This document shows, piece by piece, positions 1 through 54,370 of a stretch of 54,370 nucleotides of DNA. Both the position numbers and the translations under genes were made by a program. Below the pieces are notes generated by a model. It was not told where the DNA came from. It was given only the letters and a program-made list of their open reading frames with translations, and did not search any database. The stretch lies in the NCBI GenBank assembly GCA_017461065.1, contig JAFTZC010000014.1, positions 1 to 54,370 of the forward strand, written 5' to 3'. How positions within the stretch are numbered: position 1 is the stretch's first letter; each line of letters starts with the position of its first letter. This stretch comes from Clostridia bacterium (lineage in GTDB: Bacteria; Bacillota; Clostridia; Christensenellales; DTU072).

Positions 1-48
1 AAATCGGGGGATATATTATATCTCCAAAACGATATTCCGTGAGGTAGT

Positions 49-1131
49 ATGATAAAGGTTATTGCAATTTTTGGTGGCGACTCCACCGAGCACGACGTCA
101 GCATTATAACGGCGGTTGAAGCGATGAACGCCGTAAACTACGTTGACTACAAGGTATACCCGGCATATATATTGGACGGCGCTTGGTACACGGGCGAAGA
201 TATGTTGGAAGTGGGCACTTTTGTGGATTTTGAGCCCAAAAAGCACAAAAAAATAAGGCTAATCGGGCGTGAACTACAGTATCAAAAGGGAAAGCGGTGG
301 AAGCACCTTGACGACGTAGACGTAGCTCTCGTACTAACTCACGGTGGCGTGGGCGAGCGCGGAGAGTTGCAAGGCTACCTTGAGCTACAAGGGTTGCCGT
401 ACACTACGGGAGATAGTTCGGCGCTTAGCTTGTGTATGGATAAGTATCTAACCAAAATTGCCGTAAAGGACTTGGGATACGACGTGGTGGCTGGCGTAAA
501 AATCAGTGACGATTGCCCCGAAACTGCGCTAAAAGTTGCAAAAAAGCTGGGATATCCCTTGTTTGTCAAGCCAAACGGACAGGGCAGTAGTATAGGGGTA
601 GGCTATGCCCTGGGCGAAAAAGAGCTGCTTGAAAAGGTGGAAGTGGCTCTTAGTTACGATGCCCAAGTGCTAATTGAAAGGGGTATGCAAAATTTCGCGG
701 AGTACAACTGCGCCGTGCTTGCGCTTGGAGACACGATAGTGGTTTCCGAAGTGGAAAAACCGCTAACTGCCCACGATTTTTTGAGTTTTGAAGACAAATA
801 TATGGCGTTTTCCAAGGGTGAGAGCTACGATAAGCGCGAGTTCCCTGCAAAAATAAGCGACGAGCTCCGCCAAAAAATAAAATCCATCGCAGGGGATATT
901 TTCCTAAAATTCAATCTAAAAGGGGTGGTGCGCTTTGATTTCATATATGCCGATAAGCTCTATCTCAACGAAATCAACGCCGTACCCGGCTCGCTCGCAC
1001 ACTATCTATTCCCCGACTACACTCATTCGACCTTCCTATCTCTGCTCATCGACGACGCCTTATACCGTAAGAGCAAAAAAAGCGCCGTTTTCAAGTCAAA
1101 CGTACTTAAAATCGGCGCACCTAAAGGTTAA
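49..1131 (+). CDS. ddl: D-alanine--D-alanine ligase
   Basis: IFGGDSTEHDVS N-terminus, HGGVGERGELQG, YPLFVKP-GSSIG and RFDF...LNEINAVPG ATP-grasp motifs; SD GAGGT. Confidence 0.93.
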   Translation: MIKVIAIFGGDSTEHDVSIITAVEAMNAVNYVDYKVYPAYILDGAWYTGEDMLEVGTFVDFEPKKHKKIRLIGRELQYQKGKRWKHLDDVDVALVLTHGGVGERGELQGYLELQGLPYTTGDSSALSLCMDKYLTKIAVKDLGYDVVAGVKISDDCPETALKVAKKLGYPLFVKPNGQGSSIGVGYALGEKELLEKVEVALSYDAQVLIERGMQNFAEYNCAVLALGDTIVVSEVEKPLTAHDFLSFEDKYMAFSKGESYDKREFPAKISDELRQKIKSIAGDIFLKFNLKGVVRFDFIYADKLYLNEINAVPGSLAHYLFPDYTHSTFLSLLIDDALYRKSKKSAVFKSNVLKIGAPKG

Positions 1132-2006
1132 ATTCTAATTTTGTAATAATCCATCATACCTTTAAATTTGTCTTGAGCGGCAAGACAGGTGTCTTTTAGA
1201 TAGCCTTTTTCATTGCGCCACTCGGCAAGCCCACGGTAGTAGAAAAATTTAAGACTTTCGTCAATAATAAAAGGAATTATGCCGTTTTTCAAGCATTCTT
1301 TTAGCATAATTAGTCTACCGATTCTGCCGTTGCCGTCTTGGAAAGGGTGGATAACTTCAAATTTATAGTGGAACTCAAGTATATCCTCAAGCGTAGGCTT
1401 TTTGATTTGATTATATGCTTTGATTAACGCACACAATTCTTCCTTAACCAAGTTGGGTGGCGTAGTTTCTCTGCCACCGACTTGATTGGGGTGTAGCTTA
1501 TAATCACCCACTCTAAACCAATTTTTACGTGAGTCGGAAGTGCCGTTTTTTAGTATAAAATGCAATAGTTTTATTAAATCTTGACTAATAGGCTTGTTTG
1601 CAGTCTCGATTATAATGTCAATTGCGCGGAAGTGATTGGTAGTTTCCACTATATCATCAACTTTGATAGTGGCCTTCGAAAAGCCGCCAATCGTGTTGGT
1701 TTCAAAAATATATCTCGTTTGGTCGTGGGTTAAGGTACTGCCTTCAATGTGGTTAGAGTTGAAAGTAAGATCAACCTGCAATTGATGATAAATTCCACCA
1801 CTGATGCCATTATTTTTTTCCCATAGTAGGGTGTCAAGCAGTTTTTTTCTCTCTAACCTAACGGGCTTATCGGCAATTTCGGGTATATACCACGTTTTTC
1901 CTTTGAGTATGGCGCCATCAACTCTGTTTTCAGAGCAATAAAAACGCACGCTTGGCTCCGAAACGCCCCATTTTTTAGCAGTTTCACTTACGTTTAGATA
2001 TTTCAT
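1128..2006 (-). CDS. Fic-family protein with N-terminal HTH DNA-binding domain
   Basis: Canonical Fic motif HPFQDGNGRIGR and SNHIEG motif; excisionase-like HTH (SETAKKWGVSEPSVR); AT-rich relative to its neighbours. Confidence 0.92.
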   Translation of the reverse strand: MKYLNVSETAKKWGVSEPSVRFYCSENRVDGAILKGKTWYIPEIADKPVRLERKKLLDTLLWEKNNGISGGIYHQLQVDLTFNSNHIEGSTLTHDQTRYIFETNTIGGFSKATIKVDDIVETTNHFRAIDIIIETANKPISQDLIKLLHFILKNGTSDSRKNWFRVGDYKLHPNQVGGRETTPPNLVKEELCALIKAYNQIKKPTLEDILEFHYKFEVIHPFQDGNGRIGRLIMLKECLKNGIIPFIIDESLKFFYYRGLAEWRNEKGYLKDTCLAAQDKFKGMMDYYKIRI

Positions 2007-2025
2007 ACTTAACTTCCTTAGCCTA

Positions 2026-2096
2026 ATTATAACACTTTATCGGCAAAAATACAAGCCTAAATATGATAAAAGTATTGCAAAAATATTGCCGATAAA
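2026..2096 (-). promoter_or_regulatory. sigmaA-type promoter of the fic gene with inverted TTATCGGCAA operator boxes
   Basis: Minus strand TTGTAT-17-TATAAT (2054-2026); TTTATCGGCAA at 2036-2046 and its reverse complement at 2086-2096. Confidence 0.65.
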
Positions 2097-2170
2097 ACGC
2101 GATTCTTTAGCGAATAGCATTGTCAAATGCGAATTTTCTCAAGGCGCAGTAGGTCTACTACAGCAACCTT
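2092..2170 (+). repeat. Partial copy of the ~125-nt hairpin element (left arm plus apical stem-loop)
   Basis: AAGGCGCAGTAG-GTCTA-CTACAGCAACCTT (2141-2170) parallels AGGGCGCAGTAC-GCCAA-GTACAGCAACCCT at ~11438-11467; shares TTTAGCGA in the left arm. Confidence 0.7.
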
Positions 2171-2184
2171 ATTCTTCACTCCCA

Positions 2185-2313
2185 TAAAACGCGTTAGTTT
2201 GGATGAAAGCCGACGGAAAAGATAAAAGCTCACGAAGCGGAGCGTACTTGGCGTACGTGACCGAGTGAGCTTTTGTGTTTTTTCTATTGATTTCGCCAAA
2301 ATAACGCGTTTTA
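2185..2313 (-). repeat. 129-nt imperfect palindromic hairpin element (copy A)
   Basis: 12-bp terminal IR TAAAACGCGTTA/TAACGCGTTTTA; central GTACTTGGCGTAC (2244-2256); begins at the rqcH stop codon. Confidence 0.85.
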
Positions 2314-3981
2314 AGCTTCTTTTTTTGGTGCAACTATAATAGTCTTATAATTAGTATAGGTTACAAGTCCAATCTTGCCGAGTTTCTTGACGTTCTTCCT
2401 TTCGGTGTAGTCCACTTCGACTTTGGTGTCTTCGCGCCCTTCGGAGTAGTAGGCTACTATCTCGGCTACTCGCTCCAAAACGGTAGGGGGAACGGGTTTG
2501 CCTTTTGATAAAATAACCCCGTGGGAGCCGTGATAGGTCTTGGTGTGAAGCCAGGTATCGTTGCTACTTGCCAAGCCAAAAGTGACTTCGTCGTTTTGCA
2601 AATTGTTCTTGCCGACGTATACTTTAAAGCCAGCGATTTCAAGGGATAGTGGGGGAGTTTTCTTGGGCTTTTTCGGGTTCTTTTTGTGGCTGTCTTTTTG
2701 GACTTGTACGGGCAGTTTTTTTAGGCTGTCAAGCTCCGAGTTAATCTCTTGATACTCGGCTTCCGTCGAGCAGTTTTGCACCGCTACCTTTATGGTTTTA
2801 AGGTATTCCTGTAGCTCCAAAAGTCGCTTTAGTTCTTCCCGTGCGTAGGCTTCCGCGCCCTTTGCTTTGTTGTACCGCTTAAAGTACTTTTCTACGTTCT
2901 TTTGGGGCGAAATAAGGGGATCTAAGGTAATTTCTACCAACCCCGTATTATAAAAATCGTCGCAATTTATAATACTCATACCCTTGTTAATGCGGTAAAT
3001 ATTGCATTTTAAAATTTCGCCGAGTTCTCTATAGCGCTCCTTCTTTTCCGTGTCCAAAAGCGTTTGCTCGTTGTCCTTTATTCTACGCTCGGTTTTGTTG
3101 GTAATGGCCTTTAGTTTTTGGTTGAGCTTTAGGGTGTCGCGTTGCTTTTTTAGAGCTTCGCCCGATGCCTTGTAAAAGGCGTCGATTGCGCCCGACAAAG
3201 TGCTCTCTTTTTTGTACTCGCCCTTGTCCATTCTCGATAGGTATGGGTAGGCGAAAAATCCAACGCATTTGCCCTTATTATCCCATTGGCTGACTGGCTC
3301 GAATAAGTCGCTGTGGTAGCTGTCGTCCACAAGGTTGCTTGCAGCGCTAACGCCCATTTGGTTTACGCGTGCCATAAGCTCAAGCGCGCTTTCCTTGCTG
3401 AGTCCGTTTAGTGTGCCGTATACTTTTTTGACTTCACCACTTGCACAAGCAGCGCTAACGGCTTCAAGGTCGGTTATGCTTGCTTTGCTTTTTGGCGGAT
3501 AGGTGTAGCTCGCTCCAGGGAAAACCACCCTTGACTCAAGGTTCATAACTCTTTTTACGGCGTCGATTATCTTGTAGTCTTCGCGAAGCAAAATAATATT
3601 TGAAGCGCCACCCATAATTTCGATAATCAAACGGAAAGTGGTAGCGTCGTTTAGCTCGTTGCGTGCTACGATTGTGAACTCAAAAAGCCTGTCTTCGTTT
3701 AGGATTTTTACGTCTTCCACCACGCCGAACAGGATATGTTTACGCAGTAACATACAAAAATTGGGTGGAGTGGGGGCGTTTTGGAATCTTACCTTGGTAA
3801 AATGCACTCTCGGAGTATCGGCGCGTGCGCTAAGGTACAAAGCGTGATTTTCTCCGCGCGAACGCACGACGAGCACGACTTCGTCGTCCGAGGGCATACC
3901 GATTTTATCAATTCTTCCGTCGGTAAGGATATCCTTCATCTCGTAAGCGAGAGCTTTTAGCGTTACTAAATCGTTTGGCAT
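2311..3981 (-). CDS. rqcH: Rqc2/RqcH (NFACT, FbpA-like) ribosome quality-control protein
   Basis: FCMLLRKH, LIIEIMG..SNIIL, VGKNNLQNDEVT, WLHTK..HGSH and VDYTERKNVKK motifs. Confidence 0.93.
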   Translation of the reverse strand: MPNDLVTLKALAYEMKDILTDGRIDKIGMPSDDEVVLVVRSRGENHALYLSARADTPRVHFTKVRFQNAPTPPNFCMLLRKHILFGVVEDVKILNEDRLFEFTIVARNELNDATTFRLIIEIMGGASNIILLREDYKIIDAVKRVMNLESRVVFPGASYTYPPKSKASITDLEAVSAACASGEVKKVYGTLNGLSKESALELMARVNQMGVSAASNLVDDSYHSDLFEPVSQWDNKGKCVGFFAYPYLSRMDKGEYKKESTLSGAIDAFYKASGEALKKQRDTLKLNQKLKAITNKTERRIKDNEQTLLDTEKKERYRELGEILKCNIYRINKGMSIINCDDFYNTGLVEITLDPLISPQKNVEKYFKRYNKAKGAEAYAREELKRLLELQEYLKTIKVAVQNCSTEAEYQEINSELDSLKKLPVQVQKDSHKKNPKKPKKTPPLSLEIAGFKVYVGKNNLQNDEVTFGLASSNDTWLHTKTYHGSHGVILSKGKPVPPTVLERVAEIVAYYSEGREDTKVEVDYTERKNVKKLGKIGLVTYTNYKTIIVAPKKEA

Positions 3982-3987
3982 ATCTCA

Positions 3988-4016
3988 ATTATAACCAAAC
4001 GGGCTTAACTACGCAA
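3988..4016 (-). promoter_or_regulatory. sigmaA promoter of rqcH (probably leaderless)
   Basis: Minus strand TTGCGT-17-TATAAT, then 6 nt to ATG; no SD. Confidence 0.65.
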
Positions 4017-4043
4017 CCGATTTCTAAGAATTACCAAAAACAG

Positions 4044-4072
4044 TTGCAATTACCCTTTATATTTGTTATTAT
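4044..4072 (+). promoter_or_regulatory. sigmaA promoter of tig
   Basis: TTGCAA-17-TATTAT, divergent from rqcH. Confidence 0.6.
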
Positions 4073-4128
4073 ATACGGGCGCACGCAAAAGCGCATTAAC
4101 TCAAGAACAATTCGGAGGTATATAAATT

Positions 4129-5457
4129 ATGGAGTATTCAGTACAAAAACTCGAAAAATCAAAGGTAGAAATCTCTATTTCTATCGAAAAAGAAGAATGG
4201 ATGAGCTACATCCAAGAAGCTTACAACAAGAATAAGCATCGCTATGCTATCGATGGTTTCCGCAAGGGTAAAGTTCCATTTAACTTTATCGTTAAGAGAT
4301 ACGGCATCGAATTCTTCTTTGAAGACGGCGCAGACATCGCTATGAGCAAGACCTATTCGGAAGTTGTCGAAAAGGAAAAGCTTGACGTTGTATCACGTCC
4401 CGAAGTTGACATCAACAACATTGACGAAGACGGTCTCAAGTTCACCGTTGGCGTAGCAGTATATCCTGAGTTCGAAGTTGCTCAATATACCGGTTTGACC
4501 CTAAAGAAGGTTGTAAACAAGGTTAAGAAGGCAGAAATCGATGCAGAAATCAACCGTGAGCTCGAAGGCAACGCACGTTTCATCAACGTAACCGACCGTG
4601 AAGTACAAAGCGGCGATATGCTAACTCTCGATTATAGTGGCGCAGTTGACGGCGTTAAGTTCGAAGGCGGCACTGCAGAAAAGCAAGCACTCACCATTGG
4701 TTCAAACCAATTCATTCCCGGCTTTGAAGACCAACTTATCGGCAAGAAGATTGGCGAAGAATGTGCTATCACCGTAACTTTCCCTGCTGAATATCACGCA
4801 GCTGACCTTGCAGGCAAGGAAGCAGTATTCACCTGCCTTATCCACGAAATCAAGGTTAAGGAACTCCCTGCACTTGACGACGAATTCGCAAAGGATCTTG
4901 GATTTGATAAGCTAACCGCATACAAAGCAGACGTTAAGGCAAGACTTCAAAAGAAGGCTGACGAGCAAGCTATCACCGAAGAAAACGAAGCACTTCTTTC
5001 AAAGATCGTTGATGCAACCGAAGTTGACATTCCCGATTGTATGATCGAAGAAGAACTTGATAGATTTGTCGGCAATATGAAGGCAAATATGGCACAATAC
5101 GGCCTAAAGTTTGAAGATTATCTCAAATATGCACAAACCACCGAAGAAGCAATCCGTGCAGAGCGCAAAGACGCATGTGCAAAGGAACTCAAGATCGGTA
5201 TTGTAATCGAAGCTATCGTTAAGAAGGAAAATCTCGTACCCACCAAGGAAGACTTCGAGCAAGCTATGGAAAAAGCAGCTGAAGAGCAAGGTATGACCAA
5301 AGAAGAGTTTGCTAAGAGCGCAGACGAACGCACCTATAACTATATGATGACTCGTCTAATGGACGAAAAGCTCATCGCATACCTACGCGAGAACAACACC
5401 TTCGAAGAAAAGAAGAGCACCAAGAAGGCAACTGAAAAGGCAAAAGACGCTGAATAA
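4129..5457 (+). CDS. tig: Trigger factor
   Basis: GFRKGKVP ribosome-binding motif, FKBP domain (FIPGFEDQLIG), SD GGAGG. Confidence 0.97.
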   Translation: MEYSVQKLEKSKVEISISIEKEEWMSYIQEAYNKNKHRYAIDGFRKGKVPFNFIVKRYGIEFFFEDGADIAMSKTYSEVVEKEKLDVVSRPEVDINNIDEDGLKFTVGVAVYPEFEVAQYTGLTLKKVVNKVKKAEIDAEINRELEGNARFINVTDREVQSGDMLTLDYSGAVDGVKFEGGTAEKQALTIGSNQFIPGFEDQLIGKKIGEECAITVTFPAEYHAADLAGKEAVFTCLIHEIKVKELPALDDEFAKDLGFDKLTAYKADVKARLQKKADEQAITEENEALLSKIVDATEVDIPDCMIEEELDRFVGNMKANMAQYGLKFEDYLKYAQTTEEAIRAERKDACAKELKIGIVIEAIVKKENLVPTKEDFEQAMEKAAEEQGMTKEEFAKSADERTYNYMMTRLMDEKLIAYLRENNTFEEKKSTKKATEKAKDAE

Positions 5458-5483
5458 TCTCAAACGCCAAAAATAGCATAAGT

Positions 5484-5512
5484 GCGCCGTTTTGGTCAGA
5501 CTAAAGCGGCGC
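5484..5512 (+). other. GC-rich intergenic hairpin without U-tract between tig and clpP
   Basis: GCGCCGTTTTGGT-CAG-ACTAAAGCGGCGC. Confidence 0.5.
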
Positions 5513-5564
5513 TCTATTGGGTACAATAGTTAGGGGACAAAGCAACGTTATAAGGAGAATTTTT

Positions 5565-6173
5565 ATGGTAAACGAAATCAAATCGGTAATGATGCCGATT
5601 CCAACTGTAATCGAGCAATCCAACAGGGGCTCTACTGCATACGATCTATATTCAAGACTACTTGAAGACAGAATTATTTTCCTAACGGGACAAATTGACG
5701 ATGCGACTGCAAACTTAGTAGTCGGACAGTTGTTATATCTTGAAACTAAGGACCCAACCAAGGATATATGTTTATACATCAACTCACCCGGTGGCTCGGT
5801 TACTGCAGGAATGGCGATATTCGACACTATGAACTACATCAAGTGCGACGTATCGACGATATGCGTAGGTATGGCGGCATCAATGGGCGCATTCCTACTT
5901 GCAGCAGGCACCAAGGGCAAGAGGATTGCTCTTCCCAACAGTGAAGTTATGATTCACCAACCACTCGGCGGAGCACAAGGACAAGCAAGCGACATCAAAA
6001 TCGTTGCCGACCATATCTTGAAAATCAAGGCAAAGCTCAACAAGTTCTTAGCCGAAGCAACGGGCAAGCCCATCGAAGTAATCGAGCGCGACACCGACCG
6101 TGACAACTATATGTCAGCTGAAGAAGCCAAGGCATACGGACTTGTCGACGAAGTTTTCTACACAAGGAAATAG
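5565..6173 (+). CDS. clpP: ATP-dependent Clp protease proteolytic subunit
   Basis: [28 protein letters not shown]; start moved to ATG 5565 after AAGGAG. Confidence 0.97.
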
Positions 6174-6181
6174 GGGTATAG

Positions 6182-7411
6182 ATGGAATTTATAGACGAAA
6201 AACTCAATTGTTCCTTCTGTGGCAAGAGTGAAGACGAAGTCGACGTGCTATACGCAGGTCAAGACGGTGCTTTGATATGCAGAGAGTGTGCCGAAAAGCT
6301 TACCGAGCTATTCCGCAAGGAAGAGCTTGCTGCTAAGCCCGTAGGGGATATCAACCTAATATCTCCAAAGGAGATAAAGGCTAAGCTCGACGAGTATATC
6401 GTAGGCCAAGACGAAGCCAAAAAGATACTATCCGTTGCCGTATACAACCACTACAAGCGTATTGCGGCAAAGGGCTCTGATAAGTATAAAGACGTCGTTT
6501 TGGAAAAGAGCAACATACTTATGCTCGGACCGACGGGAAGCGGCAAGACGCTGCTTGCAAAGACGCTTGCAAGCATCTTGAACGTGCCCTTTGCTATTGC
6601 CGATGCAACCGCACTTACCGAAGCAGGTTACGTAGGCGAAGACGTCGAAAACATACTCCTAAAGCTCATACAAGCATCAAAGGGCGACGTCAAGCGTGCC
6701 GAAAAGGGCATCATTTACATTGACGAAATCGACAAAATCTGTCGCAAGTCGGAAAACGTCTCTATCACTCGTGACGTATCGGGCGAAGGCGTACAACAAG
6801 CGCTACTCAAAATTTTGGAGTCTACGGTAGCAAACGTACCACCGCAAGGGGGCAGAAAACATCCCCAGCAGGAGTTTATTCCAATTGATACCACCGATAT
6901 ATTGTTTATATGTGGCGGTGCGTTCGTAGGGCTCGAAAAGATAGTTGACAAGCGCAAGGACACTTCGTCTATCGGCTTTAACGCAAACCTAAGGAACAGC
7001 GAAGAAAGCTACTCCGAGATGATGAGCGACCTACGTCCCGACGACCTAATAAAGTTTGGCTTAATCCCCGAATTCGTAGGCAGAATACCCGTCGTAGCGG
7101 TACTTGACCCACTTGACGAAAAGGCACTCGTCAACATTTTGAAAGAGCCTAAGAACGCGCTCACCAAGCAGTACCAAAAGCTACTTGATATGGACGGCGT
7201 AGAGCTCGAGTTTAGTGACGAAGCGCTAAGCGCCATAGCCGACAAGGCGTTGAAGCTCAAGACGGGCGCAAGAGGACTACGTACGATAGTCGAAAACGCC
7301 ATACTCGGCGTTATGTACGAAGTACCGGGCGACAAGACGATATCAAAAATCGTCATCACACCCGAGTGCATAAGCGGCACCGCCAAGCCCACGATTATAC
7401 GCGTGGCATAG
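6182..7411 (+). CDS. clpX: Clp protease ATP-binding subunit
   Basis: CSFCGK zinc finger, [29 protein letters not shown]. Confidence 0.98.
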
Positions 7412-7433
7412 GTCAAAACACCAATAATTTACA

Positions 7434-7463
7434 TTGATTTTATCACCCTTGCGGTGATAAAAT
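7434..7463 (+). promoter_or_regulatory. Putative lon promoter overlapped by an 11-bp perfect inverted repeat
   Basis: TTGATT-18-TAAAAT; ATTTTATCACC-N5-GGTGATAAAAT at 7437-7463. Confidence 0.5.
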
Positions 7464-7482
7464 TGTCTATAAGGATAAACTT

Positions 7483-9762
7483 ATGAAGAACGCAAGAATG
7501 ATAATGATAGCGACCGAGGAAGTGGTTTTCCCCTACGAGTGCGGAAAGCTACGCGTTACCGAAGACGCTGATATTTTAGCAATACAAAGGGCGGTCAGCG
7601 AGGGCGAAAAGATTGTTCTCGTACCCGTCAGAGTAGGCGAGCGCCCAAAGGACGGCGACGTAGGTATCGTCACCGAAGTGGAGCAATTTATTTACGTCCC
7701 CGAAGACAACGAGGGCGCTATACTAATGTATAAGACGGGCACGCGCCGCAACTACATCCACGAGATGGAGTGCGACGGCATTGCAACCACCGTATCCCTT
7801 GCATCTTGTCCTTTTTACGACTCTGGCGACGAGTTCACTCTCCGCACTTATTTTGAGCGCGCAAGCGAGCTGTTTATGAATCTTAGCGGCATTCTAAAGG
7901 GTGTCAACGGCAGCGCGATTAGGCTTGAGTACGATAGCGTAAACACCGATATTGATGCAATCGTAATTTGGCTAAAGACGGCAGATAAGTATCTATTCTT
8001 CACTTGCTTGGATACCGAAACACGCCTAATGGAGTTTTGCAAGGCACTTGATATGGAAGTATACGCAATGGGCCTTGATATCCAAGTTGCAGAAAAAGTT
8101 CGCACGTCTATGGACCAAAGCCAACGCGAGTATTACGTACGCGAGCAAATACGCGCTCTCTCCGAAGAAATCGGGGATGAAGACGAAGAAGGTCAATATC
8201 TTCAAAAGATAGATAACCTTTTGACCACCGATGCTAACAAGGAAAAATTCCGTCGCGAAGTTCGTAGGTTGAAGCGTACTGCGCCTGCAAGTCCCGATAT
8301 GGCGCTAATCAAAAACTATCTCGACACCATTTTGGAGCTTCCTTGGGGCGTATATACCGACGACAACGAAGACCTCAAGGTGGCAAAGAAAGTTCTTGAC
8401 GAAGACCACTACGGCATCAACAAGGTTAAGGAAAGGCTTATCGAAGCGCTTGCAGTAAGAAAGCTATCCAAAGAGGGTAGGAGTCCCATCATTTGTTTGG
8501 TAGGCCCGCCCGGAATTGGCAAAACTTCTATTGCAAAGTCCATTGCAAGGGCGATGAACAAAAAATACGTTCGTTTGAGCTTTGGCGGCGTACGTGACGA
8601 AGCTGAAATTCGCGGACACCGCAAGACCTACGTAGGCGCAATGCCGGGTAGAATTATCACGTCCATACAATCGGCTGGCAGTATGAACCCCGTATTCCTA
8701 ATGGACGAAATCGACAAGATGGCGTCCGACTACAAGGGTGACCCTGCAAGTGCGTTACTTGAAGTATTGGACCCTGCACAAAACGTCAACTTCCGCGACC
8801 ACTTCTTGGAAGTACCTTTTGATTTATCCAAGGTATTGTTTATCGTTACGGCAAACACGCTCGATACCATTTCAAGACCGCTCCTTGACAGAATGGAAGT
8901 CATCGAAATGACGGGCTATACCGCTCCCGAAAAGTTGGAAATTGCTATGCGCTATATCATTCCACGCGCACTTGAGCAAAACGGCGTAGACAAAAAGTGG
9001 ATGAGCATTGATAGGGACACCGTAAGTCATATCATCGAGTATTACACCCGCGAAGCAGGTGTTAGAATGCTCGAAAAGCAAATCAACGCAGTTGTACGCA
9101 AGGTTGCACGCAAGTACGTCGAAAACCCACGCACGCGCAAAGTTAAAATAAATAAGGATAATATTAAGGATTATCTTGGCGAGCCCGTCGTGCTACCCTC
9201 AAAAGGCCCACGCAAGGACGAAGTAGGCGTAGTAACAGGTCTTGCTTGGAACGCGGTTGGCGGAGACATCACCGAAGTAGAAGTTGCCTACTCAAAGGGC
9301 AAGGGCAATTTGGTGCTTACGGGCAGTCTTGGCGACGTTATAAAGGAAAGTGCTAAGATAGCAATAAGCTATCTTAAAGTACACGCAAGCGAGTATGGTA
9401 TCGCTGACGATTTCTTTGAGAAGCACGATATCCATATCCATATGCCCGAAGGTGCCGTTCCAAAGGACGGACCAAGCGCAGGCATCACCTTTACTACGGC
9501 AATTTGCTCGGCAATTACGGGCAAAAAGGTACGTGGCAATGTTGCAATGACGGGTGAAATTAGTCTTGTCGGCAAGGTACTGCCAATCGGTGGACTAAAG
9601 GAAAAGACGCTTGCAGCCCTTCGTGAAGGGATTGTCAAGGTATTCCTACCCGAAGACAACCGCAAGGACTACAAGGAGCTACCCGAGCTTGTAAAGGAAA
9701 AGATAGAATTCAGATACGTAGAGCGCGTAGAAGACGTGCTAAAGGAAGCGATAATATGGTAA
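7483..9762 (+). CDS. lon: Lon protease (divergent N-domain)
   Basis: GPPGIGKTS, EIRGHRKTYVGAMPG and PKDGPSAG catalytic motif. Confidence 0.96.
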   Translation: MKNARMIMIATEEVVFPYECGKLRVTEDADILAIQRAVSEGEKIVLVPVRVGERPKDGDVGIVTEVEQFIYVPEDNEGAILMYKTGTRRNYIHEMECDGIATTVSLASCPFYDSGDEFTLRTYFERASELFMNLSGILKGVNGSAIRLEYDSVNTDIDAIVIWLKTADKYLFFTCLDTETRLMEFCKALDMEVYAMGLDIQVAEKVRTSMDQSQREYYVREQIRALSEEIGDEDEEGQYLQKIDNLLTTDANKEKFRREVRRLKRTAPASPDMALIKNYLDTILELPWGVYTDDNEDLKVAKKVLDEDHYGINKVKERLIEALAVRKLSKEGRSPIICLVGPPGIGKTSIAKSIARAMNKKYVRLSFGGVRDEAEIRGHRKTYVGAMPGRIITSIQSAGSMNPVFLMDEIDKMASDYKGDPASALLEVLDPAQNVNFRDHFLEVPFDLSKVLFIVTANTLDTISRPLLDRMEVIEMTGYTAPEKLEIAMRYIIPRALEQNGVDKKWMSIDRDTVSHIIEYYTREAGVRMLEKQINAVVRKVARKYVENPRTRKVKINKDNIKDYLGEPVVLPSKGPRKDEVGVVTGLAWNAVGGDITEVEVAYSKGKGNLVLTGSLGDVIKESAKIAISYLKVHASEYGIADDFFEKHDIHIHMPEGAVPKDGPSAGITFTTAICSAITGKKVRGNVAMTGEISLVGKVLPIGGLKEKTLAALREGIVKVFLPEDNRKDYKELPELVKEKIEFRYVERVEDVLKEAIIW

Positions 9763-10364
9763 TCAAAAACGCAGAATTTATCACGAGCGCAGGCACGGTC
9801 GAGCAAATCATCAAGGGTAGTACCCCCGAAATCGCGGTAGTAGGCCGCTCCAACGTAGGCAAGTCGAGTTTTATCAACTTTATGTGCAACCACGGTCGTC
9901 TTGCCAAGACGTCCAAGGAGCCGGGCAGAACTCGTCTAATCAACTACTTTGACGTCAACAAGGGCGAATTCATCTTCGTTGACCTACCTGGCTATGGTTT
10001 TGCCAAGGTAAACGATAACGAAAAGGCCAAGTGGGGCAAGATAATTGAAGCATACCTTCAAGAAAGCACGGGGCTCAAAAACGTTTTCGTGCTACTTGAC
10101 ATTAGGCGCGAGCCAAATGCCGACGACGTCCAAATGCTCAACTACCTATACCACTACAACATACCTTTCACCATCATTGCCACCAAGGGCGACAAGCTTA
10201 GCCGTAGTGCAGGCTTAAAGCGCAAAAGAGAGATAGCAAACGCCCTTAAAGTAGGTGTTGGCAACGTACTTTTGACGTCCAGCCTAAACAAGAGCGGCGC
10301 ACAAGAAGTTCTTGACCGAATTGAAAACATTTTGGAAGTAGAAGAACTTCCCATTGAAGAATAG
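9756..10364 (+). CDS. engB: Ribosome biogenesis GTPase YihA/YsxC
   Basis: GRSNVGKSS, DLPGYG, TKGDK; follows lon. Confidence 0.96.
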   Translation: MVIKNAEFITSAGTVEQIIKGSTPEIAVVGRSNVGKSSFINFMCNHGRLAKTSKEPGRTRLINYFDVNKGEFIFVDLPGYGFAKVNDNEKAKWGKIIEAYLQESTGLKNVFVLLDIRREPNADDVQMLNYLYHYNIPFTIIATKGDKLSRSAGLKRKREIANALKVGVGNVLLTSSLNKSGAQEVLDRIENILEVEELPIEE

Positions 10365-10669
10365 TGCGAAAGCGAGCTTTCGCAATGAAATACAAAAGCT
10401 AATGCTTTTTGCAATAAATACTCTCGCCTTGCGAGAGCAAGAAATACCTTCACTCCGTTCGGCGCGAAATACAAGTGCAAGCACTTGCGTTAAGGAAAGA
10501 GCATATACTAAGTACTACGATATGCTTTAACTCTCTAATACCGTAACGCAAAAAACTTGTTTTTTGTATTTATTGCCTTGGAGCGTTAGCGCAAAGGTAT
10601 TTATCGCCCGTAGGGTATTTATCGCTGAGCGCAAGCGAAGTATTTATCGCGAATGCTTTGCATTCCGCA
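10365..10669. repeat. Symmetric branched repeat/hairpin element (~305 nt)
   Basis: Four GC-N2-3-(G/T)AAATAC repeats on the left and four GTATTTAT(C/T)GC on the right, each separated by short hairpins, around a central stem. Confidence 0.85.
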
Positions 10670-10691
10670 TTTACGACAGTAAGGAGTAACT

Positions 10692-11393
10692 ATGAAAGTT
10701 TTCGCAATAAGCGACCCCCATCTTTCCTTTGACGAAACCAAGCCAATGAATATTTTTGGCTCGGTTTGGGATAACCATTGGGATGAAATTACTAAGGATT
10801 GGGATAATAGGGTATCGGATGACGATATCGTGCTTATTGCCGGTGATATTTCGTGGGCGATGAAGCTCGAAGACGCCAAGCGCGACCTTGAGCTGATTGG
10901 CAAGCAAAAGGGCATAAAGGTACTTATCCGTGGCAACCACGACTATTGGTGGAGTAGTTACAAAAAAATCCAAGAGATACTCCCCGAAAACCTATATTGC
11001 CTGCAAAACAACGCCGTTAAGTTCGGTAACGTCATTATATGTGGCACTCGCGGTTGGTCGGTGCCCGAACTCGGAGTGGAAACCGACGAGCACGATTTGC
11101 TCCTATACGAGCGTGAAAAACTCCGTTTGGAGCTTTCCCTAAAGGAAGCCAAAAAGCTATGGCAGGAAGGGGATATCATCATTGCAATGATGCACTTCCC
11201 ACCATTCAACTCAAGGTACTTGAGTTCACACTTTACCGATTTATTCAAAGAATACGGCGTACATAGCGTAGTTTACGGACATCTCCACGGCAACGCATCT
11301 CGCACCGTTCTCGTCTACGAAAAGCAAGGTATTTCTTATTATCTTACTTCTTGCGATAAGCTTAATAATAAACTCCAAATAATAGAAATATAG
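10692..11393 (+). CDS. Calcineurin-like metallophosphoesterase
   Basis: DPH, GDIS, GNHD, HFPP and GHLH motifs. Confidence 0.92.
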   Translation: MKVFAISDPHLSFDETKPMNIFGSVWDNHWDEITKDWDNRVSDDDIVLIAGDISWAMKLEDAKRDLELIGKQKGIKVLIRGNHDYWWSSYKKIQEILPENLYCLQNNAVKFGNVIICGTRGWSVPELGVETDEHDLLLYEREKLRLELSLKEAKKLWQEGDIIIAMMHFPPFNSRYLSSHFTDLFKEYGVHSVVYGHLHGNASRTVLVYEKQGISYYLTSCDKLNNKLQIIEI

Positions 11394-11515
11394 ACCACGA
11401 ATTTTAGCGATATACTTTGAAAAACGCAACCCACGGCAGGGCGCAGTACGCCAAGTACAGCAACCCTTTGTGGGTTTTCTTTTTCTTCGTCTATCATCTA
11501 AACTTCGTGGTCTAT
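11390..11515 (+). repeat. 126-nt imperfect palindromic hairpin element (copy B)
   Basis: 12-bp terminal IR ATAGACCACGAA/TTCGTGGTCTAT; central GTACGCCAAGTAC (11446-11458); overlaps the upstream TAG stop. Confidence 0.85.
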
Positions 11516-11532
11516 CGTGCTTTAGGTCACTT

Positions 11533-12036
11533 TTAATTTTCTAATGAATCATCTAATTCAGCATCTTCAAGCGCGCCAAAATTATAGATGTCTATGAATT
11601 TTTTATTTTTTGCATATTTGTAGGTAGCGTAGGCGCCACCTATGCTATAATCCACGTAGGCGAATAGAATTATAGACTTATCAATCATATACTTGTTACG
11701 TGCAAGTATGGCGTATTTTGGTGGGATATGTTCGATAGGTGGGGTGATGATTCCGTCGTAGTAGCCGTCTTGTACTAACAAATCCAATTCTTTTAGATAG
11801 CTTTCGTTAAAGTAGGGTGTAACGACGTAAACTTTAATGGTAGGGAAATATTCTTTTAGTTCTTTTAGTATTACTGCGCAAGTGGAATCAAAAGCTCCTT
11901 GGGCGCCGCAGTAAAAGGTTAATACGCCGCTTTCAATAGTTTCTTTGAGTGCTTTTCTAATTTTTTTTCGTGTAGAATTAGAAAGATAAACATCTCTGTG
12001 TCCAATAAACGTTGCAATTAACCCATTGTTTTTCAT
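11533..12036 (-). CDS. SLOG-superfamily (YpsA/DUF1273-like) protein
   Basis: TFIGHR, GAQGAFD, ARNKYMIDKS and GGAYATYKYA motifs; AT-rich. Confidence 0.8.
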   Translation of the reverse strand: MKNNGLIATFIGHRDVYLSNSTRKKIRKALKETIESGVLTFYCGAQGAFDSTCAVILKELKEYFPTIKVYVVTPYFNESYLKELDLLVQDGYYDGIITPPIEHIPPKYAILARNKYMIDKSIILFAYVDYSIGGAYATYKYAKNKKFIDIYNFGALEDAELDDSLEN

Positions 12037-12078
12037 ATTTCTTCCTTTGTGTAATAAAAATAATTGAATTGCAATATA

Positions 12079-12110
12079 ATAGATACAAAATAGATATATT
12101 ATGTATCTAT
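12079..12110. promoter_or_regulatory. Putative operator between the divergent SLOG and Arc genes
   Basis: ATAGATACA...TGTATCTAT inverted repeat with an extra ATAGATA between the arms. Confidence 0.55.
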
Positions 12111-12174
12111 TTTAACATTTTACCACAAAATGAGTATAAAGTAAATACATATTATGTTTAAAAAGAGGTTAGAA

Positions 12175-12351
12175 ATGGCTGTTAAAAGTTTATCTATTAG
12201 AATTGAAGAAGAAATGTTAGATAAGTTGCACGTTGTTGCTGATTACGAAGAAAGGAGCGCTAACAGCCAAATAATAATCTTGATACGGAATTGTATTGAT
12301 GAATTTGAACAAAAGCACGGTAAGATTATCGTGAGTGAAAAAGATGAATAG
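12175..12351 (+). CDS. Arc-family ribbon-helix-helix DNA-binding protein
   Basis: SLSIRIEEEMLDKLHVVADYEERSANSQI pattern; start at ATG 12175 after GAGGT. Confidence 0.85.
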   Translation: MAVKSLSIRIEEEMLDKLHVVADYEERSANSQIIILIRNCIDEFEQKHGKIIVSEKDE

Positions 12352-12352
12352 T

Positions 12353-12377
12353 AAAGAGCCGATAGGCTCTTTTTTTT
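12353..12377 (+). terminator. Intrinsic terminator
   Basis: AAAGAGCC-GATA-GGCTCTTT plus T-run. Confidence 0.8.
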
Positions 12378-12407
12378 ATCCCAAAAACCATAACTACCTT
12401 TTTGTTT

Positions 12408-12475
12408 GCTGATAAGCAAAGCACTTATCAGCGAATGCAATTTCGCATTCCTCACTCACCATTCCTCATTTTTAA
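12408..12475 (-). repeat. Two hairpins plus a degenerate heptamer array
   Basis: GCTGATAAG/CTTATCAGC and GAATGC/GCATTC hairpins, then TTTCGCA TTCCTCA CTCACCA TTCCTCA TTTTTAA. Confidence 0.65.
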
Positions 12476-12484
12476 CTAATCCAC

Positions 12485-12582
12485 AACTTTTAGCCTTAGC
12501 TAAAAACTTCACTTGTGCTCTGCTCAAACTTCACTACGCAGTAACTTCACTGCGTAGCAACTTCACCTGCGATATCATCGCA
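12485..12582. repeat. AACTTCAC x4 array with mini-hairpin spacers
   Basis: AACTTCAC at 12505, 12527, 12543 and 12559; flanking TTTTAGC/GCTAAAA and TGCGAT/ATCGCA hairpins. Confidence 0.8.
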
Positions 12583-12679
12583 TTACATTTAGAACGCTTG
12601 TTCACATTCGTTCTATTTTTTTGCTCAAAATTTGGTTTGTTTCCCTAATTTTCCCTAAATCACCCTTGATTTTTAATTA

Positions 12680-12714
12680 AAGTGGTTGAAAGTGGTTAAA
12701 GTCTATGGTAAAAT
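12680..12714 (+). promoter_or_regulatory. mraZ/dcw promoter with putative MraZ-binding repeats
   Basis: TTGAAA-17-TAAAAT with TG extension; AAGTGGTT repeated at a 10-bp period, like the GTGG repeats bound by firmicute MraZ. Confidence 0.7.
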
Positions 12715-12745
12715 TTAAGTAGCAAAAGAGGAGAGGACTATACCC

Positions 12746-13183
12746 ATGACTGCATTCTACGGCGAATTTAATCAGATGTTAGACGCAAAAAATCGTATGC
12801 GTCTTCCTGCTAAATATCGCGCACAGTTGGAAGAAGGATATTATATCCTAAACGGCGCAGGCGGTTGCTTGATGGTTATGGACTCCGCTCGCTTTAATGC
12901 TCTAACCGAAAAGTTCAAGGAAGTTCCTTTCAGCGACATACAAGCACGCAAGGCTATCACCAAGATTATGGTCAGCGTAGTTGAGCCCGAAGAAGACGCT
13001 CAAGGTAGATTTGTTCTTCCGGCTAAGGCAAAGGCTTACGCAGGCATCACCAAGAACATCGTGGTAGCAGGAGCCTTTGACCACGTTGAGATTTGGTCGG
13101 AAGAGCGCTACAACGAACTTGGATACGCTGACTCAGACGACTTCAACTCAATGCTGCTTGCTCTAAAGGATTACGGCGTATAA
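12746..13183 (+). CDS. mraZ: Transcriptional regulator MraZ
   Basis: LDAKNRMRLP and DAQGRFVLP duplicated motifs, EIW. Confidence 0.95.
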   Translation: MTAFYGEFNQMLDAKNRMRLPAKYRAQLEEGYYILNGAGGCLMVMDSARFNALTEKFKEVPFSDIQARKAITKIMVSVVEPEEDAQGRFVLPAKAKAYAGITKNIVVAGAFDHVEIWSEERYNELGYADSDDFNSMLLALKDYGV

Positions 13184-13184
13184 T

Positions 13185-14120
13185 ATGGAATTCAAGCATA
13201 TATCCGTTTTATATAACGAGAGCCTTGATGGGCTAAATATCAAAGAAGGCGGCATTTACCTTGACGGAACGCTCGGTGGTGCAGGACACTCAAAGGGAAT
13301 TCTCGAAAGGGTTGGAAGGTGCGGCAGACTTATTGCCAACGACCTTGACACCAACGCCATTGAAAACGCAAAAGTCGTGCTCGCTGATTATCTTGACAAA
13401 GTAACCTTCGTACACGACGATTACAAAAATATACTAACGCACCTTGATGAACTCGAAATTGATGAGCTTGACGGCATACTCCTTGACCTTGGCGTATCGT
13501 CACCGCAAATAGACGACCCAAGCAGAGGGTTCAGCTACTCCAAGCCTGCTCCGCTCGATATGAGAATGGATACCGAGCAAGAGCTTGATGCAAGGGGCGT
13601 AATCAACGGCTACTCCGAAGAAGAGCTAAGCAAAATCTTCTTTGAGTACGGCGAAGATAAGCTCTCACGCAAGATTGCAAGGGCAATAGTAAGAGAGCGC
13701 GAAAAGGAAGAAATCACCACCACTAATAGGCTTGCCGATATCATCGAAAGATGCTATCCCGCAGGATACCGCTTCAAACACGGACACCCTGCAAAGCGAG
13801 TTTTCCAAGCGGTTAGGATAGAAGTCAACGGCGAGCTCGAAGGTTTATACGACTTTATATATAACGTAGCTTTGAGGCTCAAAAAGGGCGGAAGAATGGC
13901 GGTTATAACCTTCCATTCATTAGAAGATAGGATAGTCAAAAACGCATTCCAAGAGCTCGAAAAGGACTGTATATGCGACAAGAGATTGCCCGTATGCGTA
14001 TGTAACAAACGACAAGAAGTAAAGATACTCACCAAAAAGCCGATAGTGGCAAGTGAGCAGGAATTAAAGGATAACAAACGGGCAGAAAGTGCCAAGTTAA
14101 GGATAGTAGAAAGGGTATAG
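13185..14120 (+). CDS. rsmH: 16S rRNA m4C1402 methyltransferase
   Basis: DGTLGGAGHS, DLGVSSPQ, FQAVRIEVN, ITFHSLEDR. Confidence 0.97.
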   Translation: MEFKHISVLYNESLDGLNIKEGGIYLDGTLGGAGHSKGILERVGRCGRLIANDLDTNAIENAKVVLADYLDKVTFVHDDYKNILTHLDELEIDELDGILLDLGVSSPQIDDPSRGFSYSKPAPLDMRMDTEQELDARGVINGYSEEELSKIFFEYGEDKLSRKIARAIVREREKEEITTTNRLADIIERCYPAGYRFKHGHPAKRVFQAVRIEVNGELEGLYDFIYNVALRLKKGGRMAVITFHSLEDRIVKNAFQELEKDCICDKRLPVCVCNKRQEVKILTKKPIVASEQELKDNKRAESAKLRIVERV

Positions 14121-14130
14121 GAGGCCAAAT

Positions 14131-14724
14131 ATGGTAACGCTTAGGAGAGACGTAGCAGCAAGCAATTCTAACAGAATATTTGATAGAATGGATAGAGAAA
14201 CTCTAACCGATTACGACATCTTTATGCGCGAAAAAAGAATGAGCGAAATGTCTCGTTCTTATGGTGCTGCAACCATTACGAGCAACTCTTTCGATATGGA
14301 TACTATCAACTACTTTGGTGCGCCCCAAGTAACCGTAGTAGAGCCCAAACAAGAAAATTACGGCTCATACGACGATTATATGAAAGCTCAACTCCACCGC
14401 GAAAACGGATGTGAAAAACTTCTTTCAAGCGAGGAGTTTTACGCTCAAAAATACACCGAAAACAATGCTACCAAGTATACTTCCAAAAAGGCTAAAAAGA
14501 GCGCAAAGCTCACTAAGGCAGGCAAAATTTTTATCGGTGTTTACGTTCTTATTACCGTAGCAGTTGCATCTACTATATTAGCACTCAATTTGGGTGGCGG
14601 CGAATCCGTCAAGACCAAGGCTAACGCAGACAACAACGAAGGCATCACCGCTTTGGCTATGGAGTTCGAAAAGGAAGACGGCAACTGGTTTGACAGTATG
14701 TGTGATTCACTCTCCAACAAATAA
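14131..14724 (+). CDS. Hypothetical bitopic membrane protein in the ftsL position
   Basis: SD GGAGG, host-like codon use, basic stretch followed by one TM near the C-terminus; identity unresolved. Confidence 0.7.
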   Translation: MVTLRRDVAASNSNRIFDRMDRETLTDYDIFMREKRMSEMSRSYGAATITSNSFDMDTINYFGAPQVTVVEPKQENYGSYDDYMKAQLHRENGCEKLLSSEEFYAQKYTENNATKYTSKKAKKSAKLTKAGKIFIGVYVLITVAVASTILALNLGGGESVKTKANADNNEGITALAMEFEKEDGNWFDSMCDSLSNK

Positions 14725-14762
14725 GGACGGCTTTCGCTCCTAATAGACGATAAGGAGCACTC

Positions 14763-16439
14763 ATCAAAAAAGTAACTAAATTATTACAAAAGAAGAGATT
14801 ATCAGCGCTTGCTTTGCTGGTAATCTTTTTATTTGTTGCAGTAATTTCAAAGCTTGCGGCGGTTATGGTGGTTAGTGGCGAGTCACTTCAAGTAAGGGCA
14901 CTCGAGCAATGGTACCGCGACGTACCGCTCAAGGCGGAGCGTGGCGAAATTTTGGATGCAAACGGGGTGTTGCTTGCTTCAAGCCAAACCACCTACGTAA
15001 TCTACGCCCGACCGATTAGCTGCACCAACAAGGAGCTTACCGCAAGGGTACTTAGCGAAAAGCTAAGTCTAAATTACGAAAAGCTTCTTGCAAAACTCAA
15101 CTCCAAGACCTCCGAAATCACCGTCAAAAAGGGTGTGGATAAGTCGGTCGTGTTGGATATTTTGTCCTTAGGGGTTACGGGCGTGTTCGTGTCACGTAGT
15201 ATCGAGCGCGTTTATCCCTACGGCGACTTCCTAACGCAAGTGATGGGCTTTACCAACGTCGACTGCGTGGGGCAAACGGGGCTTGAGAGCTACTATAACT
15301 CATATCTCCAAGGTCGCGACGGATACGTATGCGTTGCATCCGATTTGGTAGGGCGCAAGCTTAGTGACGACGCTACCTACTACGTCGAAGGGGTAAAGGG
15401 TGCAAGCGTTACGCTCACCATTCAAAAAAATATCCAAGACGCCTTGGAAAACGCCGTAGAGAGTTGCGCTTTGAACACCAAGGCCAAGTCGGTCAGCGCC
15501 ATAGTTATGGACCCAACCGACGGCTCTATCCTTGCAATGGGGACGACTCCCTCCTTTGACCTAAACGACGTGCCGCGCGACGACGTTGCAACCCTTATGA
15601 AGCTATCGCGCGTTAGCTTGGTCAGCGACGTATTCGAGCCGGGCTCCACCTTTAAAATGGTAACTGCGGCGCTTGGGTTGGATTCGGGAAAAATCACTAC
15701 GGGTTACCGTTCTTACTGTGGCGGAGCTCTCGTAGTGGACGGTCAGCGCATAAAGTGTTGGCGCACCATAGGTCACGGCTCGCAGAGTTTTAGTGAAGGC
15801 GTGGCGTCGAGTTGCAACTGTCTTTTTATGAATATTGCGCTAAGCGTGGGCGTAGATTATTTCTATGAAGGTATGGCAAAGTTCGGCGTTACCCAAAAGA
15901 CGGGCATAGATATAAGCGGCGAAGCAAGTGGGCTTACCATTCCCCAAGAGAGCGTCAAAAACGTAGACCTTGCACGCATTGGCTTTGGTCAAGCGGTTGC
16001 TATGACGCCGATAGAGCTCCTTAGAGCTTGCTCGGCGGTTATCAACGGCGGAAACTTGGTTACGCCCCATATATGCTCCCATATTACGGCAAGCGACGGC
16101 AGCGTTATCTACCAAGCGGATAGCTCCGTAACGCGTGGGATTATCAAGGAAAGCACGTCTGCCACTATGCGCGAAGTGCTGGAAACGGTAGTGCTAACGG
16201 GCTCAGGCAAGGGCGCGCAAGTGGAAGGCGTTAGGATAGGCGGCAAGACGGGTACCGCCCAAAAATATGAAAACGGCGCGATAGCGCGTGGCAAATACGT
16301 GTCGACTTTCGTGGGGTTTGCCCCCGTCGAGAGTCCAAAGTATATTGCATTAATCGTAGTAGACGAGCCCGTCGGCGCCTATTACGGTGGGCTGGTAGCA
16401 GCTCCTTACGTAGGACAAATATTCAAGAGTATATTTTAA
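14763..16439 (+). CDS. spoVD: Class B penicillin-binding protein (SpoVD/FtsI-like, no PASTA domain)
   Basis: RGEILD, RVYP, FEPGSTFK, SCN, KTGT; start extended to ATC 14763 after AAGGAG (ORF track start 14814). Confidence 0.85.
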   Translation: MKKVTKLLQKKRLSALALLVIFLFVAVISKLAAVMVVSGESLQVRALEQWYRDVPLKAERGEILDANGVLLASSQTTYVIYARPISCTNKELTARVLSEKLSLNYEKLLAKLNSKTSEITVKKGVDKSVVLDILSLGVTGVFVSRSIERVYPYGDFLTQVMGFTNVDCVGQTGLESYYNSYLQGRDGYVCVASDLVGRKLSDDATYYVEGVKGASVTLTIQKNIQDALENAVESCALNTKAKSVSAIVMDPTDGSILAMGTTPSFDLNDVPRDDVATLMKLSRVSLVSDVFEPGSTFKMVTAALGLDSGKITTGYRSYCGGALVVDGQRIKCWRTIGHGSQSFSEGVASSCNCLFMNIALSVGVDYFYEGMAKFGVTQKTGIDISGEASGLTIPQESVKNVDLARIGFGQAVAMTPIELLRACSAVINGGNLVTPHICSHITASDGSVIYQADSSVTRGIIKESTSATMREVLETVVLTGSGKGAQVEGVRIGGKTGTAQKYENGAIARGKYVSTFVGFAPVESPKYIALIVVDEPVGAYYGGLVAAPYVGQIFKSIF

Positions 16440-16453
16440 TCGCAAGGAGAGAT

Positions 16454-17905
16454 ATGTTACTTAAAGAGCTTCTAAAAAACGTCGAAGTGCTTGGAAGTAT
16501 AAGCGAAGACGTGTTGAATATAGATATTTCAAGCCTAACCCTAAACTCTAACGAGTGCAAGGATGGCAGTTTGTTTTTTGCCATACGCGGCGAAAATAAC
16601 GACGGCGCAAACTATTTAAGCGATGCCGAAGCAGGTGGCGCAAGGTGCGTTGTAAGCGATAGGGAGTGTAAGTGCTCTATTCCTTGCATAGTTACGACCA
16701 ACGTGCGTGCAAGTATGGCAAAAATTGCCTCTAATTTCTACTATAACTCCCACGAAGAACTCAAAATCATAGGCGTTACGGGTACCAACGGCAAGACGAC
16801 CACCGTCAATATGATTTCAAGGGTACTAAAGGCTTACGGCAAGCGCGTTTGTACTATCGGAACGCTTGGAGCCTACGTCCAAGACGTCAAAATAAGCGAA
16901 ACTCTAACTACTCCCGACCCAATCGAGCTACACCGCCTATTCGAAATAGCAAAGCTCAGCGGTGTGGAGTACGTCGTAATGGAAGTAAGCGCCCACGCGC
17001 TCTACTACGACAAGCTTTGCGGCGTCAAGTTCGAAGTGGTAGCGCTAACCAACTTCACCCAAGACCACCTTGACTTTTTTGGCACAATGCAAGCCTACCA
17101 AAGCGCGAAAGAAAGGCTTTTTTCGCCTGATTTTAGTCAGTTTCAAGTGCTAAACGCCGATGACGATATGGGTATCAAGCTACTAAACTCTACCGAAGTG
17201 CCGTATGCAACCTACGGCATATACAATCCCAGCGACGTGTTTGCAATCGACTACGAAACGCGCTCGGGCATCAAGTGTATCGTCAACTGTTTCGACGACG
17301 TTTTTGAGTTATCCACACCTTTTAGCGGAGATTTTAACCTATACAACGTGCTGACTGCCGTAACCGTTTTAAGGTTGCTTTCCGTACCCACCGAGCAGAT
17401 AATTTCAAGTTTCCTACGTATGGAAGAAGTACCCGGTAGGTTTAATATTTTAGGCAAGCAAAAAAGGGTAATAATAGACTATGCACACACCCCCGACGGT
17501 CTAAAAAACCTTCTTGAGAGCGCGCGCAAGCTAACGGATGGGCGTTTAATACTCGTTTTCGGTTGCGGTGGCAACCGAGATAGCAAAAAGCGTAGCATTA
17601 TGGGTAGGATTGCGGCAAGTCTTGCCGATTTTACCGTAATCACTTCGGATAATCCGCGCTACGAGGAGCCGCTAAACATCATTTCCGAGATAGAGCGCGG
17701 ACACAAAGAAATAAGTTCAAGCTACATAACCATCATCGAGCGTTCCCACGCCGTAAACTATGCTGTGAGCACCGCCGAAAGTCGCGACCTCGTGGTAATT
17801 GCAGGCAAGGGGGCGGAAGAATATCTCGAAATAAAGGGGGAAAGGCGCCCGTACTCCGATAGGACGGAAGTGCTTGAGGTGCTAAAGAGTTTGAACTATG
17901 AGTGA
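16454..17905 (+). CDS. murE: UDP-MurNAc-dipeptide--meso-DAP ligase
   Basis: GTNGKTT, MEVSAH, DYAHTPD, DNPR (DAP-specific). Confidence 0.96.
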   Translation: MLLKELLKNVEVLGSISEDVLNIDISSLTLNSNECKDGSLFFAIRGENNDGANYLSDAEAGGARCVVSDRECKCSIPCIVTTNVRASMAKIASNFYYNSHEELKIIGVTGTNGKTTTVNMISRVLKAYGKRVCTIGTLGAYVQDVKISETLTTPDPIELHRLFEIAKLSGVEYVVMEVSAHALYYDKLCGVKFEVVALTNFTQDHLDFFGTMQAYQSAKERLFSPDFSQFQVLNADDDMGIKLLNSTEVPYATYGIYNPSDVFAIDYETRSGIKCIVNCFDDVFELSTPFSGDFNLYNVLTAVTVLRLLSVPTEQIISSFLRMEEVPGRFNILGKQKRVIIDYAHTPDGLKNLLESARKLTDGRLILVFGCGGNRDSKKRSIMGRIAASLADFTVITSDNPRYEEPLNIISEIERGHKEISSSYITIIERSHAVNYAVSTAESRDLVVIAGKGAEEYLEIKGERRPYSDRTEVLEVLKSLNYE

Positions 17906-18899
17906 TTTTGAATGGATAGCGGTGGCGTTTGTTGCCACCTTCCTGCTTGGAATGTTGATAGGCCCTGCGGTAATCAAGGTAGCAACCAAGCTAAAAGCAA
18001 AGCAGACCATACTCGGCTACGTCGAGCAGCATAGCCTAAAGACGGGCACACCCACCTTTGGTGGGCTTATCTTTTTGCTACCCTTCGTAGTTGTTTCGGC
18101 CGTACTTGGCGGCTTTGAGTATTCGATTACCAGGATGGCAATCGTAGTTACGTTGGCGTATGGGCTAATCGGCTTTCTCGACGACTTTTTGAAGGTGCGC
18201 TTCAAGGAAAACAAGGGGCTAAAGGCATACCAAAAGATAATATTCCAAACGGGAGTAGCCGTCTTTATTGCCTACTTTAGCTTCAAAAACCCCTTTATAG
18301 GCGGCAGTATTGCGCTAAACTTCGGCTTGGGAGAGCTAAATCTCGGTTATTTTTATATCCCGTTCGCCGTGCTCGTCTATATTGCTATGTCTAACGCCGT
18401 CAACCTAACCGACGGCTTGGACGGCTTGGCAGGCACCACCACCGCCGTTTATATCGTAAGCTTTATGGCAATCACGCTCGTTAGCTATCTCGATGCGCTG
18501 GAGTACGGCAAAACCCAGTATTCCAAGGAGCTTCTTTCCCTTATGCTCACGAGCGCTTCGCTCGTTGGCGGTGTGGTGGCGTTTTTGTGGTTCAATTCCC
18601 ACAAGGCCAAGATATTTATGGGGGACACAGGCTCCCTTGCTCTCGGCGCTTACGCAGGGGCGCAAGCTCTCTTTATAAAAAATCCGCTCGTCAGCGTACT
18701 CGTAGGCATAATGCCGGTTATCAGTTGCATATCAGTTATAGTGCAGGTGGCGAGCTTCAAACTTAGGGGTAAGCGCGTGCTACTGATGGCGCCACTCCAC
18801 CATCATCTTGAGCTAAAAGGGCTAAACGAGAGCAAAATCGTCGCTTTTTACGGGATAATCACCCTAATTGCAGGGGTGGTATCTCTACTAATAATCTAA
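17898..18899 (+). CDS. mraY: Phospho-MurNAc-pentapeptide transferase
   Basis: GTPTFGG, NAVNLTDGLDGL, FMGDTGS, APLHHHLE. Confidence 0.97.
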   Translation: MSDFEWIAVAFVATFLLGMLIGPAVIKVATKLKAKQTILGYVEQHSLKTGTPTFGGLIFLLPFVVVSAVLGGFEYSITRMAIVVTLAYGLIGFLDDFLKVRFKENKGLKAYQKIIFQTGVAVFIAYFSFKNPFIGGSIALNFGLGELNLGYFYIPFAVLVYIAMSNAVNLTDGLDGLAGTTTAVYIVSFMAITLVSYLDALEYGKTQYSKELLSLMLTSASLVGGVVAFLWFNSHKAKIFMGDTGSLALGAYAGAQALFIKNPLVSVLVGIMPVISCISVIVQVASFKLRGKRVLLMAPLHHHLELKGLNESKIVAFYGIITLIAGVVSLLII

Positions 18900-18909
18900 G
18901 GAGAGTAAT

Positions 18910-20196
18910 ATGAAAACAGCTTTGGTAATGGGTATTCAGTCAAGCGGAATATCGGCAAGTAATCTTCTTGAGCGCTTGGGCTATGAAGTCAGGCTTTACG
19001 ACGATAGGCTTGAGCTACAAAACAACTATCGCGACAAGGGAGAAGCCATCTACGAAAATCTTGACGTAATCGTGGTATCTCCCTCCATACCGTACGACCA
19101 TCCCGTCGTTAAGGAAGGGGAGAGCCGTGGTATAAAGGTAATTAGTGAATTGGAGCTCGGTGCCAAGCACCTTGATGCCGTCAAGATAGCCGTCACGGGC
19201 ACCAACGGCAAGACCACTACGGTGGATATGCTGGAGAAGATGCTAAAAATTATGGGCAAAAGAGTGCGTACTATGGGTAATATCGGCTATCCCGTATCCC
19301 AAGTGGTACTTGACGGCGACGAACTCGACTATGCAATCATAGAGTGCTCCAGCTTCCAACTCGAGCGCACCTATACCTTGAAGCCCAAGTACGCCTATAT
19401 GCTCAACCTATCCCACGACCATATGGACCGTTACCAAACCTACGACGACTACGTAAACGCCAAAAAGCAGATATTTGCACTCCAAAGCGCCACGGATTAC
19501 GCCTTTTTAAACGGAGATAACCGCATAATAAGGGAAATGGGCAAGCACCTTGCAAGCAGCGTTAGGTATATTTCTTCAAGGGAGCAAAAGGGTGACGTAT
19601 ACGTAAAGGACAACTACTTTTACGTGGGCGGACAGCCCTTGATAAGCGTACGAGAGAGCCGCGCCCGTGGCGAGCACAATCGATTTAATATGATGGCGGT
19701 TATGAGCTTGGCGCGTATACTCGGCGCAACCAAGGAGCAACTTATGACTTTCGTAAGGGACTATCGCGTGCTGCCGCATCGTGTGGAATTCGTATGCACC
19801 AAAGGTGGCGTAACATTTTATAACGACTCCAAGGGCACAAACGTAGGTGCTTGCCTTGCCGCAATCGAAACGGTGGGCGGCAATATAGGGCTAATTATGG
19901 GCGGAAGCGACAAAAAAGAAGACTACTGCGAATTCTTCGACGAAATTTACGACAAAGTACGCTTCACGGCAGTAAGCGGAGCCAACGCCGAAAAGATATA
20001 TAACTCGGCTATGAAGGTGGGATATACCGATATCAAGATACTGCCGAGCATAGACGACTGCGTAAAGGAGCTATGTGCAATAAGCGGGATAGACACGGTG
20101 CTGTTCTCACCCGCGAGCGCGAGCTTTGACAGATTCCACAGCTACCAAGAAAGGGGCGAGTATTTCAAAAACAGGGTATATGCATTTAAGGCGTAA
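18910..20196 (+). CDS. murD: UDP-MurNAc-L-Ala--D-Glu ligase
   Basis: GTNGKTT, ECSSFQL, DHMDR, NDSKGTN, SPASASFD. Confidence 0.96.
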   Translation: MKTALVMGIQSSGISASNLLERLGYEVRLYDDRLELQNNYRDKGEAIYENLDVIVVSPSIPYDHPVVKEGESRGIKVISELELGAKHLDAVKIAVTGTNGKTTTVDMLEKMLKIMGKRVRTMGNIGYPVSQVVLDGDELDYAIIECSSFQLERTYTLKPKYAYMLNLSHDHMDRYQTYDDYVNAKKQIFALQSATDYAFLNGDNRIIREMGKHLASSVRYISSREQKGDVYVKDNYFYVGGQPLISVRESRARGEHNRFNMMAVMSLARILGATKEQLMTFVRDYRVLPHRVEFVCTKGGVTFYNDSKGTNVGACLAAIETVGGNIGLIMGGSDKKEDYCEFFDEIYDKVRFTAVSGANAEKIYNSAMKVGYTDIKILPSIDDCVKELCAISGIDTVLFSPASASFDRFHSYQERGEYFKNRVYAFKA

Positions 20197-21304
20197 CGTA
20201 ATACTATCCACCTTAGCGCTATCCTTATTCGGCATAGTGATGATATACTCTGCAAGCTCGTATAGCGCCGAGCTACATACGGGAGACGCATTCTTTTACG
20301 TCAAAAAGCAAGCGCTTGGGTTTATAGCAGGTTGCGTGACTATGGCGTGTGGATATTTTGTAAAGGAAGAGTGGCTTGCTAAGTTCAAATGGGCAATATA
20401 CGGAGTATCTATGGTACTTTTGCTCGTATTATTTATACCCGGCGTAGGACAATCGAGCTACGGCGCAACGCGGTGGATAGATCTTGGCTTCATAACGCTA
20501 CAAAGCTCCGAGATAGCAAAGTTTGGTTTAGTTATATTCCTTGCTTGCTATCTATACGAGCATCCGCCAACGAGCCTAAAGGCTTTGATAGTACCGCTCG
20601 TTACGGGATTATCTACTTGCATAGCCGTTATGTTAGAGCCCAATATGAGCATTACTCTCGTAATAGGCGCATCCCTAATGGTTATGCTGTTTATAGGGGG
20701 AATGAAAAGCAAGCACATTACGGCGGCGGTAATTGCGGTATGTATTGCCATACCACTTCTAATAATACTCGAGCCGTATAGAGTGAAAAGGTTGGTCGCA
20801 TTCGTCGACCCGTGGGCAAACCCTAAAGGGGAAGGCTATCAGCTCATACAATCATATTACGCATTGGGGTCGGGCGGACTGTTCGGCGTAGGACTATTCA
20901 ATAGTAGGCAAAAGTATCTATACCTACCCTTTGCCGAGAGCGACTTTATATTTTCGGTAATAGGCGAAGAACTCGGTATAATAGGTTGCTTAGTAGTGAT
21001 TGCGGTATATCTCGTGCTTATATGGAGCGGTATTAAGATAGCTCTCAAGGCCGAAAGCAACAGGACGCGTATGTTGGCGGCGGGTATAACTGCGATAATA
21101 GCAATACAAACGCTTCTAAATATTGCCGTAGTCAGCGGAGCCGTACCGCCAACGGGAGTACCGCTACCCTATATATCGTCGGGCGGAAGTTCTCTTATGG
21201 TGTTTATGTTTGCATCGGGCTTGCTTGCTCGTCTTTCGGGCGAAAAGAGTGGCGTAAAAATACCGTTCAAAAGGGAGTTTAAGCTAAAAGCGCAAAAGAT
21301 TTAA
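20180..21304 (+). CDS. ftsW: SEDS protein FtsW/SpoVE
   Basis: GATRWI, GYQLIQS, SDFIFSVIGEELG, SSGGSS; probable ATG at 20180. Confidence 0.93.
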   Translation: MHLRRNVILSTLALSLFGIVMIYSASSYSAELHTGDAFFYVKKQALGFIAGCVTMACGYFVKEEWLAKFKWAIYGVSMVLLLVLFIPGVGQSSYGATRWIDLGFITLQSSEIAKFGLVIFLACYLYEHPPTSLKALIVPLVTGLSTCIAVMLEPNMSITLVIGASLMVMLFIGGMKSKHITAAVIAVCIAIPLLIILEPYRVKRLVAFVDPWANPKGEGYQLIQSYYALGSGGLFGVGLFNSRQKYLYLPFAESDFIFSVIGEELGIIGCLVVIAVYLVLIWSGIKIALKAESNRTRMLAAGITAIIAIQTLLNIAVVSGAVPPTGVPLPYISSGGSSLMVFMFASGLLARLSGEKSGVKIPFKREFKLKAQKI

Positions 21305-21344
21305 CTAACCGAAAGCAAAATTCATACATTAAGATAGGGGTGCT

Positions 21345-22595
21345 ATGGCAAAATATCTTATTAGCGGTGGAAACTCACTTTGCGGTGAAATCGACGTTCA
21401 AGGGGCAAAAAACTCCGTACTTCCGTTGCTATCGGCTGCGATACTTACTGCGGACGACGTTATAATCCAAAACGCACCGAAGCTAACCGACGTAACCAAT
21501 ATGATGCGTATATTGCGTGCTCTCGGAGCAGTTGCCGAGCGCGAAGGCAGCCTGGTTAGGGTGAGCGCAAAGGATATAAGCTCTCACGAAATACCCGTTA
21601 GTCTTGCAAAGGAGCTTAGGAGCTCGATATTTTTGTTGGGCTCGGTGCTTGCAAGAGTAAAAAAGGCAAAGGTTGCCTACCCCGGTGGGTGTGATATCGG
21701 TCTTAGACCCATAGACCTTCACCTAAAGGCGCTACGCGAAATGGGTGTGGAGATAAGGGAAGAAGGTGGCTACGTCTACTGCGACGCAAGCGGAGCGGAG
21801 CCGAGCTACGTTACCCTTGATTATCCCAGCGTTGGTGCTACCGAAAACGCGATGTTGCTTGCAACTTCAATCGATGGCGTAACGAGTATTGCTAACTGCG
21901 CCGAAGAACCCGAGATAGAAGACCTGCAAAACTTCATCAACGCGATGGGCGGATGCGTAAGCGGAGCAGGGACGCCTTTTATTAAAATAAAAGGTGGTTT
22001 GCCGCTAAAAGGCACGGTTTTTAGCACTATGCCCGATAGAATAGAAGCAGGTACCTATTTACTCGGCACGCTTGCTTGCGGTGGCGACGTAACGTTAAAA
22101 GGGGCAAAAGCCGAACATTTATCGGCAGTAATTTCTAAATTTTCAAAATGGGATTGCAAAATTAATGCAAATAGTGATAGAATACATATAAGCTCAAATG
22201 GTAATATGGGTGAGCTTGGAGTTATCGAAACCAAGCCTTACCCTGGTTTTCCTACCGATTTGCAAGCCGAGATATGCACGCTTGCGAGCATTTCAAAGGG
22301 TTCTACTATAATAGTAGAAAACCTATTTGAAACTCGATTCAAGCACGTCCCCGAGCTCATCAAGATGGGCGCTAACGTAAAAGTTAGGGATAGGGTGGCT
22401 GTGTTTAACGGTGTGGATAGGCTTAGCGGCGCCAAGGTATACGCCAAAGATTTGCGTGGCGGAGCGGCGCTTATACTTGCAGGACTGTGCGCCAAAGGAG
22501 ATACGGAAGTAAACGACGTACACTTCGTGGAGCGCGGATACGAAGATATCGTAGCAAAGCTAACCCGTTTGGGAGCAAATATAAAAAAGGCTTAA
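21345..22595 (+). CDS. murA: UDP-GlcNAc 1-carboxyvinyltransferase
   Basis: GAKNS, PGGCDIGLRPIDLH, PGFPTDLQ, DLRGGA. Confidence 0.97.
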   Translation: MAKYLISGGNSLCGEIDVQGAKNSVLPLLSAAILTADDVIIQNAPKLTDVTNMMRILRALGAVAEREGSLVRVSAKDISSHEIPVSLAKELRSSIFLLGSVLARVKKAKVAYPGGCDIGLRPIDLHLKALREMGVEIREEGGYVYCDASGAEPSYVTLDYPSVGATENAMLLATSIDGVTSIANCAEEPEIEDLQNFINAMGGCVSGAGTPFIKIKGGLPLKGTVFSTMPDRIEAGTYLLGTLACGGDVTLKGAKAEHLSAVISKFSKWDCKINANSDRIHISSNGNMGELGVIETKPYPGFPTDLQAEICTLASISKGSTIIVENLFETRFKHVPELIKMGANVKVRDRVAVFNGVDRLSGAKVYAKDLRGGAALILAGLCAKGDTEVNDVHFVERGYEDIVAKLTRLGANIKKA

Positions 22596-22612
22596 AGGAG
22601 CGTTTTCAAAGG

Positions 22613-23281
22613 ATGAAGAGAAGGTATATCTCCGTCGCGATAGGGCTGGTCGTCGTTATTTTAATAACGATTTTCGGCAACCTATTGAAGATTAGCAAGG
22701 TGGAAGTGGAGTTTAGTGATGCTCCCGTTTCCGTCGATGCCGTCGAGATATACGATTTTTCGACCATAAAGCTGGGCGACTCCATTTTGAGCCTAAACGA
22801 AAACGTAGTCAAAAAGAGAATTATGGACTCTTATTCCGATAACGCAATCGCCGTTACCGACATAGTCAGAGTTTTCCCAAACAAAGTTATCATTTATTGC
22901 CAAGAGCACGTGCCTATGTGTGCTATTGCTAAAAAGGGTAATCCCGACGTTTACGCCATTGCAGATGGCGATTTCCAACTCAACAAGGTGGTTGCTAAAG
23001 CCGATGCCGATTTGGACGCGCTCATTTTAATCGAAGGGTTGGAAGTAGGGGACACTTATAACACCGCAACGTTTAAAATGCTCAACAAGCTTTTCATCGC
23101 GCTTGAAGACGAGGGCTTGGACTACGCCGAGCAAGCAAGATTTATCAAGAGTATTAAGTACAACGTAAGCAATCTTACGATAGTAACTCGCAGCGGATAT
23201 ACCGATACTTTTAGCTATACGCCCGAGACTATCGACGAAGCTATACGTGGTTTCTATCAAAAATATTTGACGACGCCATAA
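22613..23281 (+). CDS. FtsQ/DivIB-like POTRA protein
   Basis: N-terminal TM, POTRA-like RVFPNKVII segment, position before ftsA; probable ATG at 22613. Confidence 0.75.
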   Translation: MKRRYISVAIGLVVVILITIFGNLLKISKVEVEFSDAPVSVDAVEIYDFSTIKLGDSILSLNENVVKKRIMDSYSDNAIAVTDIVRVFPNKVIIYCQEHVPMCAIAKKGNPDVYAIADGDFQLNKVVAKADADLDALILIEGLEVGDTYNTATFKMLNKLFIALEDEGLDYAEQARFIKSIKYNVSNLTIVTRSGYTDTFSYTPETIDEAIRGFYQKYLTTP

Positions 23282-23308
23282 TTTTTTCAAAAAATTTCAA
23301 AAACCTTA

Positions 23309-23337
23309 TTGACACGCGCGCACGCATAATATATAAT
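23309..23337 (+). promoter_or_regulatory. Consensus sigmaA promoter of ftsAZ
   Basis: TTGACA-17-TATAAT. Confidence 0.85.
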
Positions 23338-23377
23338 AAAAATATATAAGTGCGTAATTTCGCTTGGGAGTTAGGTA

Positions 23378-24538
23378 ATGAAGATTAAAAAAGTTGCCGT
23401 TTTGGATATTGCTTCGGATGCTATCACTTTGGTTATGCAAGACAAATACACCGATAGCTATACTTTCCGCGCCGTGCAAGAGTACGACGGCTTTTATAAC
23501 GGCGAGTTTTTTGAGCCGCAAGAGCTTTTTAGAGTAATCGATAGCCTTATTGCCGAATGCGAAAAATCCACGTTTACCAAAATCAACAAAATCTTAGTAG
23601 GCGTACCCGGCGAGTTTAGTGCCGTAATCACTTCTAAGGTCGAAAGTGACTTTGGCGTTTCACGCAAAGTGTTGGAAATGGACGTCGACGCATTGTACGA
23701 CAAGGGCAAGCCTATGAGCGACGGTCACGTTTGCATCAGCGCAAGCCCCATATACTTTGAGCTTGACGACGGCACTTGTACCATAACCCCCGTAGGGGCA
23801 ACCACCAAAAAGCTCCGTTGCCTTATGAGCTATATGGTTGCGGAAAGTTCGTTTACTTCCTTGTTTGACAAGATAGCCGAAGAACTCGGCGTAGAGTTTA
23901 CCTATGCATCCAGCGTTCAAGCCGAAGTAATGTTCGTAGTACCAGAGCATCTACGTGATGAAGGCGTCATCCTTGCCGACGTAGGTTACACCACCACTTC
24001 GGTGGCTTATGCAATAGGGGACGGCATTGCTCACTCGCTGTCATTCAGTTTAGGCGCAGGGCATATTGCCGCAGATATCAGCGAAGTCAAGGAAATCCCT
24101 TACGACCACGCCTTGGCACTCGTTGATAGGCTCAACCTTAATATCGCCGCTTCGGCAAACGACGAATATTGCGTTTCCGTCGGTCAAGAGATTGCCTACT
24201 ACAAGGTAAGCGAAATCAACGAAATCGCATCCGCTCGTATTGAGAACATTGCCGAGATGATAGGCAAAGCAATCAGAAGCTCCTATTACGACATAAATCT
24301 CAACACTAAAGTGTTGCTAACAGGTTCGGGCATATCCCATATCCCCGGCGCAAAAGAAATCGTAGCTCGACTAACTTCAAGGCAAGTGGAAATTCTCGCC
24401 CCGGATATAATGCAATTCGACAAACCCAAATATGCACAAGCTGCAGGGCTTTTGATGGTACAACAAAGACAACTCACCCAAAAGCGTGCTAACAATTTTA
24501 TAAATCGATTAAAGGAAATTATAAGCAGGAGGAAATAA
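23378..24538 (+). CDS. ftsA: Cell division protein FtsA (divergent)
   Basis: LDIAS, LADVGYTTT and LLTGSG actin-fold motifs; amphipathic C-terminus; directly upstream of ftsZ. Confidence 0.88.
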   Translation: MKIKKVAVLDIASDAITLVMQDKYTDSYTFRAVQEYDGFYNGEFFEPQELFRVIDSLIAECEKSTFTKINKILVGVPGEFSAVITSKVESDFGVSRKVLEMDVDALYDKGKPMSDGHVCISASPIYFELDDGTCTITPVGATTKKLRCLMSYMVAESSFTSLFDKIAEELGVEFTYASSVQAEVMFVVPEHLRDEGVILADVGYTTTSVAYAIGDGIAHSLSFSLGAGHIAADISEVKEIPYDHALALVDRLNLNIAASANDEYCVSVGQEIAYYKVSEINEIASARIENIAEMIGKAIRSSYYDINLNTKVLLTGSGISHIPGAKEIVARLTSRQVEILAPDIMQFDKPKYAQAAGLLMVQQRQLTQKRANNFINRLKEIISRRK

Positions 24539-24541
24539 CTG

Positions 24542-25747
24542 ATGGCTAATTCTTACGGCGTAGCAAATATCAAAGTAATAGGCGTAGGTGGAGGCGGTGG
24601 CAACGCAGTCAACCGTATGATACTTGCAGGCATTACTTCTTGTACTTTTATTGCTGCAAACACCGATATGCAAGCTCTTAATATGAGCAAAGCTCCTATT
24701 AAAATTCAACTTGGCGCAAATCTAACCAAAGGTTTGGGCGCAGGTGCCGACCCCGAAATGGGCGCAAGAGCTGCAGAAGAAAGCAAGGAAGAAATCCGTG
24801 CTCATCTCGAAGATACCGACCTTTTGTTCATCACCGCAGGTATGGGCGGTGGCACCGGCACGGGTGCTGCACCCGTAATTGCACAAATGGCAAAGGAAAT
24901 GAACATACTTACCATTGCAGTAGTTACCAAACCCTTTGAAACTTTTGAAGGTAAGCGCAGAATGGATAACGCTCAAAAGGGTATCGACGCTCTACGCAAA
25001 GTAGTTGACACTTTGCTCGTTATTCCCAACGAAAAAATTCAAATGTTCGTACCAAAGGGCACCACGCTCGTACAAGCATTCAAGGTTGCAGACGACGTTT
25101 TGAGACAAGGTATCCAAGGCATTACCGAAATCATCACTACTCCTTCGTTAATCAACCTTGACTTTGCCGACATCAAGACCATTATGAAGAACAAGGGCAA
25201 CGCTCATATCGGTATCGGTAAGGGTAAGGGCGAAAACCGCACCTTCGAAGCGGTACGCCAAGCTGTACAAAGCCCACTTCTTGAAACCAATATCCAAGGC
25301 GCAACCGACATTATCGTTTACGTAACCGGCAACGAAGGCCTTACTATGGACGAAGTTAATAACTCCGTAAGCTTGATTAAGGACGTAGCAGACCCAAGTG
25401 CTAATATCATCGTAGGTATGGGCGTTGACAGCAATCTTGACGATAGTTGCATCATCACGGTTATTGCAACCGGTTTTGAAACCCGTCCCGACGGCAGGTC
25501 CAAGTACACCCAAATCAGCCGTCCTATGTTCAACAACGACTCCGAGCGCAACGCTAAAATGGATAGAATGTACGGCTACGCTCAAGAAGAAGTTGCAGCA
25601 GCCCAGGTTCCCCAAAGACAGGAAAATCCCGTACCCCAATACGCTCCACAACCCCAACAATACAACCCCGCACCAATGGGCAGAATGGACGTGAGTGACT
25701 CCAAAATCCCACCCTTCCTTCAAAGAATTAAGGATAAAAACAGATAA
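24542..25747 (+). CDS. ftsZ: Cell division protein FtsZ
   Basis: GGGTGTG, INLDFAD, C-terminal IPPFL. Confidence 0.99.
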
Positions 25748-25784
25748 TAAAGGTTAAAAACCTATCTTAAATTCGCATATTACC

Positions 25785-25820
25785 AAAGAGAAAACGGAAC
25801 GAAATCCGTTTTCTTTTTTT
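25785..25820 (+). terminator. Intrinsic terminator after ftsZ
   Basis: AGAAAACGGA/TCCGTTTTCT plus T-run. Confidence 0.8.
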
Positions 25821-25828
25821 GCATAAAA

Positions 25829-26593
25829 ATGATTGAGTTAGTGAGTGAAATCGACATTTTAGAGTTATTAAGCATACTTACCAAAAGTTACCTTAGCTTT
25901 TACTTCGTGCTAAGCGTGTACAAGTATGAAGTATCAGCTTTTAGGCTATTGATATCGAGTTTTATAATTGCGGCGTTTATGCAGTTAAGGGCAAAGCTAA
26001 ATAGTCCAACGCTACTTTTGGATGGGATAGTTATAACGGTAGCCATACTTTTGGTTAAGCGAGAATTTAGCTTTAAGGAGTTTGTCAAAATTTCGGCATT
26101 ATACGGTCTTATAACGCTACTTGCAAAAAGCTTTGAGAGTTTGCTAATCGACTTTATCGAGCCTAACGAGAATTTGCTTTCTATGATAGTATGTACGTCG
26201 ATACTCCTTAGTGTTTTCGTGCTAAAAGTCGTGCTAAAACTTGTTGCAAACGCCAAACCGCATAGGCTTGTATATTCGGTTGAGTTAATTAGCGGTTCCG
26301 CCACTTTAAAAACCAAAGCTTTTTGGGATAGCGGAAACCAATTATACTTCAAAGGGCAACCCGTTATAATGGTTTCGGCAGAAGTTGCCAATAAATTAAA
26401 GCTCAAAAACACTCTAAAAATCCCCGTTTCTACGGTGGGCGGAAGGTCGATACTCGATGGTGGAGAGCTTTGCATTAAGATATTTTCAGACAAAAAATCT
26501 CATAAGTTATTGGAAGTGCGCTATTGCATTTCGGATACAATAGTTTCAAGGGGCTACGACGTCCTTTTACACAAGGAGATGGAAGGTGTATGA
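25829..26593 (+). CDS. spoIIGA: Pro-sigmaE processing protease (start uncertain)
   Basis: Multi-TM N-terminus, aspartic motif [14 protein letters not shown]; directly upstream of sigE. Confidence 0.85.
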
Positions 26594-27288
26594 TTAACGT
26601 ATTAACCAAATTTTTGGCACTCATAAAAAGAATGTTTTCGCTTACCGATACCGTGGATTATATGGTGTCTTTGCCAAGTCCGCTCGAAGGGGAAGAAGAA
26701 CTAAAGTGCATCAAGCTTGCCGAAAGCGGTGACGTCGATGCTCGCAATACCTTGATTGAACGCAATCTTAGGCTTGTAGTCTATATTGCCAAGCGCTTTG
26801 ACAATACGGGTATGGATATGGAAGAACTCATCAGCGTGGGAACCATTGGGTTAATCAAGGCGGTAAAGAGTTATAATTCCGAAAAGAAGATTAAGCTTGC
26901 AACCTACGCTTCAAGGTGTATTGAAAACGAAATACTGATGTATCTTCGCAAAATGGTCAAAACCAAAAGCGAAGTCAGCCTTGACGAGCCTTTGAACGTC
27001 GATTACGAGGGTAACAAGCTGCTGCTTAGCGACGTGCTTGGCACCGATGGAGGCGAGATATATCGCGAAGTGGAAAACGAAGTTGAAAAGGGGATACTGC
27101 GCGAGCTGTTTATGAAGTTATCCGAGCGCGACCGCTCTATAATATGTATGCGTTACGGGTTGTACGGCGTTGAGGAAAAAACTCAAAAGGAAATTGCCGA
27201 TATGATGGGTATATCACAGTCCTACATAAGCCGCCTTGAAAAGCGTATACTCGAAAAACTCAAGTCTGAATTTATGAAACTCGAATAA
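26590..27288 (+). CDS. sigE: Sporulation sigma factor E
   Basis: [42 protein letters not shown]; ATG 26590 overlaps the spoIIGA stop. Confidence 0.95.
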
Positions 27289-27353
27289 ATTCTTAAATTT
27301 TATTGAATTACTTTATCTTTTTTGTGCATACTCCTTGCAAGGAGACGTTCAGA

Positions 27354-28118
27354 ATGGCAAAAAAGGTAATGGGGATTAACGTAAGCGAACTACCAACTCT
27401 CAGCGCTCAGGAATTAGACGGTATGATAAAGGATATTAAGAATGGAAAGAGCGAGCTAAGAGAGATATTTTTACTTGCAAACGTAAGACTCGTATTACTT
27501 TCAATCAACAAATTCCGCTCGACCAAAGAAAGTCCCGACGATTTATTCCAAGTGGGAATGCTTGGACTTATGAAAGCAACGGACAATTTTGACGTTAGTT
27601 TGGGACTAAAATTTTCCACCTATGCAATCCCTATGATTCTTGGAGAGATTAGGAGATTTTGTCGTGAAGGAACGGCGTTCAAGGTAGGTAGACAGGTACG
27701 TGACGTTGCTTATAAAGCGGTAAAGGCACGCGAAAAATTGGAGCTACTTGGCAAGGAAGCGACTTTAACTGAGATAGCCGATGAGCTTGAATTACCATAT
27801 TACGAAGTAATAAGTGCACTTGACGCAATAGCAGAGCCACAGTCGATGTATCAGGAAATCTATGGTGACGACGGAGACGGAGTTGAAATAATCGACCTTG
27901 TAAAAGACCCCGCGAGCGACTATGATTATGCAGAAAGAATTACGCTTTTGGAAGGAGTAAAAAATTTGCCCCCAAAGGAAAGGGCAGTAATCGAAATGCG
28001 CTACTATCAAGGCTCTACGCAAACCGAAATTGCAAAAGTTTTGGACGTTTCCCAAGCGCAGGTATCAAGGCTCGAAAAGGGTGCTATCGAAAAGCTACGC
28101 ACTACCTTTCAAGTTTGA
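27354..28118 (+). CDS. sigG: Sporulation sigma factor G
   Basis: DDLFQVG, FSTYAIPMILGEIRR, SQAQVSRLEK; follows sigE; upstream GAATTA...CATACTC forespore-type promoter. Confidence 0.92.
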   Translation: MAKKVMGINVSELPTLSAQELDGMIKDIKNGKSELREIFLLANVRLVLLSINKFRSTKESPDDLFQVGMLGLMKATDNFDVSLGLKFSTYAIPMILGEIRRFCREGTAFKVGRQVRDVAYKAVKAREKLELLGKEATLTEIADELELPYYEVISALDAIAEPQSMYQEIYGDDGDGVEIIDLVKDPASDYDYAERITLLEGVKNLPPKERAVIEMRYYQGSTQTEIAKVLDVSQAQVSRLEKGAIEKLRTTFQV

Positions 28119-28121
28119 TAT

Positions 28122-28145
28122 AAAGCACCTCCAAGGTGCTTTTTT
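28122..28145 (+). terminator. Intrinsic terminator after sigG
   Basis: AAAGCACCT-CCA-AGGTGCTTT plus T-run. Confidence 0.8.
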
Positions 28146-28173
28146 CATATATCGCGACCGAGTTGCATAGAAT
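28145..28173 (+). promoter_or_regulatory. Putative sigmaE promoter of the ylmC-like gene
   Basis: TCATAT-15-CATAGAAT resembles the sigmaE consensus. Confidence 0.6.
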
Positions 28174-28188
28174 CTAAAGGAGAACGTA

Positions 28189-28458
28189 ATGCAGGGCATA
28201 GATTATACCTTTTGTGAGCTAAGAGAAAAGGTCGTCGTAAATTGTATGGACGGCAAGCAACTCGGTAGGGTTGTTGATATTGCGCTACATTGTAGCGGCA
28301 GAGTGGTTGGGCTTATTGCATCGGGGGATAAAAAGATGTTCAAAGGCTTTTCGGGTAATGAAAATATCTTTATTCCGTGGGCAAAGGTCAACAAAATAGG
28401 CGACGACGTAATTTTAGTGGAACTCGGTGGCGTTAATTCTACCGAAATTAGTAAATAA
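28189..28458 (+). CDS. YlmC/YmxH-family PRC-barrel sporulation protein
   Basis: ELREKVVVN..DGKQLG and IPW..V.KIGDDVILV. Confidence 0.92.
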   Translation: MQGIDYTFCELREKVVVNCMDGKQLGRVVDIALHCSGRVVGLIASGDKKMFKGFSGNENIFIPWAKVNKIGDDVILVELGGVNSTEISK

Positions 28459-28460
28459 TC

Positions 28461-28489
28461 TTTACAATTTCAACTATATATTGTATAAT
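28461..28489 (+). promoter_or_regulatory. nrdR promoter with an overlapping NrdR-box-like site
   Basis: TTTACA-17-TATAAT; CAACTATATATTGTAT at 28471-28486. Confidence 0.65.
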
Positions 28490-28518
28490 TAAGGCATAAA
28501 AATTGGGAGATATACTAT

Positions 28519-28989
28519 ATGAAGTGTCCTTTTTGCAATTGTCTTGATTCAAAAGTAGTTGATTCACGTCTAAACGACGACGGAACTTCCATCAGAAGAC
28601 GTCGCGAGTGCACCGGTTGCGCCAAGCGTTATACCACGTACGAAAAGATAGAGTCGACTCCCGTTCTCGTCATCAAAAACAACGGCAACAGACAAATTTT
28701 CGACTCTGCAAAAATCAAAAACGGCATCATCAAGGCTTGTGAAAAACGTCCCGTTTCTATGGCTAAAATCGATAAGCTCGTAAACGATATCGAAAAGCAA
28801 GTTAATAACACTTTAGCACAAGAGATTTCTTCCAAAAAAGTGGGCGATATGGTTATGAACGGGCTCAAGACTCTTGACGACGTTGCATACGTTAGATACG
28901 CATCAGTTCACAGACAATTCAAGGATATCAACACGCTTTTAGAAGAAATCGAAAAGCTTGTTGCAGACAAAACCGACGAGGAAAAGTAG
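28519..28989 (+). CDS. nrdR: Transcriptional repressor NrdR
   Basis: MKCPFC, RRRREC, ATP cone, VAYVRYASV. Confidence 0.97.
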   Translation: MKCPFCNCLDSKVVDSRLNDDGTSIRRRRECTGCAKRYTTYEKIESTPVLVIKNNGNRQIFDSAKIKNGIIKACEKRPVSMAKIDKLVNDIEKQVNNTLAQEISSKKVGDMVMNGLKTLDDVAYVRYASVHRQFKDINTLLEEIEKLVADKTDEEK

Positions 28990-28990
28990 T

Positions 28991-29818
28991 TTGAGAGTTT
29001 ATAAATTTGATAGAAAACCGCTAAGACTTTCCAAGTATTTGAGCGAAGTCTTCCCAGAGCTAAGGTACGGATATTTCCGTACTCTTTTGAAGTTAAGAGA
29101 GATAAAAATCAACGGCAAAAAGATTTCCGCCGACGTCATTTTGCAAAAGGGCGACGTAGTGGAAGTATATTGTGACGAAGATAAGCTTTTGAAGTTCAAT
29201 TTCGATTGGGTATTCCAAGACGAAAATATCCTTATTGCCGTCAAACCAAGGGGAGTATCGAGCGAAGAATTTTGCTCACGCATATCCACTACAATCAACA
29301 AGCCAACCGAGCTTGCTCATAGGCTTGATACTAATACTAAGGGACTTCTCATTATGAGCCACAACGAAGTTGCGGCTGCTACTCTTAGAGAAGGTTTCCG
29401 CAAGGGCTTCATTGAAAAGAAGTACCACGCTCTCGTGGGTGGCACGCTCAAAGAGCACCTTGACCTTAGGGCGTATCTGCTAAAAGACGCCGAAAAGGGT
29501 GTCGTAACCGTCACCGATATCAAGGTAAACGGAGCCGTACCCATTCGTACCGAAGTGGAGCCCGTAGAAGGCACGGAAGACTCTACTATAGTAGAGGTTA
29601 CTCTCCACAGCGGCAAAACTCACCAAATCAGAGCCCACCTTGCTTATGCAGGCTATCCCATCGTCGGCGACACCAAGTACGGCGACTTCGAACTCAATAG
29701 GCTAATGCGCGCAAAGCGCCAATATCTAACCGCAACCTACCTTGCCTTCCGTTTCCCCAAGGGCAACAAGCTAAGTTATCTAAACGACAAGTTTTTTGAA
29801 ATTAAAAGAGATTTTTAG
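28991..29818 (+). CDS. RluA-family pseudouridine synthase
   Basis: S4-like N-terminus, HRLD, GKTHQIRAH, PIVGDTKYG; probable TTG start after the nrdR stop. Confidence 0.92.
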   Translation: MRVYKFDRKPLRLSKYLSEVFPELRYGYFRTLLKLREIKINGKKISADVILQKGDVVEVYCDEDKLLKFNFDWVFQDENILIAVKPRGVSSEEFCSRISTTINKPTELAHRLDTNTKGLLIMSHNEVAAATLREGFRKGFIEKKYHALVGGTLKEHLDLRAYLLKDAEKGVVTVTDIKVNGAVPIRTEVEPVEGTEDSTIVEVTLHSGKTHQIRAHLAYAGYPIVGDTKYGDFELNRLMRAKRQYLTATYLAFRFPKGNKLSYLNDKFFEIKRDF

Positions 29819-29836
29819 CATAGCTAAAAACTTAAC

Positions 29837-30538
29837 CTAAAATTCCAAATTTTCATCTTTTATGGCCGTGCGAAGTTTTTGTAGCACGGCTTTTTCAAGG
29901 CGCGAAACGTAACTACGAGATATGCCGAGCGCGTTTGCGGTAATTTGTTGCGACTTAGGTTCGTCACCGCTAAGACCGTATCGCATATCTATTAGTATTT
30001 TTTCCCTTTCGGTTAGGTGTCTGTCAAGCAGTTTCTTTATTCCTTGTCGCGTTACGGCATCTTCCGTCTTTTTATAGACCGTGTCTTCGTCAACGGAAAG
30101 CATATCTATAATTTGGAGCTGATTGCCGTCCTTGTCCGTGCCTATTTCGTCATATAGAGATAGGTCGTTTTGGCGCTTTTTGTAGGAGCGCATAGCCATT
30201 AGGATTTCGTTTTCGATGCACCTTGAAGCGTAAGTTGCAAGGGTCGTGCTTTTATCCCCTTTGTAGGTGTTTATCGCCTTGATTAAACCAATGGTCCCAA
30301 CCGAAATTAGCTCGTCTTTGTCGGGATAATTGGTATATTTTTTGGCTATGTATACTATTAGCCTAAGGTTATGCCTTACGAGGGTATCCCTTGCAGATAG
30401 GTCGCCCGCGTGAAATTTGTCCAAATACTCCTTTTCCTTTTCGGGGGATAGGGGATGTGGAAAAGAGTTATTACTTTCAATGCCCGAAGTTAGGAGCAGT
30501 ACGCCCGAAATTACTGCAAAAAAGCCTTCTAATAAAAT
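29837..30538 (-). CDS. sigK: Pro-sigmaK, uninterrupted (no skin element)
   Basis: [39 protein letters not shown]; frame extends upstream through a hydrophobic pro-sequence and SFPHPLS to an ATT after GAGG. Confidence 0.9.
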   Translation of the reverse strand: MLLEGFFAVISGVLLLTSGIESNNSFPHPLSPEKEKEYLDKFHAGDLSARDTLVRHNLRLIVYIAKKYTNYPDKDELISVGTIGLIKAINTYKGDKSTTLATYASRCIENEILMAMRSYKKRQNDLSLYDEIGTDKDGNQLQIIDMLSVDEDTVYKKTEDAVTRQGIKKLLDRHLTEREKILIDMRYGLSGDEPKSQQITANALGISRSYVSRLEKAVLQKLRTAIKDENLEF

Positions 30539-30559
30539 AATTCCCTCACTTGCTTAAAT

Positions 30560-30580
30560 AGTATATGAGACAATTCGACA
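30560..30580 (-). promoter_or_regulatory. sigK promoter -10 (CATATACT) and Spo0A box
   Basis: Minus strand TGTCGAA (30580-30574), 6 nt upstream of CATATACT (30567-30560). Confidence 0.55.
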
Positions 30581-30597
30581 AAAAGTGCTATAAAAAC

Positions 30598-30623
30598 AAA
30601 AAATCCACCATAAGGTGGACTTT
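30598..30623 (-). terminator. Terminator of RNase P RNA
   Basis: Minus strand GTCCACC-TTAT-GGTGGAT plus T-run. Confidence 0.75.
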
Positions 30624-30624
30624 G

Positions 30625-30935
30625 AGTTAGTCTATAAGCCGAGTTCTGTATTTGACGACCATCTGTCTTGCCCCATAGTCACCTATGGGATCTAGCGATT
30701 GAGGGGACGGACGGGCAGCCCATAGTCCCTTTTCTCTTGCATCGAGTGGGGTTTACACAGCCAATTTCGTCGCCGAACTGCTGGTGAGCTCTTACCTCAC
30801 CTTTTCACCCTTGCGATAAATCGCGGTATTTTTCTGTTGCACTTTCCCTAAAGTTGCCTCCGGCAGGATTTCTCTGCCACTCTGCCCTGTGATGCTCGGA
30901 CTTTCCTCACACTTGGTGCAGCCGTCTGACTAACT
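30625..30935 (-). ncRNA. rnpB: RNase P RNA (compact, type A-like)
   Basis: Minus strand GAGGAAAGTCCGAG, GAAAGTGCAACAGAA, GGGTGAAA...GGTAAGAGC and ACAGAACTCGGCTTA; P1 AGTTAGTC/GACTAACT. Confidence 0.97.
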
Positions 30936-30941
30936 ACGTTT

Positions 30942-30971
30942 AGTTTAGCACATAGTGTAAAAATAAGTCAA
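30942..30971 (-). promoter_or_regulatory. rnpB promoter
   Basis: TTGACT-18-TAAACT with TG extension, 6 nt before P1. Confidence 0.65.
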
Positions 30972-31035
30972 CTCATTAAGTTTATCAAATTATACTCATT
31001 GACTTTTATTAACGCGCGTGATAATATTAAAGCGT

Positions 31036-32331
31036 ATGGATTTATTTGAAGCAACAAGAAAATCAATGGCTCCCTTAAGCGAGCGTATGAGATGCAATCG
31101 ACTCAAGGATTTTATAGGTCAAAAGCACCTAATCTCAAAAGGGTCGTTGCTTTCGCGTGCAATCGAAGCGGATAGGTTGGGTAGCTGTATATTCTACGGC
31201 CCACCCGGAACGGGCAAGACAACCCTTGCTAATATTATTGCCGAAAGCACGGGCGCAGCTTACGCATATCTTAACGCCGTTTCAAGTGGCGTCAGCGATG
31301 CAAAAAAGGTAATCGACGACGCAAAATCTCGTTTGTCACTATACGGCAAACGCACCTATCTACTCCTTGACGAATGTCACCGTTGGTCAAAAGCACAAAG
31401 TGACTGCGTGCTGAGCGCAATAGAAAAGGGTGAGATAATCTTCATCGGCTCGACTACCGAAAATCCTTACGTTACTATGACAAAGGCTATCGTCAGCCGT
31501 TGCCGTATATTTGAGTTCAAGCCCCTTACCCAAGACGATATTAAGGAAGGTCTTCTCAGAGCACTTGCCGACGACGTCAAAGGCCTTGGCCAATATAGGG
31601 CGGAAGTTAAGGAAGAAGCTCTCAACCACATTGCGTGGATGTCAAACGGCGACCTACGTAGCGCGCTAAACGCGTTGGAGCTTGCCGTAATCACTACCGC
31701 TCCAAACGATAAGGGCGTAATCGAAATTACCTTGCCTATTGCCGAAGAAGTTGCTCAGCGCAGGGCACTTTCGGTTGACGAGAGCTTGTATTACGATATA
31801 ATTTCGGCGTTTTGCAAGAGTTTGCGCGGTTCCGACCCCGATGCGGCAGTGTATTATGCGATGAGGCTACTCAACGCAGGATGCGACCCAATGTTAATAT
31901 GTCGTAGGTTGGTCGTTCACAGTGCCGAAGACGTCGGTATGGCAGACCCTTATGCTTTGAATATCGCAATGAACGCACTCCAGGCTATGGAAAAACTCGG
32001 TCTTCCCGAAGGCAGAATTCCACTTACCGAAGCTATCATCTACGTTTGTCTTGCGCCAAAGTCCAATTCGGTAGTCAACGCTTTGTATAGCGCCGACGAC
32101 GCAAGCAAAAGGGCGGAAGACCAATCTATCCCATACTACCTAAGAGACGCTAATTACAAGGTAGAAAAGGTAACGGGATACAAATATCCACACGCGTACG
32201 GTGGCTGGGTAGAGCAAAGATATCTCCCCGAAAGCCTTGGCGACGAAAGATTCTACGTTCCTTCCAACAATGGTAAGGAAAAGGATATAATCATACCAAA
32301 AGACAAAAAAATCAATCCAAAAGGAGTATAA
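31036..32331 (+). CDS. rarA: Replication-associated recombination protein A
   Basis: [37 protein letters not shown]; ATG 31036 lies 8 nt after TTGACT-17-TAATAT. Confidence 0.95.
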
Positions 32332-32333
32332 TT

Positions 32334-32870
32334 ATGGCAGAACTAAAAGGCAGTAAGACAGAAAAAAATCTATGGTACGCATTTGCAGGCGAATCACAAG
32401 CACGCAACAAGTACGATTACTTTGCATCAAAGGCTAAGAAGGAAGGCTACGAGCAAATAGCAGCTATCTTCCAAGAAACCGCTCTTAACGAAAAAGAGCA
32501 CGCAAAACTATGGTTTAAAGAACTTGGCGGCATCGGTTCTACCCTTGAAAATCTTCTTGCTGCAGCAGCAGGTGAAAACGAAGAATGGACCGAAATGTAT
32601 CGTCAATTTGCTGAAGAAGCAGAAGCTGAAGGTTTCACTACCCTTGCAGCAAAGTTCCGTGGCGTAGCAGCTATCGAAAAGACTCACGAAGAACGTTATC
32701 GCGCACTTGCAGCTAACGTTGAAAACGGCGCAGTATTCGCTAAGACCGAAGCTAACGAATGGCGTTGCCGCAACTGCGGACACATTCACTTTGGCGAAAA
32801 GGCTCCAGAGCTTTGCCCCGTATGTGCACATCCAAAGGCATACTTTGAAATAGAAAAGAAAAACTATTAA
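32334..32870 (+). CDS. rbr: Rubrerythrin
   Basis: FAGESQA, NEKEHA, C-terminal CRNC/CPVC. Confidence 0.95.
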
Positions 32871-32876
32871 TATCCA

Positions 32877-33599
32877 ATGATTGAGATAAAAAATCTTTCC
32901 AAAACCTATCGCTCAAGCGGTAAGAGGGCTGTCGACGACCTAACTCTTACCGTAGACAAGGGCGAGATTTTTGGCTTTTTAGGTCCAAACGGCGCGGGTA
33001 AATCTACCACGATTAAGTGTATTACCGGCATACTTGACTATGAAGAAGGTAGCATCGCCATTGACGGAATTGACCTTAAAGCAAAACCCGAAGAAGCCAA
33101 AAAGAAGATTGGCTACGTTGCTGACGAGCATTTTTTGTACGAAGGCTTGACGGGCAGGCAATACATCAATTTTATCCTTGATATATTTGGCGTAACCCAA
33201 GAGGTTAGGGAAGAAAAAATCAATCGTTATGCCGAGATATTCGAGCTAAGCGACAAGCTTGACAATCGCATTAGCTCGTATTCTCACGGCATGAAGCAAA
33301 AGGTTAATCTAATTGCGGCGCTTTCGCACGACCCCGAAGTGTTTATTTTAGACGAACCTATGACGGGCTTGGACCCACAAGCAACTTTTAAGCTTAAGCA
33401 ACTTATGCAAACTATTGCGAAAGAAGGCAAGGTAGTATTCTTTTCGTCCCACGTTTTGGAAGTGGTTGAAAAGCTATGCACCAAGGTCGCTATCATTGAC
33501 GACGGCAAACTCGTAAAAGTTTGCGATATGCAAGAGCTAAAAGATAGCCGTGACAGCCTTGAAGACCTGTTTTTAAAACTTACTTCGGAGACTAAATAA
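32877..33599 (+). CDS. ABC transporter ATP-binding protein
   Basis: GPNGAGKST, YSHGMKQ, ILDEP, SSH. Confidence 0.95.
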   Translation: MIEIKNLSKTYRSSGKRAVDDLTLTVDKGEIFGFLGPNGAGKSTTIKCITGILDYEEGSIAIDGIDLKAKPEEAKKKIGYVADEHFLYEGLTGRQYINFILDIFGVTQEVREEKINRYAEIFELSDKLDNRISSYSHGMKQKVNLIAALSHDPEVFILDEPMTGLDPQATFKLKQLMQTIAKEGKVVFFSSHVLEVVEKLCTKVAIIDDGKLVKVCDMQELKDSRDSLEDLFLKLTSETK

Positions 33600-35311
33600 T
33601 GCTTGGTGGCGCGTTTTTGCAATATAAATCGCTGCTCAAGGTGTTTTTGTCAAACCTAATTGCACTTCCAAGCAAAAAACAGGTTACCGAGAAGACCACG
33701 GGTGCAAAAAAATTGGGCAAAATAGGGGTGCTTGCTTTGGCAGCCTTCGGTTTTGTCAGTATTTTTGCCTACCTCATACTCGTTGCTTACGAGTTGACGG
33801 TCGCTTCCATAAATTCGGGTAGGGTAGTCGAGCTTCAATACGCCTTTATGGCTATGGCACAAATTACCGTGTTGCTGTTTGGGCTTGCCTCCCTTCTTAA
33901 TAATTTGTATTTTGCAAAGGATAACGCGTTGCTCTGCTCGCTTCCTTTCAAAAAGGGCGTGGTTTTCTTATCAAAGTTCACTATGACCTATTTGGGAGAA
34001 CTTTTGTTTGCGGCACTCGTATATCTACCGCTGACGATTACTTCACTCGTAACGCTAATGCAGTACGATTATCCCGGTGTAAACGGACTTTCGTTCGTCG
34101 TCGTAGTGATAAACCTACTGTTTATCCCGGCTTTGCCGCTACTTGCCGCAACCCTTATATCCCAACCGCTTATGCGATTGGTGTCGCTACTAAAAAAGCG
34201 AACGCTTGGCAATTCGCTCGTAATGGCGCTTTGCTACGTGGCGTTTTTCGCTTTGTATTTCCCACTCGTGATAGGCGTATCAACGGTGGGTGAAACGGGC
34301 GTGCTCGGTGGAGATATGATAGGGGCGTTCGTAGCTCTCAAGAATTACACGATATTCAACTATCCGCTCGTAAACGCAACGCTAAATAATAACGTTTTAC
34401 TAAATCTCGTTATTTATTTTGCAGGCGTGTTGGTGGTAGGAGTAATATCCGTTCTACTATCCTTCGTGTTCTACAAGAAGTCCCTTATGAAACTAAGCGA
34501 AGGGGACGGAATTGTCGCAAAAAAGGTTAAAAACGCCAAAAATACGGCTAATTCCACTATAAAAAGTTTCTTGATTAAGGACTTCAAGACGCTACTGCAT
34601 ACGCCGCAACTGCTTATAAATTGCATTATGGTTATAGTGCTTCCAAGCATAATAATAGCATTTATGAGCGGTGAGTTTGGACAATCGATGCTTGAGGAAG
34701 AATTTGCTTCCAACATTAACACCAACGTATTCGTATTGTCGCTTGCAACCTATCTCGTAGCGCTGTTATCTTGTGCAGGCAATCCCTTTGGCTATATTGG
34801 ATTTTCCATCGAAGGCAAAAACCTTTATATGCTAAAATCCTTGCCAATAAGCCACAAGGACGTAATCAAGTCAAAGTTTATCTTTTCGGTTTTGATTACC
34901 GCAGTATCGTCACTCGTACTGCTAATAGTATTCCCGTTTGCAAGCGGTATCAAAAACGCCGTTGCAATAGTGGGATTACCGCTGCAGTCCTTTGCAACCG
35001 GCATATCCTTTAGCGCGATAGGATTGTATTCCGACCTAAAAAATCCCAATCTAAATTGGGTAAATATAAACGAAATCACGCGTAATAACCTAAAAACCAT
35101 CAAACCGATGATGCTATATCTTGCATTATCCTTTGTTTATTTGATAGTCGGCATAGTTCTTGCGGTGCTTATGCAAGCGATTACGCTAAACGAGTATTTG
35201 GTAGTAACCGTTTACTACGTAATATGCTTGACGGCGCCTGTGGTGATATTCGTATTATATTTCAAAAAACTACTAAACGCCGAAGATTTGATGAGTAAAA
35301 TAGGAGGCTAA
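33599..35311 (+). CDS. ABC-2-type exporter permease
   Basis: Multi-TM protein with SIEGKN..LKSLPI; coupled to the ATPase gene. Confidence 0.85.
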   Translation: MLGGAFLQYKSLLKVFLSNLIALPSKKQVTEKTTGAKKLGKIGVLALAAFGFVSIFAYLILVAYELTVASINSGRVVELQYAFMAMAQITVLLFGLASLLNNLYFAKDNALLCSLPFKKGVVFLSKFTMTYLGELLFAALVYLPLTITSLVTLMQYDYPGVNGLSFVVVVINLLFIPALPLLAATLISQPLMRLVSLLKKRTLGNSLVMALCYVAFFALYFPLVIGVSTVGETGVLGGDMIGAFVALKNYTIFNYPLVNATLNNNVLLNLVIYFAGVLVVGVISVLLSFVFYKKSLMKLSEGDGIVAKKVKNAKNTANSTIKSFLIKDFKTLLHTPQLLINCIMVIVLPSIIIAFMSGEFGQSMLEEEFASNINTNVFVLSLATYLVALLSCAGNPFGYIGFSIEGKNLYMLKSLPISHKDVIKSKFIFSVLITAVSSLVLLIVFPFASGIKNAVAIVGLPLQSFATGISFSAIGLYSDLKNPNLNWVNINEITRNNLKTIKPMMLYLALSFVYLIVGIVLAVLMQAITLNEYLVVTVYYVICLTAPVVIFVLYFKKLLNAEDLMSKIGG

Positions 35312-35728
35312 ATGAGAAAACTTGCTTTGGACGTCGGTGACGTAAGAATTGGCTTTGCCACAAGTGATATTATGGGAATAATTGCATCGGGATATGAAAC
35401 TTATACCCGCAAAGGCGCCCCCAAGGACTACGAGTATATTGCCGAGTTTTGCAAAAACAACCAAGTAGATACCATAGTTATCGGTCTTCCTGTAAATATG
35501 GATGGCACCGAGGGTGATAGGGTAATTATCACTCGTGAGTTTGCCGAAGAACTAAAGGAATACGTAGGGGAGCGCAAAATCGTATTTCAAGACGAGCGTT
35601 TAACTACCGTACAAGCCGAAAGAATGTTAATTCAAGGCGGAGTAAGGCGCGAAAAGCGTAAAAAAGTAATCGACAAAGTGGCTGCTACTATTATTTTGCA
35701 GTCCTATCTTGATAAAATAAACTACTAA
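35312..35728 (+). CDS. yqgF: YqgF/RuvX pre-16S rRNA nuclease
   Basis: LDVGDVRIG, GLP, DERLTT, DKVAA..ILQ. Confidence 0.95.
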   Translation: MRKLALDVGDVRIGFATSDIMGIIASGYETYTRKGAPKDYEYIAEFCKNNQVDTIVIGLPVNMDGTEGDRVIITREFAEELKEYVGERKIVFQDERLTTVQAERMLIQGGVRREKRKKVIDKVAATIILQSYLDKINY

Positions 35729-35743
35729 AAGGAGCAAAAAGCA

Positions 35744-36082
35744 ATGGAAAACGAAAAAATCAACAATAATATTGACGAAATAGAAGAGGAAGAAGTTATC
35801 GTTCTTTTGGACGAAAGCACCGGCAAAGAAGTGGAGTTTTCGCTACTTGCAATGCTTGAAGTTGACGGCAAAACCTACGCATATCTCGAGCCACTCGAAG
35901 AAGTTGAAGGCTTTGAGGAGGGCGATTTGCTAATCAACCGCGTTGAGTTTGACGAAAACGGCGAAGAACTATATTATCCTATCGACGACGATCAAGAAAT
36001 TGACAAGGCATTCGAAGCATTTGACGAAATGTATGCCAAAGAGTTTGGTATGCACTGCGACGGCACTCCCGTAGTAGAATAA
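35744..36082 (+). CDS. DUF1292-family acidic protein
   Basis: Acidic, V.L.DE.GKEVEF pattern; usual neighbour of yqgF. Confidence 0.8.
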   Translation: MENEKINNNIDEIEEEEVIVLLDESTGKEVEFSLLAMLEVDGKTYAYLEPLEEVEGFEEGDLLINRVEFDENGEELYYPIDDDQEIDKAFEAFDEMYAKEFGMHCDGTPVVE

Positions 36083-36717
36083 TGAACAAAATTAAAAGGA
36101 TATTGTCCGTTATCCTTATACTTATAATAGGTATAAGCGCGAGCGCGTGCCTAATAGGTTGTAAGGAAGACGGCGAAGGAGAAAATATGCAATATATCGC
36201 AACTTTCGTAATTACAGACCAAGACGGAACCGACCGTATCGTTAAGATACAACTACACCCCGATAAAGCTCCAAAGAGTGTCGAAAACTTTGTAAAACTT
36301 GCAAATAGCGGCTATTATAACGGACTTTGCTTCCACCGTATCGTACCGGGCGGATGTTTGCAAGGCGGTGGATATAAGGTAGAAAACAACACTATCGAAG
36401 AAGCTCCCGACACCAATAGCATTTACGGCGAATTTGCTTCCAACGGTTGGGCACAAAACGACCTCAAGCACGTGTTCGGCACCATTTCTATGGCAAGGAC
36501 GAGCGTCAAGGACTCGGCTACAAGCCAATTTTTCCTTTGCATAGGTTCATATCCGAGCTGGGACGGCGAATACGCAGCTTTTGGCACTATCGTTGACGAA
36601 GTTGAAAGCAAAACCAATCTTACCATTCTCGGCGAGTCAAGTTATGGCAATATCGGATACGGCTTTACCACCTTCCCTTACCCACTTTTGGTTATAAAAA
36701 GCGTAAGTGTAGCTTAA
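36082..36717 (+). CDS. Exported cyclophilin-type PPIase (probable lipoprotein)
   Basis: AP.SVENF, FHRIVPG, QGG, SMAR, SQFF; signal peptide ending LIGC. Confidence 0.9.
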   Translation: MNKIKRILSVILILIIGISASACLIGCKEDGEGENMQYIATFVITDQDGTDRIVKIQLHPDKAPKSVENFVKLANSGYYNGLCFHRIVPGGCLQGGGYKVENNTIEEAPDTNSIYGEFASNGWAQNDLKHVFGTISMARTSVKDSATSQFFLCIGSYPSWDGEYAAFGTIVDEVESKTNLTILGESSYGNIGYGFTTFPYPLLVIKSVSVA

Positions 36718-36770
36718 AAATAGTCAAAACCCCCTTGAAAAACCATTGATACTGTGGTATTCTATTGTAT

Positions 36771-38177
36771 ATGAGCATAGTAAATAACAAGGCAAAAATT
36801 TCATTATTGGTTATGGCGGTAGTAGTTGCTATCGCACTTTGTGCTATCAGCCTATCTTTTGCAAGCGGCGAAGTTACCGCCTACGCTCAAGAAGAAAACA
36901 ACTATGCTTTTAGCCTAACTACTCGTAGTTTCGTTTATAACGCAAACGCAGTAGATTTACCCCTAAAAGTAACCTATAATGGCACCGAAATCGATAATTA
37001 TAGCATAAGCTATATTTATAACGGTACCGAAGTAGTGGATTCCCCGATAAACGCAGGTAGTTACGTCGCAACCATTACCATAGACGGCACCGACCCCGTG
37101 GTCAGCTCAACCGTGGATTTTGAAATCACGCCAAAACCCCTAAATTTGGTCGTAGGTGGCTCAACCACCTTCCAATATACCGGTATGGGATATAGCCGTA
37201 ACGTTTCTCCGCTTGGCATTTGCGCAGGGGATGCTTGCGAAATTATCACGAGCTACGTTGGCACGCACCACGCACTTGAAGCAGGGGTACTACCTTCGCA
37301 CGCCGATAGCTATGATATGGTTTTTGCAACGTCCAACCCCAATTATAAAGTGGGTGAAGTTGACGGCGAAACCACACTCGTAATTCAAAAACGTACTTTG
37401 TACGTTAAGGTTAACAACACGTCGGTCACCTTTGGCGAAACTCCCGAGTTTACGATATCAATTATCGGTTTCGTTGGTGATGACGACGAATCCGTAATCG
37501 AACAAATGCCTGCCGTCTACTCTAACGCAACGGCAGTAGGCGTACACCAAATCCACGCAACGGGCGGTAGTGCCGAAAACTATAACTTCGAGTATACTTC
37601 GGGTTATCTCACAATCAACGGACTCAGCGCAATCGGCTCCATTGAAGAAACTTCGATTGAGTTCGACGTTGACGGCGTTTTTGCTCCGTCCACCGTTTAC
37701 AACGGCACGGTAATCGACCCCAAGAGTGCCGAAGGTAAAGATTACGTCAAGACGGCAAGACAATTCCGTATGTTGAACTTCACTTCCAAGGCTGCTCAAA
37801 TTTACCAAATCGACTTGGAAAACGGCGCTCAATTATCCGAAAAAATCACCGTTAAATTCAACAACGTAACCACCCTAAATGCAAACGACAACTATTTTAT
37901 AGTTGTAATTTCTCCAGACGGCGTCGTAACCAAGATTACAAAGTACGATTATATCAACGGTTCTTTGACCTTTACAACGCCTTCGCTCGGCACCATATTA
38001 ATCTTTGAAGATAGCTATAACCTAACCGTTCTTTATATTACTATCGCTGCGGTTGCCGCCTTCGTTTTGATGTTGTTTGTAGCAGAAAGAATTCAATATC
38101 GCAACGACAAGCGTCACGCCGACGAAAAGGCAAGGAAGCGCAAGGAAAAGCGTACCAATGACGGTTACATCTGGTAA
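36771..38177 (+). CDS. Membrane-anchored surface protein with MBG-like repeats
   Basis: Signal peptide, P.NAGSY and NYNFEYTSG.LTI MBG-like strands, C-terminal TM plus basic tail; ATG lies 7 nt after TTGAAA-17-TATTCT. Confidence 0.7.
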   Translation: MSIVNNKAKISLLVMAVVVAIALCAISLSFASGEVTAYAQEENNYAFSLTTRSFVYNANAVDLPLKVTYNGTEIDNYSISYIYNGTEVVDSPINAGSYVATITIDGTDPVVSSTVDFEITPKPLNLVVGGSTTFQYTGMGYSRNVSPLGICAGDACEIITSYVGTHHALEAGVLPSHADSYDMVFATSNPNYKVGEVDGETTLVIQKRTLYVKVNNTSVTFGETPEFTISIIGFVGDDDESVIEQMPAVYSNATAVGVHQIHATGGSAENYNFEYTSGYLTINGLSAIGSIEETSIEFDVDGVFAPSTVYNGTVIDPKSAEGKDYVKTARQFRMLNFTSKAAQIYQIDLENGAQLSEKITVKFNNVTTLNANDNYFIVVISPDGVVTKITKYDYINGSLTFTTPSLGTILIFEDSYNLTVLYITIAAVAAFVLMLFVAERIQYRNDKRHADEKARKRKEKRTNDGYIW

Positions 38178-38190
38178 AACCCAAACGTAT

Positions 38191-38219
38191 AAAGCCCTTC
38201 GATAGGGCTTTTTATTTTT
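38191..38219 (+). terminator. Intrinsic terminator
   Basis: AAAGCCCT/AGGGCTTT plus T-run. Confidence 0.8.
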
Positions 38220-38286
38220 AAATTAACAGGCGTTCGCCATAATTTAATATTATTTTTATATTTAAATATAAAATGTATAAAATCGT

Positions 38287-38400
38287 TTGCAAAAGGCGGT
38301 TTTATGTGTTATCATACATAAGCCATAATACGCACCTATGCGGAGAAAATCGTTGTTGCCCCATAAAGGTGGCGGTTTTTTAAGAAGCGTAGGGAGGAAA
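38287..38400 (+). promoter_or_regulatory. rpsB promoter and putative S2 autoregulatory leader
   Basis: TTGCAA-17-TATCAT; leader stem CCTATGC/GCGTAGG preceded by CGCAC, with internal GGTGGCG. Confidence 0.6.
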
Positions 38401-38425
38401 AAACAAATCAGGAGGTATATTTAAA

Positions 38426-39160
38426 ATGGCAGTTATTTCAATGAAACAGCTTCTCGAAGCAGGCGTTCACTTTGGACACCAAACCAAAAAATGGAACCCC
38501 AAGATGGGCAAGTACATTTACGATGCAAGAAACGATATCCACATCATCGACCTTCAACTAACCGTTGATCTCGTTGAAGAGGCATACAAGTTTATCCACA
38601 AAGTTGCATCTGAAGGCAAAAACATCCTCTTCGTAGGTAAGAAAAAGCAAGCTAAAGAAGCTATCCAACAAGAAGCAGAACGTTGCGGTATGTTCTATAT
38701 GAACGAAAGATGGCTCGGTGGTACTCTTACCAACTTCCAAACCATCCGCACCCGTATTGATAAGCTCAACAAGCTCAACCAAATGGAAGCTATCGGCGAA
38801 TTCGAACTTCTCCCCAAGAAGGAAGTTATCAAGCTTAAAGCAGAACGTGATAAGCTCGAACAAAACCTTGGCGGTATCAAGAATATGCGTAACCTTCCCG
38901 GTGCATTGTTCGTAGTAGACCTTAAGATCGAGCACATCGCTGTTCAAGAAGCACGCGCTCTCGGTATTCCAATCGTAGGTCTTGTTGACACCAACTGTGA
39001 CCCCGATCTCGTTGATTACGTTATCCCCGGCAACGACGACGCTATCCGCGCTATCAAGCTTATCGCAAGCGTAATGGCAGATGCAGTTATCGCAGCTAAG
39101 GAAGGTACCGAATACGTAACCGACAAAGAAGTTGCTGCTGAAGAAGTCTTTGAAGACTAA
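38426..39160 (+). CDS. rpsB: 30S ribosomal protein S2
   Basis: [27 protein letters not shown]. Confidence 0.99.
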
Positions 39161-39198
39161 TAAATCGATAAAACAATAGGTAAAAGGAGATTATAAAT

Positions 39199-39864
39199 AT
39201 GGCAAACTTTACTGCAAAAGACGTAGCTGCACTACGTGCAAGTTCAGGCGCAGGCATGATGGATTGCAAAAAGGCTCTCGAAGCTTGTGACGGCAATATG
39301 GAAAAAGCAACCGAATGGCTCCGTGAAAAGGGTATGGCAACCGCTGCTAAGAAAGCTGGCAGAATTGCTGCAGAAGGTATCGTTGACAGTTACATCCATA
39401 TGGGTGGCAAAGTTGGCGTTCTACTCGAAGTTAACTGCGAAACCGACTTCGTTGCAAAGGGCGATGATTTCAAAGCTTTTGCACACGACGTAGCACTACA
39501 AATCGCTGCTGTTAAGCCCCTTTACGTAAGAAGAGAAGAAGTTCCTGCAGACGTTATCGCTAAGGAAAGAGAAATCGCTCTTGCACAAATCAACAACGAT
39601 CCCAAAATGGCTTCTAAGCCCGATATGGTTAAGACCAAGATCATCGATGGTAAGATCGAAACTTACTATAAAGAAAATTGTCTTCTTGACCAAGCATTCG
39701 TTAAGGATAGCTCAAAGACCATCAACCAACTCACCATCGAGCAAACTGCTAAGTGTGGCGAAAAGGTTACCATCCGTCGTTTCGTAAGATTTGAAATGGG
39801 TGAAGGCCTTGAAAAGAGAAACGAAAACTTTGCAGAAGAAATCGCAAAGGCAACTGCTAAATAG
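39199..39864 (+). CDS. tsf: Elongation factor Ts (short form)
   Basis: [21 protein letters not shown]. Confidence 0.98.
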
Positions 39865-39873
39865 TTATTGATT

Positions 39874-39898
39874 AAGGGATACGTAGTATCCCTTTTTT
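39874..39898 (+). terminator. Intrinsic terminator after tsf
   Basis: AAGGGATAC-GTA-GTATCCCTT plus T-run. Confidence 0.8.
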
Positions 39899-39911
39899 AT
39901 AAGGAGTACTT

Positions 39912-40616
39912 ATGCAACCAAAATATAATAGGATTCTACTAAAAATATCCGGCGAAGCACTCGCAGGTCCAAAAGGCTTTGGTCTTGACCAAGATATCAT
40001 CGAAGGTATTATCAAGCAAATCAAGGAAGTCAAGGAACTTGGCGTCGAAATCGGCATCGTAATCGGTGCAGGTAACTTCTGGAGAGGCAGACAGGGCGGC
40101 AATATGGATAGGTCTACTGCCGACTATATGGGAATGCTTGCAACGGTAATGAACTGCTTGGCTCTACAAGACGCTCTTGAAAAGGCAGGTCTTGCAACCA
40201 GAGTTCAAACCACGCTCCAAATTACCCAAATCGCCGAGCCGTTCATTATCAGAAAGGCAATTAGGCACCTTGAAAAAGGTAGAATCGTAATCTTCGGTTG
40301 CGGCACGGGTGCTCCTTACTTTACGACCGATACCGCAGCAGCTCTCAAGGCCGCTGAAATCAAGGCTGACGTACTACTTCTTGCAAAGAACGTAGACGGT
40401 ATATATGATAGTGACCCTAAGACCAACCCCAATGCAGTCAAGTTCGAGCGTATATCGGGTATCGAGTTTATCAAGCGCGAACTCACTGCAATGGATACCA
40501 CGGCAGTCAGCCTATGTATGACCAACAAAACTCCCGTCATCGCATTCGGCTTAAACGAACCCGAAAGTATCAAGCGCGCTGTAATGGGCGAAAAAATCGG
40601 AACGATAATCGATTAA
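39912..40616 (+). CDS. pyrH: UMP kinase
   Basis: [26 protein letters not shown]. Confidence 0.98.
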
Positions 40617-40620
40617 TGAT

Positions 40621-40647
40621 AAAAAGCACTCGTAAGAGTGCTTTTTT
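40621..40647 (+). terminator. Bidirectional intrinsic terminator
   Basis: AAAAAGCACTC-GTAA-GAGTGCTTTTT. Confidence 0.85.
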
Positions 40648-40648
40648 A

Positions 40649-40695
40649 AATGCGAAATGCGAAGTGCGAAATACGAAATGGCTTTGCTTGGCAAA
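40649..40695 (+). repeat. Heptamer tandem array plus small hairpin
   Basis: AATGCGA AATGCGA AGTGCGA AATACGA, then TTTGC-TTG-GCAAA. Confidence 0.75.
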
Positions 40696-40772
40696 CAAGG
40701 ATTAAATATAATCTTGTATGGTTGATATTTGTATGTTATAATATCTTTATATATAATAAGGAGAAAAATATA

Positions 40773-41267
40773 ATGTTTGACGATATTGGTAATAAAATAA
40801 AGAAACTTGCTAAAGTAATGTATATTATTGAGGTGCTTTGTTGCGTTATAATCGGAATTGTAATCTTTATTTTATCTGCAACAGAGAACAATGGATTAAC
40901 GATACTCTATGGACTTTTAATATTAATATTAGGACCAATTTTTGCTTGGTTAGCTACTTTTGTGTTGTATGCGTTTGGTGATCTTGTGGATAATGTTGCT
41001 GCAATTAGAAATAAGGTTGCACCAGCTGGTTTTGGTGAGCAACTAAATAAAGAAAACATTGTTGTATCTGTTCAGGATGAAAATAGTGATGTTGATATCA
41101 CGCCTTTAGAAGATAGTGATAGTGGAGTTGGCGTTTGTGAGAGATGTGGTATTATCGATGTGCCGGTTTGGAAATGTGTGATTAAAGACGAAAAAGGTGT
41201 ACATTATAAAAAATTGTGTATTGATTGCATAACTGATGCAGAAAGCAATGCAGAGATAGTGGATTAA
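40773..41267 (+). CDS. AT-rich hypothetical membrane protein (2 TM, C-terminal CxxC...CxxC)
   Basis: AAGGAG SD, own promoter TTGTAT-17-TATAAT (40714-40742), CERC and CIDC. Confidence 0.8.
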   Translation: MFDDIGNKIKKLAKVMYIIEVLCCVIIGIVIFILSATENNGLTILYGLLILILGPIFAWLATFVLYAFGDLVDNVAAIRNKVAPAGFGEQLNKENIVVSVQDENSDVDITPLEDSDSGVGVCERCGIIDVPVWKCVIKDEKGVHYKKLCIDCITDAESNAEIVD

Positions 41268-41287
41268 TCAGTAGAATAAATAATATA

Positions 41288-41314
41288 AACATCCTTAAGG
41301 GGTGTTCTTATTAT
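41288..41314 (+). terminator. Possible terminator of the inserted gene
   Basis: AACATCC-TTAAG-GGGTGTT hairpin. Confidence 0.5.
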
Positions 41315-41396
41315 TGATAAAACTAATACTTGTAATCTTAGTCTCAATATGTTATTATATTATATATAATAAAAATTAAACTCAGGAGATTATTTT

Positions 41397-41972
41397 ATGG
41401 GTTATGAATTATTAGAAGTCGAAATGGTTTTTGACGATCTTGCTGAAAGAATTGAAAAAACCAAAGCAAGTCTTAGTAATGAATTTAAGTCAATGAGAGC
41501 AGGCCGTGCTAATCCACATATCCTTGATAAGGTTATGGTTCCTTACTATGGTATGGATACTCCCATCAACCAAATGGCTAACATCACCATTCCCGAAGCT
41601 CGTATGCTCGTTATCAACGTATGGGACCAAAGTGCTCTTAAGACCGTTGAAAAGGCAATTATTGCCGCTAACGTAGGCATTTTCCCCACCAACGACGGCA
41701 AGGTTCTTCGTATGGTATTCCCTGAACTCACCGAAGAAAGACGTCGCACTCTCGTTAAGGACGTTAAGGTTTCAACCGAAAACGCAAAGGTTGCTATCCG
41801 TAATATCCGTCGTGATGCTATCAATATGCTTCGTACCTACAAGAAGGACAGCATCGTAACCGAAGACGATTACAATGCTTACGAAAAGGACGTTGATAAG
41901 CAAGCATCAAGCGCTATTGCCGATATCGACAAGATGAGCTCCGAAAAAGAAACGGAGATAATGAGCGTATAG
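41397..41972 (+). CDS. frr: Ribosome recycling factor
   Basis: RAGRANP, PELTEERR, AIRNIRR. Confidence 0.97.
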   Translation: MGYELLEVEMVFDDLAERIEKTKASLSNEFKSMRAGRANPHILDKVMVPYYGMDTPINQMANITIPEARMLVINVWDQSALKTVEKAIIAANVGIFPTNDGKVLRMVFPELTEERRRTLVKDVKVSTENAKVAIRNIRRDAINMLRTYKKDSIVTEDDYNAYEKDVDKQASSAIADIDKMSSEKETEIMSV

Positions 41973-41976
41973 TAAA

Positions 41977-42663
41977 ATGCACTTATCAGTTATTATGGAC
42001 GGGGGTGGCCGTTTTGCCGCGAGCAAAGGTTTGCCGAGATTTAACGGCTACGTTTACGGCACCCGCGCCATACTTGATATAATTGATGCGTGCGACGAAA
42101 ATCGTATTTCGCATCTATCTTTTTACGTTTCCAGCAAGGAAAATCTCGCCCGTGGAATTGGCGAGAAGCTTGCTATTTCTTCAGTTTACGTAGATTTTAT
42201 CCAAAACACGCTACTTCCCATTTGCAAAACAAGGGGATACAAGTTGTTTTTTGTCGGCGACTTTGAAGCTCTTACGCCCGAACTTATGTCGACTATTGCG
42301 CTTGCAAACTCACAAACCATAAACAATAGGGGGGTGACCGTTGCTTTCGTGTTTGCCTATAACGGTATGCAAGAAGTTACCGATGCGTTCAACCAAGTTT
42401 TCAAGCAAAAGCTTATAAGCGGAGTGCTCACTCCCGTTACCACCCAAGAAGTTCAACAATATATGTACTCGGCATCACTCCCACCCGTTGATTGCCTTAT
42501 TAGGTACGGCGGCGCCCATAGGGTATCGGGCTTTTTGCCTTTTAGCATTGCCTACGCCGAGCTATTCTTTTTGGACAAGCTGTTTCCCGAGGCGGATAAG
42601 GGCGATATCTACGACGTAATCAAAAAATATAAGAAAATTAAAAGGAAGTTTGGTAAAATATAA
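41977..42663 (+). CDS. uppS: Divergent cis-prenyltransferase (UppS family)
   Basis: IMDGGGR, SKEN..R, DCLIR.GG..R.S.F, AYAELFF; frr-uppS-cdsA synteny. Confidence 0.8.
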   Translation: MHLSVIMDGGGRFAASKGLPRFNGYVYGTRAILDIIDACDENRISHLSFYVSSKENLARGIGEKLAISSVYVDFIQNTLLPICKTRGYKLFFVGDFEALTPELMSTIALANSQTINNRGVTVAFVFAYNGMQEVTDAFNQVFKQKLISGVLTPVTTQEVQQYMYSASLPPVDCLIRYGGAHRVSGFLPFSIAYAELFFLDKLFPEADKGDIYDVIKKYKKIKRKFGKI

Positions 42664-43520
42664 TGAAAATTCTTAAGAAAACACTTACAGGATTACTTAT
42701 GCTTGCCTTGTTAATGGGCTTTATCTTCCTAACTTCATTGTGGGATGGCAAAGGCCAATACTTCTTTGATGCTTTGGTAATTATAGTTCTTGCTCTTTCC
42801 ACCTTCGAAATGGTCAAATGCACCCGTTCAAAGGGATATAACGTAGAAATTATACCCTTGATTTTGGTTGTGCTTGCCGTTTATCCGTCAATCAAGTTCC
42901 TTGGATACTTTGGTTTCTTTATGGTGCTTGCCGGTGGAATGATTTTGTCTTTCTGCTTCTTCGTATTCGACCAAAAAGTAAAGCTCAAAGATATGCTAAT
43001 GACGTTGTTCATTATGTTATATCCAATCACTCCCATTATGTGTGTGCTTCAAACGATGAACGCATACGGTATGCTTCCATTCCTTTTGGCCGCTGCGGCT
43101 GCAATGCTTGCAGATACCATTGCTTATTACGCAGGCTCTGCCATAAAAGGACCTAAGATTTTCCCAAAAATCAGCCCCAATAAGACCTATTCGGGCTCAA
43201 TTATCGGTTTACTTGGCGGTGTAGCAGGCGCGCTTATCGTGTACGCAATGTTCGAGTATGCGGCACTCCCCGTAAACGCTCCCGTATTGTTCTCCGAAAA
43301 GCTATCTAACCCGATTTTGTTCTACTCACTAATGGGCCTTGCAATCGGCGTAGTTGCCGAAGTAGGCGATTTGTTCGCTTCTCGCGTAAAGCGCGAACTT
43401 GAAATCAAAGACTTCTCCAATCTGCTTGGTTCACACGGTGGGCTAATGGATAGATTGGATAGCATAATATTTGCCGTGCTGTTCGTAGCAGTCGTAATCG
43501 AATTTTTACCACTCGCTTAG
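42663..43520 (+). CDS. cdsA: Phosphatidate cytidylyltransferase
   Basis: ISPNKT, GDLFAS..KR..IKD, HGGLMDRLDS. Confidence 0.95.
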   Translation: MKILKKTLTGLLMLALLMGFIFLTSLWDGKGQYFFDALVIIVLALSTFEMVKCTRSKGYNVEIIPLILVVLAVYPSIKFLGYFGFFMVLAGGMILSFCFFVFDQKVKLKDMLMTLFIMLYPITPIMCVLQTMNAYGMLPFLLAAAAAMLADTIAYYAGSAIKGPKIFPKISPNKTYSGSIIGLLGGVAGALIVYAMFEYAALPVNAPVLFSEKLSNPILFYSLMGLAIGVVAEVGDLFASRVKRELEIKDFSNLLGSHGGLMDRLDSIIFAVLFVAVVIEFLPLA

Positions 43521-43521
43521 T

Positions 43522-44667
43522 ATGAAAAAAAGAATTGCTATCCTTGGCGCAACGGGTTCGATAGGTCGTCAAGTGTTAAGTGTAATAGGCGATGAGTATG
43601 AAGTAGCAATGCTCTCTGCCAACGTTAACGGAGAACTCCTTTCTAAGGAGTTTTTCGGCTATAAAACGCCCGTTACAATCATCAGCAATTCAACCTACGA
43701 TATAGCTCAAAACGACCGCAATAAACACCTTTTTTCTACGAGCGTACTTGCCGACAAGGATACTTATCAAGGCATTGACGTAGTGGTTAACGGCATTAGT
43801 GGTATCGACGGCGTTCTCCCAAGCTTTGCCGTCCTTGAGAGCGGAGCAAAGCTAATTACCGCCAACAAAGAAACCTTTGTTTCGGCAGGTTACCTATTTA
43901 TGGCTCGCGCAAAAGAGCTTGGTGCAATGGTGGGGGAAAGAATTATCCCCATTGATTCCGAGCACTCGAGCGTATGGCAATGTCTTAAAGGGGAAAACTT
44001 TGATAACGTGAGTTACATTACGCTTACTGCCTCAGGTGGCGCATTCCGCGACCTATCAAAGGAAGAAATCAGCACTAAGGATGCAAGCTTTGCCCTAAAT
44101 CATCCCACTTGGAAAATGGGCAAAAAGGTGACCGTGGACTCGGCTACTCTTATGAACAAAGGGTTTGAAATTATCGAAGCAAAGCACTTGTTTAACACCC
44201 AAAATATTAAAGTGGTAGTGCATCGCGAAAGCATCATTCACTCGATGGTAACTTTCAAAGATGGGTGCTCAAAGCTTCAATTTTCAGCACCTGATATGCG
44301 ACTTCCCATTGCTTATGCACTCACCGAGCCGACAAGAAAATCAATGGATTTGGGGCTAAGCACACCGTCACTTTTCGATTTAGCTAATCTCAAGTTTTCT
44401 ACTCCTGATTACGATAGGTTCCCTTGCCTAAGGATAGCTACCGAAGTCGCTTTGATAGAAGATGATTTTAGTGCTTGCGTTATGTGCGCTTCCGATGAAG
44501 TTGCCGTTGAGCTTTATCTCAAAAATTTAATATCATTTTATGATATAAGTGATATTATATCTCAGTCCCTTGCAAAGTTTAATGTCGGCAAAGTGTCAAA
44601 ACCCGACGACGTTTTGATTATATATCAAACGGTAAGGGAATATATTTTAAGTATAATCGGAGGCTAA
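43522..44667 (+). CDS. dxr: DXP reductoisomerase
   Basis: GATGSIG, ANKE, PIDSEH, HPTWKMG.K.TVDSATLMNKG.E. Confidence 0.96.
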   Translation: MKKRIAILGATGSIGRQVLSVIGDEYEVAMLSANVNGELLSKEFFGYKTPVTIISNSTYDIAQNDRNKHLFSTSVLADKDTYQGIDVVVNGISGIDGVLPSFAVLESGAKLITANKETFVSAGYLFMARAKELGAMVGERIIPIDSEHSSVWQCLKGENFDNVSYITLTASGGAFRDLSKEEISTKDASFALNHPTWKMGKKVTVDSATLMNKGFEIIEAKHLFNTQNIKVVVHRESIIHSMVTFKDGCSKLQFSAPDMRLPIAYALTEPTRKSMDLGLSTPSLFDLANLKFSTPDYDRFPCLRIATEVALIEDDFSACVMCASDEVAVELYLKNLISFYDISDIISQSLAKFNVGKVSKPDDVLIIYQTVREYILSIIGG

Positions 44668-44669
44668 CG

Positions 44670-45779
44670 ATGTTTTTAGCTACTTCCTTTTCCGAAATAA
44701 TGGCTAACGTTGGCTATATACTGCTTGCGCTTTTAGCTTTGATGTTTATGGTCGTCGTTCACGAACTCGGCCATTACACGGCGGGAAAGATTTTAGGCTT
44801 TAAAATTATGGAGTTTGGCATAGGCTTTGGACCTGCCATCTTTAAGCGTACCAACAAAAAGACGGGCGAAGTGTTCTCTATCCGCCCCATACCGCTTGGC
44901 GGCTTTTGCCAATTTGAAGGTGAAGACGAAGAGGGTAACGAAAGCCCAACCGCCTTTAACAATCAAGCTCCGTGGAAACGATTAATCGTTCTATTCTCTG
45001 GTGCCTTTATGAATTTGGTATCAGGCTGGATGATTATCGTTATATTCTTTTCCGTATACGGACAAGTGCTACCCCAAATTGCCGACGTTTACCCCGACTC
45101 GCAAAATGCCGAAACGTTGGAAGTAGGTGACACTTTCCTAAGATTAGACGGCAAACAGCTAAACGTACTTTTGCAAGAAGACGCAACCGAAGCCTTCCGC
45201 AAAGCAGGAGATAGTGTGGAAGTAGTTGTATTGCGCGACGGCAAGAGAGTGGAGCTTACCCTTAAAAAGGGTAATTACCTAATCGGCGAGTACGACGAAG
45301 AAGGCAACTTCGTGCCAACCCTTGACGAAAACGGCAACGAGCAATATAACTATGGCTTTGGATTTTCGTCCTACGTCGCGCCCAAGAAACTACCTTTCCA
45401 TTTGTCTCTTGGTAGGTCGTTTGGGTTTATGTTCTTCTTGGTATTTGAAATTCTATCCGTGCTCGGCAGCTTGGTTACAGGCAAACTTGCAATGAACACC
45501 GTAGGTGGACCGATAACGACCATAACCGTTATGAAAGATGCGGTTTCAAGCGGTTTTGCCACCATTTCTTACGTGGTTTGCATAGTTTCGGCTAACCTTG
45601 CGGTTATGAATTTGTTGCCGCTTCCTGCTCTCGACGGCTCAAGAATGTTGTTTACCCTTATCGAGTGGATATTCCGCAAGCCTGTCCCGCGCAAGGTGGA
45701 AGCAATTATCCACACGGTGGGAATGTTGTTGATATTTGGTTTTGCGATATTTGCAGACGTACTGCAACTTATAAATTAA
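44670..45779 (+). CDS. rseP: RIP metalloprotease RseP/RasP
   Basis: HELGH, PDZ-like segment, NLLPLPALDG. Confidence 0.95.
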   Translation: MFLATSFSEIMANVGYILLALLALMFMVVVHELGHYTAGKILGFKIMEFGIGFGPAIFKRTNKKTGEVFSIRPIPLGGFCQFEGEDEEGNESPTAFNNQAPWKRLIVLFSGAFMNLVSGWMIIVIFFSVYGQVLPQIADVYPDSQNAETLEVGDTFLRLDGKQLNVLLQEDATEAFRKAGDSVEVVVLRDGKRVELTLKKGNYLIGEYDEEGNFVPTLDENGNEQYNYGFGFSSYVAPKKLPFHLSLGRSFGFMFFLVFEILSVLGSLVTGKLAMNTVGGPITTITVMKDAVSSGFATISYVVCIVSANLAVMNLLPLPALDGSRMLFTLIEWIFRKPVPRKVEAIIHTVGMLLIFGFAIFADVLQLIN

Positions 45780-45792
45780 AGGAAAGATACAA

Positions 45793-46812
45793 ATGACGAA
45801 GCGCGTTTACGTAAAAGATATTCCTATAGGTGGCGGCTCGAGAGTTAGTGTACAATCGATGTGCAACACTCTTACGAGCGATTTTGACGCAATCTTTAAG
45901 AGCATTTTGGAGCTTGCGGAAGCAGGTTGTGATATCGTGCGCGTATCAGTCCCCGACTTAGAATCTGTAAAATCCCTTAAAAAATTGGTTTTGGAAAGTC
46001 CCATACCCGTCGTAGCAGACGTGCATTACGACTATAAGCTCGCTTTAGAGAGTATCGAAGCAGGCGCACATAAGCTTAGGATTAATCCCGGCAACCTAAA
46101 AAAAGAGCATCTTCGCCAAGTGGCAATGCTTGCAAAGGACAGGGGTGTTCCAATCAGAGTAGGCGTAAATCAAGGATCCCAAAGCGTAAAGCTATCCCCA
46201 AGCGAGCTTGCAAAGCTATGTCGTGATACTGCGCTCTATATGGAAGACTGCGGCACCGACGAGCTTGTGCTTGCCGTAAAGAGCAGCAGCGTTATGGATA
46301 CGATTTCGGCATACCGCGAGCTAAGCAAAATGACCGATTATCCTTTGCACGTGGGCTTAACCGAAGCAGGAACATTAAATATGGGCGTTACCAAGTCGAA
46401 TATCGCGATAGGTGCATTGCTTGCAGACGGCATAGGTGATACAATCCGCGTATCTCTCACCACATCTCCCATAAGGGAAGTGGAAGAAGGCAAAAAGATA
46501 CTACGTGCGCTCGGACTTGACAAAAACTTTGTTGAAGTCGTGGCTTGTCCAACTTGCGCGCGCACTTGCATTGACGTCGAAAAATATGCTCAAGAGATAG
46601 AAAATCTTACCAAAAACGTCAAAAAACCGCTAAAAATTGCAGTTATGGGCTGCTCCGTCAACGGCATCGGCGAAGCTAAAGGCGCTGATTTCGGTGTATG
46701 TGGCGGCAAGTCTCAATCGATTATTTTTAAGGATAGCGAAGTGCTAAAGAGCGTGGATAACTACAAGGTTTTGGACGAACTTATCAAATTGACGGAGAGT
46801 TACAATGATTAA
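45793..46812 (+). CDS. ispG: HMBPP synthase
   Basis: VQSM, RINPGN, IGDTIRVSL, CPTCAR, MGC.VNG.GE. Confidence 0.97.
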   Translation: MTKRVYVKDIPIGGGSRVSVQSMCNTLTSDFDAIFKSILELAEAGCDIVRVSVPDLESVKSLKKLVLESPIPVVADVHYDYKLALESIEAGAHKLRINPGNLKKEHLRQVAMLAKDRGVPIRVGVNQGSQSVKLSPSELAKLCRDTALYMEDCGTDELVLAVKSSSVMDTISAYRELSKMTDYPLHVGLTEAGTLNMGVTKSNIAIGALLADGIGDTIRVSLTTSPIREVEEGKKILRALGLDKNFVEVVACPTCARTCIDVEKYAQEIENLTKNVKKPLKIAVMGCSVNGIGEAKGADFGVCGGKSQSIIFKDSEVLKSVDNYKVLDELIKLTESYND

Positions 46813-48352
46813 TAACGATGATAGCTTTGGATACCTTCTAAACGACGGTTTGAGCGAAAAAGAGCGCATTTTTAAGCTTTCAAAAGCCATTTTAAACGAG
46901 CAAGAAGAACTCGTAATCAGGCTTCTTGTAGACGCTGACGACTATGATAAATACCTTAGCGACGAGCTAAAAGCTAAGGTTAGGGCAATTGTCAAAGGAA
47001 TGATTCCCGAAGGAGTTATATTCCATATCGTTTACGTCAAAACCGAAACCACCGAGAAATATCTTACTCAAAAAATACAAGAGTTCTTCTATGAAGAAAG
47101 CACTTTGATATACGGCAAAATCAAGGATGCTAAAGTTACAATCGAAATCGATTACGGTACCGTTACTATCAAAATAGGCGTTACACCCGACGTTTACGGA
47201 TATTTGCTGGAGTGCAAGTACGACCAAAAGCTTGCTTCTTACGTAGGCGAATTCATTATGGAAGAAGCGGAAATCGAGTTTTATCGCGTTCAAGACGATA
47301 AAGCAGCCGAAAGGGGACTACGCAAGATAAAAACTGTTGGCTCAGTTCGCTCAAGCGTTAGGCTCGTTGATATAAGAGTAAACGTTAACTTTTATGGCAC
47401 CGTTGCAAAAAAGCCTATGTACATATGCGATGCTATCAAAAAAGAGCACGAAAACGTCTCTCTTTGCGGCAAGGTTAAGGAAGTCAAGGAACTCCAATCA
47501 AAGGCCGGCAAGATATTCTTTAAGGCGGTTATAGACGATACTACCGCAAGCGTAGGCGTACTTTGTTTCCCAAGATTTCCATCTCAAATCGAAGCCGTTA
47601 GAGGTTATCTTATCCCCGACGTGGAAGTTTGCGTAGAAGGCGAACTTAAAATGGACGAGCGTAGCGGTAGTTATAATTTGTTTGCACGCAGAATTGCTCA
47701 AGTGCAAATCGATTACTCGAGTATCAACACCGACGTCGTTTATAACGAAGCTCCCGAGTATTACTCCACCATTACCCCTGCAAAATACGTTGAAACCGAG
47801 CAAGCCGATTTGTTCGTTGGCGAAGGGGCGTTGCCCGAGCTACTCAAGGGTGAAATCGTCGTATTTGACCTTGAAACCACGGGCCTTACTCCTGCAAGCT
47901 GCAAGATTATCGAAATCGGTGCCGTCAAAATGGTCGACGGCGTAATCAAAGAAACGTTTTCAACCCTCATTAACCCGATGGAGCATATACCGGAAGATGC
48001 TTCAAACGTAAACCATATTTACGACAAAGACGTAGTGGGTGCACCCGAATTCAAGGAAGTCATTCCTGACTTTTATAAATTCTGTCAAGGGGCCACGTTA
48101 TGCGGTCACAACGTTAGTTTTGACATAGGATTTTTGACCTATCACGCAAAAAAGGAGTTTTATAACTTCGAAAACCCATCAATCGACACTCTTGACCTTG
48201 CCAAAAGAATTCTCAAGCGCGAGAACCGCAACAAGCTCGAAAATCTTTGCAAAGAGTTCGGCATTAACCTTGAGAACGCCCATAGAGCGCTATTTGACAC
48301 CATAGCAACAGCTAAAGTTCTCAAAAAACTCGCACAACTATCAGAAAAGTAA
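46805..48352 (+). CDS. PolC-derived protein: N-terminal domain + OB fold + DEDDh 3'-5' exonuclease, no polymerase core
   Basis: Exo I VFDLETTG, Exo II GHNVSFD, Exo III HRALFD; OB-like IDDTTAS segment; QADLF motif; located after ispG. Confidence 0.8.
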   Translation: MINNDDSFGYLLNDGLSEKERIFKLSKAILNEQEELVIRLLVDADDYDKYLSDELKAKVRAIVKGMIPEGVIFHIVYVKTETTEKYLTQKIQEFFYEESTLIYGKIKDAKVTIEIDYGTVTIKIGVTPDVYGYLLECKYDQKLASYVGEFIMEEAEIEFYRVQDDKAAERGLRKIKTVGSVRSSVRLVDIRVNVNFYGTVAKKPMYICDAIKKEHENVSLCGKVKEVKELQSKAGKIFFKAVIDDTTASVGVLCFPRFPSQIEAVRGYLIPDVEVCVEGELKMDERSGSYNLFARRIAQVQIDYSSINTDVVYNEAPEYYSTITPAKYVETEQADLFVGEGALPELLKGEIVVFDLETTGLTPASCKIIEIGAVKMVDGVIKETFSTLINPMEHIPEDASNVNHIYDKDVVGAPEFKEVIPDFYKFCQGATLCGHNVSFDIGFLTYHAKKEFYNFENPSIDTLDLAKRILKRENRNKLENLCKEFGINLENAHRALFDTIATAKVLKKLAQLSEK

Positions 48353-48392
48353 TATTGACAAATAAGTATATTTATTTTATTATACTTATGTA

Positions 48393-51300
48393 ATGAGAAA
48401 GATAACTACCATCATTATCTTAATAGTTTTGGTTTTGGCGTGCGTTTGCGCCTTGTTTGCTTGTGCAAATAGCAGAGACGACAAAGCTTCTCCCTCAAAT
48501 TATATCGTTTCATTTAATACCAACGGCGGCACTTCGATAAAGAGTATGACTTTGAAGTCAGGCTCTTCGCTTACTTTGCCCGAGCCCCCAACGAGAGATG
48601 GCTACGTTTTCATAGGCTGGTTTTTGGATAATAAGTTCGAAAGGGAAGTTAACCCGGCGTTGTTCAAGGTAGTTAGCAACGTTACCATTTTTGCAGGGTG
48701 GGAAAGCGTAACCACCTATAGGCATAAGATTTCAGTCGAAAGTTACGATGAAGGCGTAATCAGTGTGGTTGAGCCCTCCGACTCCAGAGCTTCAATGGGT
48801 ACGGAGGTTATAATTTCGGTCGTGCCCGAATCGGGATACGAGCTTAGGTACGATTCTTTGAAAGCCAACGACTTAGTCGTTGAGTACGAAAGTGCAAGCA
48901 GATATAAGTTCACTATGCCTGCTGAACCCGTAAATATCACCGCGATTTTTGACCTTAAACCAATGCCTGTCAGCGCACTTGGTATGATTCAAAACGGTGA
49001 AATAGTGCTTTCTACCGACTCTGCACGCCGAGGCGATTTGGTTACGGTGCAAGCGATACCCGATTACGGCTATAGACTTACCGAGCTTTACGTCATAAAC
49101 AACGAAGAATTTACTTCTCCCGACGATTTGAAGATAAATATTTTGCAAATCGGCTCTTTTTATATGGGCAGTAACGAAACTTACGTCGGTGCAGTTTTTG
49201 AAGAAATCAATTACGATTTGACCTACAAAGTCAACGCCGTTTCGTCATATGGCGGTAGGGTAGTTGTTAGCGCGACGGAAAGTCCTGCCGGTTGCTTTGT
49301 TAAGCTCGATTTTGAAGCCGAGCCCGGCTATCTTCTTGATAGATATACCATTCAAGGCGATAGTTTGCTTAGTTTCGTTGCAAGTATGGAAGAAGGCTTT
49401 ATAATGCCCGAGTACGACGTTACCATTACGGCAAGTTTTATCAAAGAAGATAGCGTAAGTGATGCAAAAGAACTTATAATTGCACCCCCAACCAACGGCA
49501 CGATTAGTCTAATTAACCCTAAAAACCACTATAAAAAGGGCGAAATCGTGGAGTTTGAAGCAAATGCAAGCGAAGGCTACGCTTTTGCAAAAGCCTACGT
49601 TAACGGCTCTCCCGTACTTGGTAATTCATTCCGTATGCCAAACGTTAAATCGACGCTCACCGCCGAGTTCGTTACTAAAGGATACGACGTAGGGGTAGTT
49701 GCAAGTAACTGCAACGTTAAGATTTCTCAAAAGACGGCATATCCCGGCGAAATAGTCTATTTTGAAATAGAAGAAATTGACGGATACAAGGTAAATCCAT
49801 CTAAAATTACCCTTAACGGCAAAGCTGTTAGTGGTAACTCATTCGTTATGCCAGGCGAAGACGTGACGTTAAGCGTAGTAGCCTTTGCGACAGGCTCAAA
49901 GTACAACGTTCAAGCGCAAACGGTAAGCGGTGGATATATTATTACAAGCGCATCCGAAGCAACCATATATACCAAAATCAATCTCGTTGCGGTAGCGGAC
50001 GAAGGATATCGCCTTAAAAAAGGCTCGTTTACCATAAGTTATCTTTCACAAGGTGCTACGGTAACCAAAACCGTTTCAGGTGATAGCTTCGTTATGGTTG
50101 ACGCCGACGTAACCGTCAGCTGTCAATTTGAAAAGGTGTACGGAGTAACGGCTGTCGACGACGGAAAGGTAGGCTTGTATCCAAGTGCTATGAATATCGC
50201 CGAAGGCGAAAATATCTACGTCCAATACGTCACTCACGGCAATATTATTGCCGATAGTTTGGTCGTAACCGTCGATTTTGGCGCATATTCCGAAATTTTG
50301 AATAGCTCGCACGTGTTTGAGTTGACACCATCAAAGATAATCCAAGCAGGTGCAAATCCCGCTCTTTCGTTTAGATATAGCTCGTATAGTGAGATTGATG
50401 CCAATCGTTTATATACTATTTCCACTCAATCCGCCGAAAATGGTAGGGTTGAAGCGCCGTCTTCCGCAAGATACGGCGATATCGTAAAGCTCGATATCGA
50501 GGCTGATGCCGGTTATAAACTTTCGAGCTTGGTCGTAAACACCAACGACGGAAGTTTTTATCAAATCAGCGATAACTTCGTTATGCCCGACTCTGCCATT
50601 ACCATTAAAGCCACCTTTACCCAGGCACCCGAACGAAATTTTGGACTCAAAAAGCAATACGAAGACAATCTCCAAAGCTTTACCGATGCTATGATTGAGG
50701 TCGTTTACTACCGCGAAAGCTATCAAATTACCGATGCCTATCCTTCATTTGCAAGTAATGCTTTTGTAAACTATATTGTGGGTATGGTTAAAGTTGACGC
50801 CAAATACGGACACGACTTCTATATTATAGAAGTAGACGATATTTCAAGGGTTAGCCCAATTGCGTACGACGCACACGATTTTATAGCCGAAGAACTTGGC
50901 GTAAGCAAGGATGAAATCAACGTAAAAATTAAATATAACTATATAATTTTGTCGATCGGGGGCAATCCGGACGAAGATTTCTACGTATATCGCAATGGAG
51001 TAAAGGCTATCAGTGACTTTATAATTTACGAGCGCGAAAACGGCACTTACGGAGTATACGCCTATATTGGCAGCAGCGAATACGTAAGCGTAATCGAGTC
51101 CTATAACGGCAGGAGCGTTAGCTACCTATCGTCTAAAGCGTTTGCCGAGCCACGTAGGATTAAGGGCGTTTCCCTTGGCAATTTGTCCGAAATCGGTGAT
51201 TTTGCCTTTGAAGACACCGCAATAACGTACGTTGATATTCAATGTGTCGAAAAACTCGGTAAGGGCGTATTTAAAAATGCACGTTCGCTAAAAGCAATAT

Positions 51301-51914
51301 CTACTTCAAGCTACAACGAGTATTTCTATTCGCTTCAAGGCGTTCTTTACGAGCGTGGAAAGAGTGCAACTTCCACGTTGTATTGCTATCCACTTGCTAA
51401 GTCAAGCGTTGGTAATAGCTTTGAAATACCGTCTCAAACGCAAAAAATTGCGTCTTACGCATTCTACGGCACAACGCTTGAAACCATTAGTTATGGCGGT
51501 GCGCTTACGACAATCGGCGAATACGCTTTTGCTTATAGCAACCTAAGCAGTATGAAGTATTCTTCGGCTGCCGCAGTTCAGGGCGTTGTGGATTTCTCAA
51601 ATTCCAACTCCAACAAGAGTATCGTCGCCGTTTTGGGCGAAGGCGCTTTCAAAGGGGTTTATACTATAAATAGTTTTTATCTCGATAGCGTAACTGAAAT
51701 CGGTCAAAACGCAATCAGTTGGAACGGACAAAACAATCTCGTCGTAAAGCTCGCAGGGGATAACGTAGGCGTTGTCAAGGCAAAGAGCAGTCCCATCGAG
51801 ATGCCGCTCATCCGCGAAGGTGCGCTCGTTATTTATATTCCCGCTGAGCTTGAAGAGTTGTATAAAAAATCAAATAATTGGCTTTATTATCAAATTTATT
51901 TTACTTTGAACTAA
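48393..51914 (+). CDS. Large surface lipoprotein with InlB B-repeat, divergent B-repeats and BspA-type LRRs
   Basis: LFAC lipobox; FNTNGG..PTRDGYVFIGW; repeated GY.L....F.MP...VTI.A.F; IGDFAF/IGEYAF LRRs. Confidence 0.85.
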   Translation: MRKITTIIILIVLVLACVCALFACANSRDDKASPSNYIVSFNTNGGTSIKSMTLKSGSSLTLPEPPTRDGYVFIGWFLDNKFEREVNPALFKVVSNVTIFAGWESVTTYRHKISVESYDEGVISVVEPSDSRASMGTEVIISVVPESGYELRYDSLKANDLVVEYESASRYKFTMPAEPVNITAIFDLKPMPVSALGMIQNGEIVLSTDSARRGDLVTVQAIPDYGYRLTELYVINNEEFTSPDDLKINILQIGSFYMGSNETYVGAVFEEINYDLTYKVNAVSSYGGRVVVSATESPAGCFVKLDFEAEPGYLLDRYTIQGDSLLSFVASMEEGFIMPEYDVTITASFIKEDSVSDAKELIIAPPTNGTISLINPKNHYKKGEIVEFEANASEGYAFAKAYVNGSPVLGNSFRMPNVKSTLTAEFVTKGYDVGVVASNCNVKISQKTAYPGEIVYFEIEEIDGYKVNPSKITLNGKAVSGNSFVMPGEDVTLSVVAFATGSKYNVQAQTVSGGYIITSASEATIYTKINLVAVADEGYRLKKGSFTISYLSQGATVTKTVSGDSFVMVDADVTVSCQFEKVYGVTAVDDGKVGLYPSAMNIAEGENIYVQYVTHGNIIADSLVVTVDFGAYSEILNSSHVFELTPSKIIQAGANPALSFRYSSYSEIDANRLYTISTQSAENGRVEAPSSARYGDIVKLDIEADAGYKLSSLVVNTNDGSFYQISDNFVMPDSAITIKATFTQAPERNFGLKKQYEDNLQSFTDAMIEVVYYRESYQITDAYPSFASNAFVNYIVGMVKVDAKYGHDFYIIEVDDISRVSPIAYDAHDFIAEELGVSKDEINVKIKYNYIILSIGGNPDEDFYVYRNGVKAISDFIIYERENGTYGVYAYIGSSEYVSVIESYNGRSVSYLSSKAFAEPRRIKGVSLGNLSEIGDFAFEDTAITYVDIQCVEKLGKGVFKNARSLKAISTSSYNEYFYSLQGVLYERGKSATSTLYCYPLAKSSVGNSFEIPSQTQKIASYAFYGTTLETISYGGALTTIGEYAFAYSNLSSMKYSSAAAVQGVVDFSNSNSNKSIVAVLGEGAFKGVYTINSFYLDSVTEIGQNAISWNGQNNLVVKLAGDNVGVVKAKSSPIEMPLIREGALVIYIPAELEELYKKSNNWLYYQIYFTLN

Positions 51915-51943
51915 TAGAAAATTAACTCTAACTAAGGATTTAA

Positions 51944-51974
51944 AAGCATATCAATATGATATGCTTATTTTTTT
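51944..51974 (+). terminator. Intrinsic terminator
   Basis: AAGCATATCA/TGATATGCTT plus T-run. Confidence 0.7.
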
Positions 51975-52047
51975 GCAAAAAACGCCAAAACTCTACAAAA
52001 TACTACCGAATTCTACAAATAAGATAGAGTAAAATGGAGAGGCAAAA

Positions 52048-52806
52048 ATGTTTTTTGTATTAAAGAAAAAGAGCGTTATAGTTTGTGTTTGCATTTTACT
52101 CGTTGCGCTCGTCGCGGCCACGTCGATAGGTATTATTGCAACAAGCGGTGAAGTCAGTGCAAAGAGGTTGGTACCGATATACTCGGTTGCGCGCGATGAT
52201 AACAAAGTGGCTTTGACCTTCGATTGCGCGTGGGGAGCCGATAAAACGCGCCTAATTATGGACGAAATGGAGAAAAACGGCTATAAATGCACCTTTTTCG
52301 TCACGGGCTTTTGGGTTGATGCAAACGGAGAACTCGTAAAAGAAATTCATTCTCGTGGACATCAGGTGGCAAATCACAGCGAAAATCATCTTCATCTCGG
52401 AAGCGCAAGTCAAAGTACGGTAGATAAGGAAATCGACCTAACCGCTCAAAAAATAGAAGCTCTTACGGGAGAATATCCAAAATACTTCCGTGCGCCGTTT
52501 GGAGAATACGACAACGGCTTGATTAAAAGCCTAAACGAGCGCCAAACCGAGTGCATTCAATGGAGTGTCGACAGCTTGGATTGGAAGGGTTTATCGGGCA
52601 AAGAAATCGCCGACAGAGTGTCTAACAAGATTAAATGTGGGGATATAGTTTTATTCCACAACAACAGCGACCATATACTCGACGCGCTACCGATAATTAT
52701 GCTGACGCTAAAAAACAAAAATTTGACGGCAGTTAGGGTGGATGAGTTGGTATATAAAGATAATTTCGTCATAAACGGCGAAGGTAAACAAATCAAAAAT
52801 TCTTAA
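52048..52806 (+). CDS. pdaB: Polysaccharide deacetylase (PdaB-like)
   Basis: ALTFDCAWG, NHSENH, FRAPFG, WSVDSLDW, IVLFHN. Confidence 0.85.
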   Translation: MFFVLKKKSVIVCVCILLVALVAATSIGIIATSGEVSAKRLVPIYSVARDDNKVALTFDCAWGADKTRLIMDEMEKNGYKCTFFVTGFWVDANGELVKEIHSRGHQVANHSENHLHLGSASQSTVDKEIDLTAQKIEALTGEYPKYFRAPFGEYDNGLIKSLNERQTECIQWSVDSLDWKGLSGKEIADRVSNKIKCGDIVLFHNNSDHILDALPIIMLTLKNKNLTAVRVDELVYKDNFVINGEGKQIKNS

Positions 52807-52828
52807 AATACGCATATAAGGAGTAAAT

Positions 52829-53449
52829 ATGGAAAATCTAATGAGCAACAATTCGGTTATTTTAGCGGGAAAAATCGGCAAAAAGCCGGAATACTCTCAC
52901 GAAGTGTTTGGCGAAGGCTTTTATGAAAGCGTAATTGAGGTGGAAAGGTTATCAGCGCAAGTTGATATGATTCCAATCACTATATCTGAGCGACTTATGG
53001 AGGAGGTGAACTTAGAAAAAGGCGATAATATATCAATTGAAGGTCAATTTAGGAGCTACAATAAGCTCGTTGAAAATCACTCCAAGCTGATGCTTACCGT
53101 TTTCGTCAGAGAATGCACGGATAATCCTGACGAAAAAAACGAAAATTCCATTGAGCTGACGGGCTATATTTGCAAAGAGCCGATATACCGCACTACGCCG
53201 TTTAAGCGTGAAATTGCCGACATTTTGGTTGCCGTCAACCGCGCCTATAACAAATCTGACTATATCCCTTGCATTGCTTGGGGCAGAAACGCAAGATTTG
53301 CATCAAAGCTCGAAGTAGGGGATAAAATTAATCTCGTAGGAAGAATTCAATCACGCGAGTATCAAAAGGTGTTTGATGACGGAACTAGCGAAACGCGTAC
53401 CGCTTACGAGATAAGCATATCGCGCATCAGCTATGCGGAAGACGACTAA
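52829..53449 (+). CDS. Tandem-OB single-stranded DNA-binding protein
   Basis: Two SSB-like repeats (GQFRSYN; SDYIPCIAWGRNA, GRIQSREY). Confidence 0.88.
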   Translation: MENLMSNNSVILAGKIGKKPEYSHEVFGEGFYESVIEVERLSAQVDMIPITISERLMEEVNLEKGDNISIEGQFRSYNKLVENHSKLMLTVFVRECTDNPDEKNENSIELTGYICKEPIYRTTPFKREIADILVAVNRAYNKSDYIPCIAWGRNARFASKLEVGDKINLVGRIQSREYQKVFDDGTSETRTAYEISISRISYAEDD

Positions 53450-53498
53450 AGTAAAAAAATTTCTATCCAAACGTTTAATTATATGATATAATTAAAAT

Positions 53499-54173
53499 AT
53501 GGGAAACGTTATTGATAATTTAAACCAAATAGAAGCAAAAATCAAAGAACTTTGCGTAAAAAAGGGCATTGACTTTAACTCTATCGAGCTAATCGGAGCT
53601 TCCAAGTTCCGCACGCTTGAAACGCTCAAGCAATTGGATGCTGACGGTAGAGTTAAAACCTTTGGCGAAAATAAGGTGCAAGAGTTCAGGGACAAATACG
53701 ACGAAACTCTCACTTGGGATATTATCGGTCAGTTGCAAACCAATAAGGTCAAGTACGTCGTGGGCAAAGTTAGATATATTTCGAGTTTGGATAGATTGTC
53801 TCTTGCTGATGAAATCGAAAGAGTTGCATCTAATAGGGGCGTCGTGCAAAAGTGTTTGATTGAAGTTAACTCCGGCGACGAAGAATGCAAGGGCGGAATT
53901 CCGGCTAACGAAGTGGAAGATTTTTTGGATAAGCTAAAGAGTTATCCACATATAAAAGTTGTTGGAATAATGGCTGTGGCGCCGCAAGGAGTAGGGGAAG
54001 CCGAGCTCAAAAAATGCTTTAAAAAAGTGAGTGAAGTTTTCAAAAAAATCGCTTGCAAAAACCCCGATTTCAAAGTGCTTTCTATGGGTATGTCCGAGGA
54101 CTTTTTGACTGCGATAGAGTGTGGCTCAAATCAAGTTAGACTTGGTAGAATTTTGTTTGGAGATAGACCTTGA
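53499..54173 (+). CDS. yggS: PLP homeostasis protein
   Basis: GENKVQE, IGQLQTNKVK, LSMGMSED, RLG; ATG lies 6 nt after TG-TATAAT. Confidence 0.96.
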   Translation: MGNVIDNLNQIEAKIKELCVKKGIDFNSIELIGASKFRTLETLKQLDADGRVKTFGENKVQEFRDKYDETLTWDIIGQLQTNKVKYVVGKVRYISSLDRLSLADEIERVASNRGVVQKCLIEVNSGDEECKGGIPANEVEDFLDKLKSYPHIKVVGIMAVAPQGVGEAELKKCFKKVSEVFKKIACKNPDFKVLSMGMSEDFLTAIECGSNQVRLGRILFGDRP

Positions 54174-54370
54174 GTATTATGATTTAAGCCTTAAATTATA
54201 ATAATGTCATATATAAAAACATTAAAAAACGGCGAAATTCGCCCTAAAAAGACAAAAAATCGTAAATTGACGGCATACGACCGTTTTATGGCTAAAAGGA
54301 AGGCTTCGCCCTTCCCTTACGCTCAAAAAATGCAAACTTTCACCCCAAAAAATCTCTTTGATGCACGTCT

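Follow-up and report, generated by a model that had tools for sequence, protein, structure and literature searches.

The window considered here, a stretch of 54,370 nucleotides from a Clostridia bacterium (GCA_017461065.1, JAFTZC010000014.1:1-54370), contains three AT-rich islets of one or two genes each, set in intervals between housekeeping genes and lying beside long hairpins or heptamer arrays. The arrangement raises the question of whether a trans-acting enzyme captures cassettes at these repeats, in the manner of a dispersed integron, as a first-pass annotation of the sequence had proposed, or whether cassettes and repeats come together by other routes.

Islet genes and their signals

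The gene calls hold in all three islets, the features of which are as follows.

1128..2006, minus strand: HTH-Fic gene, 292 aa (Pfam Fic, E 3.8e-15, and a weak HTH_17 match; GC 0.38)
2036..2096: inverted repeat TTTATCGGCAA / TTGCCGATAAA, 11 nt, 100% complementary, spanning the Fic promoter region
11533..12036, minus strand: SLOG/YpsA-like gene, 167 aa (Pfam PF06908; GC 0.36)
12075..12160: divergent promoter/operator region containing nested palindromes and strongly conserved in G032's copy
12175..12351, plus strand: Arc-type repressor gene, 58 aa (Pfam PF03869)
12353..12372, plus strand: terminator-like hairpin followed by a T-run, 3' of Arc
40621..40646, plus strand: pyrH terminator hairpin, kept in relatives and forming the left edge of the orphan insertion
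40773..41267, plus strand: orphan gene, 164 aa (N-terminal membrane segment, C-terminal CxxC...CxxC part; GC 0.32)
41276..41318, plus strand: AT-rich inverted repeat 3' of the orphan; homology to relatives restarts at about 41296-41310

The foreign look ascribed to these genes is borne out by their composition (the genome ORF mean is 0.439, sd 0.040, and these three ORFs, or islets, are the only ones in the window below 38.5% GC) and by their absence from these junctions in all sister species that were compared; they are accordingly not conserved at these positions. The Fic gene retains an intact motif, HPFQDGNGRIGR, and belongs to the PADLOC candidate defence family PDC-S04 (E 7e-107). It is cargo specific to this species, lies between ddl and rqcH, which converge, and is packed against ddl with zero gap and with stops overlapping at 1128-1131. 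Promoter-like hexamers lie upstream of it on the minus strand (2092-2063), and the inverted repeat spanning this region is likely an operator. The YpsA/SLOG assignment is marginal, at 27.8 bits against a Pfam cut-off of 27.7. The orphan matches no Pfam, PADLOC or NCBIfam family above cut-off, and only weak matches, to its N-terminal part, occur in 8 of 200 other genomes of the order. As had been noted, the cassettes are self-contained, each with its own promoter-like and operator-like signals, and they are dispersed singly.

Gain and loss of cargo at the three junctions

At all three junctions, the same conserved flanks hold different cassettes, or none, in related species. The ddl-rqcH junction is empty in G002, G011, G010, G015 and G005, with 0-120 bp separating the genes and Fic absent; Fic is also absent beside ddl in G032. 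In G004 and G017 the junction instead holds a 630-641-aa TIR-like/leucine-rich-repeat gene, packed stop-to-stop, leaving no intergenic gap to house a repeat. The pyrH-frr junction measures 46-68 bp in G032, G007, G002, G005 and G011, consisting of the terminator and the frr promoter only; the matches of the two genes abut in G004, and in G015 flavodiiron and rubredoxin genes lie between them. Likewise, the metallophos-mraZ junction lacks SLOG and Arc in G032, G004, G017, G015 and G007 and carries a 109-aa membrane ORF in G011. The three islets are therefore species-specific insertions, and cargo has been gained and lost at these sites. A HipA-like gene on contig C54 is further cargo of the defence or toxin-antitoxin type.

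A SLOG homologue is present in G032 at another locus. Its SLOG-Arc copy and that of the window's genome (G000) are about 65-85% identical, no closer than core genes, and thus give no sign of recent movement; the genome contains no duplicated cargo, with no self-match longer than 600 bp above 80% identity. Independent contigs from two runs bridge ddl and Fic (1-2121) and the region of the MITE-A repeat variant, SLOG, Arc and arrays (11441-12513) at an even depth of about 25x, so this linkage is not a binning artefact.

Structured repeats in the window

Self-BLAST of the 1.5-Mb assembly identified five intervals of the window with at least two other copies: 2091-2325, 10387-10652, 11387-11505, 12438-12572 and 40633-40689. 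They resolve into the following elements.

2094..2170: truncated copy of the MITE-A foldback (nhmmer, profile positions 1-79), with 79-nt matches at 95-99% identity on contigs C4, C24, C79 and C58
2185..2313: full-length MITE-A (nhmmer positions 1-126) with an 18-nt terminal inverted repeat
10387..10649: B element, a 262-nt foldback whose arms are units of RAAATAC plus a small palindrome around a core; at least nine copies, 91-96% identity
11392..11516: MITE-A variant with ends ATAGACCACGAA.../...TTCGTGGTCTAT (nhmmer and inverted repeat)
12406..12590: repeat-module mosaic with a GCGAATGC..GCATTCC hairpin (12431-12451), heptamers of the CATTCCT type, the remnant of a TAATCCACAAC core and an arm built from units of AACTTCAC plus palindrome
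40648..40701: GCGAAAT-type heptamer array (4.7 units) and a small hairpin module, GGCTTTGCTTGGCAAACAAGG, both of them dispersed modules

The reported hairpins and heptamer arrays are real. Inverted repeats were recovered at 2185-2202/2296-2313 (18 nt), 2217-2233/2265-2281 and 11394-11407/11498-11511, and tandem arrays at 40648-40680 (period 7, 4.7 copies) and 12527-12566 (period 16); the DNA fold of 2184-2314 (z -7.4) and the RNA fold of 10385-10652 (z -4.8) were each more stable than 200 of 200 shuffles. Up to 23 other copies of 12438-12572 and up to 10 of 40633-40689 occur in the genome. The terminal TTA of the full-length MITE-A is the rqcH stop codon, and the element ends 1 nt from the ORF boundary.

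The statement that repeats border all three islets is confirmed, with a correction as to sides. Four of the five multi-copy intervals fall in gaps adjoining an islet gene; the repeats are 5' of Fic and of the orphan, on one side only, and 3' of both SLOG and Arc. On the left, the modules at 40648..40701 sit exactly at the junction of the orphan insert, as mapped against G032, G007, G002, G004, G005 and G011; on the right, 41268-41396 has no other match in the genome and hence no dispersed repeat. The fifth interval, in the engB-metallophos gap (10365-10669), is the only multi-copy repeat gap in the window away from an islet and, as suspected, a structured site free of cargo. Of the vocabulary said to be common to these sites, GCGAATGC-N-GCATTCC at 10649 and 12431 stands out (0 expected in 100 shuffles), whereas AGTGCGAAA at 10363 and 40663 does not by itself exceed chance (0.69 expected; at least two in 16 of 100 shuffles).

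Repeat families across the genome

Sequence with at least three other copies makes up 2.06% of genome bases by self-BLAST, and of the 550 intergenic gaps that measure 30 bp or more, 92 contain repeats, most of these gaps being flanked by genes of normal GC. The families comprise MITE-A, a foldback of about 126 nt (141 nhmmer hits forming 71 loci, 47 full length); the 262-nt element, with arms of a 7-8-nt motif and a perfect small palindrome; related "flavours" of these arms; and simple heptamer arrays. Array loci number 144, derived from 400 raw chains as against 2 in a shuffled genome, and a perfect stem of at least 4 bp is found in 113 of 266 array spacers (at least 8 nt) compared with 27 of 266 after shuffling. 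The repeats accumulate as mosaics between operons, as a rule right at stop codons.

MITE-A matches occur in 9 of 21 other genomes of the genus and in none of 299 genomes outside it. The B element is missing from the engB-metallophos gap in G032 (37 bp) and, judged by match spacing, in the other eight genomes of the subclade. G032 and G002 also have the MITE-A variant of 11392..11516 at the orthologous position (contiguous matches, query 918-1745 and 933-1745, respectively), and it therefore probably predates the SLOG/Arc islet. MITE-A is mostly flanked by TA...TA or AT...AT, palindromic dinucleotides at which a target duplication is indistinguishable from an extension of the inverted repeat.

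Terminal inverted repeats, the foldback and dispersed copies with filled and empty sites are all characters of a MITE. A search for an autonomous partner found DDE_3, DDE_Tnp_1, IS110 and TnpB in none of five genomes, rve and Y1_Tnp matches in G005 only, and no multi-copy sequence longer than 600 bp in G000; orphan MITEs are common, so the missing transposase is compatible with this class. The structured repeats are best read as intergenic elements of the MITE/REP/BIME kind, non-coding, non-autonomous and hairpin-forming, that have multiplied in one subclade of an uncultured gut Clostridia genus.

Association of inserts with repeats

Repeats are not placed at random relative to variable genes. 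Across 389 junctions collinear with the sister species G004, a set that leaves out the ddl-rqcH junction, inserts and repeats co-occur with an odds ratio of 9.0 (p=4.6e-4). Nevertheless, 18 of 24 insert junctions are repeat-free and 13 of 19 repeat junctions insert-free. Neither of the outcomes that the first-pass annotation had named as refuting its reading, conserved islet genes or randomly placed repeats, was observed. Like the other comparisons made here, these figures compare species rather than strains (median protein identity to G004 is 78.5%), draw on 1.069 of the 1.888 Mb of G004 and use ORF calls that are crude longest-ORF picks.

Spacer length accounts for much of the association. 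Where G004 has neither feature, its median spacer is 11 bp at cold junctions (n=339), as against 128 bp at junctions with repeats in G000 (n=8, p=0.003) and 160 bp at those with an insert in G000 (n=12, p=4.5e-6). Restricting the comparison to the 153 junctions with a G004 spacer of at least 50 bp lowers the odds ratio from 9.0 to 3.25 (p=0.04). Most of the association is thus due to a common preference for operon boundaries, and a modest residual link remains. Repeats also recur at the same junction in both species (9 of 11 G004 repeat junctions, odds ratio 166); at four of these nine junctions a cassette is present in one species only, and at one more unrelated ORFs are present in both.

Search for a mobilizing enzyme

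None of nine recombinase, transposase and reverse-transcriptase families is common to the five repeat-bearing genomes tested, and none is co-distributed with the repeats, contrary to what enzymatic capture by a recombinase, HUH enzyme or reverse transcriptase had led one to expect. Phage_integrase (PF00589) has no candidate in G000 (78.6% complete) or G032 (60% complete) and ordinary matches of 302-362 aa in G002, G004 and G005. Y1_Tnp is restricted to G005, apart from a 57-aa remnant at G000:C37:22795-22887; rve is confined to G005, RVT_1 to G004 and G005, and Resolvase to G000, G004 and G005, while DDE_3, DDE_Tnp_1, IS110 and TnpB are absent from all five. The islets were correctly described as lying apart from any transposase or integrase: contig C59 has no match to any of the nine families, and the matches in G000 are solely on C37 and C70. 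ComEC is encoded in all five genomes and DprA in three, being missing from the two incomplete ones; both genes are also widespread among bacteria for which no DNA uptake is known.

Origin of the islet-repeat association

We consider it probable that two ordinary processes meet at the same places, namely cassette exchange at permissive hot spots of the minimal-mobile-element type and the spread of MITE-like repeats. Accessory cassettes (the candidate defence gene Fic, SLOG with Arc, and the membrane/zinc-ribbon orphan), each with a promoter and a terminator of its own, have entered operon boundaries between housekeeping genes, plausibly by uptake of DNA followed by homologous recombination in the conserved flanks. 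The repeats would multiply and persist in unconstrained gaps between operons. Repeats and cassettes would then coincide mainly because both persist only where the spacer is unconstrained, and the residual link may reflect repeats colonizing new unconstrained DNA brought in by a cassette, or repeats aiding recombination. The empty pyrH-frr and ddl-rqcH sites of most relatives are repeat-free, suggesting that the repeats there came with or after the cargo, which a pure model of pre-existing permissive gaps does not predict. The residual odds ratio, the recurrence of repeats at the same junctions and the position of SLOG cassettes beside repeats at three loci likewise count against the explanation we prefer.

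Some of these observations favour a second explanation, in which the repeats assist capture, either as clusters of portable homology or as a MITE pair mobilized as a composite by a transposase acting in trans, so that cassettes are preferentially gained and lost at clusters. The SLOG cassette lies within 0-30 nt of array-type repeat modules in G000, G032 and L118, at a different locus in each; the heptamer array meets the left junction of the orphan exactly; and an association survives the spacer control, with cargo in one species only at four of the nine junctions that bear repeats in both. We nonetheless regard such capture as unlikely. No islet lies between two copies of one family, as a MITE-flanked composite transposon would: SLOG/Arc has different families on its two sides, and Fic and the orphan are one-sided. 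The module common to the SLOG flanks of G032 and L118 is oppositely oriented relative to SLOG, the genome has no duplicated cargo, the SLOG-Arc copies give no sign of recent movement, three-quarters of insert junctions are repeat-free, and the repeat-bearing genomes have no transposase family in common.

Alternatively, selection could have retained the repeats as transcript enders or stabilizers, above all MITE-A, in which T-rich flanks surround a GC-rich central hairpin; new genes would be tolerated best where such an element sets them apart from housekeeping operons. The central part of MITE-A does fold strongly (median about -34 kcal/mol), and the copy at 2185-2313 stands between rqcH and the Fic promoter. 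Moreover, in 36 of the 47 full-length copies the end lies no more than 3 nt from a stop codon, whereas a start codon is never the nearest boundary within that distance; the stop-codon figure is inflated because the AAAACG start, on insertion at TA, creates TAA in one frame by construction. By a crude, strict criterion (at least five T in the 9 nt after the fold), just 17 of 47 copies resemble terminators on one strand or more, a single one of the 47 does so on both, and heptamer arrays and palindrome-armed elements find no explanation in such a role, which we therefore judge improbable.

A dedicated recombinase, HUH enzyme or reverse transcriptase that inserts one- or two-gene cassettes at structured repeats, the proposal of the first-pass annotation, is very hard to credit: self-contained cassettes, varying cargo at the same junctions, non-random proximity of repeats to variable genes and one repeat-bearing side per cassette (formally, one recombination site each) would fit it, but the islets have no common site (Fic adjoins MITE-A, SLOG/Arc a MITE-A variant and the AACTTCAC-armed mosaic, and the orphan a GCGAAAT array), the polarity of repeats relative to genes differs between islets, inserts mostly fall at repeat-free junctions, the alternative cargo of G004 and G017 has no room for repeats on either side, and no candidate enzyme family tracks the repeats.

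Comparison with known systems

Integrons consist of the integrase IntI, an attI/Pc platform and arrays of promoterless cassettes with attC sites. The islets resemble them in being small self-contained gene units that lie beside imperfect inverted repeats and differ in cargo among relatives, but differ in that G000 and G032 have no IntI, in the absence of attI/Pc, of a cassette array and of a common attC-like site, in the cassettes' own promoters and in the inconsistent placing of repeats with respect to genes.

Mosaic intergenic repeats include the BIMEs of E. coli and the BOX elements of pneumococcus. Our elements share with them short modules that vary in order and number and form mosaics between genes; the sequences are unrelated, and a conserved 7-8-nt linker here alternates with perfect small palindromes of differing sequence. 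The STRR of heterocystous cyanobacteria are heptanucleotide repeat arrays. TAACTGA heptanucleotide repeats of Beggiatoaceae are described in PMC4679880. Both parallel the tandem 7-nt intergenic units found here at many loci, with no function assigned, and differ in phylum and motif (here GCGAAAT and CATTCCT) and in that our arrays are mixed with palindrome-bearing arms and MITEs. REP/REPIN sequences, associated with RAYT transposases, are small palindromes repeated between genes in high copy number and frequently paired in inverted orientation (PMC3116915, PMC3733652). The present repeats agree with that outline in all of these respects; they depart from it in having no GTAG/CGTC head, longer foldbacks and no RAYT candidate that tracks them (Y1_Tnp in one of five genomes, plus the 57-aa fragment).

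Close counterparts of MITE-A in form are the CREE/NEMIS of Neisseria, characterized in PMC2649163 as non-coding elements of about 100-160 bp with terminal inverted repeats around a core, TA ends and no transposase of their own, dispersed in tens to hundreds of intergenic copies whose positions vary between relatives. Size, terminal inverted repeats, dispersed intergenic copies, TA ends, the lack of an own transposase and variable positions are all matched here. The two differ, as far as that account goes, in having no sequence relation, in the placement of most full MITE-A copies directly on stop codons and in the absence of an IS630-type DDE_3 transposase from the five genomes. RUP of pneumococcus is a similar MITE.

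Core-gene-flanked defence hot spots hold cassettes that differ between the same conserved genes across lineages. A related concept is that of the minimal mobile elements of Neisseria (Saunders & Snyder 2002; Snyder et al. 2007), as cited in PMC2649163. In comparison with the latter, exchange by transformation and flank recombination would here be the plausible route, the comparisons are of species rather than strains, and we quantify a co-location with repeats that does not belong to the definition. With both, the junctions described here share different cassettes between the same conserved pair and no integrase or transposase nearby, as at ddl-rqcH, which holds Fic, a TIR-like/leucine-rich-repeat gene or nothing, and cargo that frequently belongs to defence or toxin-antitoxin types.

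Gene content and structured repeats of the window

The genes named in the first-pass annotation were confirmed in the window, which is contig C59 of an assembly (G000; 1.51 Mb in 81 contigs, completeness 78.6%, GC 43.8%). Searches of the window for tRNA and tmRNA genes found none.

Features of the window (coordinates, strand, feature)
49-1131, forward, ddl
1128-2006, reverse, HTH-Fic gene
2311-3981, reverse, rqcH/NFACT
9756-10364, forward, engB
10692-11393, forward, metallophosphoesterase gene
11533-12036, reverse, YpsA/SLOG-like gene (barely above the Pfam cut-off)
12175-12351, forward, Arc gene
12746-13183, forward, mraZ
30619-30937, reverse, RNase P RNA gene, bacterial class A (Rfam, 243.8 bits)
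39912-40616, forward, pyrH
40773-41267, forward, orphan gene
41397-41972, forward, frr

The only ORF groups in the window below 38.5% GC are three islets: the HTH-Fic gene, the SLOG-Arc pair, and the orphan gene. The Fic protein has its motif HPFQDGNGRIGR intact and, in a PADLOC search, is placed in the candidate defence family PDC-S04 (E 7e-107). The orphan protein combines a membrane-like N-terminus with a CxxC...CxxC tail. Among 200 other order genomes, 8 have relatives of it, all weak and matching the N-terminus only. Directly upstream of mraZ (12640-12702) are two sets of short direct repeats, TTTCCCTAAT (1.9 copies) and TTAAAGTGG (2.8 copies), which we take to resemble the repeated boxes used by MraZ to regulate its own promoter.

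Self-comparison of the whole assembly identified only five intervals of the window with at least two other copies (2091-2325, 10387-10652, 11387-11505, 12438-12572, and 40633-40689). Four lie in gaps that touch a low-GC gene or pair; the fifth occupies the engB-metallophosphoesterase gap, without cargo. The islets are bordered by structured repeats, as first proposed, and the hairpins, arrays, and whole-element foldbacks were all confirmed, but the Fic and orphan islets are flanked on one side only. The sequence vocabulary said to be common to the elements holds for the GCATTCC-bearing motif (10649 and 12431), which is far above chance, but not for the motif at 10363 and 40663, which on its own is not.

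Public runs containing the window derive, by record, from animal gut metagenomes; the stretch is present in two runs of a single study, and a small share of it in three more. Independent contigs of two runs, which may be the source sample, span ddl-Fic and the MITE-SLOG-Arc-arrays region at even depth, so this arrangement is no assembly artefact. Over positions 1-13200, the contigs of four runs break at the repeats; a joint skipping an islet occurs in none of them. This result does not bear on strain polymorphism, since absence cannot be read from contigs and the runs that match best may themselves come from the source sample.

Cargo of the same junctions in related species

The proposed check, whether these loci carry different cargo in different strains, came out positive between species, all three junctions being empty or otherwise filled in other species of the genus. 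At the ddl-rqcH junction, the two genes are convergent and 0-120 bp apart, with neither Fic nor repeat, in five genomes (G002, G005, G010, G011, and G015). Two others, G004 and G017, encode here a protein of 630-641 aa with a TIR-like N-terminus (YFVSYSHKDY...FWYD) followed by BspA-type leucine-rich repeats (reverse strand; 1398-3323 and 1662-3554 of the genome stretches L039 and L040); the gene lies stop-to-stop against both neighbours, overlapping their stops, with zero repeat DNA. Together with Fic in G000, this gene gives the ddl-rqcH junction the appearance of a hot spot for defence genes. G032, the closest species, has a B element (described below) directly after ddl and no Fic in the 355 bp before the contig end.

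In G002, G005, G007, G011, and G032, pyrH and frr are separated by 46-68 bp that contain a terminator along with the promoter of frr; the matches to the two genes are directly adjacent in G004. The orphan insert of G000 spans 40648 to ~41296-41310, with a heptamer array exactly at its left edge. G015 instead carries genes for a flavodiiron/rubredoxin-type protein of 595 aa and a rubredoxin of 51 aa (900-2865 of stretch L041), so the cargo at this site need not be AT-rich or defence-like; in several more distant species the gap measures 0.3-1.9 kb. The metallophosphoesterase-mraZ junction is without SLOG or Arc in G004, G007, G015, G017, and G032, the last having 424 bp of other repeat modules, and contains a membrane ORF of 109 aa in G011. 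The islets are lineage-specific insertions whose junctions carry other cargo elsewhere.

A SLOG-Arc homologue is found at a different locus in G032, with ~65-85% nucleotide identity and a nearly identical operator region; on one side it has a copy of MITE-A plus a GTTATAT-linker array, and its other flank is a core/arm repeat. Another Clostridia metagenome-assembled genome (stretch L118) has a third SLOG gene, with 53% identity, that is partnered by an HTH gene rather than Arc and is likewise followed by a palindrome-armed array. The flanks of the G032 and L118 genes have a module in common, which we rejected as a fixed part of the cassette because its orientation relative to SLOG is opposite in the two.

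Elsewhere in G000, two further species-specific cassettes adjoin repeat clusters, again on one side only: a HipA-like kinase gene (contig C54, 11154-12248, reverse strand) and a low-GC (0.30-0.34) DNA methyltransferase pair (contig C58, 60009-63127).

Repeat families

MITE-A is a foldback of ~126 nt with a GC-rich central hairpin and ends (T)AAAACGCG...CGCGTTTT(A). An iterated nhmmer profile gave 141 matches in G000 at 71 loci, 47 of them full length. A stop codon lies within 3 nt of the element end in 36 of the 47 full-length copies, a figure that is partly by construction because TA + AAAACG reads TAA in one frame; a start codon lies within 3 nt of the end in none. Often the terminal TAA/TTA doubles as the stop of the adjoining gene; rqcH, for example, takes its stop codon from the copy at 2185-2313. 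Of the 21 other genus genomes, nine have matches (G002, G004, G005, G007, G010, G011, G015, G017, and G032); none turned up in 299 genomes outside the genus, with two candidates per genome scored.

The B element (262 nt; window 10387-10649) has at least nine copies with 91-96% identity. Its arms alternate (A/G)AAATAC-type linkers with small perfect palindromes of varied sequence, around a core ending in TTAAGG...TAATACCACAA; the same arm plan recurs in other elements with the linkers AACTTCAC, AATTCATG, CACTTATC, and GTTATAT. One arm palindrome (e.g. window 10470-10485) reads AAGTGCaaGCACTT in G000 and AAGCACaaGTGCTT in G032 (stretches L054-L059), two compensating changes that keep the stem, and the latter form is present in one G000 copy. 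The linker also shows drift between the two species, ATAAATAC changing to ATAATTAC or ATAACTAC. A further module is the plain heptamer array (GCGAAAT and CATTCCT).

A generic scan of G000 for chains of at least three identical 7-mers spaced 7-34 nt apart found 400, at 144 distinct loci, against 2 in a shuffled genome; a perfect stem of at least 4 bp occurs in 113 of 266 array spacers (of at least 8 nt) versus 27 of 266 when shuffled. After removal of self-matches >600 bp, 92 of 550 gaps of at least 30 bp contain at least 25 bp of repeat. At Rfam gathering scores the RNase P RNA is the sole match in the whole window, with no family for the repeats, and permissive searches of 10300-12800 and 1950-2400 returned only chance-level matches (E 0.4-4.6). 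The linker-and-palindrome plan fits no Rfam family, and we found no description of it in the papers that we surveyed.

Repeat gain and loss runs both ways in the syntenic block: G004 has 323 bp of repeats (contig C5, 90630-91088) at a junction that is repeat-free in the window (38178-38425).

Candidate trans-acting enzymes

Six-frame searches for nine enzyme families covered G000, G032, G002, G004, and G005.

Genomes with matches to each enzyme family
Y1_Tnp: G005; a 57-aa remnant in G000
Phage_integrase: G002, G004, G005
DDE_3: none of the five
rve: G005
DDE_Tnp_1: none of the five
Resolvase: G000, G004, G005
RVT_1: G004, G005
IS110: none of the five
TnpB: none of the five

The expectation that a recombinase, HUH, or reverse-transcriptase family would track the repeats failed, as none of the nine is common to all five genomes. 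Absence from G000 and G032 is weak evidence because both are incomplete; absence from G002 and G004 (95% and 96% complete) is more telling. In the G000 assembly, HUH enzymes are represented by the remnant alone, a 57-aa open frame (contig C37, 22795-22887, reverse strand) whose match covers just the final 32 positions of the Y1 (IS200-type) transposase profile. No sequence >600 bp is multi-copy in G000. Four 365-aa ORFs beside repeats were considered as a multi-copy transposase and rejected, being unrelated proteins (a HipA-like kinase, an ABC ATPase, a kinase-like protein, and a DNA methyltransferase).

Strength of the association between repeats and cargo

Within G000, with low GC as a stand-in for variable genes, ORFs below 38.5% GC make up 33 of 170 next to repeat-bearing gaps versus 79 of 1011 others (odds ratio 2.8, p=1.3e-5). 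Repeat-adjacent and other ORFs are indistinguishable by mean GC (0.435 vs 0.440, Mann-Whitney p=0.35); the enrichment is confined to the low-GC tail. A repeat is found at one or more boundaries of 27 of the 80 low-GC islets (28 with the orphan islet, because its ORF call swallowed the array) and at both boundaries of five.

For a synteny test, using 1.069 of 1.888 Mb of G004, 487 reciprocal best hits with G000 (median identity 78.5%) yielded 389 collinear junctions. The ddl-rqcH junction is outside this set, possibly because window 1-411, the 5' part of ddl, recurs with 98% identity at a contig end (C50, 6784-7194); the duplicate is probably due to overlapping contig ends or a strain variant. 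With inserted ORFs that are shorter than 80 aa or repeat-covered removed, repeats are found at 6 of 24 junctions with G000-specific ORFs versus 13 of 365 without inserts (odds ratio 9.0, p=4.6e-4; 10/34 versus 9/355 before filtering). The mirror test in G004 gave 3/24 versus 8/365 (odds ratio 6.4, p=0.025).

Repeats and inserted genes both favour operon boundaries. Among junctions with neither feature in G004, the G004 spacer is short at cold junctions (median 11 bp, n=339) and longer at those that in G000 carry repeats (median 128 bp, n=8) or an insert (median 160 bp, n=12). Restricting the comparison to junctions whose G004 spacer is 50 bp or longer (n=153) leaves 6/24 versus 12/129 (odds ratio 3.25, p=0.04), a modest residual association. 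Most of the co-location is accounted for by the confinement of both features to operon boundaries.

Interpretation and comparison with known systems

An apparent "cassette system" can come about when two ordinary processes coincide at operon boundaries; here the share of co-location so explained is quantified. This explanation leaves over the residual association, the origin of the linker-plus-palindrome arms, and the persistence of repeat clusters, which in species ~20% diverged are kept at the same junction in 9 of the 11 cases where G004 has repeats. Given the small excess of co-occurrence, we consider it conceivable but unlikely that repeat clusters at operon boundaries are long-lived landing pads that raise the rate of gain and loss of defence, toxin-antitoxin, and orphan cassettes, by repeat-to-repeat recombination or by an unrecognised enzyme, whose gene may lie outside the assembled part of the genome, with the palindrome-and-linker arms as the recognised structure. 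If true, this would be a transposase-free, dispersed cassette-exchange system; if the residual link is causal, small-genome gut Clostridia could swap defence genes without a transposase. The integron-like mechanism first proposed is not supported, given that none of the nine enzyme families is common to the five genomes and that the Fic and orphan islets have repeats on one side only.

Under the explanation by two ordinary processes, the repeats, which are dispersed, foldback, multi-copy, and differently positioned between species, would be mobilised in trans, now or formerly, like other orphan MITEs. The cassettes may be exchanged by recombination in conserved flanks, as is described for the minimal mobile elements of Neisseria (PMC2649163). 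The repeat families are notable for a foldback of which three quarters of the full copies lie on stop codons and for arms of a fixed 7-8-nt linker and small perfect palindromes; they are best classed as new families within a recognised type of intergenic repeat, located at hot spots that are likewise of a recognised type.

Follow-up and report, generated by a model that had tools for sequence, protein, structure and literature searches.

A dispersed family of long hairpin repeats that start on stop codons in uncultured gut Clostridia

REP, ERIC, BOX and SPRITE sequences are known small interspersed palindromes, and how and why such elements settled at the ends of genes is debated. REP elements and REPINs are high-copy extragenic palindromes at gene 3' ends that keep their hairpins through compensatory changes and form mosaics with other motifs. 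Their units of 20–40 nt occur singly or as inverted doublets, and the copies are homogeneous within a genome but different between species. REP/BIME elements and REPINs with RAYT transposases were reportedly the subject of work by Bertels and Rainey in 2011. ERIC is an imperfect palindrome over its full length and is intergenic. The attC sites of chromosomal integrons fold over about 60–140 nt, with a conserved structure and conserved unpaired bases in a variable sequence; they are homogeneous within a genome and directly follow an ORF in its orientation, sometimes including its stop codon. In Streptococcus pneumoniae, the available portion of the published account describes SPRITE as a terminator-like repeat with a long stem and a U-rich tract, and BOX repeats as encoding the stop codon of 36 of the 58 coding sequences that they overlap (PMC3049150). 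For bcr1, the available portion of the source describes 5-bp direct repeats and non-conserved sites, and compensatory changes are reported for the fold (PMC3184786).

The window analyzed here is a 54,370-nt stretch of a Clostridia bacterium genome (contig JAFTZC010000014.1 of assembly GCA_017461065.1), in which a sequence-only reading had pointed out two long hairpins. Both are full-length copies of a hairpin repeat. Copy A (2185–2313, minus strand) lies at the end of a gene encoding an RqcH/FbpA-like NFACT protein (2311–3981, minus strand; Pfam NFACT_N, E = 1.5e-96), and its closing helix opens with the TAA stop codon of that gene (2311–2313), which is the first triplet of the copy. The closing helix of copy B (11390–11515, plus strand) opens with the TAG stop codon (11391–11393) of a calcineurin-like phosphoesterase gene (10692–11393, plus strand; Pfam Metallophos, E = 3.8e-17). 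The sequences quoted in the sequence-only reading are exact, and each copy folds as a single end-to-end hairpin on the gene-sense strand, with minimum free energies of -28.9 and -30.2 kcal/mol and z-scores of -5.5 and -6.8 for copies A and B, respectively; none of 200 shuffled sequences was equally stable. As had been noted, the 12-bp closing stems differ in sequence between the two copies and pair perfectly, and the 13-nt apex is the same in both. The apex has two exact matches in the window and one with two mismatches, against 0.95 expected at up to two mismatches. Copy A scores 82 bits with nhmmer. With the covariance model, copy A reaches 98.3 bits on the minus strand versus 49.1 on the plus strand, and copy B 123.6 bits on the plus strand versus 45.1 on the minus strand. 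A third copy, partial and inverted with respect to copy A, had been overlooked. It spans 2092–2170 on the plus strand, comprises the 5' half including the apex (nhmmer model positions 4–82, with the covariance-model core at 2139–2172), has no gene anchor, and matches the corresponding half of copy C4:3953 at 99% identity.

Copy A is followed by a Fic/DOC-domain gene (1128–2006, minus strand; Pfam Fic, E = 3.8e-15), and a YpsA/SLOG-like gene (11533–12036, minus strand) lies 15 nt from the 3' end of copy B. At 11507–11530 on the plus strand, the 3' arm of copy B folds with flanking sequence into a small terminator-like hairpin that precedes a T-run. The claim that each copy is followed by an AT-rich gene stands with respect to composition, the two genes having low GC contents of 0.385 and 0.357 compared with a gene mean of 0.439 in this genome; the gene after copy B is, however, convergent and not co-directional. 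A neighboring foreign gene is found at both window copies, but the enrichment across the family is only about two-fold (low GC in 10 of 45 genes downstream of a copy versus 9.6% of all genes), and the association of the repeat family with foreign genes is only weak. Among the relatives compared, the Fic gene between the NFACT gene and ddl occurs in the present genome only; a convergent ddl directly follows the NFACT gene in five relatives, and a different gene lies between them in two. The C-terminus of the NFACT protein here differs from that of seven relatives without the repeat at this site. The repeat is also found at the end of the metallophosphoesterase gene in G002, G004 and G020, and the C-terminus of this protein is of about equal length in relatives with and without the repeat.

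We identified 56 full-length copies (55 distinct) and about 19 fragments of the repeat in this 1.5-Mb draft genome, which is 78.6% complete and whose genes are crude ORF calls. The copies are spread over at least 35 contigs in both genome orientations. A family had been surmised from two copies; one of this size is beyond what could be seen from the window. The repeat occurs in 10 of the 22 genomes of the genus, which are drafts of 60–97% completeness, and a covariance model identifies the family in 12 of 151 sampled genomes of the order. A form of about 104 nt without the apex occurs in another family of the class. The hosts are uncultured gut Clostridia of the Candidatus Stercoripulliclostridium group and other genera of its order. 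No Rfam family matches the repeat: the sole match in the window is RNase P at 30619–30937, and matches around copy A are at chance level (E 0.28–5.5), far under the gathering scores. In the literature searched, we found no description of the repeat family, which is apparently undescribed and uncatalogued. Short-read contigs of these gut genomes end in the repeat. Contigs from four DNA runs (two strong, of one study, and two weak) also break at repeats, and none spans an empty site; among the sequencing runs listed for the locus there is no RNA run.

The repeat consists of one continuous hairpin of about 128 nt (125–131 nt) with five helices and no short repeated unit, and it is paired throughout, not at the ends alone. 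The closing stems, which form terminal inverted repeats, are 9–14 bp long in nearly all copies. More than nine different terminal-stem sequences occur within one genome, each with its own matching partner, and these stems are hypervariable yet always self-complementary, even at orthologous sites. Compensatory changes are found in 24 of 33 pairs, and 95.8% of cells are paired compared with 81.3% in shuffles (none of 500 reaches 95.8%) and 34–50% in slid controls. It is the structure rather than the sequence that is conserved, as the two window copies had suggested. Within the covarying helices lie a 1x1 mismatch and an internal loop of C against AT (CATC/G), whose conservation between copies A and B extends to invariant columns in the 56-copy alignment (G22; C109 A110 T111 C112); this asymmetric loop is retained even in the form of about 104 nt. 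The apex is of at least three types among the copies, with a conserved core beside variable loops. G-U combinations do not exceed A-C combinations (43 versus 28 and 28 versus 33). Such a lack of G-U excess is unusual for a fold selected in sense-strand RNA alone and fits selection on both strands or on DNA. The fold may act as ssDNA or as RNA, and the G-U counts do not decide between the two.

Starting at a stop codon, first noted for the two window copies, is the defining property of the family. The 5' end lies on the stop codon of a co-oriented ORF in 45 of the 56 copies, whereas the 3' end is anchored in 1 of 56; the corresponding numbers are 51 versus 1 among 97 copies in sister species and 44 versus 0 among 54 copies in other genera of the order. 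Unanchored and tandem copies make up 11 of the 56, and in tandems the second copy directly adjoins the first at its 3' end, with no ORF involved. With co-directional neighbors, 22 copies are in gene orientation and 2 are opposite. The stop codon pairs and covaries with the 3' end of the repeat (TAA-TTA, 69; TGA-TCA, 14 of 15; TAG-CTA, 8), and this covariation of all three stop codons is seen in the distant genera. Upstream of the stop codon, pairing exceeds chance at position -1 alone (48%) and is at chance level (20–27%) from -2 to -8. The anchored genes with an annotation (20 of 47) include the housekeeping operon ends rpsI, rpsR, fusA, obg, guaA, pckA, fhs and hom. Replication-strand targeting of the IS200/IS605 type was considered as the source of the fixed orientation and rejected; the copies follow genes, with 29 of 40 on the skew-defined leading strand versus 71% of genes.

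The inner stem (columns 42–49 with 86–93) is followed by at least four T residues within 10 nt in all 56 copies, and the outer stem ends in at least four T residues in 52 of them. Like an intrinsic terminator, the repeat has a G+C-rich stem with an immediate T-run. A separate terminator-like hairpin follows within about 100 nt in 2 of 55 copies. Among genes without the repeat, 282 of 1076 have a terminator-like hairpin within 120 nt of the stop codon. A simple terminator scan, which allows loops of no more than 8 nt, does not pick up the long hairpins of the repeat. These ordinary hairpins start mostly 5–35 nt past the stop codon, with a mode at 20–24 nt, whereas the repeat starts on it; only 11 of the 282 start within 0–4 nt, and the idea that terminators of this genome generally start on the stop codon was discarded. 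The repeat resembles ordinary Rho-independent (two-way) terminators in its position at operon ends and in having a G+C-rich stem together with an A-run and a T-run. However, it is about four times longer, forms a homologous family, and has conserved asymmetric loops and apex.

Of 38 evaluable gene ends with a repeat in relatives, 29 have a repeat in the present genome too (20 distinct sites). Copies at orthologous sites have a median identity of 0.71, compared with 0.95 for the best paralog, and 1 of 29 copies has its best match in the ortholog. Presence or absence of the repeat at a site differs between species, and two 'empty' sites retain terminal remnants. Between G011 and G005, which are 74–82% identical in the compared regions, the sole apparent empty site is a decayed copy. 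A metagenome scan with the NFACT protein yielded 51 loci, all at 48% identity or less, with no same-species strain for a filled/empty comparison among them. Most copies have TA at both ends, which is compatible with target duplication but is also part of the palindrome, and no high-identity filled/empty pair was found. Copies are both nested and tandem.

Judging from its anatomy, the repeat most likely ends the transcript of the upstream gene. We consider it somewhat probable that the family comprises self-homogenising hairpin repeats of gene 3' ends that are terminator-like, are comparable to SPRITE, BOX or REP, and cap upstream transcripts. Each copy ends an ordinary gene or operon and is co-oriented with it, the stop codon being the first triplet of the closing helix. 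The interior has the layout of nested two-way intrinsic terminators, leading from an A-run through a G+C-rich stem, the structured apex and the return stem to a T-run, and the enclosing outer helix likewise ends in a T-run. The repeat would end and cap the upstream transcript, replacing the ordinary small terminator. As DNA, it behaves as a self-homogenising interspersed repeat: sites are kept between species, and the copy at each of them gives way, by replacement or conversion, to the subfamily current in that genome, a process that would also spread variants already compensated. However, the outer helix covaries most strongly and yet would be absent from the RNA if transcripts stop at the inner T-run, and the terminator reading gives no account of the exact in-frame, one-orientation placement on stop codons.

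As the anchoring is frame-exact, one-sided and extends to all three stop codons, and only translation reads frame, we propose a translation-linked marking of, or homing to, in-frame stops, although we hold this to be quite unlikely. The repeat would represent either a new class of 3'-end RNA device, a ribosome-opened hairpin controlling termination or decay, or a repeat that spreads via a translation- or RNA-linked step and not through a DNA target sequence. Taken by itself, a cis-acting RNA device coupled to translation termination appears decidedly improbable. With the stop codon forming the base of the helix, every terminating ribosome would have to melt the outer helix; this could couple the arrival of ribosomes to the choice of terminator, to mRNA decay or to ribosome rescue, perhaps through a protein recognizing the conserved internal loop and the apex. 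Such a device would accord with exact anchoring across an order, given that presumably only translation distinguishes an in-frame stop from other stop-type triplets, and with a helix that starts at the stop and not before, long-kept sites on housekeeping genes, and an invariant loop and apex core beside variable loops. It is harder to reconcile with the missing G-U excess, with the unanchored and tandem copies, with several apex types and the loss of the apex in the shorter form, and with a turnover at fixed sites that resembles repeat dynamics and not a conserved regulator.

Two other explanations involve mobile DNA. In one, which we regard as unlikely, the repeat is an ssDNA mobile element or recombination site: a structure-specific enzyme (HUH/RAYT-like, a tyrosine recombinase or other) would insert an ssDNA hairpin beside a stop-type triplet, the asymmetric loops would mark one strand, and selection for ssDNA folding would keep the arms complementary. 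Strict Watson-Crick complementarity, terminal stems that vary but remain self-complementary at orthologous sites, and the persistence of the C-against-AT loop in another family of the class all fit, as do tandem copies abutting one another without an ORF, presence/absence variation between species, and the terminal remnants at two 'empty' sites. Despite a search of the 22 genus genomes for Y1/RAYT, IS630, IS110 and integron integrase genes, we found no dedicated transposase or recombinase for the repeat. The suggested analogy with REP/HUH substrates is not supported, as Y1/RAYT transposases do not co-occur with the repeat: PF01797 (Y1_Tnp) is a full gene in only 1 of 10 carriers (G005) and a 32-aa fragment in the present genome (G000), with none in the other eight, versus 6 of 12 non-carriers. 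The analogy with attC sites is likewise not borne out, as the copies are dispersed beside housekeeping operon ends and the integron integrase model (TIGR02249) is above cut-off in none of the 22 genomes. None of the 22 genomes contains IS110, and 2 of 10 carriers contain RT. Orientation tracks genes and not the replication strand, a 3-nt target is insufficient for in-frame placement, and most sites are common to several species. Viral contigs (by pattern search), phages and plasmids gave no matches to the repeat, and no long element bounded by both repeat ends was noticed among the nhmmer matches. The other explanation, a MITE derived from a DDE element, we regard as very improbable. The closing stems would serve an in-trans DDE transposase as terminal inverted repeats, insertion would occur at TA, and the element's own inward-reading stop triplets would cap interrupted frames; the inverted repeats themselves, the terminal TA of most copies, nesting, tandem arrangement and high copy number are compatible with such an element. 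However, with more than nine self-matched terminal stems in one genome, a single sequence-specific transposase cannot explain the repeat, and the full length is paired, not the ends alone. A symmetric element would also be expected in both orientations, against the one-sided anchoring in all three sets of genomes, and the DDE families searched, limited to IS630-type DDE_3 and IS110, are found in 0 of 22 genomes.

The repeat is an unusually clean case of a palindrome settled at gene ends, with dozens of copies per small genome, many host genera, and a closing helix that begins on a stop codon whose changes are matched at the opposite end. This placement is relevant to the connection of translation termination with transcription termination and with the protection of mRNA 3' ends in Clostridia. 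The repeat also disrupts short-read assemblies of these gut genomes, and as a model it would help to annotate gene ends in this uncultured group.

Among known systems, the repeat shares with REP elements and REPINs the multi-copy 3'-end palindromes, compensated hairpins, homogeneity within a genome and difference between species. However, it is one hairpin of 125–130 nt and not a set of 20–40-nt units or doublets, it shows no co-occurrence with RAYT/Y1 genes, and its placement on stops is frame-exact with a fixed orientation. Like attC sites, it has a conserved fold with unpaired marker bases (the C-against-AT loop and the 1x1 mismatch) in a variable sequence. In contrast to attC sites, its copies are neither in cassette arrays nor beside an integrase, the genes ahead of it are core genes at syntenic positions, and its ends consist of a stop triplet and A-run and of a T-run and stop complement, with no 7-nt core boxes when compared by eye with the attC consensus. 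Elements of the ERIC/bcr1 type (about 125–155 nt) resemble it in length, in being imperfect full-length palindromes, and in their intergenic location. The available portion of the bcr1 account has no stop-codon anchoring (PMC3184786), whereas the present repeat is anchored and its sites are largely conserved between species. Set against the available portion of their published descriptions, the repeat groups with SPRITE and BOX as a kind of element and not as a homologous family: these are also dispersed Firmicute repeats of about 100 nt that are enriched near gene 3' ends, are oriented with the gene, cluster, and insert into one another (PMC3049150). Compared with SPRITE and BOX, anchoring on the stop codon is here the rule (45 of 56 copies), the stop codon is paired and covaries with the 3' end, and the repeat forms a single end-to-end hairpin with nested terminator-like stems in many genera of an order.

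We identified a family of palindromic repeats of about 128 nt, hereafter the hairpin repeat, from two full-length copies in the window, copy A (2185-2313, minus strand) and copy B (11390-11515, plus strand). The sequences quoted for them in the sequence-only reading proved exact on re-reading. On the gene-sense strand each copy folds as one end-to-end hairpin (-28.9 and -30.2 kcal/mol; z = -5.5 and -6.8), and none of 200 shuffles folds as well. The copies are a genuine finding and a chance hairpin is excluded. The earlier claim that the hairpins include the upstream stop codon also stands, the first triplet of the closing helix being the NFACT gene's TAA (2311-2313) in copy A and the metallophosphoesterase gene's TAG (11391-11393) in copy B. 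A third, partial copy lies inverted at 2092-2170. Comparison with Rfam returned no match at gathering scores, and near copy A only chance-level scores. A covariance model of the family scores one strand far above the other (123.6 versus 45.1 bits and 98.3 versus 49.1 bits), so the orientation of the hairpin repeat is real.

The draft genome that contains the window (1.5 Mb in 81 contigs, 43.8% G+C, 78.6% complete) holds many further copies. Searching it with a profile of 26 seed copies gave 76 non-overlapping places, 57 of them full-length matches; removal of a weak, false match on contig C48 left 56 full-length copies, of which 55 are distinct because one copy was counted twice at two contig ends. 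The copies are mosaics of modules. The closing stem occurs in several sequences, each with its own matching partner, and the adjoining helix has A/G alternatives with T/C opposite to match. The inner stem is G+C-rich and variable, and the apex is of three types. Conservation is found in the C-versus-AT internal loop (invariant G22; C109 A110 T111 C112) and in the apex core.

RNAalifold predicts 33 base pairs in the alignment of 56 copies, and 24 of these show compensatory double changes, which bears out the covarying pairs reported from two copies. At the predicted pairs, 95.8% of cells pair compared with 81.3% in column shuffles, and none of 500 shuffles attains the observed value. Sliding the partners by 1-3 columns reduces pairing to 34-50%, and the covariation score is 0.375 versus 0.117. 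G-U is not in excess over A-C (43 versus 28 in this genome, 28 versus 33 in distant copies), which argues for a constraint on strict complementarity. The hallmark of a fold selected solely in sense-strand RNA is missing.

What defines the family is its position. With genes called crudely as ORFs of 90 aa or more, a gene 3' end lies at the 5' side of 50 of the 56 copies, and in 45 of these 50 the stop codon occupies a fixed place within the first bases of the element, an arrangement that we refer to as anchored. At the other side, a gene end lies 12 nt or less from the element's 3' end in only one of the 56. Between co-directional neighbours, 22 copies follow the orientation of the genes and two oppose it. 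The 11 unanchored copies include three tandem second copies behind an anchored one and the contig-edge duplicate. The skew-defined leading strand carries 29 of 40 copies and 660 of 930 genes (71%), similar shares which indicate that orientation tracks the genes and not replication. Ordinary terminator-like hairpins in the same genome rarely start at the stop codon (11 of 282 within 0-4 nt, with a mode of 20-24 nt), so the anchoring is special to this family.

In three sets of anchored copies, all bases of the stop codon pair in 31 of 45, 33 of 48 and 27 of 43 cases. Pooled over these sets, TAA faces TTA 69 times, TGA faces TCA in 14 of 15 cases, and TAG faces CTA in eight. Upstream of the stop codon, 48% of copies are paired at position -1, and farther out pairing is at the chance level of 20-27%. 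Of the 47 anchored genes, 20 were annotated, and among these are genes that close housekeeping or metabolic operons, such as rpsI, rpsR, fusA, obg, guaA, pckA, fhs, hom, dhaK and rimI; four of the 20 have no match.

The sites are often shared between species. Forty of 48 anchored genes from sister species were matched in the genome containing the window, and 29 of 38 evaluable gene ends, representing 20 distinct sites, carry a copy there too. The protein terminates at an unchanged residue in eight of the nine empty cases. Two empty sites (C49:14531 and C64:4451) retain only 8-10 nt of the element's 5' end, including the stop codon, which indicates that interior deletion leaves an element-derived stop in place. 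Copies at orthologous sites have a median identity of 0.71 compared with 0.95 for the closest paralog within a genome, and the ortholog is the best match in one of 29 cases. The sites are therefore old, while their sequence undergoes turnover or homogenisation inside each genome. When copies from orthologous sites are compared, 161 pairs have changed on both sides and still pair, and 55 single and 22 double changes break the pair. Given this turnover, part of the compensatory signal reflects the spread of already matched variants. However, selection on pairing is still required at each variant's origin.

The association with foreign genes noted from the window holds in part. At the site of copy A, NFACT is followed directly by a convergent ddl gene in five relatives and by a different gene in two. 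Compared with these seven, the genome containing the window is the only one in which copy A, a half copy and a low-GC Fic gene occupy the site; there ddl (plus strand) and the inserted Fic gene (minus strand) end on overlapping stop codons (1128-1131), leaving no spacer. The NFACT-ddl gap contains a TIR-like gene in G004 and G017, two genomes of the same genus, and these differing contents mark it as a variable spot. The gene end that carries copy B also carries a copy in three congeneric genomes (G002, G004 and G020), and five other relatives examined lack one. Taking the family as a whole, the G+C content is 0.385 or less in 10 of 45 downstream genes compared with 9.6% of all genes (binomial p ~0.009, with crude gene calls). 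A Pfam scan of the ten lowest-GC neighbours left five without a match, and most of ten normal-GC neighbours encode ordinary enzymes, transporters or regulators. The association with accessory genes is thus real but secondary.

Several other repeats were observed in and around the window. Directly after the hairpin repeat, at 2171-2184 and likewise on the 3' side of about 15-19 others, is a module of heptamer units (GAATGAAGAATTAGGAGTGA-type runs) or another small hairpin module, so that these gene ends are polar mosaics always starting with the big hairpin. A second family of about 260 bp, at 10387-10650 between the engB-like and phosphoesterase genes, consists of small hairpins spaced by GAAATAC-type heptamers followed by an inverted set of those units. 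The genome has at least 12 more copies at 90-96% identity, copies of about 80% occur in G020, and contig depth at 10387-10650 is about 450-530 compared with about 26 elsewhere. The region 12153-12586 is probably another repeat, with a depth of about 206-219 versus about 25; the contigs of two runs break at 12513-12538. Two arms of 129 nt (26821-26949 and 30188-30316; 72% complementary, 3.2 kb apart) form an inverted repeat that flanks the region of the bacterial class A RNase P RNA (30619-30937, minus strand, 243.8 bits).

A 26-letter apex pattern matched nine of 22 genomes of the genus and none of 19 genomes from 19 other sampled genera of the order, and the reversed pattern gave no matches; BLAST added a tenth carrier (G015). 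A scan of species representatives gave at least 90 loci, one from an unrelated MAG, and the hosts among the matches listed are Candidatus Stercoripulliclostridium and Clostridia MAGs from human, sheep, goat and mouse gut. Among the full copies at the sister loci listed, 51 of 97 are anchored at the 5' end versus one at the 3' end (ORFs of at least 80 aa; five loci are duplicates). Scanning related genomes with the covariance model, built from the 56-copy alignment, extended the range: full-length matches occur in 12 of 151 genomes and 10 of 95 genera of the order sample, and seven of 151 genomes matched in the class sample, including all five of one genus in another family. The form in that other family (loci L229 and L230; G281 and G308) is about 104 nt long; it retains both the outer helix and the internal-loop motif (GGCGAA / UUCAUCC), with a plain stem-loop as apex. 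Anchoring in the distant genera is likewise one-sided (44 of 54 copies at the 5' end, none at the 3' end), and a TGA stop is frequent there, with its complement at the element's 3' end.

The arrangement of the hairpin repeat suggests an effect on transcript ends. Its inner module runs from an A-run through stem, apex and return stem to a T-run, with at least four T in the 10 nt after the inner stem in all 56 copies, and the outer helix ends in at least four T in 52 of 56. A separate terminator-like hairpin follows two of 55 copies versus 282 of 1076 genes without the element. From these sequence features a terminator function is likely; the repeat would end and cap the 3' end of the upstream transcript, probably from both sides. 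However, the outer helix covaries strongly although transcripts that end at the inner T-run would not contain it. This strong covariation, together with the frame-exact, one-sided anchoring and the absent G-U excess, keeps two further readings alive: a single-stranded DNA element, which we consider unlikely, and a translation-coupled RNA, which we consider quite improbable.

The single-stranded DNA reading had raised the prospect of a co-occurring recombinase or HUH/RAYT gene, and this was not borne out for the five enzyme families sought in the 22 genus genomes. No integron integrase passed the cut-off in any of them. A full Y1_Tnp (RAYT/IS200) gene is present in one of ten carriers, with a 32-aa fragment in the genome containing the window, and is commoner in non-carriers (six of 12). 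IS630-type DDE_3 and IS110 are found in none of the 22, and reverse transcriptase occurs in two of ten carriers and two of 12 non-carriers, so that none of these five families tracks the repeat. Neither was the repeat found in viral contigs, phages or plasmids. Draft MAGs often lose mobile genes, and the absence of an enzyme is therefore weak evidence. Terminator function is still the reading that we prefer.

Known repeats and sites for comparison include REP/REPIN-RAYT, ERIC and attC, and REPs near stop codons affect ribosome stalling. The nearest described kinds, in the portions of the papers available, are the pneumococcal repeats SPRITE, which is terminator-like and lies near 3' ends, and BOX, which encodes the stop codon for 36 of 58 overlapped coding sequences (PMC3049150; both also mentioned in PMC10969869), and bcr1 is described with compensatory changes in the accessible part of PMC3184786. 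The family goes unmentioned in the available part of a 2026 survey of metagenomic 3' stem-loops. The hairpin repeat is apparently a previously undescribed, widespread variant of small interspersed palindromic repeats, and its distinguishing trait is a closing helix that starts on the stop codon of the upstream gene and covaries with it.

Follow-up and report, generated by a model that had tools for sequence, protein, structure and literature searches.

A foldback element between engB and a phosphoesterase gene in a Clostridia bacterium as a probable orphan member of a PF05635-linked family

We report that a 305-nt foldback between engB and a putative phosphoesterase gene in a Clostridia bacterium draft genome (assembly GCA_017461065.1, contig JAFTZC010000014.1, positions 1 to 54,370; hereafter the window) is very probably an orphan member of a foldback family linked to PF05635 genes, and that it was inserted at this site. 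That the short words building the foldback are bound by a four-helix-bundle protein, and that this underlies the copying of the element, is a prediction we put forward tentatively; for identity and mechanism weighed jointly we estimate a probability of roughly 0.6. We read it as a REPIN/MITE-like orphan copy of an element that resembles the intervening sequences (IVSs) of rRNA.

The foldback (10365 to 10669) is near-symmetric, with inverted arms and a conserved centre (Table 1). Each arm holds four 11-nt words (GCNNNAAATAC / GTATTTATYGC) alternating with short perfect hairpins that abut them, and the left arm is the reverse complement of the right arm (4 + 4 words). An earlier interpretation made from the sequence alone (the sequence-only reading) had placed all words, hairpins, the centre stem, the GCGTT/AACGC clamp and the outer closing pair TGCG/CGCA, and these placements were accurate. 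It was also correct in starting the element right after the engB stop codon (TAG, 10362-10364), which abuts it, and in rejecting simple tandem duplication. The 305-nt extent that it gave is real for the foldback, but the repeated core is shorter and the outermost hairpins are locus-specific. The hairpins at 10365-10384 and 10651-10665 are mutually complementary (duplex -28.9 kcal/mol, z = -4.3), and a hairpin resembling the outer right one sits at the opposite end of the copies in a second genome, G020. The neighbouring genes in the window are lon, engB and the phosphoesterase gene; the match of the latter to TIGR03729 is weak (E = 2.4e-10, under the curated cut-off), and its ribosome binding site (AGGAG, 10682-10686) is present also in congeners without the element. 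No PF05635 ORF is present in 10365-10691, the centre being 54 nt, and the window copy is therefore an orphan.

Table 1 Features of the foldback and its neighbours, in window coordinates
Feature	Position	Strand	Description
engB/ysxC, upstream neighbour	9756..10364	+	ORF; TIGR03598 GTPase_YsxC, E = 1.5e-63
Outer left hairpin	10365..10386		TGCGAAAGC / GCTTTCGCA; inverted repeat, missing in other copies
Left arm	10382..10472	+	Words GCAATGAAATAC (10382), GCAATAAATAC (10411), GCAAGAAATAC (10437), GCGCGAAATAC (10462)
Family-A repeated core	10387..10648		BLAST and nhmmer against own genome; alignments
Left-arm hairpins	10394-10409, 10422-10436		Between left words
Left-arm spacer	10448-10461		Between left words
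Hairpin AAGTGC-AA-GCACTT	10473..10486		Sole helix with compensated changes
Centre	10487..10549		Clamp and stem-loop joining both arms
Centre clamp	10487-10495, 10541-10549		GCGTT..GG paired with CC..AACGC
Centre stem	10500-10506, 10520-10526		AGCATAT / ATATGCT
Right arm	10550..10650	+	Words GTATTTATTGC (10566) and GTATTTATCGC (10597, 10615, 10640; direct repeat family)
Right-arm opening hairpin	10550-10565		
Right-arm spacers	10577-10596, 10608-10614, 10626-10639		
Outer right hairpin plus CGCA	10651..10669		GAATGC-TTT-GCATTC; particular to this locus in the window's own genome
Putative metallophosphoesterase, downstream neighbour	10692..11393	+	ORF, ATG at 10692; weak TIGR03729 match

With up to one mismatch GTATTTATCGC occurs six times in the window, five of them within the element, while 1.6 occurrences were expected. 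Both strands fold more stably than 100 shuffles: none of the 100 was as stable on either strand when folded as RNA (z = -5.4 for the + strand and -5.7 for the - strand), nor when the element was folded as DNA (z = -4.4). For the proposed tree of five stacked four-way junctions, 80 of the 85 pairs are standard in the window sequence, but the minimum-energy folds and the RNAalifold consensus adopt partly other long-range registers and the word-to-word helices, i.e. those of the stacked junctions, show uncompensated changes; the tree remains only a model.

The element is not a single occurrence. The window's own 1.5-Mb draft genome (G000, 79% complete) has 9 full copies, the window copy among them, and about 5 partial copies (on contigs C2, C11 and C13) at 90-96% identity (BLAST, nhmmer), and about ten of its copies are near-identical, gene-less and located between unrelated genes, in both orientations relative to these. 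In one DNA run (X1) the depth of unitigs from the element interior was 205-300 compared with 27-31 for the flanks. Of 41 genomes searched, three have family-A DNA, the family of the window element; all three are from one genus and are incomplete drafts (79%, 60% and 95% complete), and the highest number of copies is present in G020 (assembly 60% complete). The centre is conserved across word families A, B and C; for families B, C and ATGAATT of G000 no cognate gene is present in the assembled 79%. Phage and plasmid collections gave no match (blastn distant mode). Finally, 26 metagenome loci with three spaced GTATTTATYGC words were set aside as unrelated, since they are tandem repeats of constant period and single orientation having neither an inverted arm nor a PF05635 ORF.

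Comparison with congeners supports, at the sequence level, that the window element is an insertion. The spacer between engB and the phosphoesterase gene lacks the element in all six congeners inspected (G002, G004, G005, G007, G010 and G011), where its length ranges from 0 to about 130 nt; in G002 the engB TAG is directly followed by the phosphoesterase ATG. For a second copy (on C58) the corresponding spacer is 183-244 nt shorter in 5/5 relatives. No insertion event was seen. The intergenic DNA of the relatives is too diverged to reveal an empty target, and contigs from three DNA runs, which break at the repeat, gave no joint spanning an empty site. By eye, the flanks of 9 + 6 copies (two alignments) gave no convincing target-site duplication, the ends being blurred by variable terminal hairpins. 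We also considered that every copy might lie in a palindromic target and rejected this, as the flank complementarity exceeded that of shuffles (z <= -2) in just 4 of 9 copies.

A gene-bearing relative links the family to PF05635. On contig C13 of G000 (positions 14692-15335) the same arms, 88-95% identical to those of the window element, enclose in the centre slot a 117-aa four-helix-bundle gene (profile scores 3.8e-23 for PF05635 and 7.3e-28 for TIGR02436), and this is the only gene in G000 enclosed by a family-A arm pair in element order. Together with the copy number and the insertion relative to congeners, this relative supports the suggestion of a non-autonomous mobile element made in the sequence-only reading. 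Twelve PF05635 genes were identified in G000, G020 and G002, and most have word arrays that are inverted around them or just upstream (by eye); such arrays occur with or without hairpin spacers. Six PF05635 genes were found in the 60% complete G020 assembly, none with family-A words.

We extended the comparison to PF05635 loci of gut Clostridia, using the best 80 of at least 596 relatives of one protein, 69 of which had usable flanks; these loci are not independent. With the criterion that a 7-mer occurs at least three times and its reverse complement at least three times, a foldback was present upstream of the gene in 33/69 loci and flanking it in 4/69, with 0/69 in the same-orientation control. 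In many loci the last word is situated 11-20 nt from the gene start, which places the foldback in the 5' UTR at those loci. Exactly four words were present in 56 of the 84 arms counted. Among solved structures the closest relatives of the PF05635 protein, 2RLD (E = 1.2e-43) and 2GSC, both have five chains in their deposited entries, and a toroidal homopentamer is the form described for the S23p protein of Xanthomonas (PMC4990558). The Avd structure, for which the PDB entry is named as 4DWL (PMC10053308), was not among the solved structures matched in the sequence-profile search (E up to 1). One word for each pentamer subunit was considered and is a poor fit, the arms having mostly four words rather than five. 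Taken together, these sequence associations make the PF05635 four-helix-bundle protein a candidate partner of the word arrays; the repeat-plus-variable-hairpin array with a partner protein of the sequence-only reading thus holds as to its form, and for the partner a candidate can be named.

In these arrays the words are constant and the spacers vary. The syntenic cassettes on C55 of G000 and C32 of G020 have kept GTGAAGTT / AACTTCAC while every spacer differs, and the words are fixed although synonymous sites are saturated (pS = 0.75, dN/dS = 0.03). Likewise, 13 GTGAAAT loci whose proteins share 67-92% identity have invariant words, and their spacers are all different perfect hairpins. Of 246 spacers 195 have a perfect hairpin, which in 112 constitutes the entire spacer, and the mean folding energy of the spacers is -3.26 kcal/mol vs -0.68 kcal/mol in shuffles. 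Conserved words beside related proteins can also be the result of common descent or of concerted arm evolution.

It is unlikely, in our estimate, that the element functions at the RNA level, i.e. as an ncRNA or as an IVS-like hairpin in an engB-phosphoesterase transcript that is cleaved by RNase III or forms an RNP with the four-helix-bundle protein. The strong folds of both strands would fit such a role, as would the clamp and the local hairpins, which are 100% paired and 100% kept, respectively, in 15/15 aligned copies, the change from TG/CA to CA/TG in the hairpin at 10473-10486 in 7/15 aligned copies (two compensated pairs), and the 5' UTR location of the foldback at many PF05635 loci. Moreover, there is a precedent in that RNase III excises ORF-bearing rRNA IVSs at the stem into which their inverted ends pair (PMC4990558), and PF05635 is reported to resemble Avd and to be the commonest Pfam family in a data set of DGR neighbourhoods (PMC10053308). 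In family B one strand folds 10-19 kcal/mol better than the other in four closely related copies, though not in the fifth, a word-family hybrid; this asymmetry would suit an RNA role and, the four copies being close kin, is not decisive. Against the RNA-level explanation, family A has no consistent strand asymmetry, both strands folding about equally (mean difference -1.2 kcal/mol over 15 copies); the orphan copies face either way with respect to neighbouring genes; the element is not conserved at this locus in congeners; the word-to-word helices of the junction tree lack compensation; Rfam gave 0 matches at E up to 10 in 9800-11300 on both strands; and a sequence scan revealed no promoter-like site within the element. 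The stems are almost purely Watson-Crick, with 438 perfect hairpins vs 30 having one mismatch, and among the latter G-T (8) and A-C (7) give no G-U excess. The loops show no bias for UUCG/GNRA (TTCG 2; GNRA 26 vs TYNC 29) and a mild strand bias on the gene-sense strand (TTC 48 vs GAA 25). Sense and antisense wobble in arm-to-arm alignments of 12 cassettes gave mixed counts, the alignments running into noise. The word/spacer pattern, the lack of a G-U excess, the occurrence in both orientations and the missing Rfam match thus point to an element that would act as DNA-level palindromes rather than as RNA, and the large structured ncRNA of the sequence-only reading finds no backing here; as a whole, the sequence-only reading is partly supported.

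An ordinary MITE would have inverted ends with repeated subterminal words and be multicopy, intergenic and patchy in congeners, as is the case here, and could be moved by a conventional (Tn7/Mu/IS21-kind) transposase or a hairpin-recognising HUH enzyme whose gene is unassembled or unrecognised, with the four-helix-bundle gene as a passenger. Repeats and IS elements often remain unassembled and all three family-A genomes are incomplete drafts, and a transposase could therefore be missing from them. However, we regard this as quite improbable, considering that no target-site duplication was seen, that in G000 none of the family-A arm matches borders a gene of transposase size, and that the neighbour recurring beside the foldbacks over the 69 loci from many species is the PF05635 gene, which is hard to square with cargo. 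No autonomous transposase partner with the same ends was detected in G000 (79% complete) using the Y1_Tnp, rve and RVT_1 profiles. Specifically, Y1_Tnp is represented in G000 only by a 32-aa remnant (C37) and is absent from G020 and G002, rve was found in none of these three, whereas both are present in G001 and G003, which are without the element, and the RVT_1 profile search was negative for five of five genomes including G000.

That the foldback is a host-side DNA site (an operator- or centromere-like array, a bidirectional terminator or an insulator) duplicated by recombination, with palindromes maintained solely by template switching in replication and no mobility of its own, is very improbable: the strongly conserved words (mostly 4 + 4), the autoregulatory-operator-like location just upstream of PF05635 genes and the five terminator-like matches (hairpin followed by a T-rich word) in 10250-10800 vs 0.6 expected would agree with it, but the U-tracts are short, the words, spaced 18-31 nt apart, fall out of helical phase on duplex DNA, an operator would not be expected to exist as about ten near-identical orphans between unrelated genes, and its absence from the spacer in 6/6 congeners means that it is not needed there.

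For an orphan, PF05635-linked mobile element we propose the following course of events, as a tentative model. The gene-less form would have arisen once by gene loss, since one centre junction is common to all copies, and would then have spread to about ten copies in the lineage. In single-stranded or cruciform DNA the spacers would extrude as hairpins and thereby bring the words of one arm head to tail, such that the extruded arm would resemble the arms of tandem heptamers in other PF05635 cassettes and in rRNA IVSs. The cognate four-helix-bundle protein, encoded by the gene-bearing copy, would act in trans as a toroidal pentamer and recognise this word array, and the complex of protein and nucleic acid would, with host replication or repair functions, copy the module to other intergenic sites, often centres of other palindromes. 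Intrastrand template switching (quasipalindrome correction), selection for extrusion, or the two combined may maintain hairpins that change in sequence and yet stay perfect. It is possible, although we would not bet on it, that PF05635 toroids and foldbacks constitute a class of mobile DNA having neither transposase nor reverse transcriptase, in which the pentamer would read a tandem word array that forms only on extrusion, the host would copy the element preferentially into palindrome tips and the spacers would be template-switched, and which would unify these foldbacks with tandem-heptamer cassettes and 23S rRNA IVSs.

Several known systems share some of these features. REP/REPIN sequences are numerous short intergenic palindromes, paired in inverted orientation, that are associated with RAYT (TnpA-REP, Y1 HUH), where one or a few protein genes are flanked by the same repeats with a family-specific sequence for each gene lineage, and the conserved REP unit is the hairpin itself, with a GTAG foot. 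The present family is similar in having intergenic inverted palindromic copies plus a gene that carries the same repeats, but its candidate partner is a four-helix-bundle protein and not a Y1 transposase, and its conserved part is the linker word, the hairpins differing between units and between homologous loci. Neither a conserved 20-40-nt imperfect palindrome as the repeated unit nor, in G000, G020 and G002, a repeat-flanked RAYT gene was found, as would characterise a REP/BIME/REPIN-RAYT family. Bacterial MITEs (Correia, RUP, Nezha) are short, non-coding and multicopy and have inverted ends. The window element has these features, including inverted terminal repeats, and resembles what an internal deletion would leave of a longer element that bears a gene; it differs in its arms of four words plus hairpins, and in that no target-site duplication was seen and no cognate transposase found. 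In CRISPR arrays, unique spacers that are not palindromic separate direct repeats of about 23-50 nt, and cas genes accompany the array. They share with the foldbacks constant repeats alternating with variable spacers, whereas the words here are 7-11 nt, the spacers are palindromic and 7-20 nt, there are two inverted arms, and cas genes are absent nearby. Published work reports PF05635 genes within cas loci or gives them a score as CRISPR-associated (PMC3936711; PMC10910872). Unlike DGRs with Avd, there is no reverse transcriptase (RVT_1) in the five genomes searched, G000 included.

In terms of the gene there is a likeness to the 23S rRNA IVSs with an S23p ORF of Coxiella burnetii and Leptospira: the PF05635 family is common to these and the full-form element, the gene lies between inverted ends able to form a long stem, and short direct repeats adjoin the ORF. 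In the Coxiella IVS the heptamer GACAGAT is present three times next to the ORF and in variable number (PMC4990558), and the same source considers IVSs selfish and, in its discussion, treats their origin and mode of movement as open since the early 1990s. In contrast to IVSs, the window copy is ORF-less and located between protein-coding genes, not in 23S rRNA helix 25 or 45 (no rRNA match in 9800-11300), its arms consist of words and variable perfect hairpins instead of a plain stem or tandem heptamers, and most Clostridia loci have the whole foldback upstream of the gene and not around it. In the main texts of the open literature we found no paper on PF05635 genes with word-plus-hairpin foldbacks or orphan copies.

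At the window locus the element has separated engB and the phosphoesterase gene, which abut or nearly abut in relatives, and their co-expression may be affected. PF05635/TIGR02436 proteins abound in bacteria (one scan gave at least 596 relatives) and are known in print mainly as ORFs of rRNA IVSs and as relatives of the DGR protein Avd. The locus offers this protein a candidate nucleic-acid partner with about 4 + 4 words, freely varying perfect-hairpin spacers and orphans that multiply. For annotation, such arrays should not be labelled as ncRNA genes or CRISPR-like arrays. If the protein reads the words, this would account for a class of repeats lying between genes of gut Clostridia, tie these repeats to the rRNA intervening sequences, and might reveal a movement of DNA without a classical transposase.

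We report that the foldback between engB and the phosphoesterase gene is, with good support, an orphan (gene-less) copy of a palindromic element linked to PF05635 genes. The sequence-only reading had offered three possibilities: a structured ncRNA, a mobile element, or a repeat-plus-hairpin array with a partner protein. The mobile element is borne out by multiple copies, insertion relative to congeners and a gene-bearing relative with the same arms. The array form was likewise supported, with the PF05635 protein as candidate partner, and each motif described for the element was found in place. The words (the short conserved repeats of the arms) alternate with short hairpins, and the element also has two outer hairpins, a central stem and a GCGTT..GG / CC..AACGC clamp; Lon lies upstream of the YsxC/EngB gene. 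With at most one mismatch the word occurs six times in the 54 kb (1.6 expected), five of these inside the element. A lone one-mismatch word far from the element, GTGTTTATCGC, is taken as chance.

Positions of the element, its parts and related loci (window positions unless a genome and contig are named; G000 is the window's own draft genome, G004 and G020 are related genomes)
Feature	Position	Remarks
YsxC/EngB GTPase gene	9756-10364	TIGR03598, E = 1.5e-63
Spacer engB-phosphoesterase gene	10365-10691
Foldback element	10365-10669	305 nt
Repeated core (family A)	10387-10648
Left-arm words	10382, 10411, 10437, 10462	form GCNNNAAATAC, n = 4
Right-arm words	10566, 10597, 10615, 10640	GTATTTATYGC, n = 4
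Local hairpins	10422-10436, 10473-10486, 10550-10565
Putative phosphoesterase gene	10692-11393
Lone word	30267-30277
Full family-A copies	G000: C31 (twice), C36, C49, C53 (twice), C54, C58, window	n = 9
Gene-bearing relative	G000:C13:14692-15335
Partial right arms	G000:C11:87-268 and 5462-5593	5.2 kb apart
Nested copy	G000:C36:18329-18587	within ATGAATT locus 18232-18692
Hybrid foldback	G000:C54:8542-8800
Syntenic PF05635 cassettes	G000:C55:1298-1642; G020:C32:4483-4824	L035; L036
Gene with tandem units	G000:C64:1-700	L038
Heptamer-like spacer	G004:C5, about 63411-63587	L016

A genome-wide search of G000 (1.51 Mb, 81 contigs, 43.8% G+C, 79% complete) found the core in nine full copies with 90-96% identity, and partial copies on C2, C11 and C13. 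All 20 listed copies of foldback families A, B and C are intergenic, and both orientations occur with respect to the adjoining genes. In the public DNA run X1, which holds the window locus, contigs end at the element, and unitig depth is 205-300 in its interior vs 27-31 in the flanks. Family A was detected in three of the 41 related genomes searched, all three of one genus: G000, G020 (≈80% identity) and G002 (weak). The engB-phosphoesterase neighbourhood was matched in all 14 congeners drawn, and the element is missing from the spacer, there 0 to about 130 nt long, in each of the six read (G002, G004, G005, G007, G010 and G011). Specifically, the engB stop TAG in G002 is directly followed by the phosphoesterase ATG, and four of the six (G004, G005, G007 and G011) have a common AGGAG ribosome-binding site. 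For the copy on C58 the matching spacer is shorter by 183-244 nt in five of five relatives. That the element inserted into the engB-phosphoesterase spacer in the window's lineage is well supported.

The G004 spacer (≈130 nt) carries heptamer-like GTTCCGC three times and CCGCACT two to three times; another word element may have settled there, which would make this spacer a possible recurrent landing place. On C11 two partial right arms of family A face each other across ordinary-looking genes, an EF-G-like and a MurI-like ORF (by eye); the contig is short, and this layout may come from assembly at repeats. One family-A copy on C36 is nested in another foldback, as are further copies (by eye), and the flanks of the window copy pair with each other; these observations hint at insertion into palindrome centres, or at exchange at the conserved clamp, though clearly complementary flanks occur in just four of the nine copies. 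Metagenome matches to GTATTTATYGC (L143-L168; contigs from several collections, one record titled marine) were rejected as unrelated one-orientation tandem repeats with a constant period of 12-37 nt, and neither an inverted arm nor a PF05635 ORF was found at these loci.

The relative on C13 matches the window element in left arm, clamp, centre and right arm and carries, between centre and right arm, a promoter-like site (by eye) and a 117-aa ORF on the strand equivalent to the window's minus (PF05635, 23S_rRNA_IVP, 3.8e-23; TIGR02436, four helix bundle protein, 7.3e-28). The gene-less G000 copies have one common centre junction, and the junction common to the six aligned G020 copies is set apart from it by substitutions and an 11-nt insert; because of these common junctions, a single loss of the gene would have come first, followed by multiplication of the gene-less form.

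PF05635 homologues were found by tblastn in G000 (three), G020 (six) and G002 (three), and the Pfam profile detects the family in 12 of the 22 genomes of the genus. Most of the 12 genes of G000, G020 and G002 have inverted short-word arrays around or just upstream of them, with element-specific words (GTGAAGTT, CGATAAGTGA, ATATAAC, ATATCGC, TGATGATATAC and AACATCATTT), while two have tandem heptamers without hairpins. At L038 three tandem ≈58-nt units (GAATGAG-type heptamers plus hairpin) precede the gene and mirrored copies lie 3' of it; pieces of such units are found next to family-A copies on C53 and C54 as well. Scanning one genome per species gave at least 596 PF05635 relatives. The best 80, near relatives of one query and hence not independent, are mostly from gut Clostridia MAGs (few labelled Bacteroides, Barnesiella or Victivallaceae), and 69 have both flanks ≥200 nt. 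An exact 7-mer occurring at least three times, together with its reverse complement at least three times, was found upstream of the gene at 33 of the 69 loci and with arms on either side at four; the same-orientation control gave 0/69. The association of foldbacks with PF05635 genes is thus general. The typical order starts with the terminator of the gene before the unit, often a tRNA gene (by eye). Two sets of four hairpin-spaced words come next, the second set in reverse complement and a centre between the two, and then the ribosome-binding site, sometimes preceded by a promoter-like site, and the gene. At L078, L081, L111, L039 and L041 the unit starts right after a tRNA-like gene and terminator hairpin (by eye).

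Other G000 word families are of like build and have a related centre: CATGAAATG (four copies), ACGATAAGTGA (two copies, in one of which, a hybrid, the right arm is of CATGAAATG type), ATGAATT, GTGAAGTT and a heptamer type. A strict 7-mer scan added 10 loci vs none in a shuffled genome, so orphan foldbacks are far more numerous than the three assembled PF05635 genes. The hybrid on C54, with left arm ACGATAAGTGA, right arm GCATTTCACG and a shared centre, suggests that the conserved clamp or centre serves as a site of exchange between word families.

The two syntenic cassettes from two species, with 80-92% identity between their flanking genes, retain the words GTGAAGTT / AACTTCAC, but all hairpin spacers differ in sequence and the unit number is unequal; a terminator-like hairpin lies 3' of the gene. 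The gene pair has pS = 0.75 (saturated) and dN/dS = 0.03, and C13 vs G002:C175 gives 0.66 and 0.16. The low dN/dS indicates purifying selection on the proteins, and given these pS values the words are conserved at a divergence that would randomise neutral DNA. Likewise, 13 GTGAAAT loci encode proteins 67-92% identical, with invariant words and spacers that are all different perfect hairpins. In a set of 42 upstream foldbacks, four words per arm is the count in 56 of 84 arms, and spacers are mostly of 9-19 nt. Mean spacer folding energy is -3.26 vs -0.68 kcal/mol in shuffles; 195 of 246 spacers contain a perfect hairpin of ≥3 bp, which in 112 takes up the spacer with at most one base left over at either end.

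The predicted fold of the element is far more stable than that of shuffled controls, as RNA on both strands (z = -5.4 and -5.7) and as DNA (z = -4.4). The proposed tree of stacked four-way junctions was compared over 15 copies (all nine full G000 copies and six from G020, leaving out three at contig ends): 90% of cells pair vs 37-52% when slid, a margin to be expected anyway when the structure was drawn from a sequence in the set. Pairing is 100% in the local hairpins and the clamp, with two compensated pairs in one hairpin in seven copies. In the three word-to-word helices it is 79-90%, with some positions that never pair; G020 changes there are uncompensated in the nested register, its word variants have exact complements in other registers, and RNAalifold picks a different long-range register. 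On these results the hairpins and clamp are well supported; the stacked junctions may form, but the comparison lends them no support.

Selection for a fold in a single RNA strand would be expected to allow G-U pairs and to enrich stable tetraloops. The 330-nt upstream regions of 73 genes hold 438 perfect hairpins (stems ≥5 bp) vs 30 with a single mismatch (G-T 8, A-C 7). Loops are mostly 3 nt (TTC 48, GAA 25), and tetraloops include TTCG twice and GNRA 26 vs TYNC 29; neither G-U tolerance nor stable-tetraloop bias is seen in this set. In addition, family-A copies have no consistent strand asymmetry of fold energy, orphan copies lie in both orientations, the element has no Rfam match and no promoter-like site was found inside it. 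For these reasons, with the missing G-U and tetraloop signal, we consider that the palindromes are maintained as DNA; against this stand the excess of TTC over GAA loops and four related family-B copies in which one strand folds 10-19 kcal/mol better. The element is real, and the suggestion of an ncRNA gene is not upheld.

ORF-bearing rRNA intervening sequences, among the closest systems described, resemble the element in protein family, inverted ends and short repeats, and REPIN/RAYT systems and MITEs resemble it in working outline; not all testable defining features of these three were found in it. A passage of PMC3936711 and a figure legend of PMC10910872 place PF05635 genes, unexplained, in or near CRISPR-cas loci. 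In the main texts of the open-access papers searched, we found no description of word-plus-hairpin foldbacks beside PF05635 genes or of orphan copies.

Mobilisers were searched as RVT_1, Y1_Tnp and rve in incomplete assemblies: RVT_1 is in none of five genomes, rve in none of G000, G020 and G002, and Y1_Tnp is intact in G001 and G003, both without the element, is reduced to a 32-aa remnant in G000 and is missing from G020 and G002. The closest solved structures to the PF05635 alignment, 2RLD (E = 1.2e-43) and 2GSC (Xcc0516), have five chains each; part of PMC4990558 describes the Xanthomonas protein as a toroidal homopentamer. According to a section of PMC10053308, PF05635 outnumbers every other Pfam family in a DGR-neighbourhood data set and resembles Avd. 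Hairpin extrusion would turn an arm into a head-to-tail word array, a form that both the heptamer-armed PF05635 cassettes and the Coxiella intervening sequence (direct repeats of GACAGAT: three, variable number; in part of PMC4990558) present directly. We infer a way of spreading in which the cognate PF05635 toroid would read the word array of the extruded DNA, and host functions would then copy the module.
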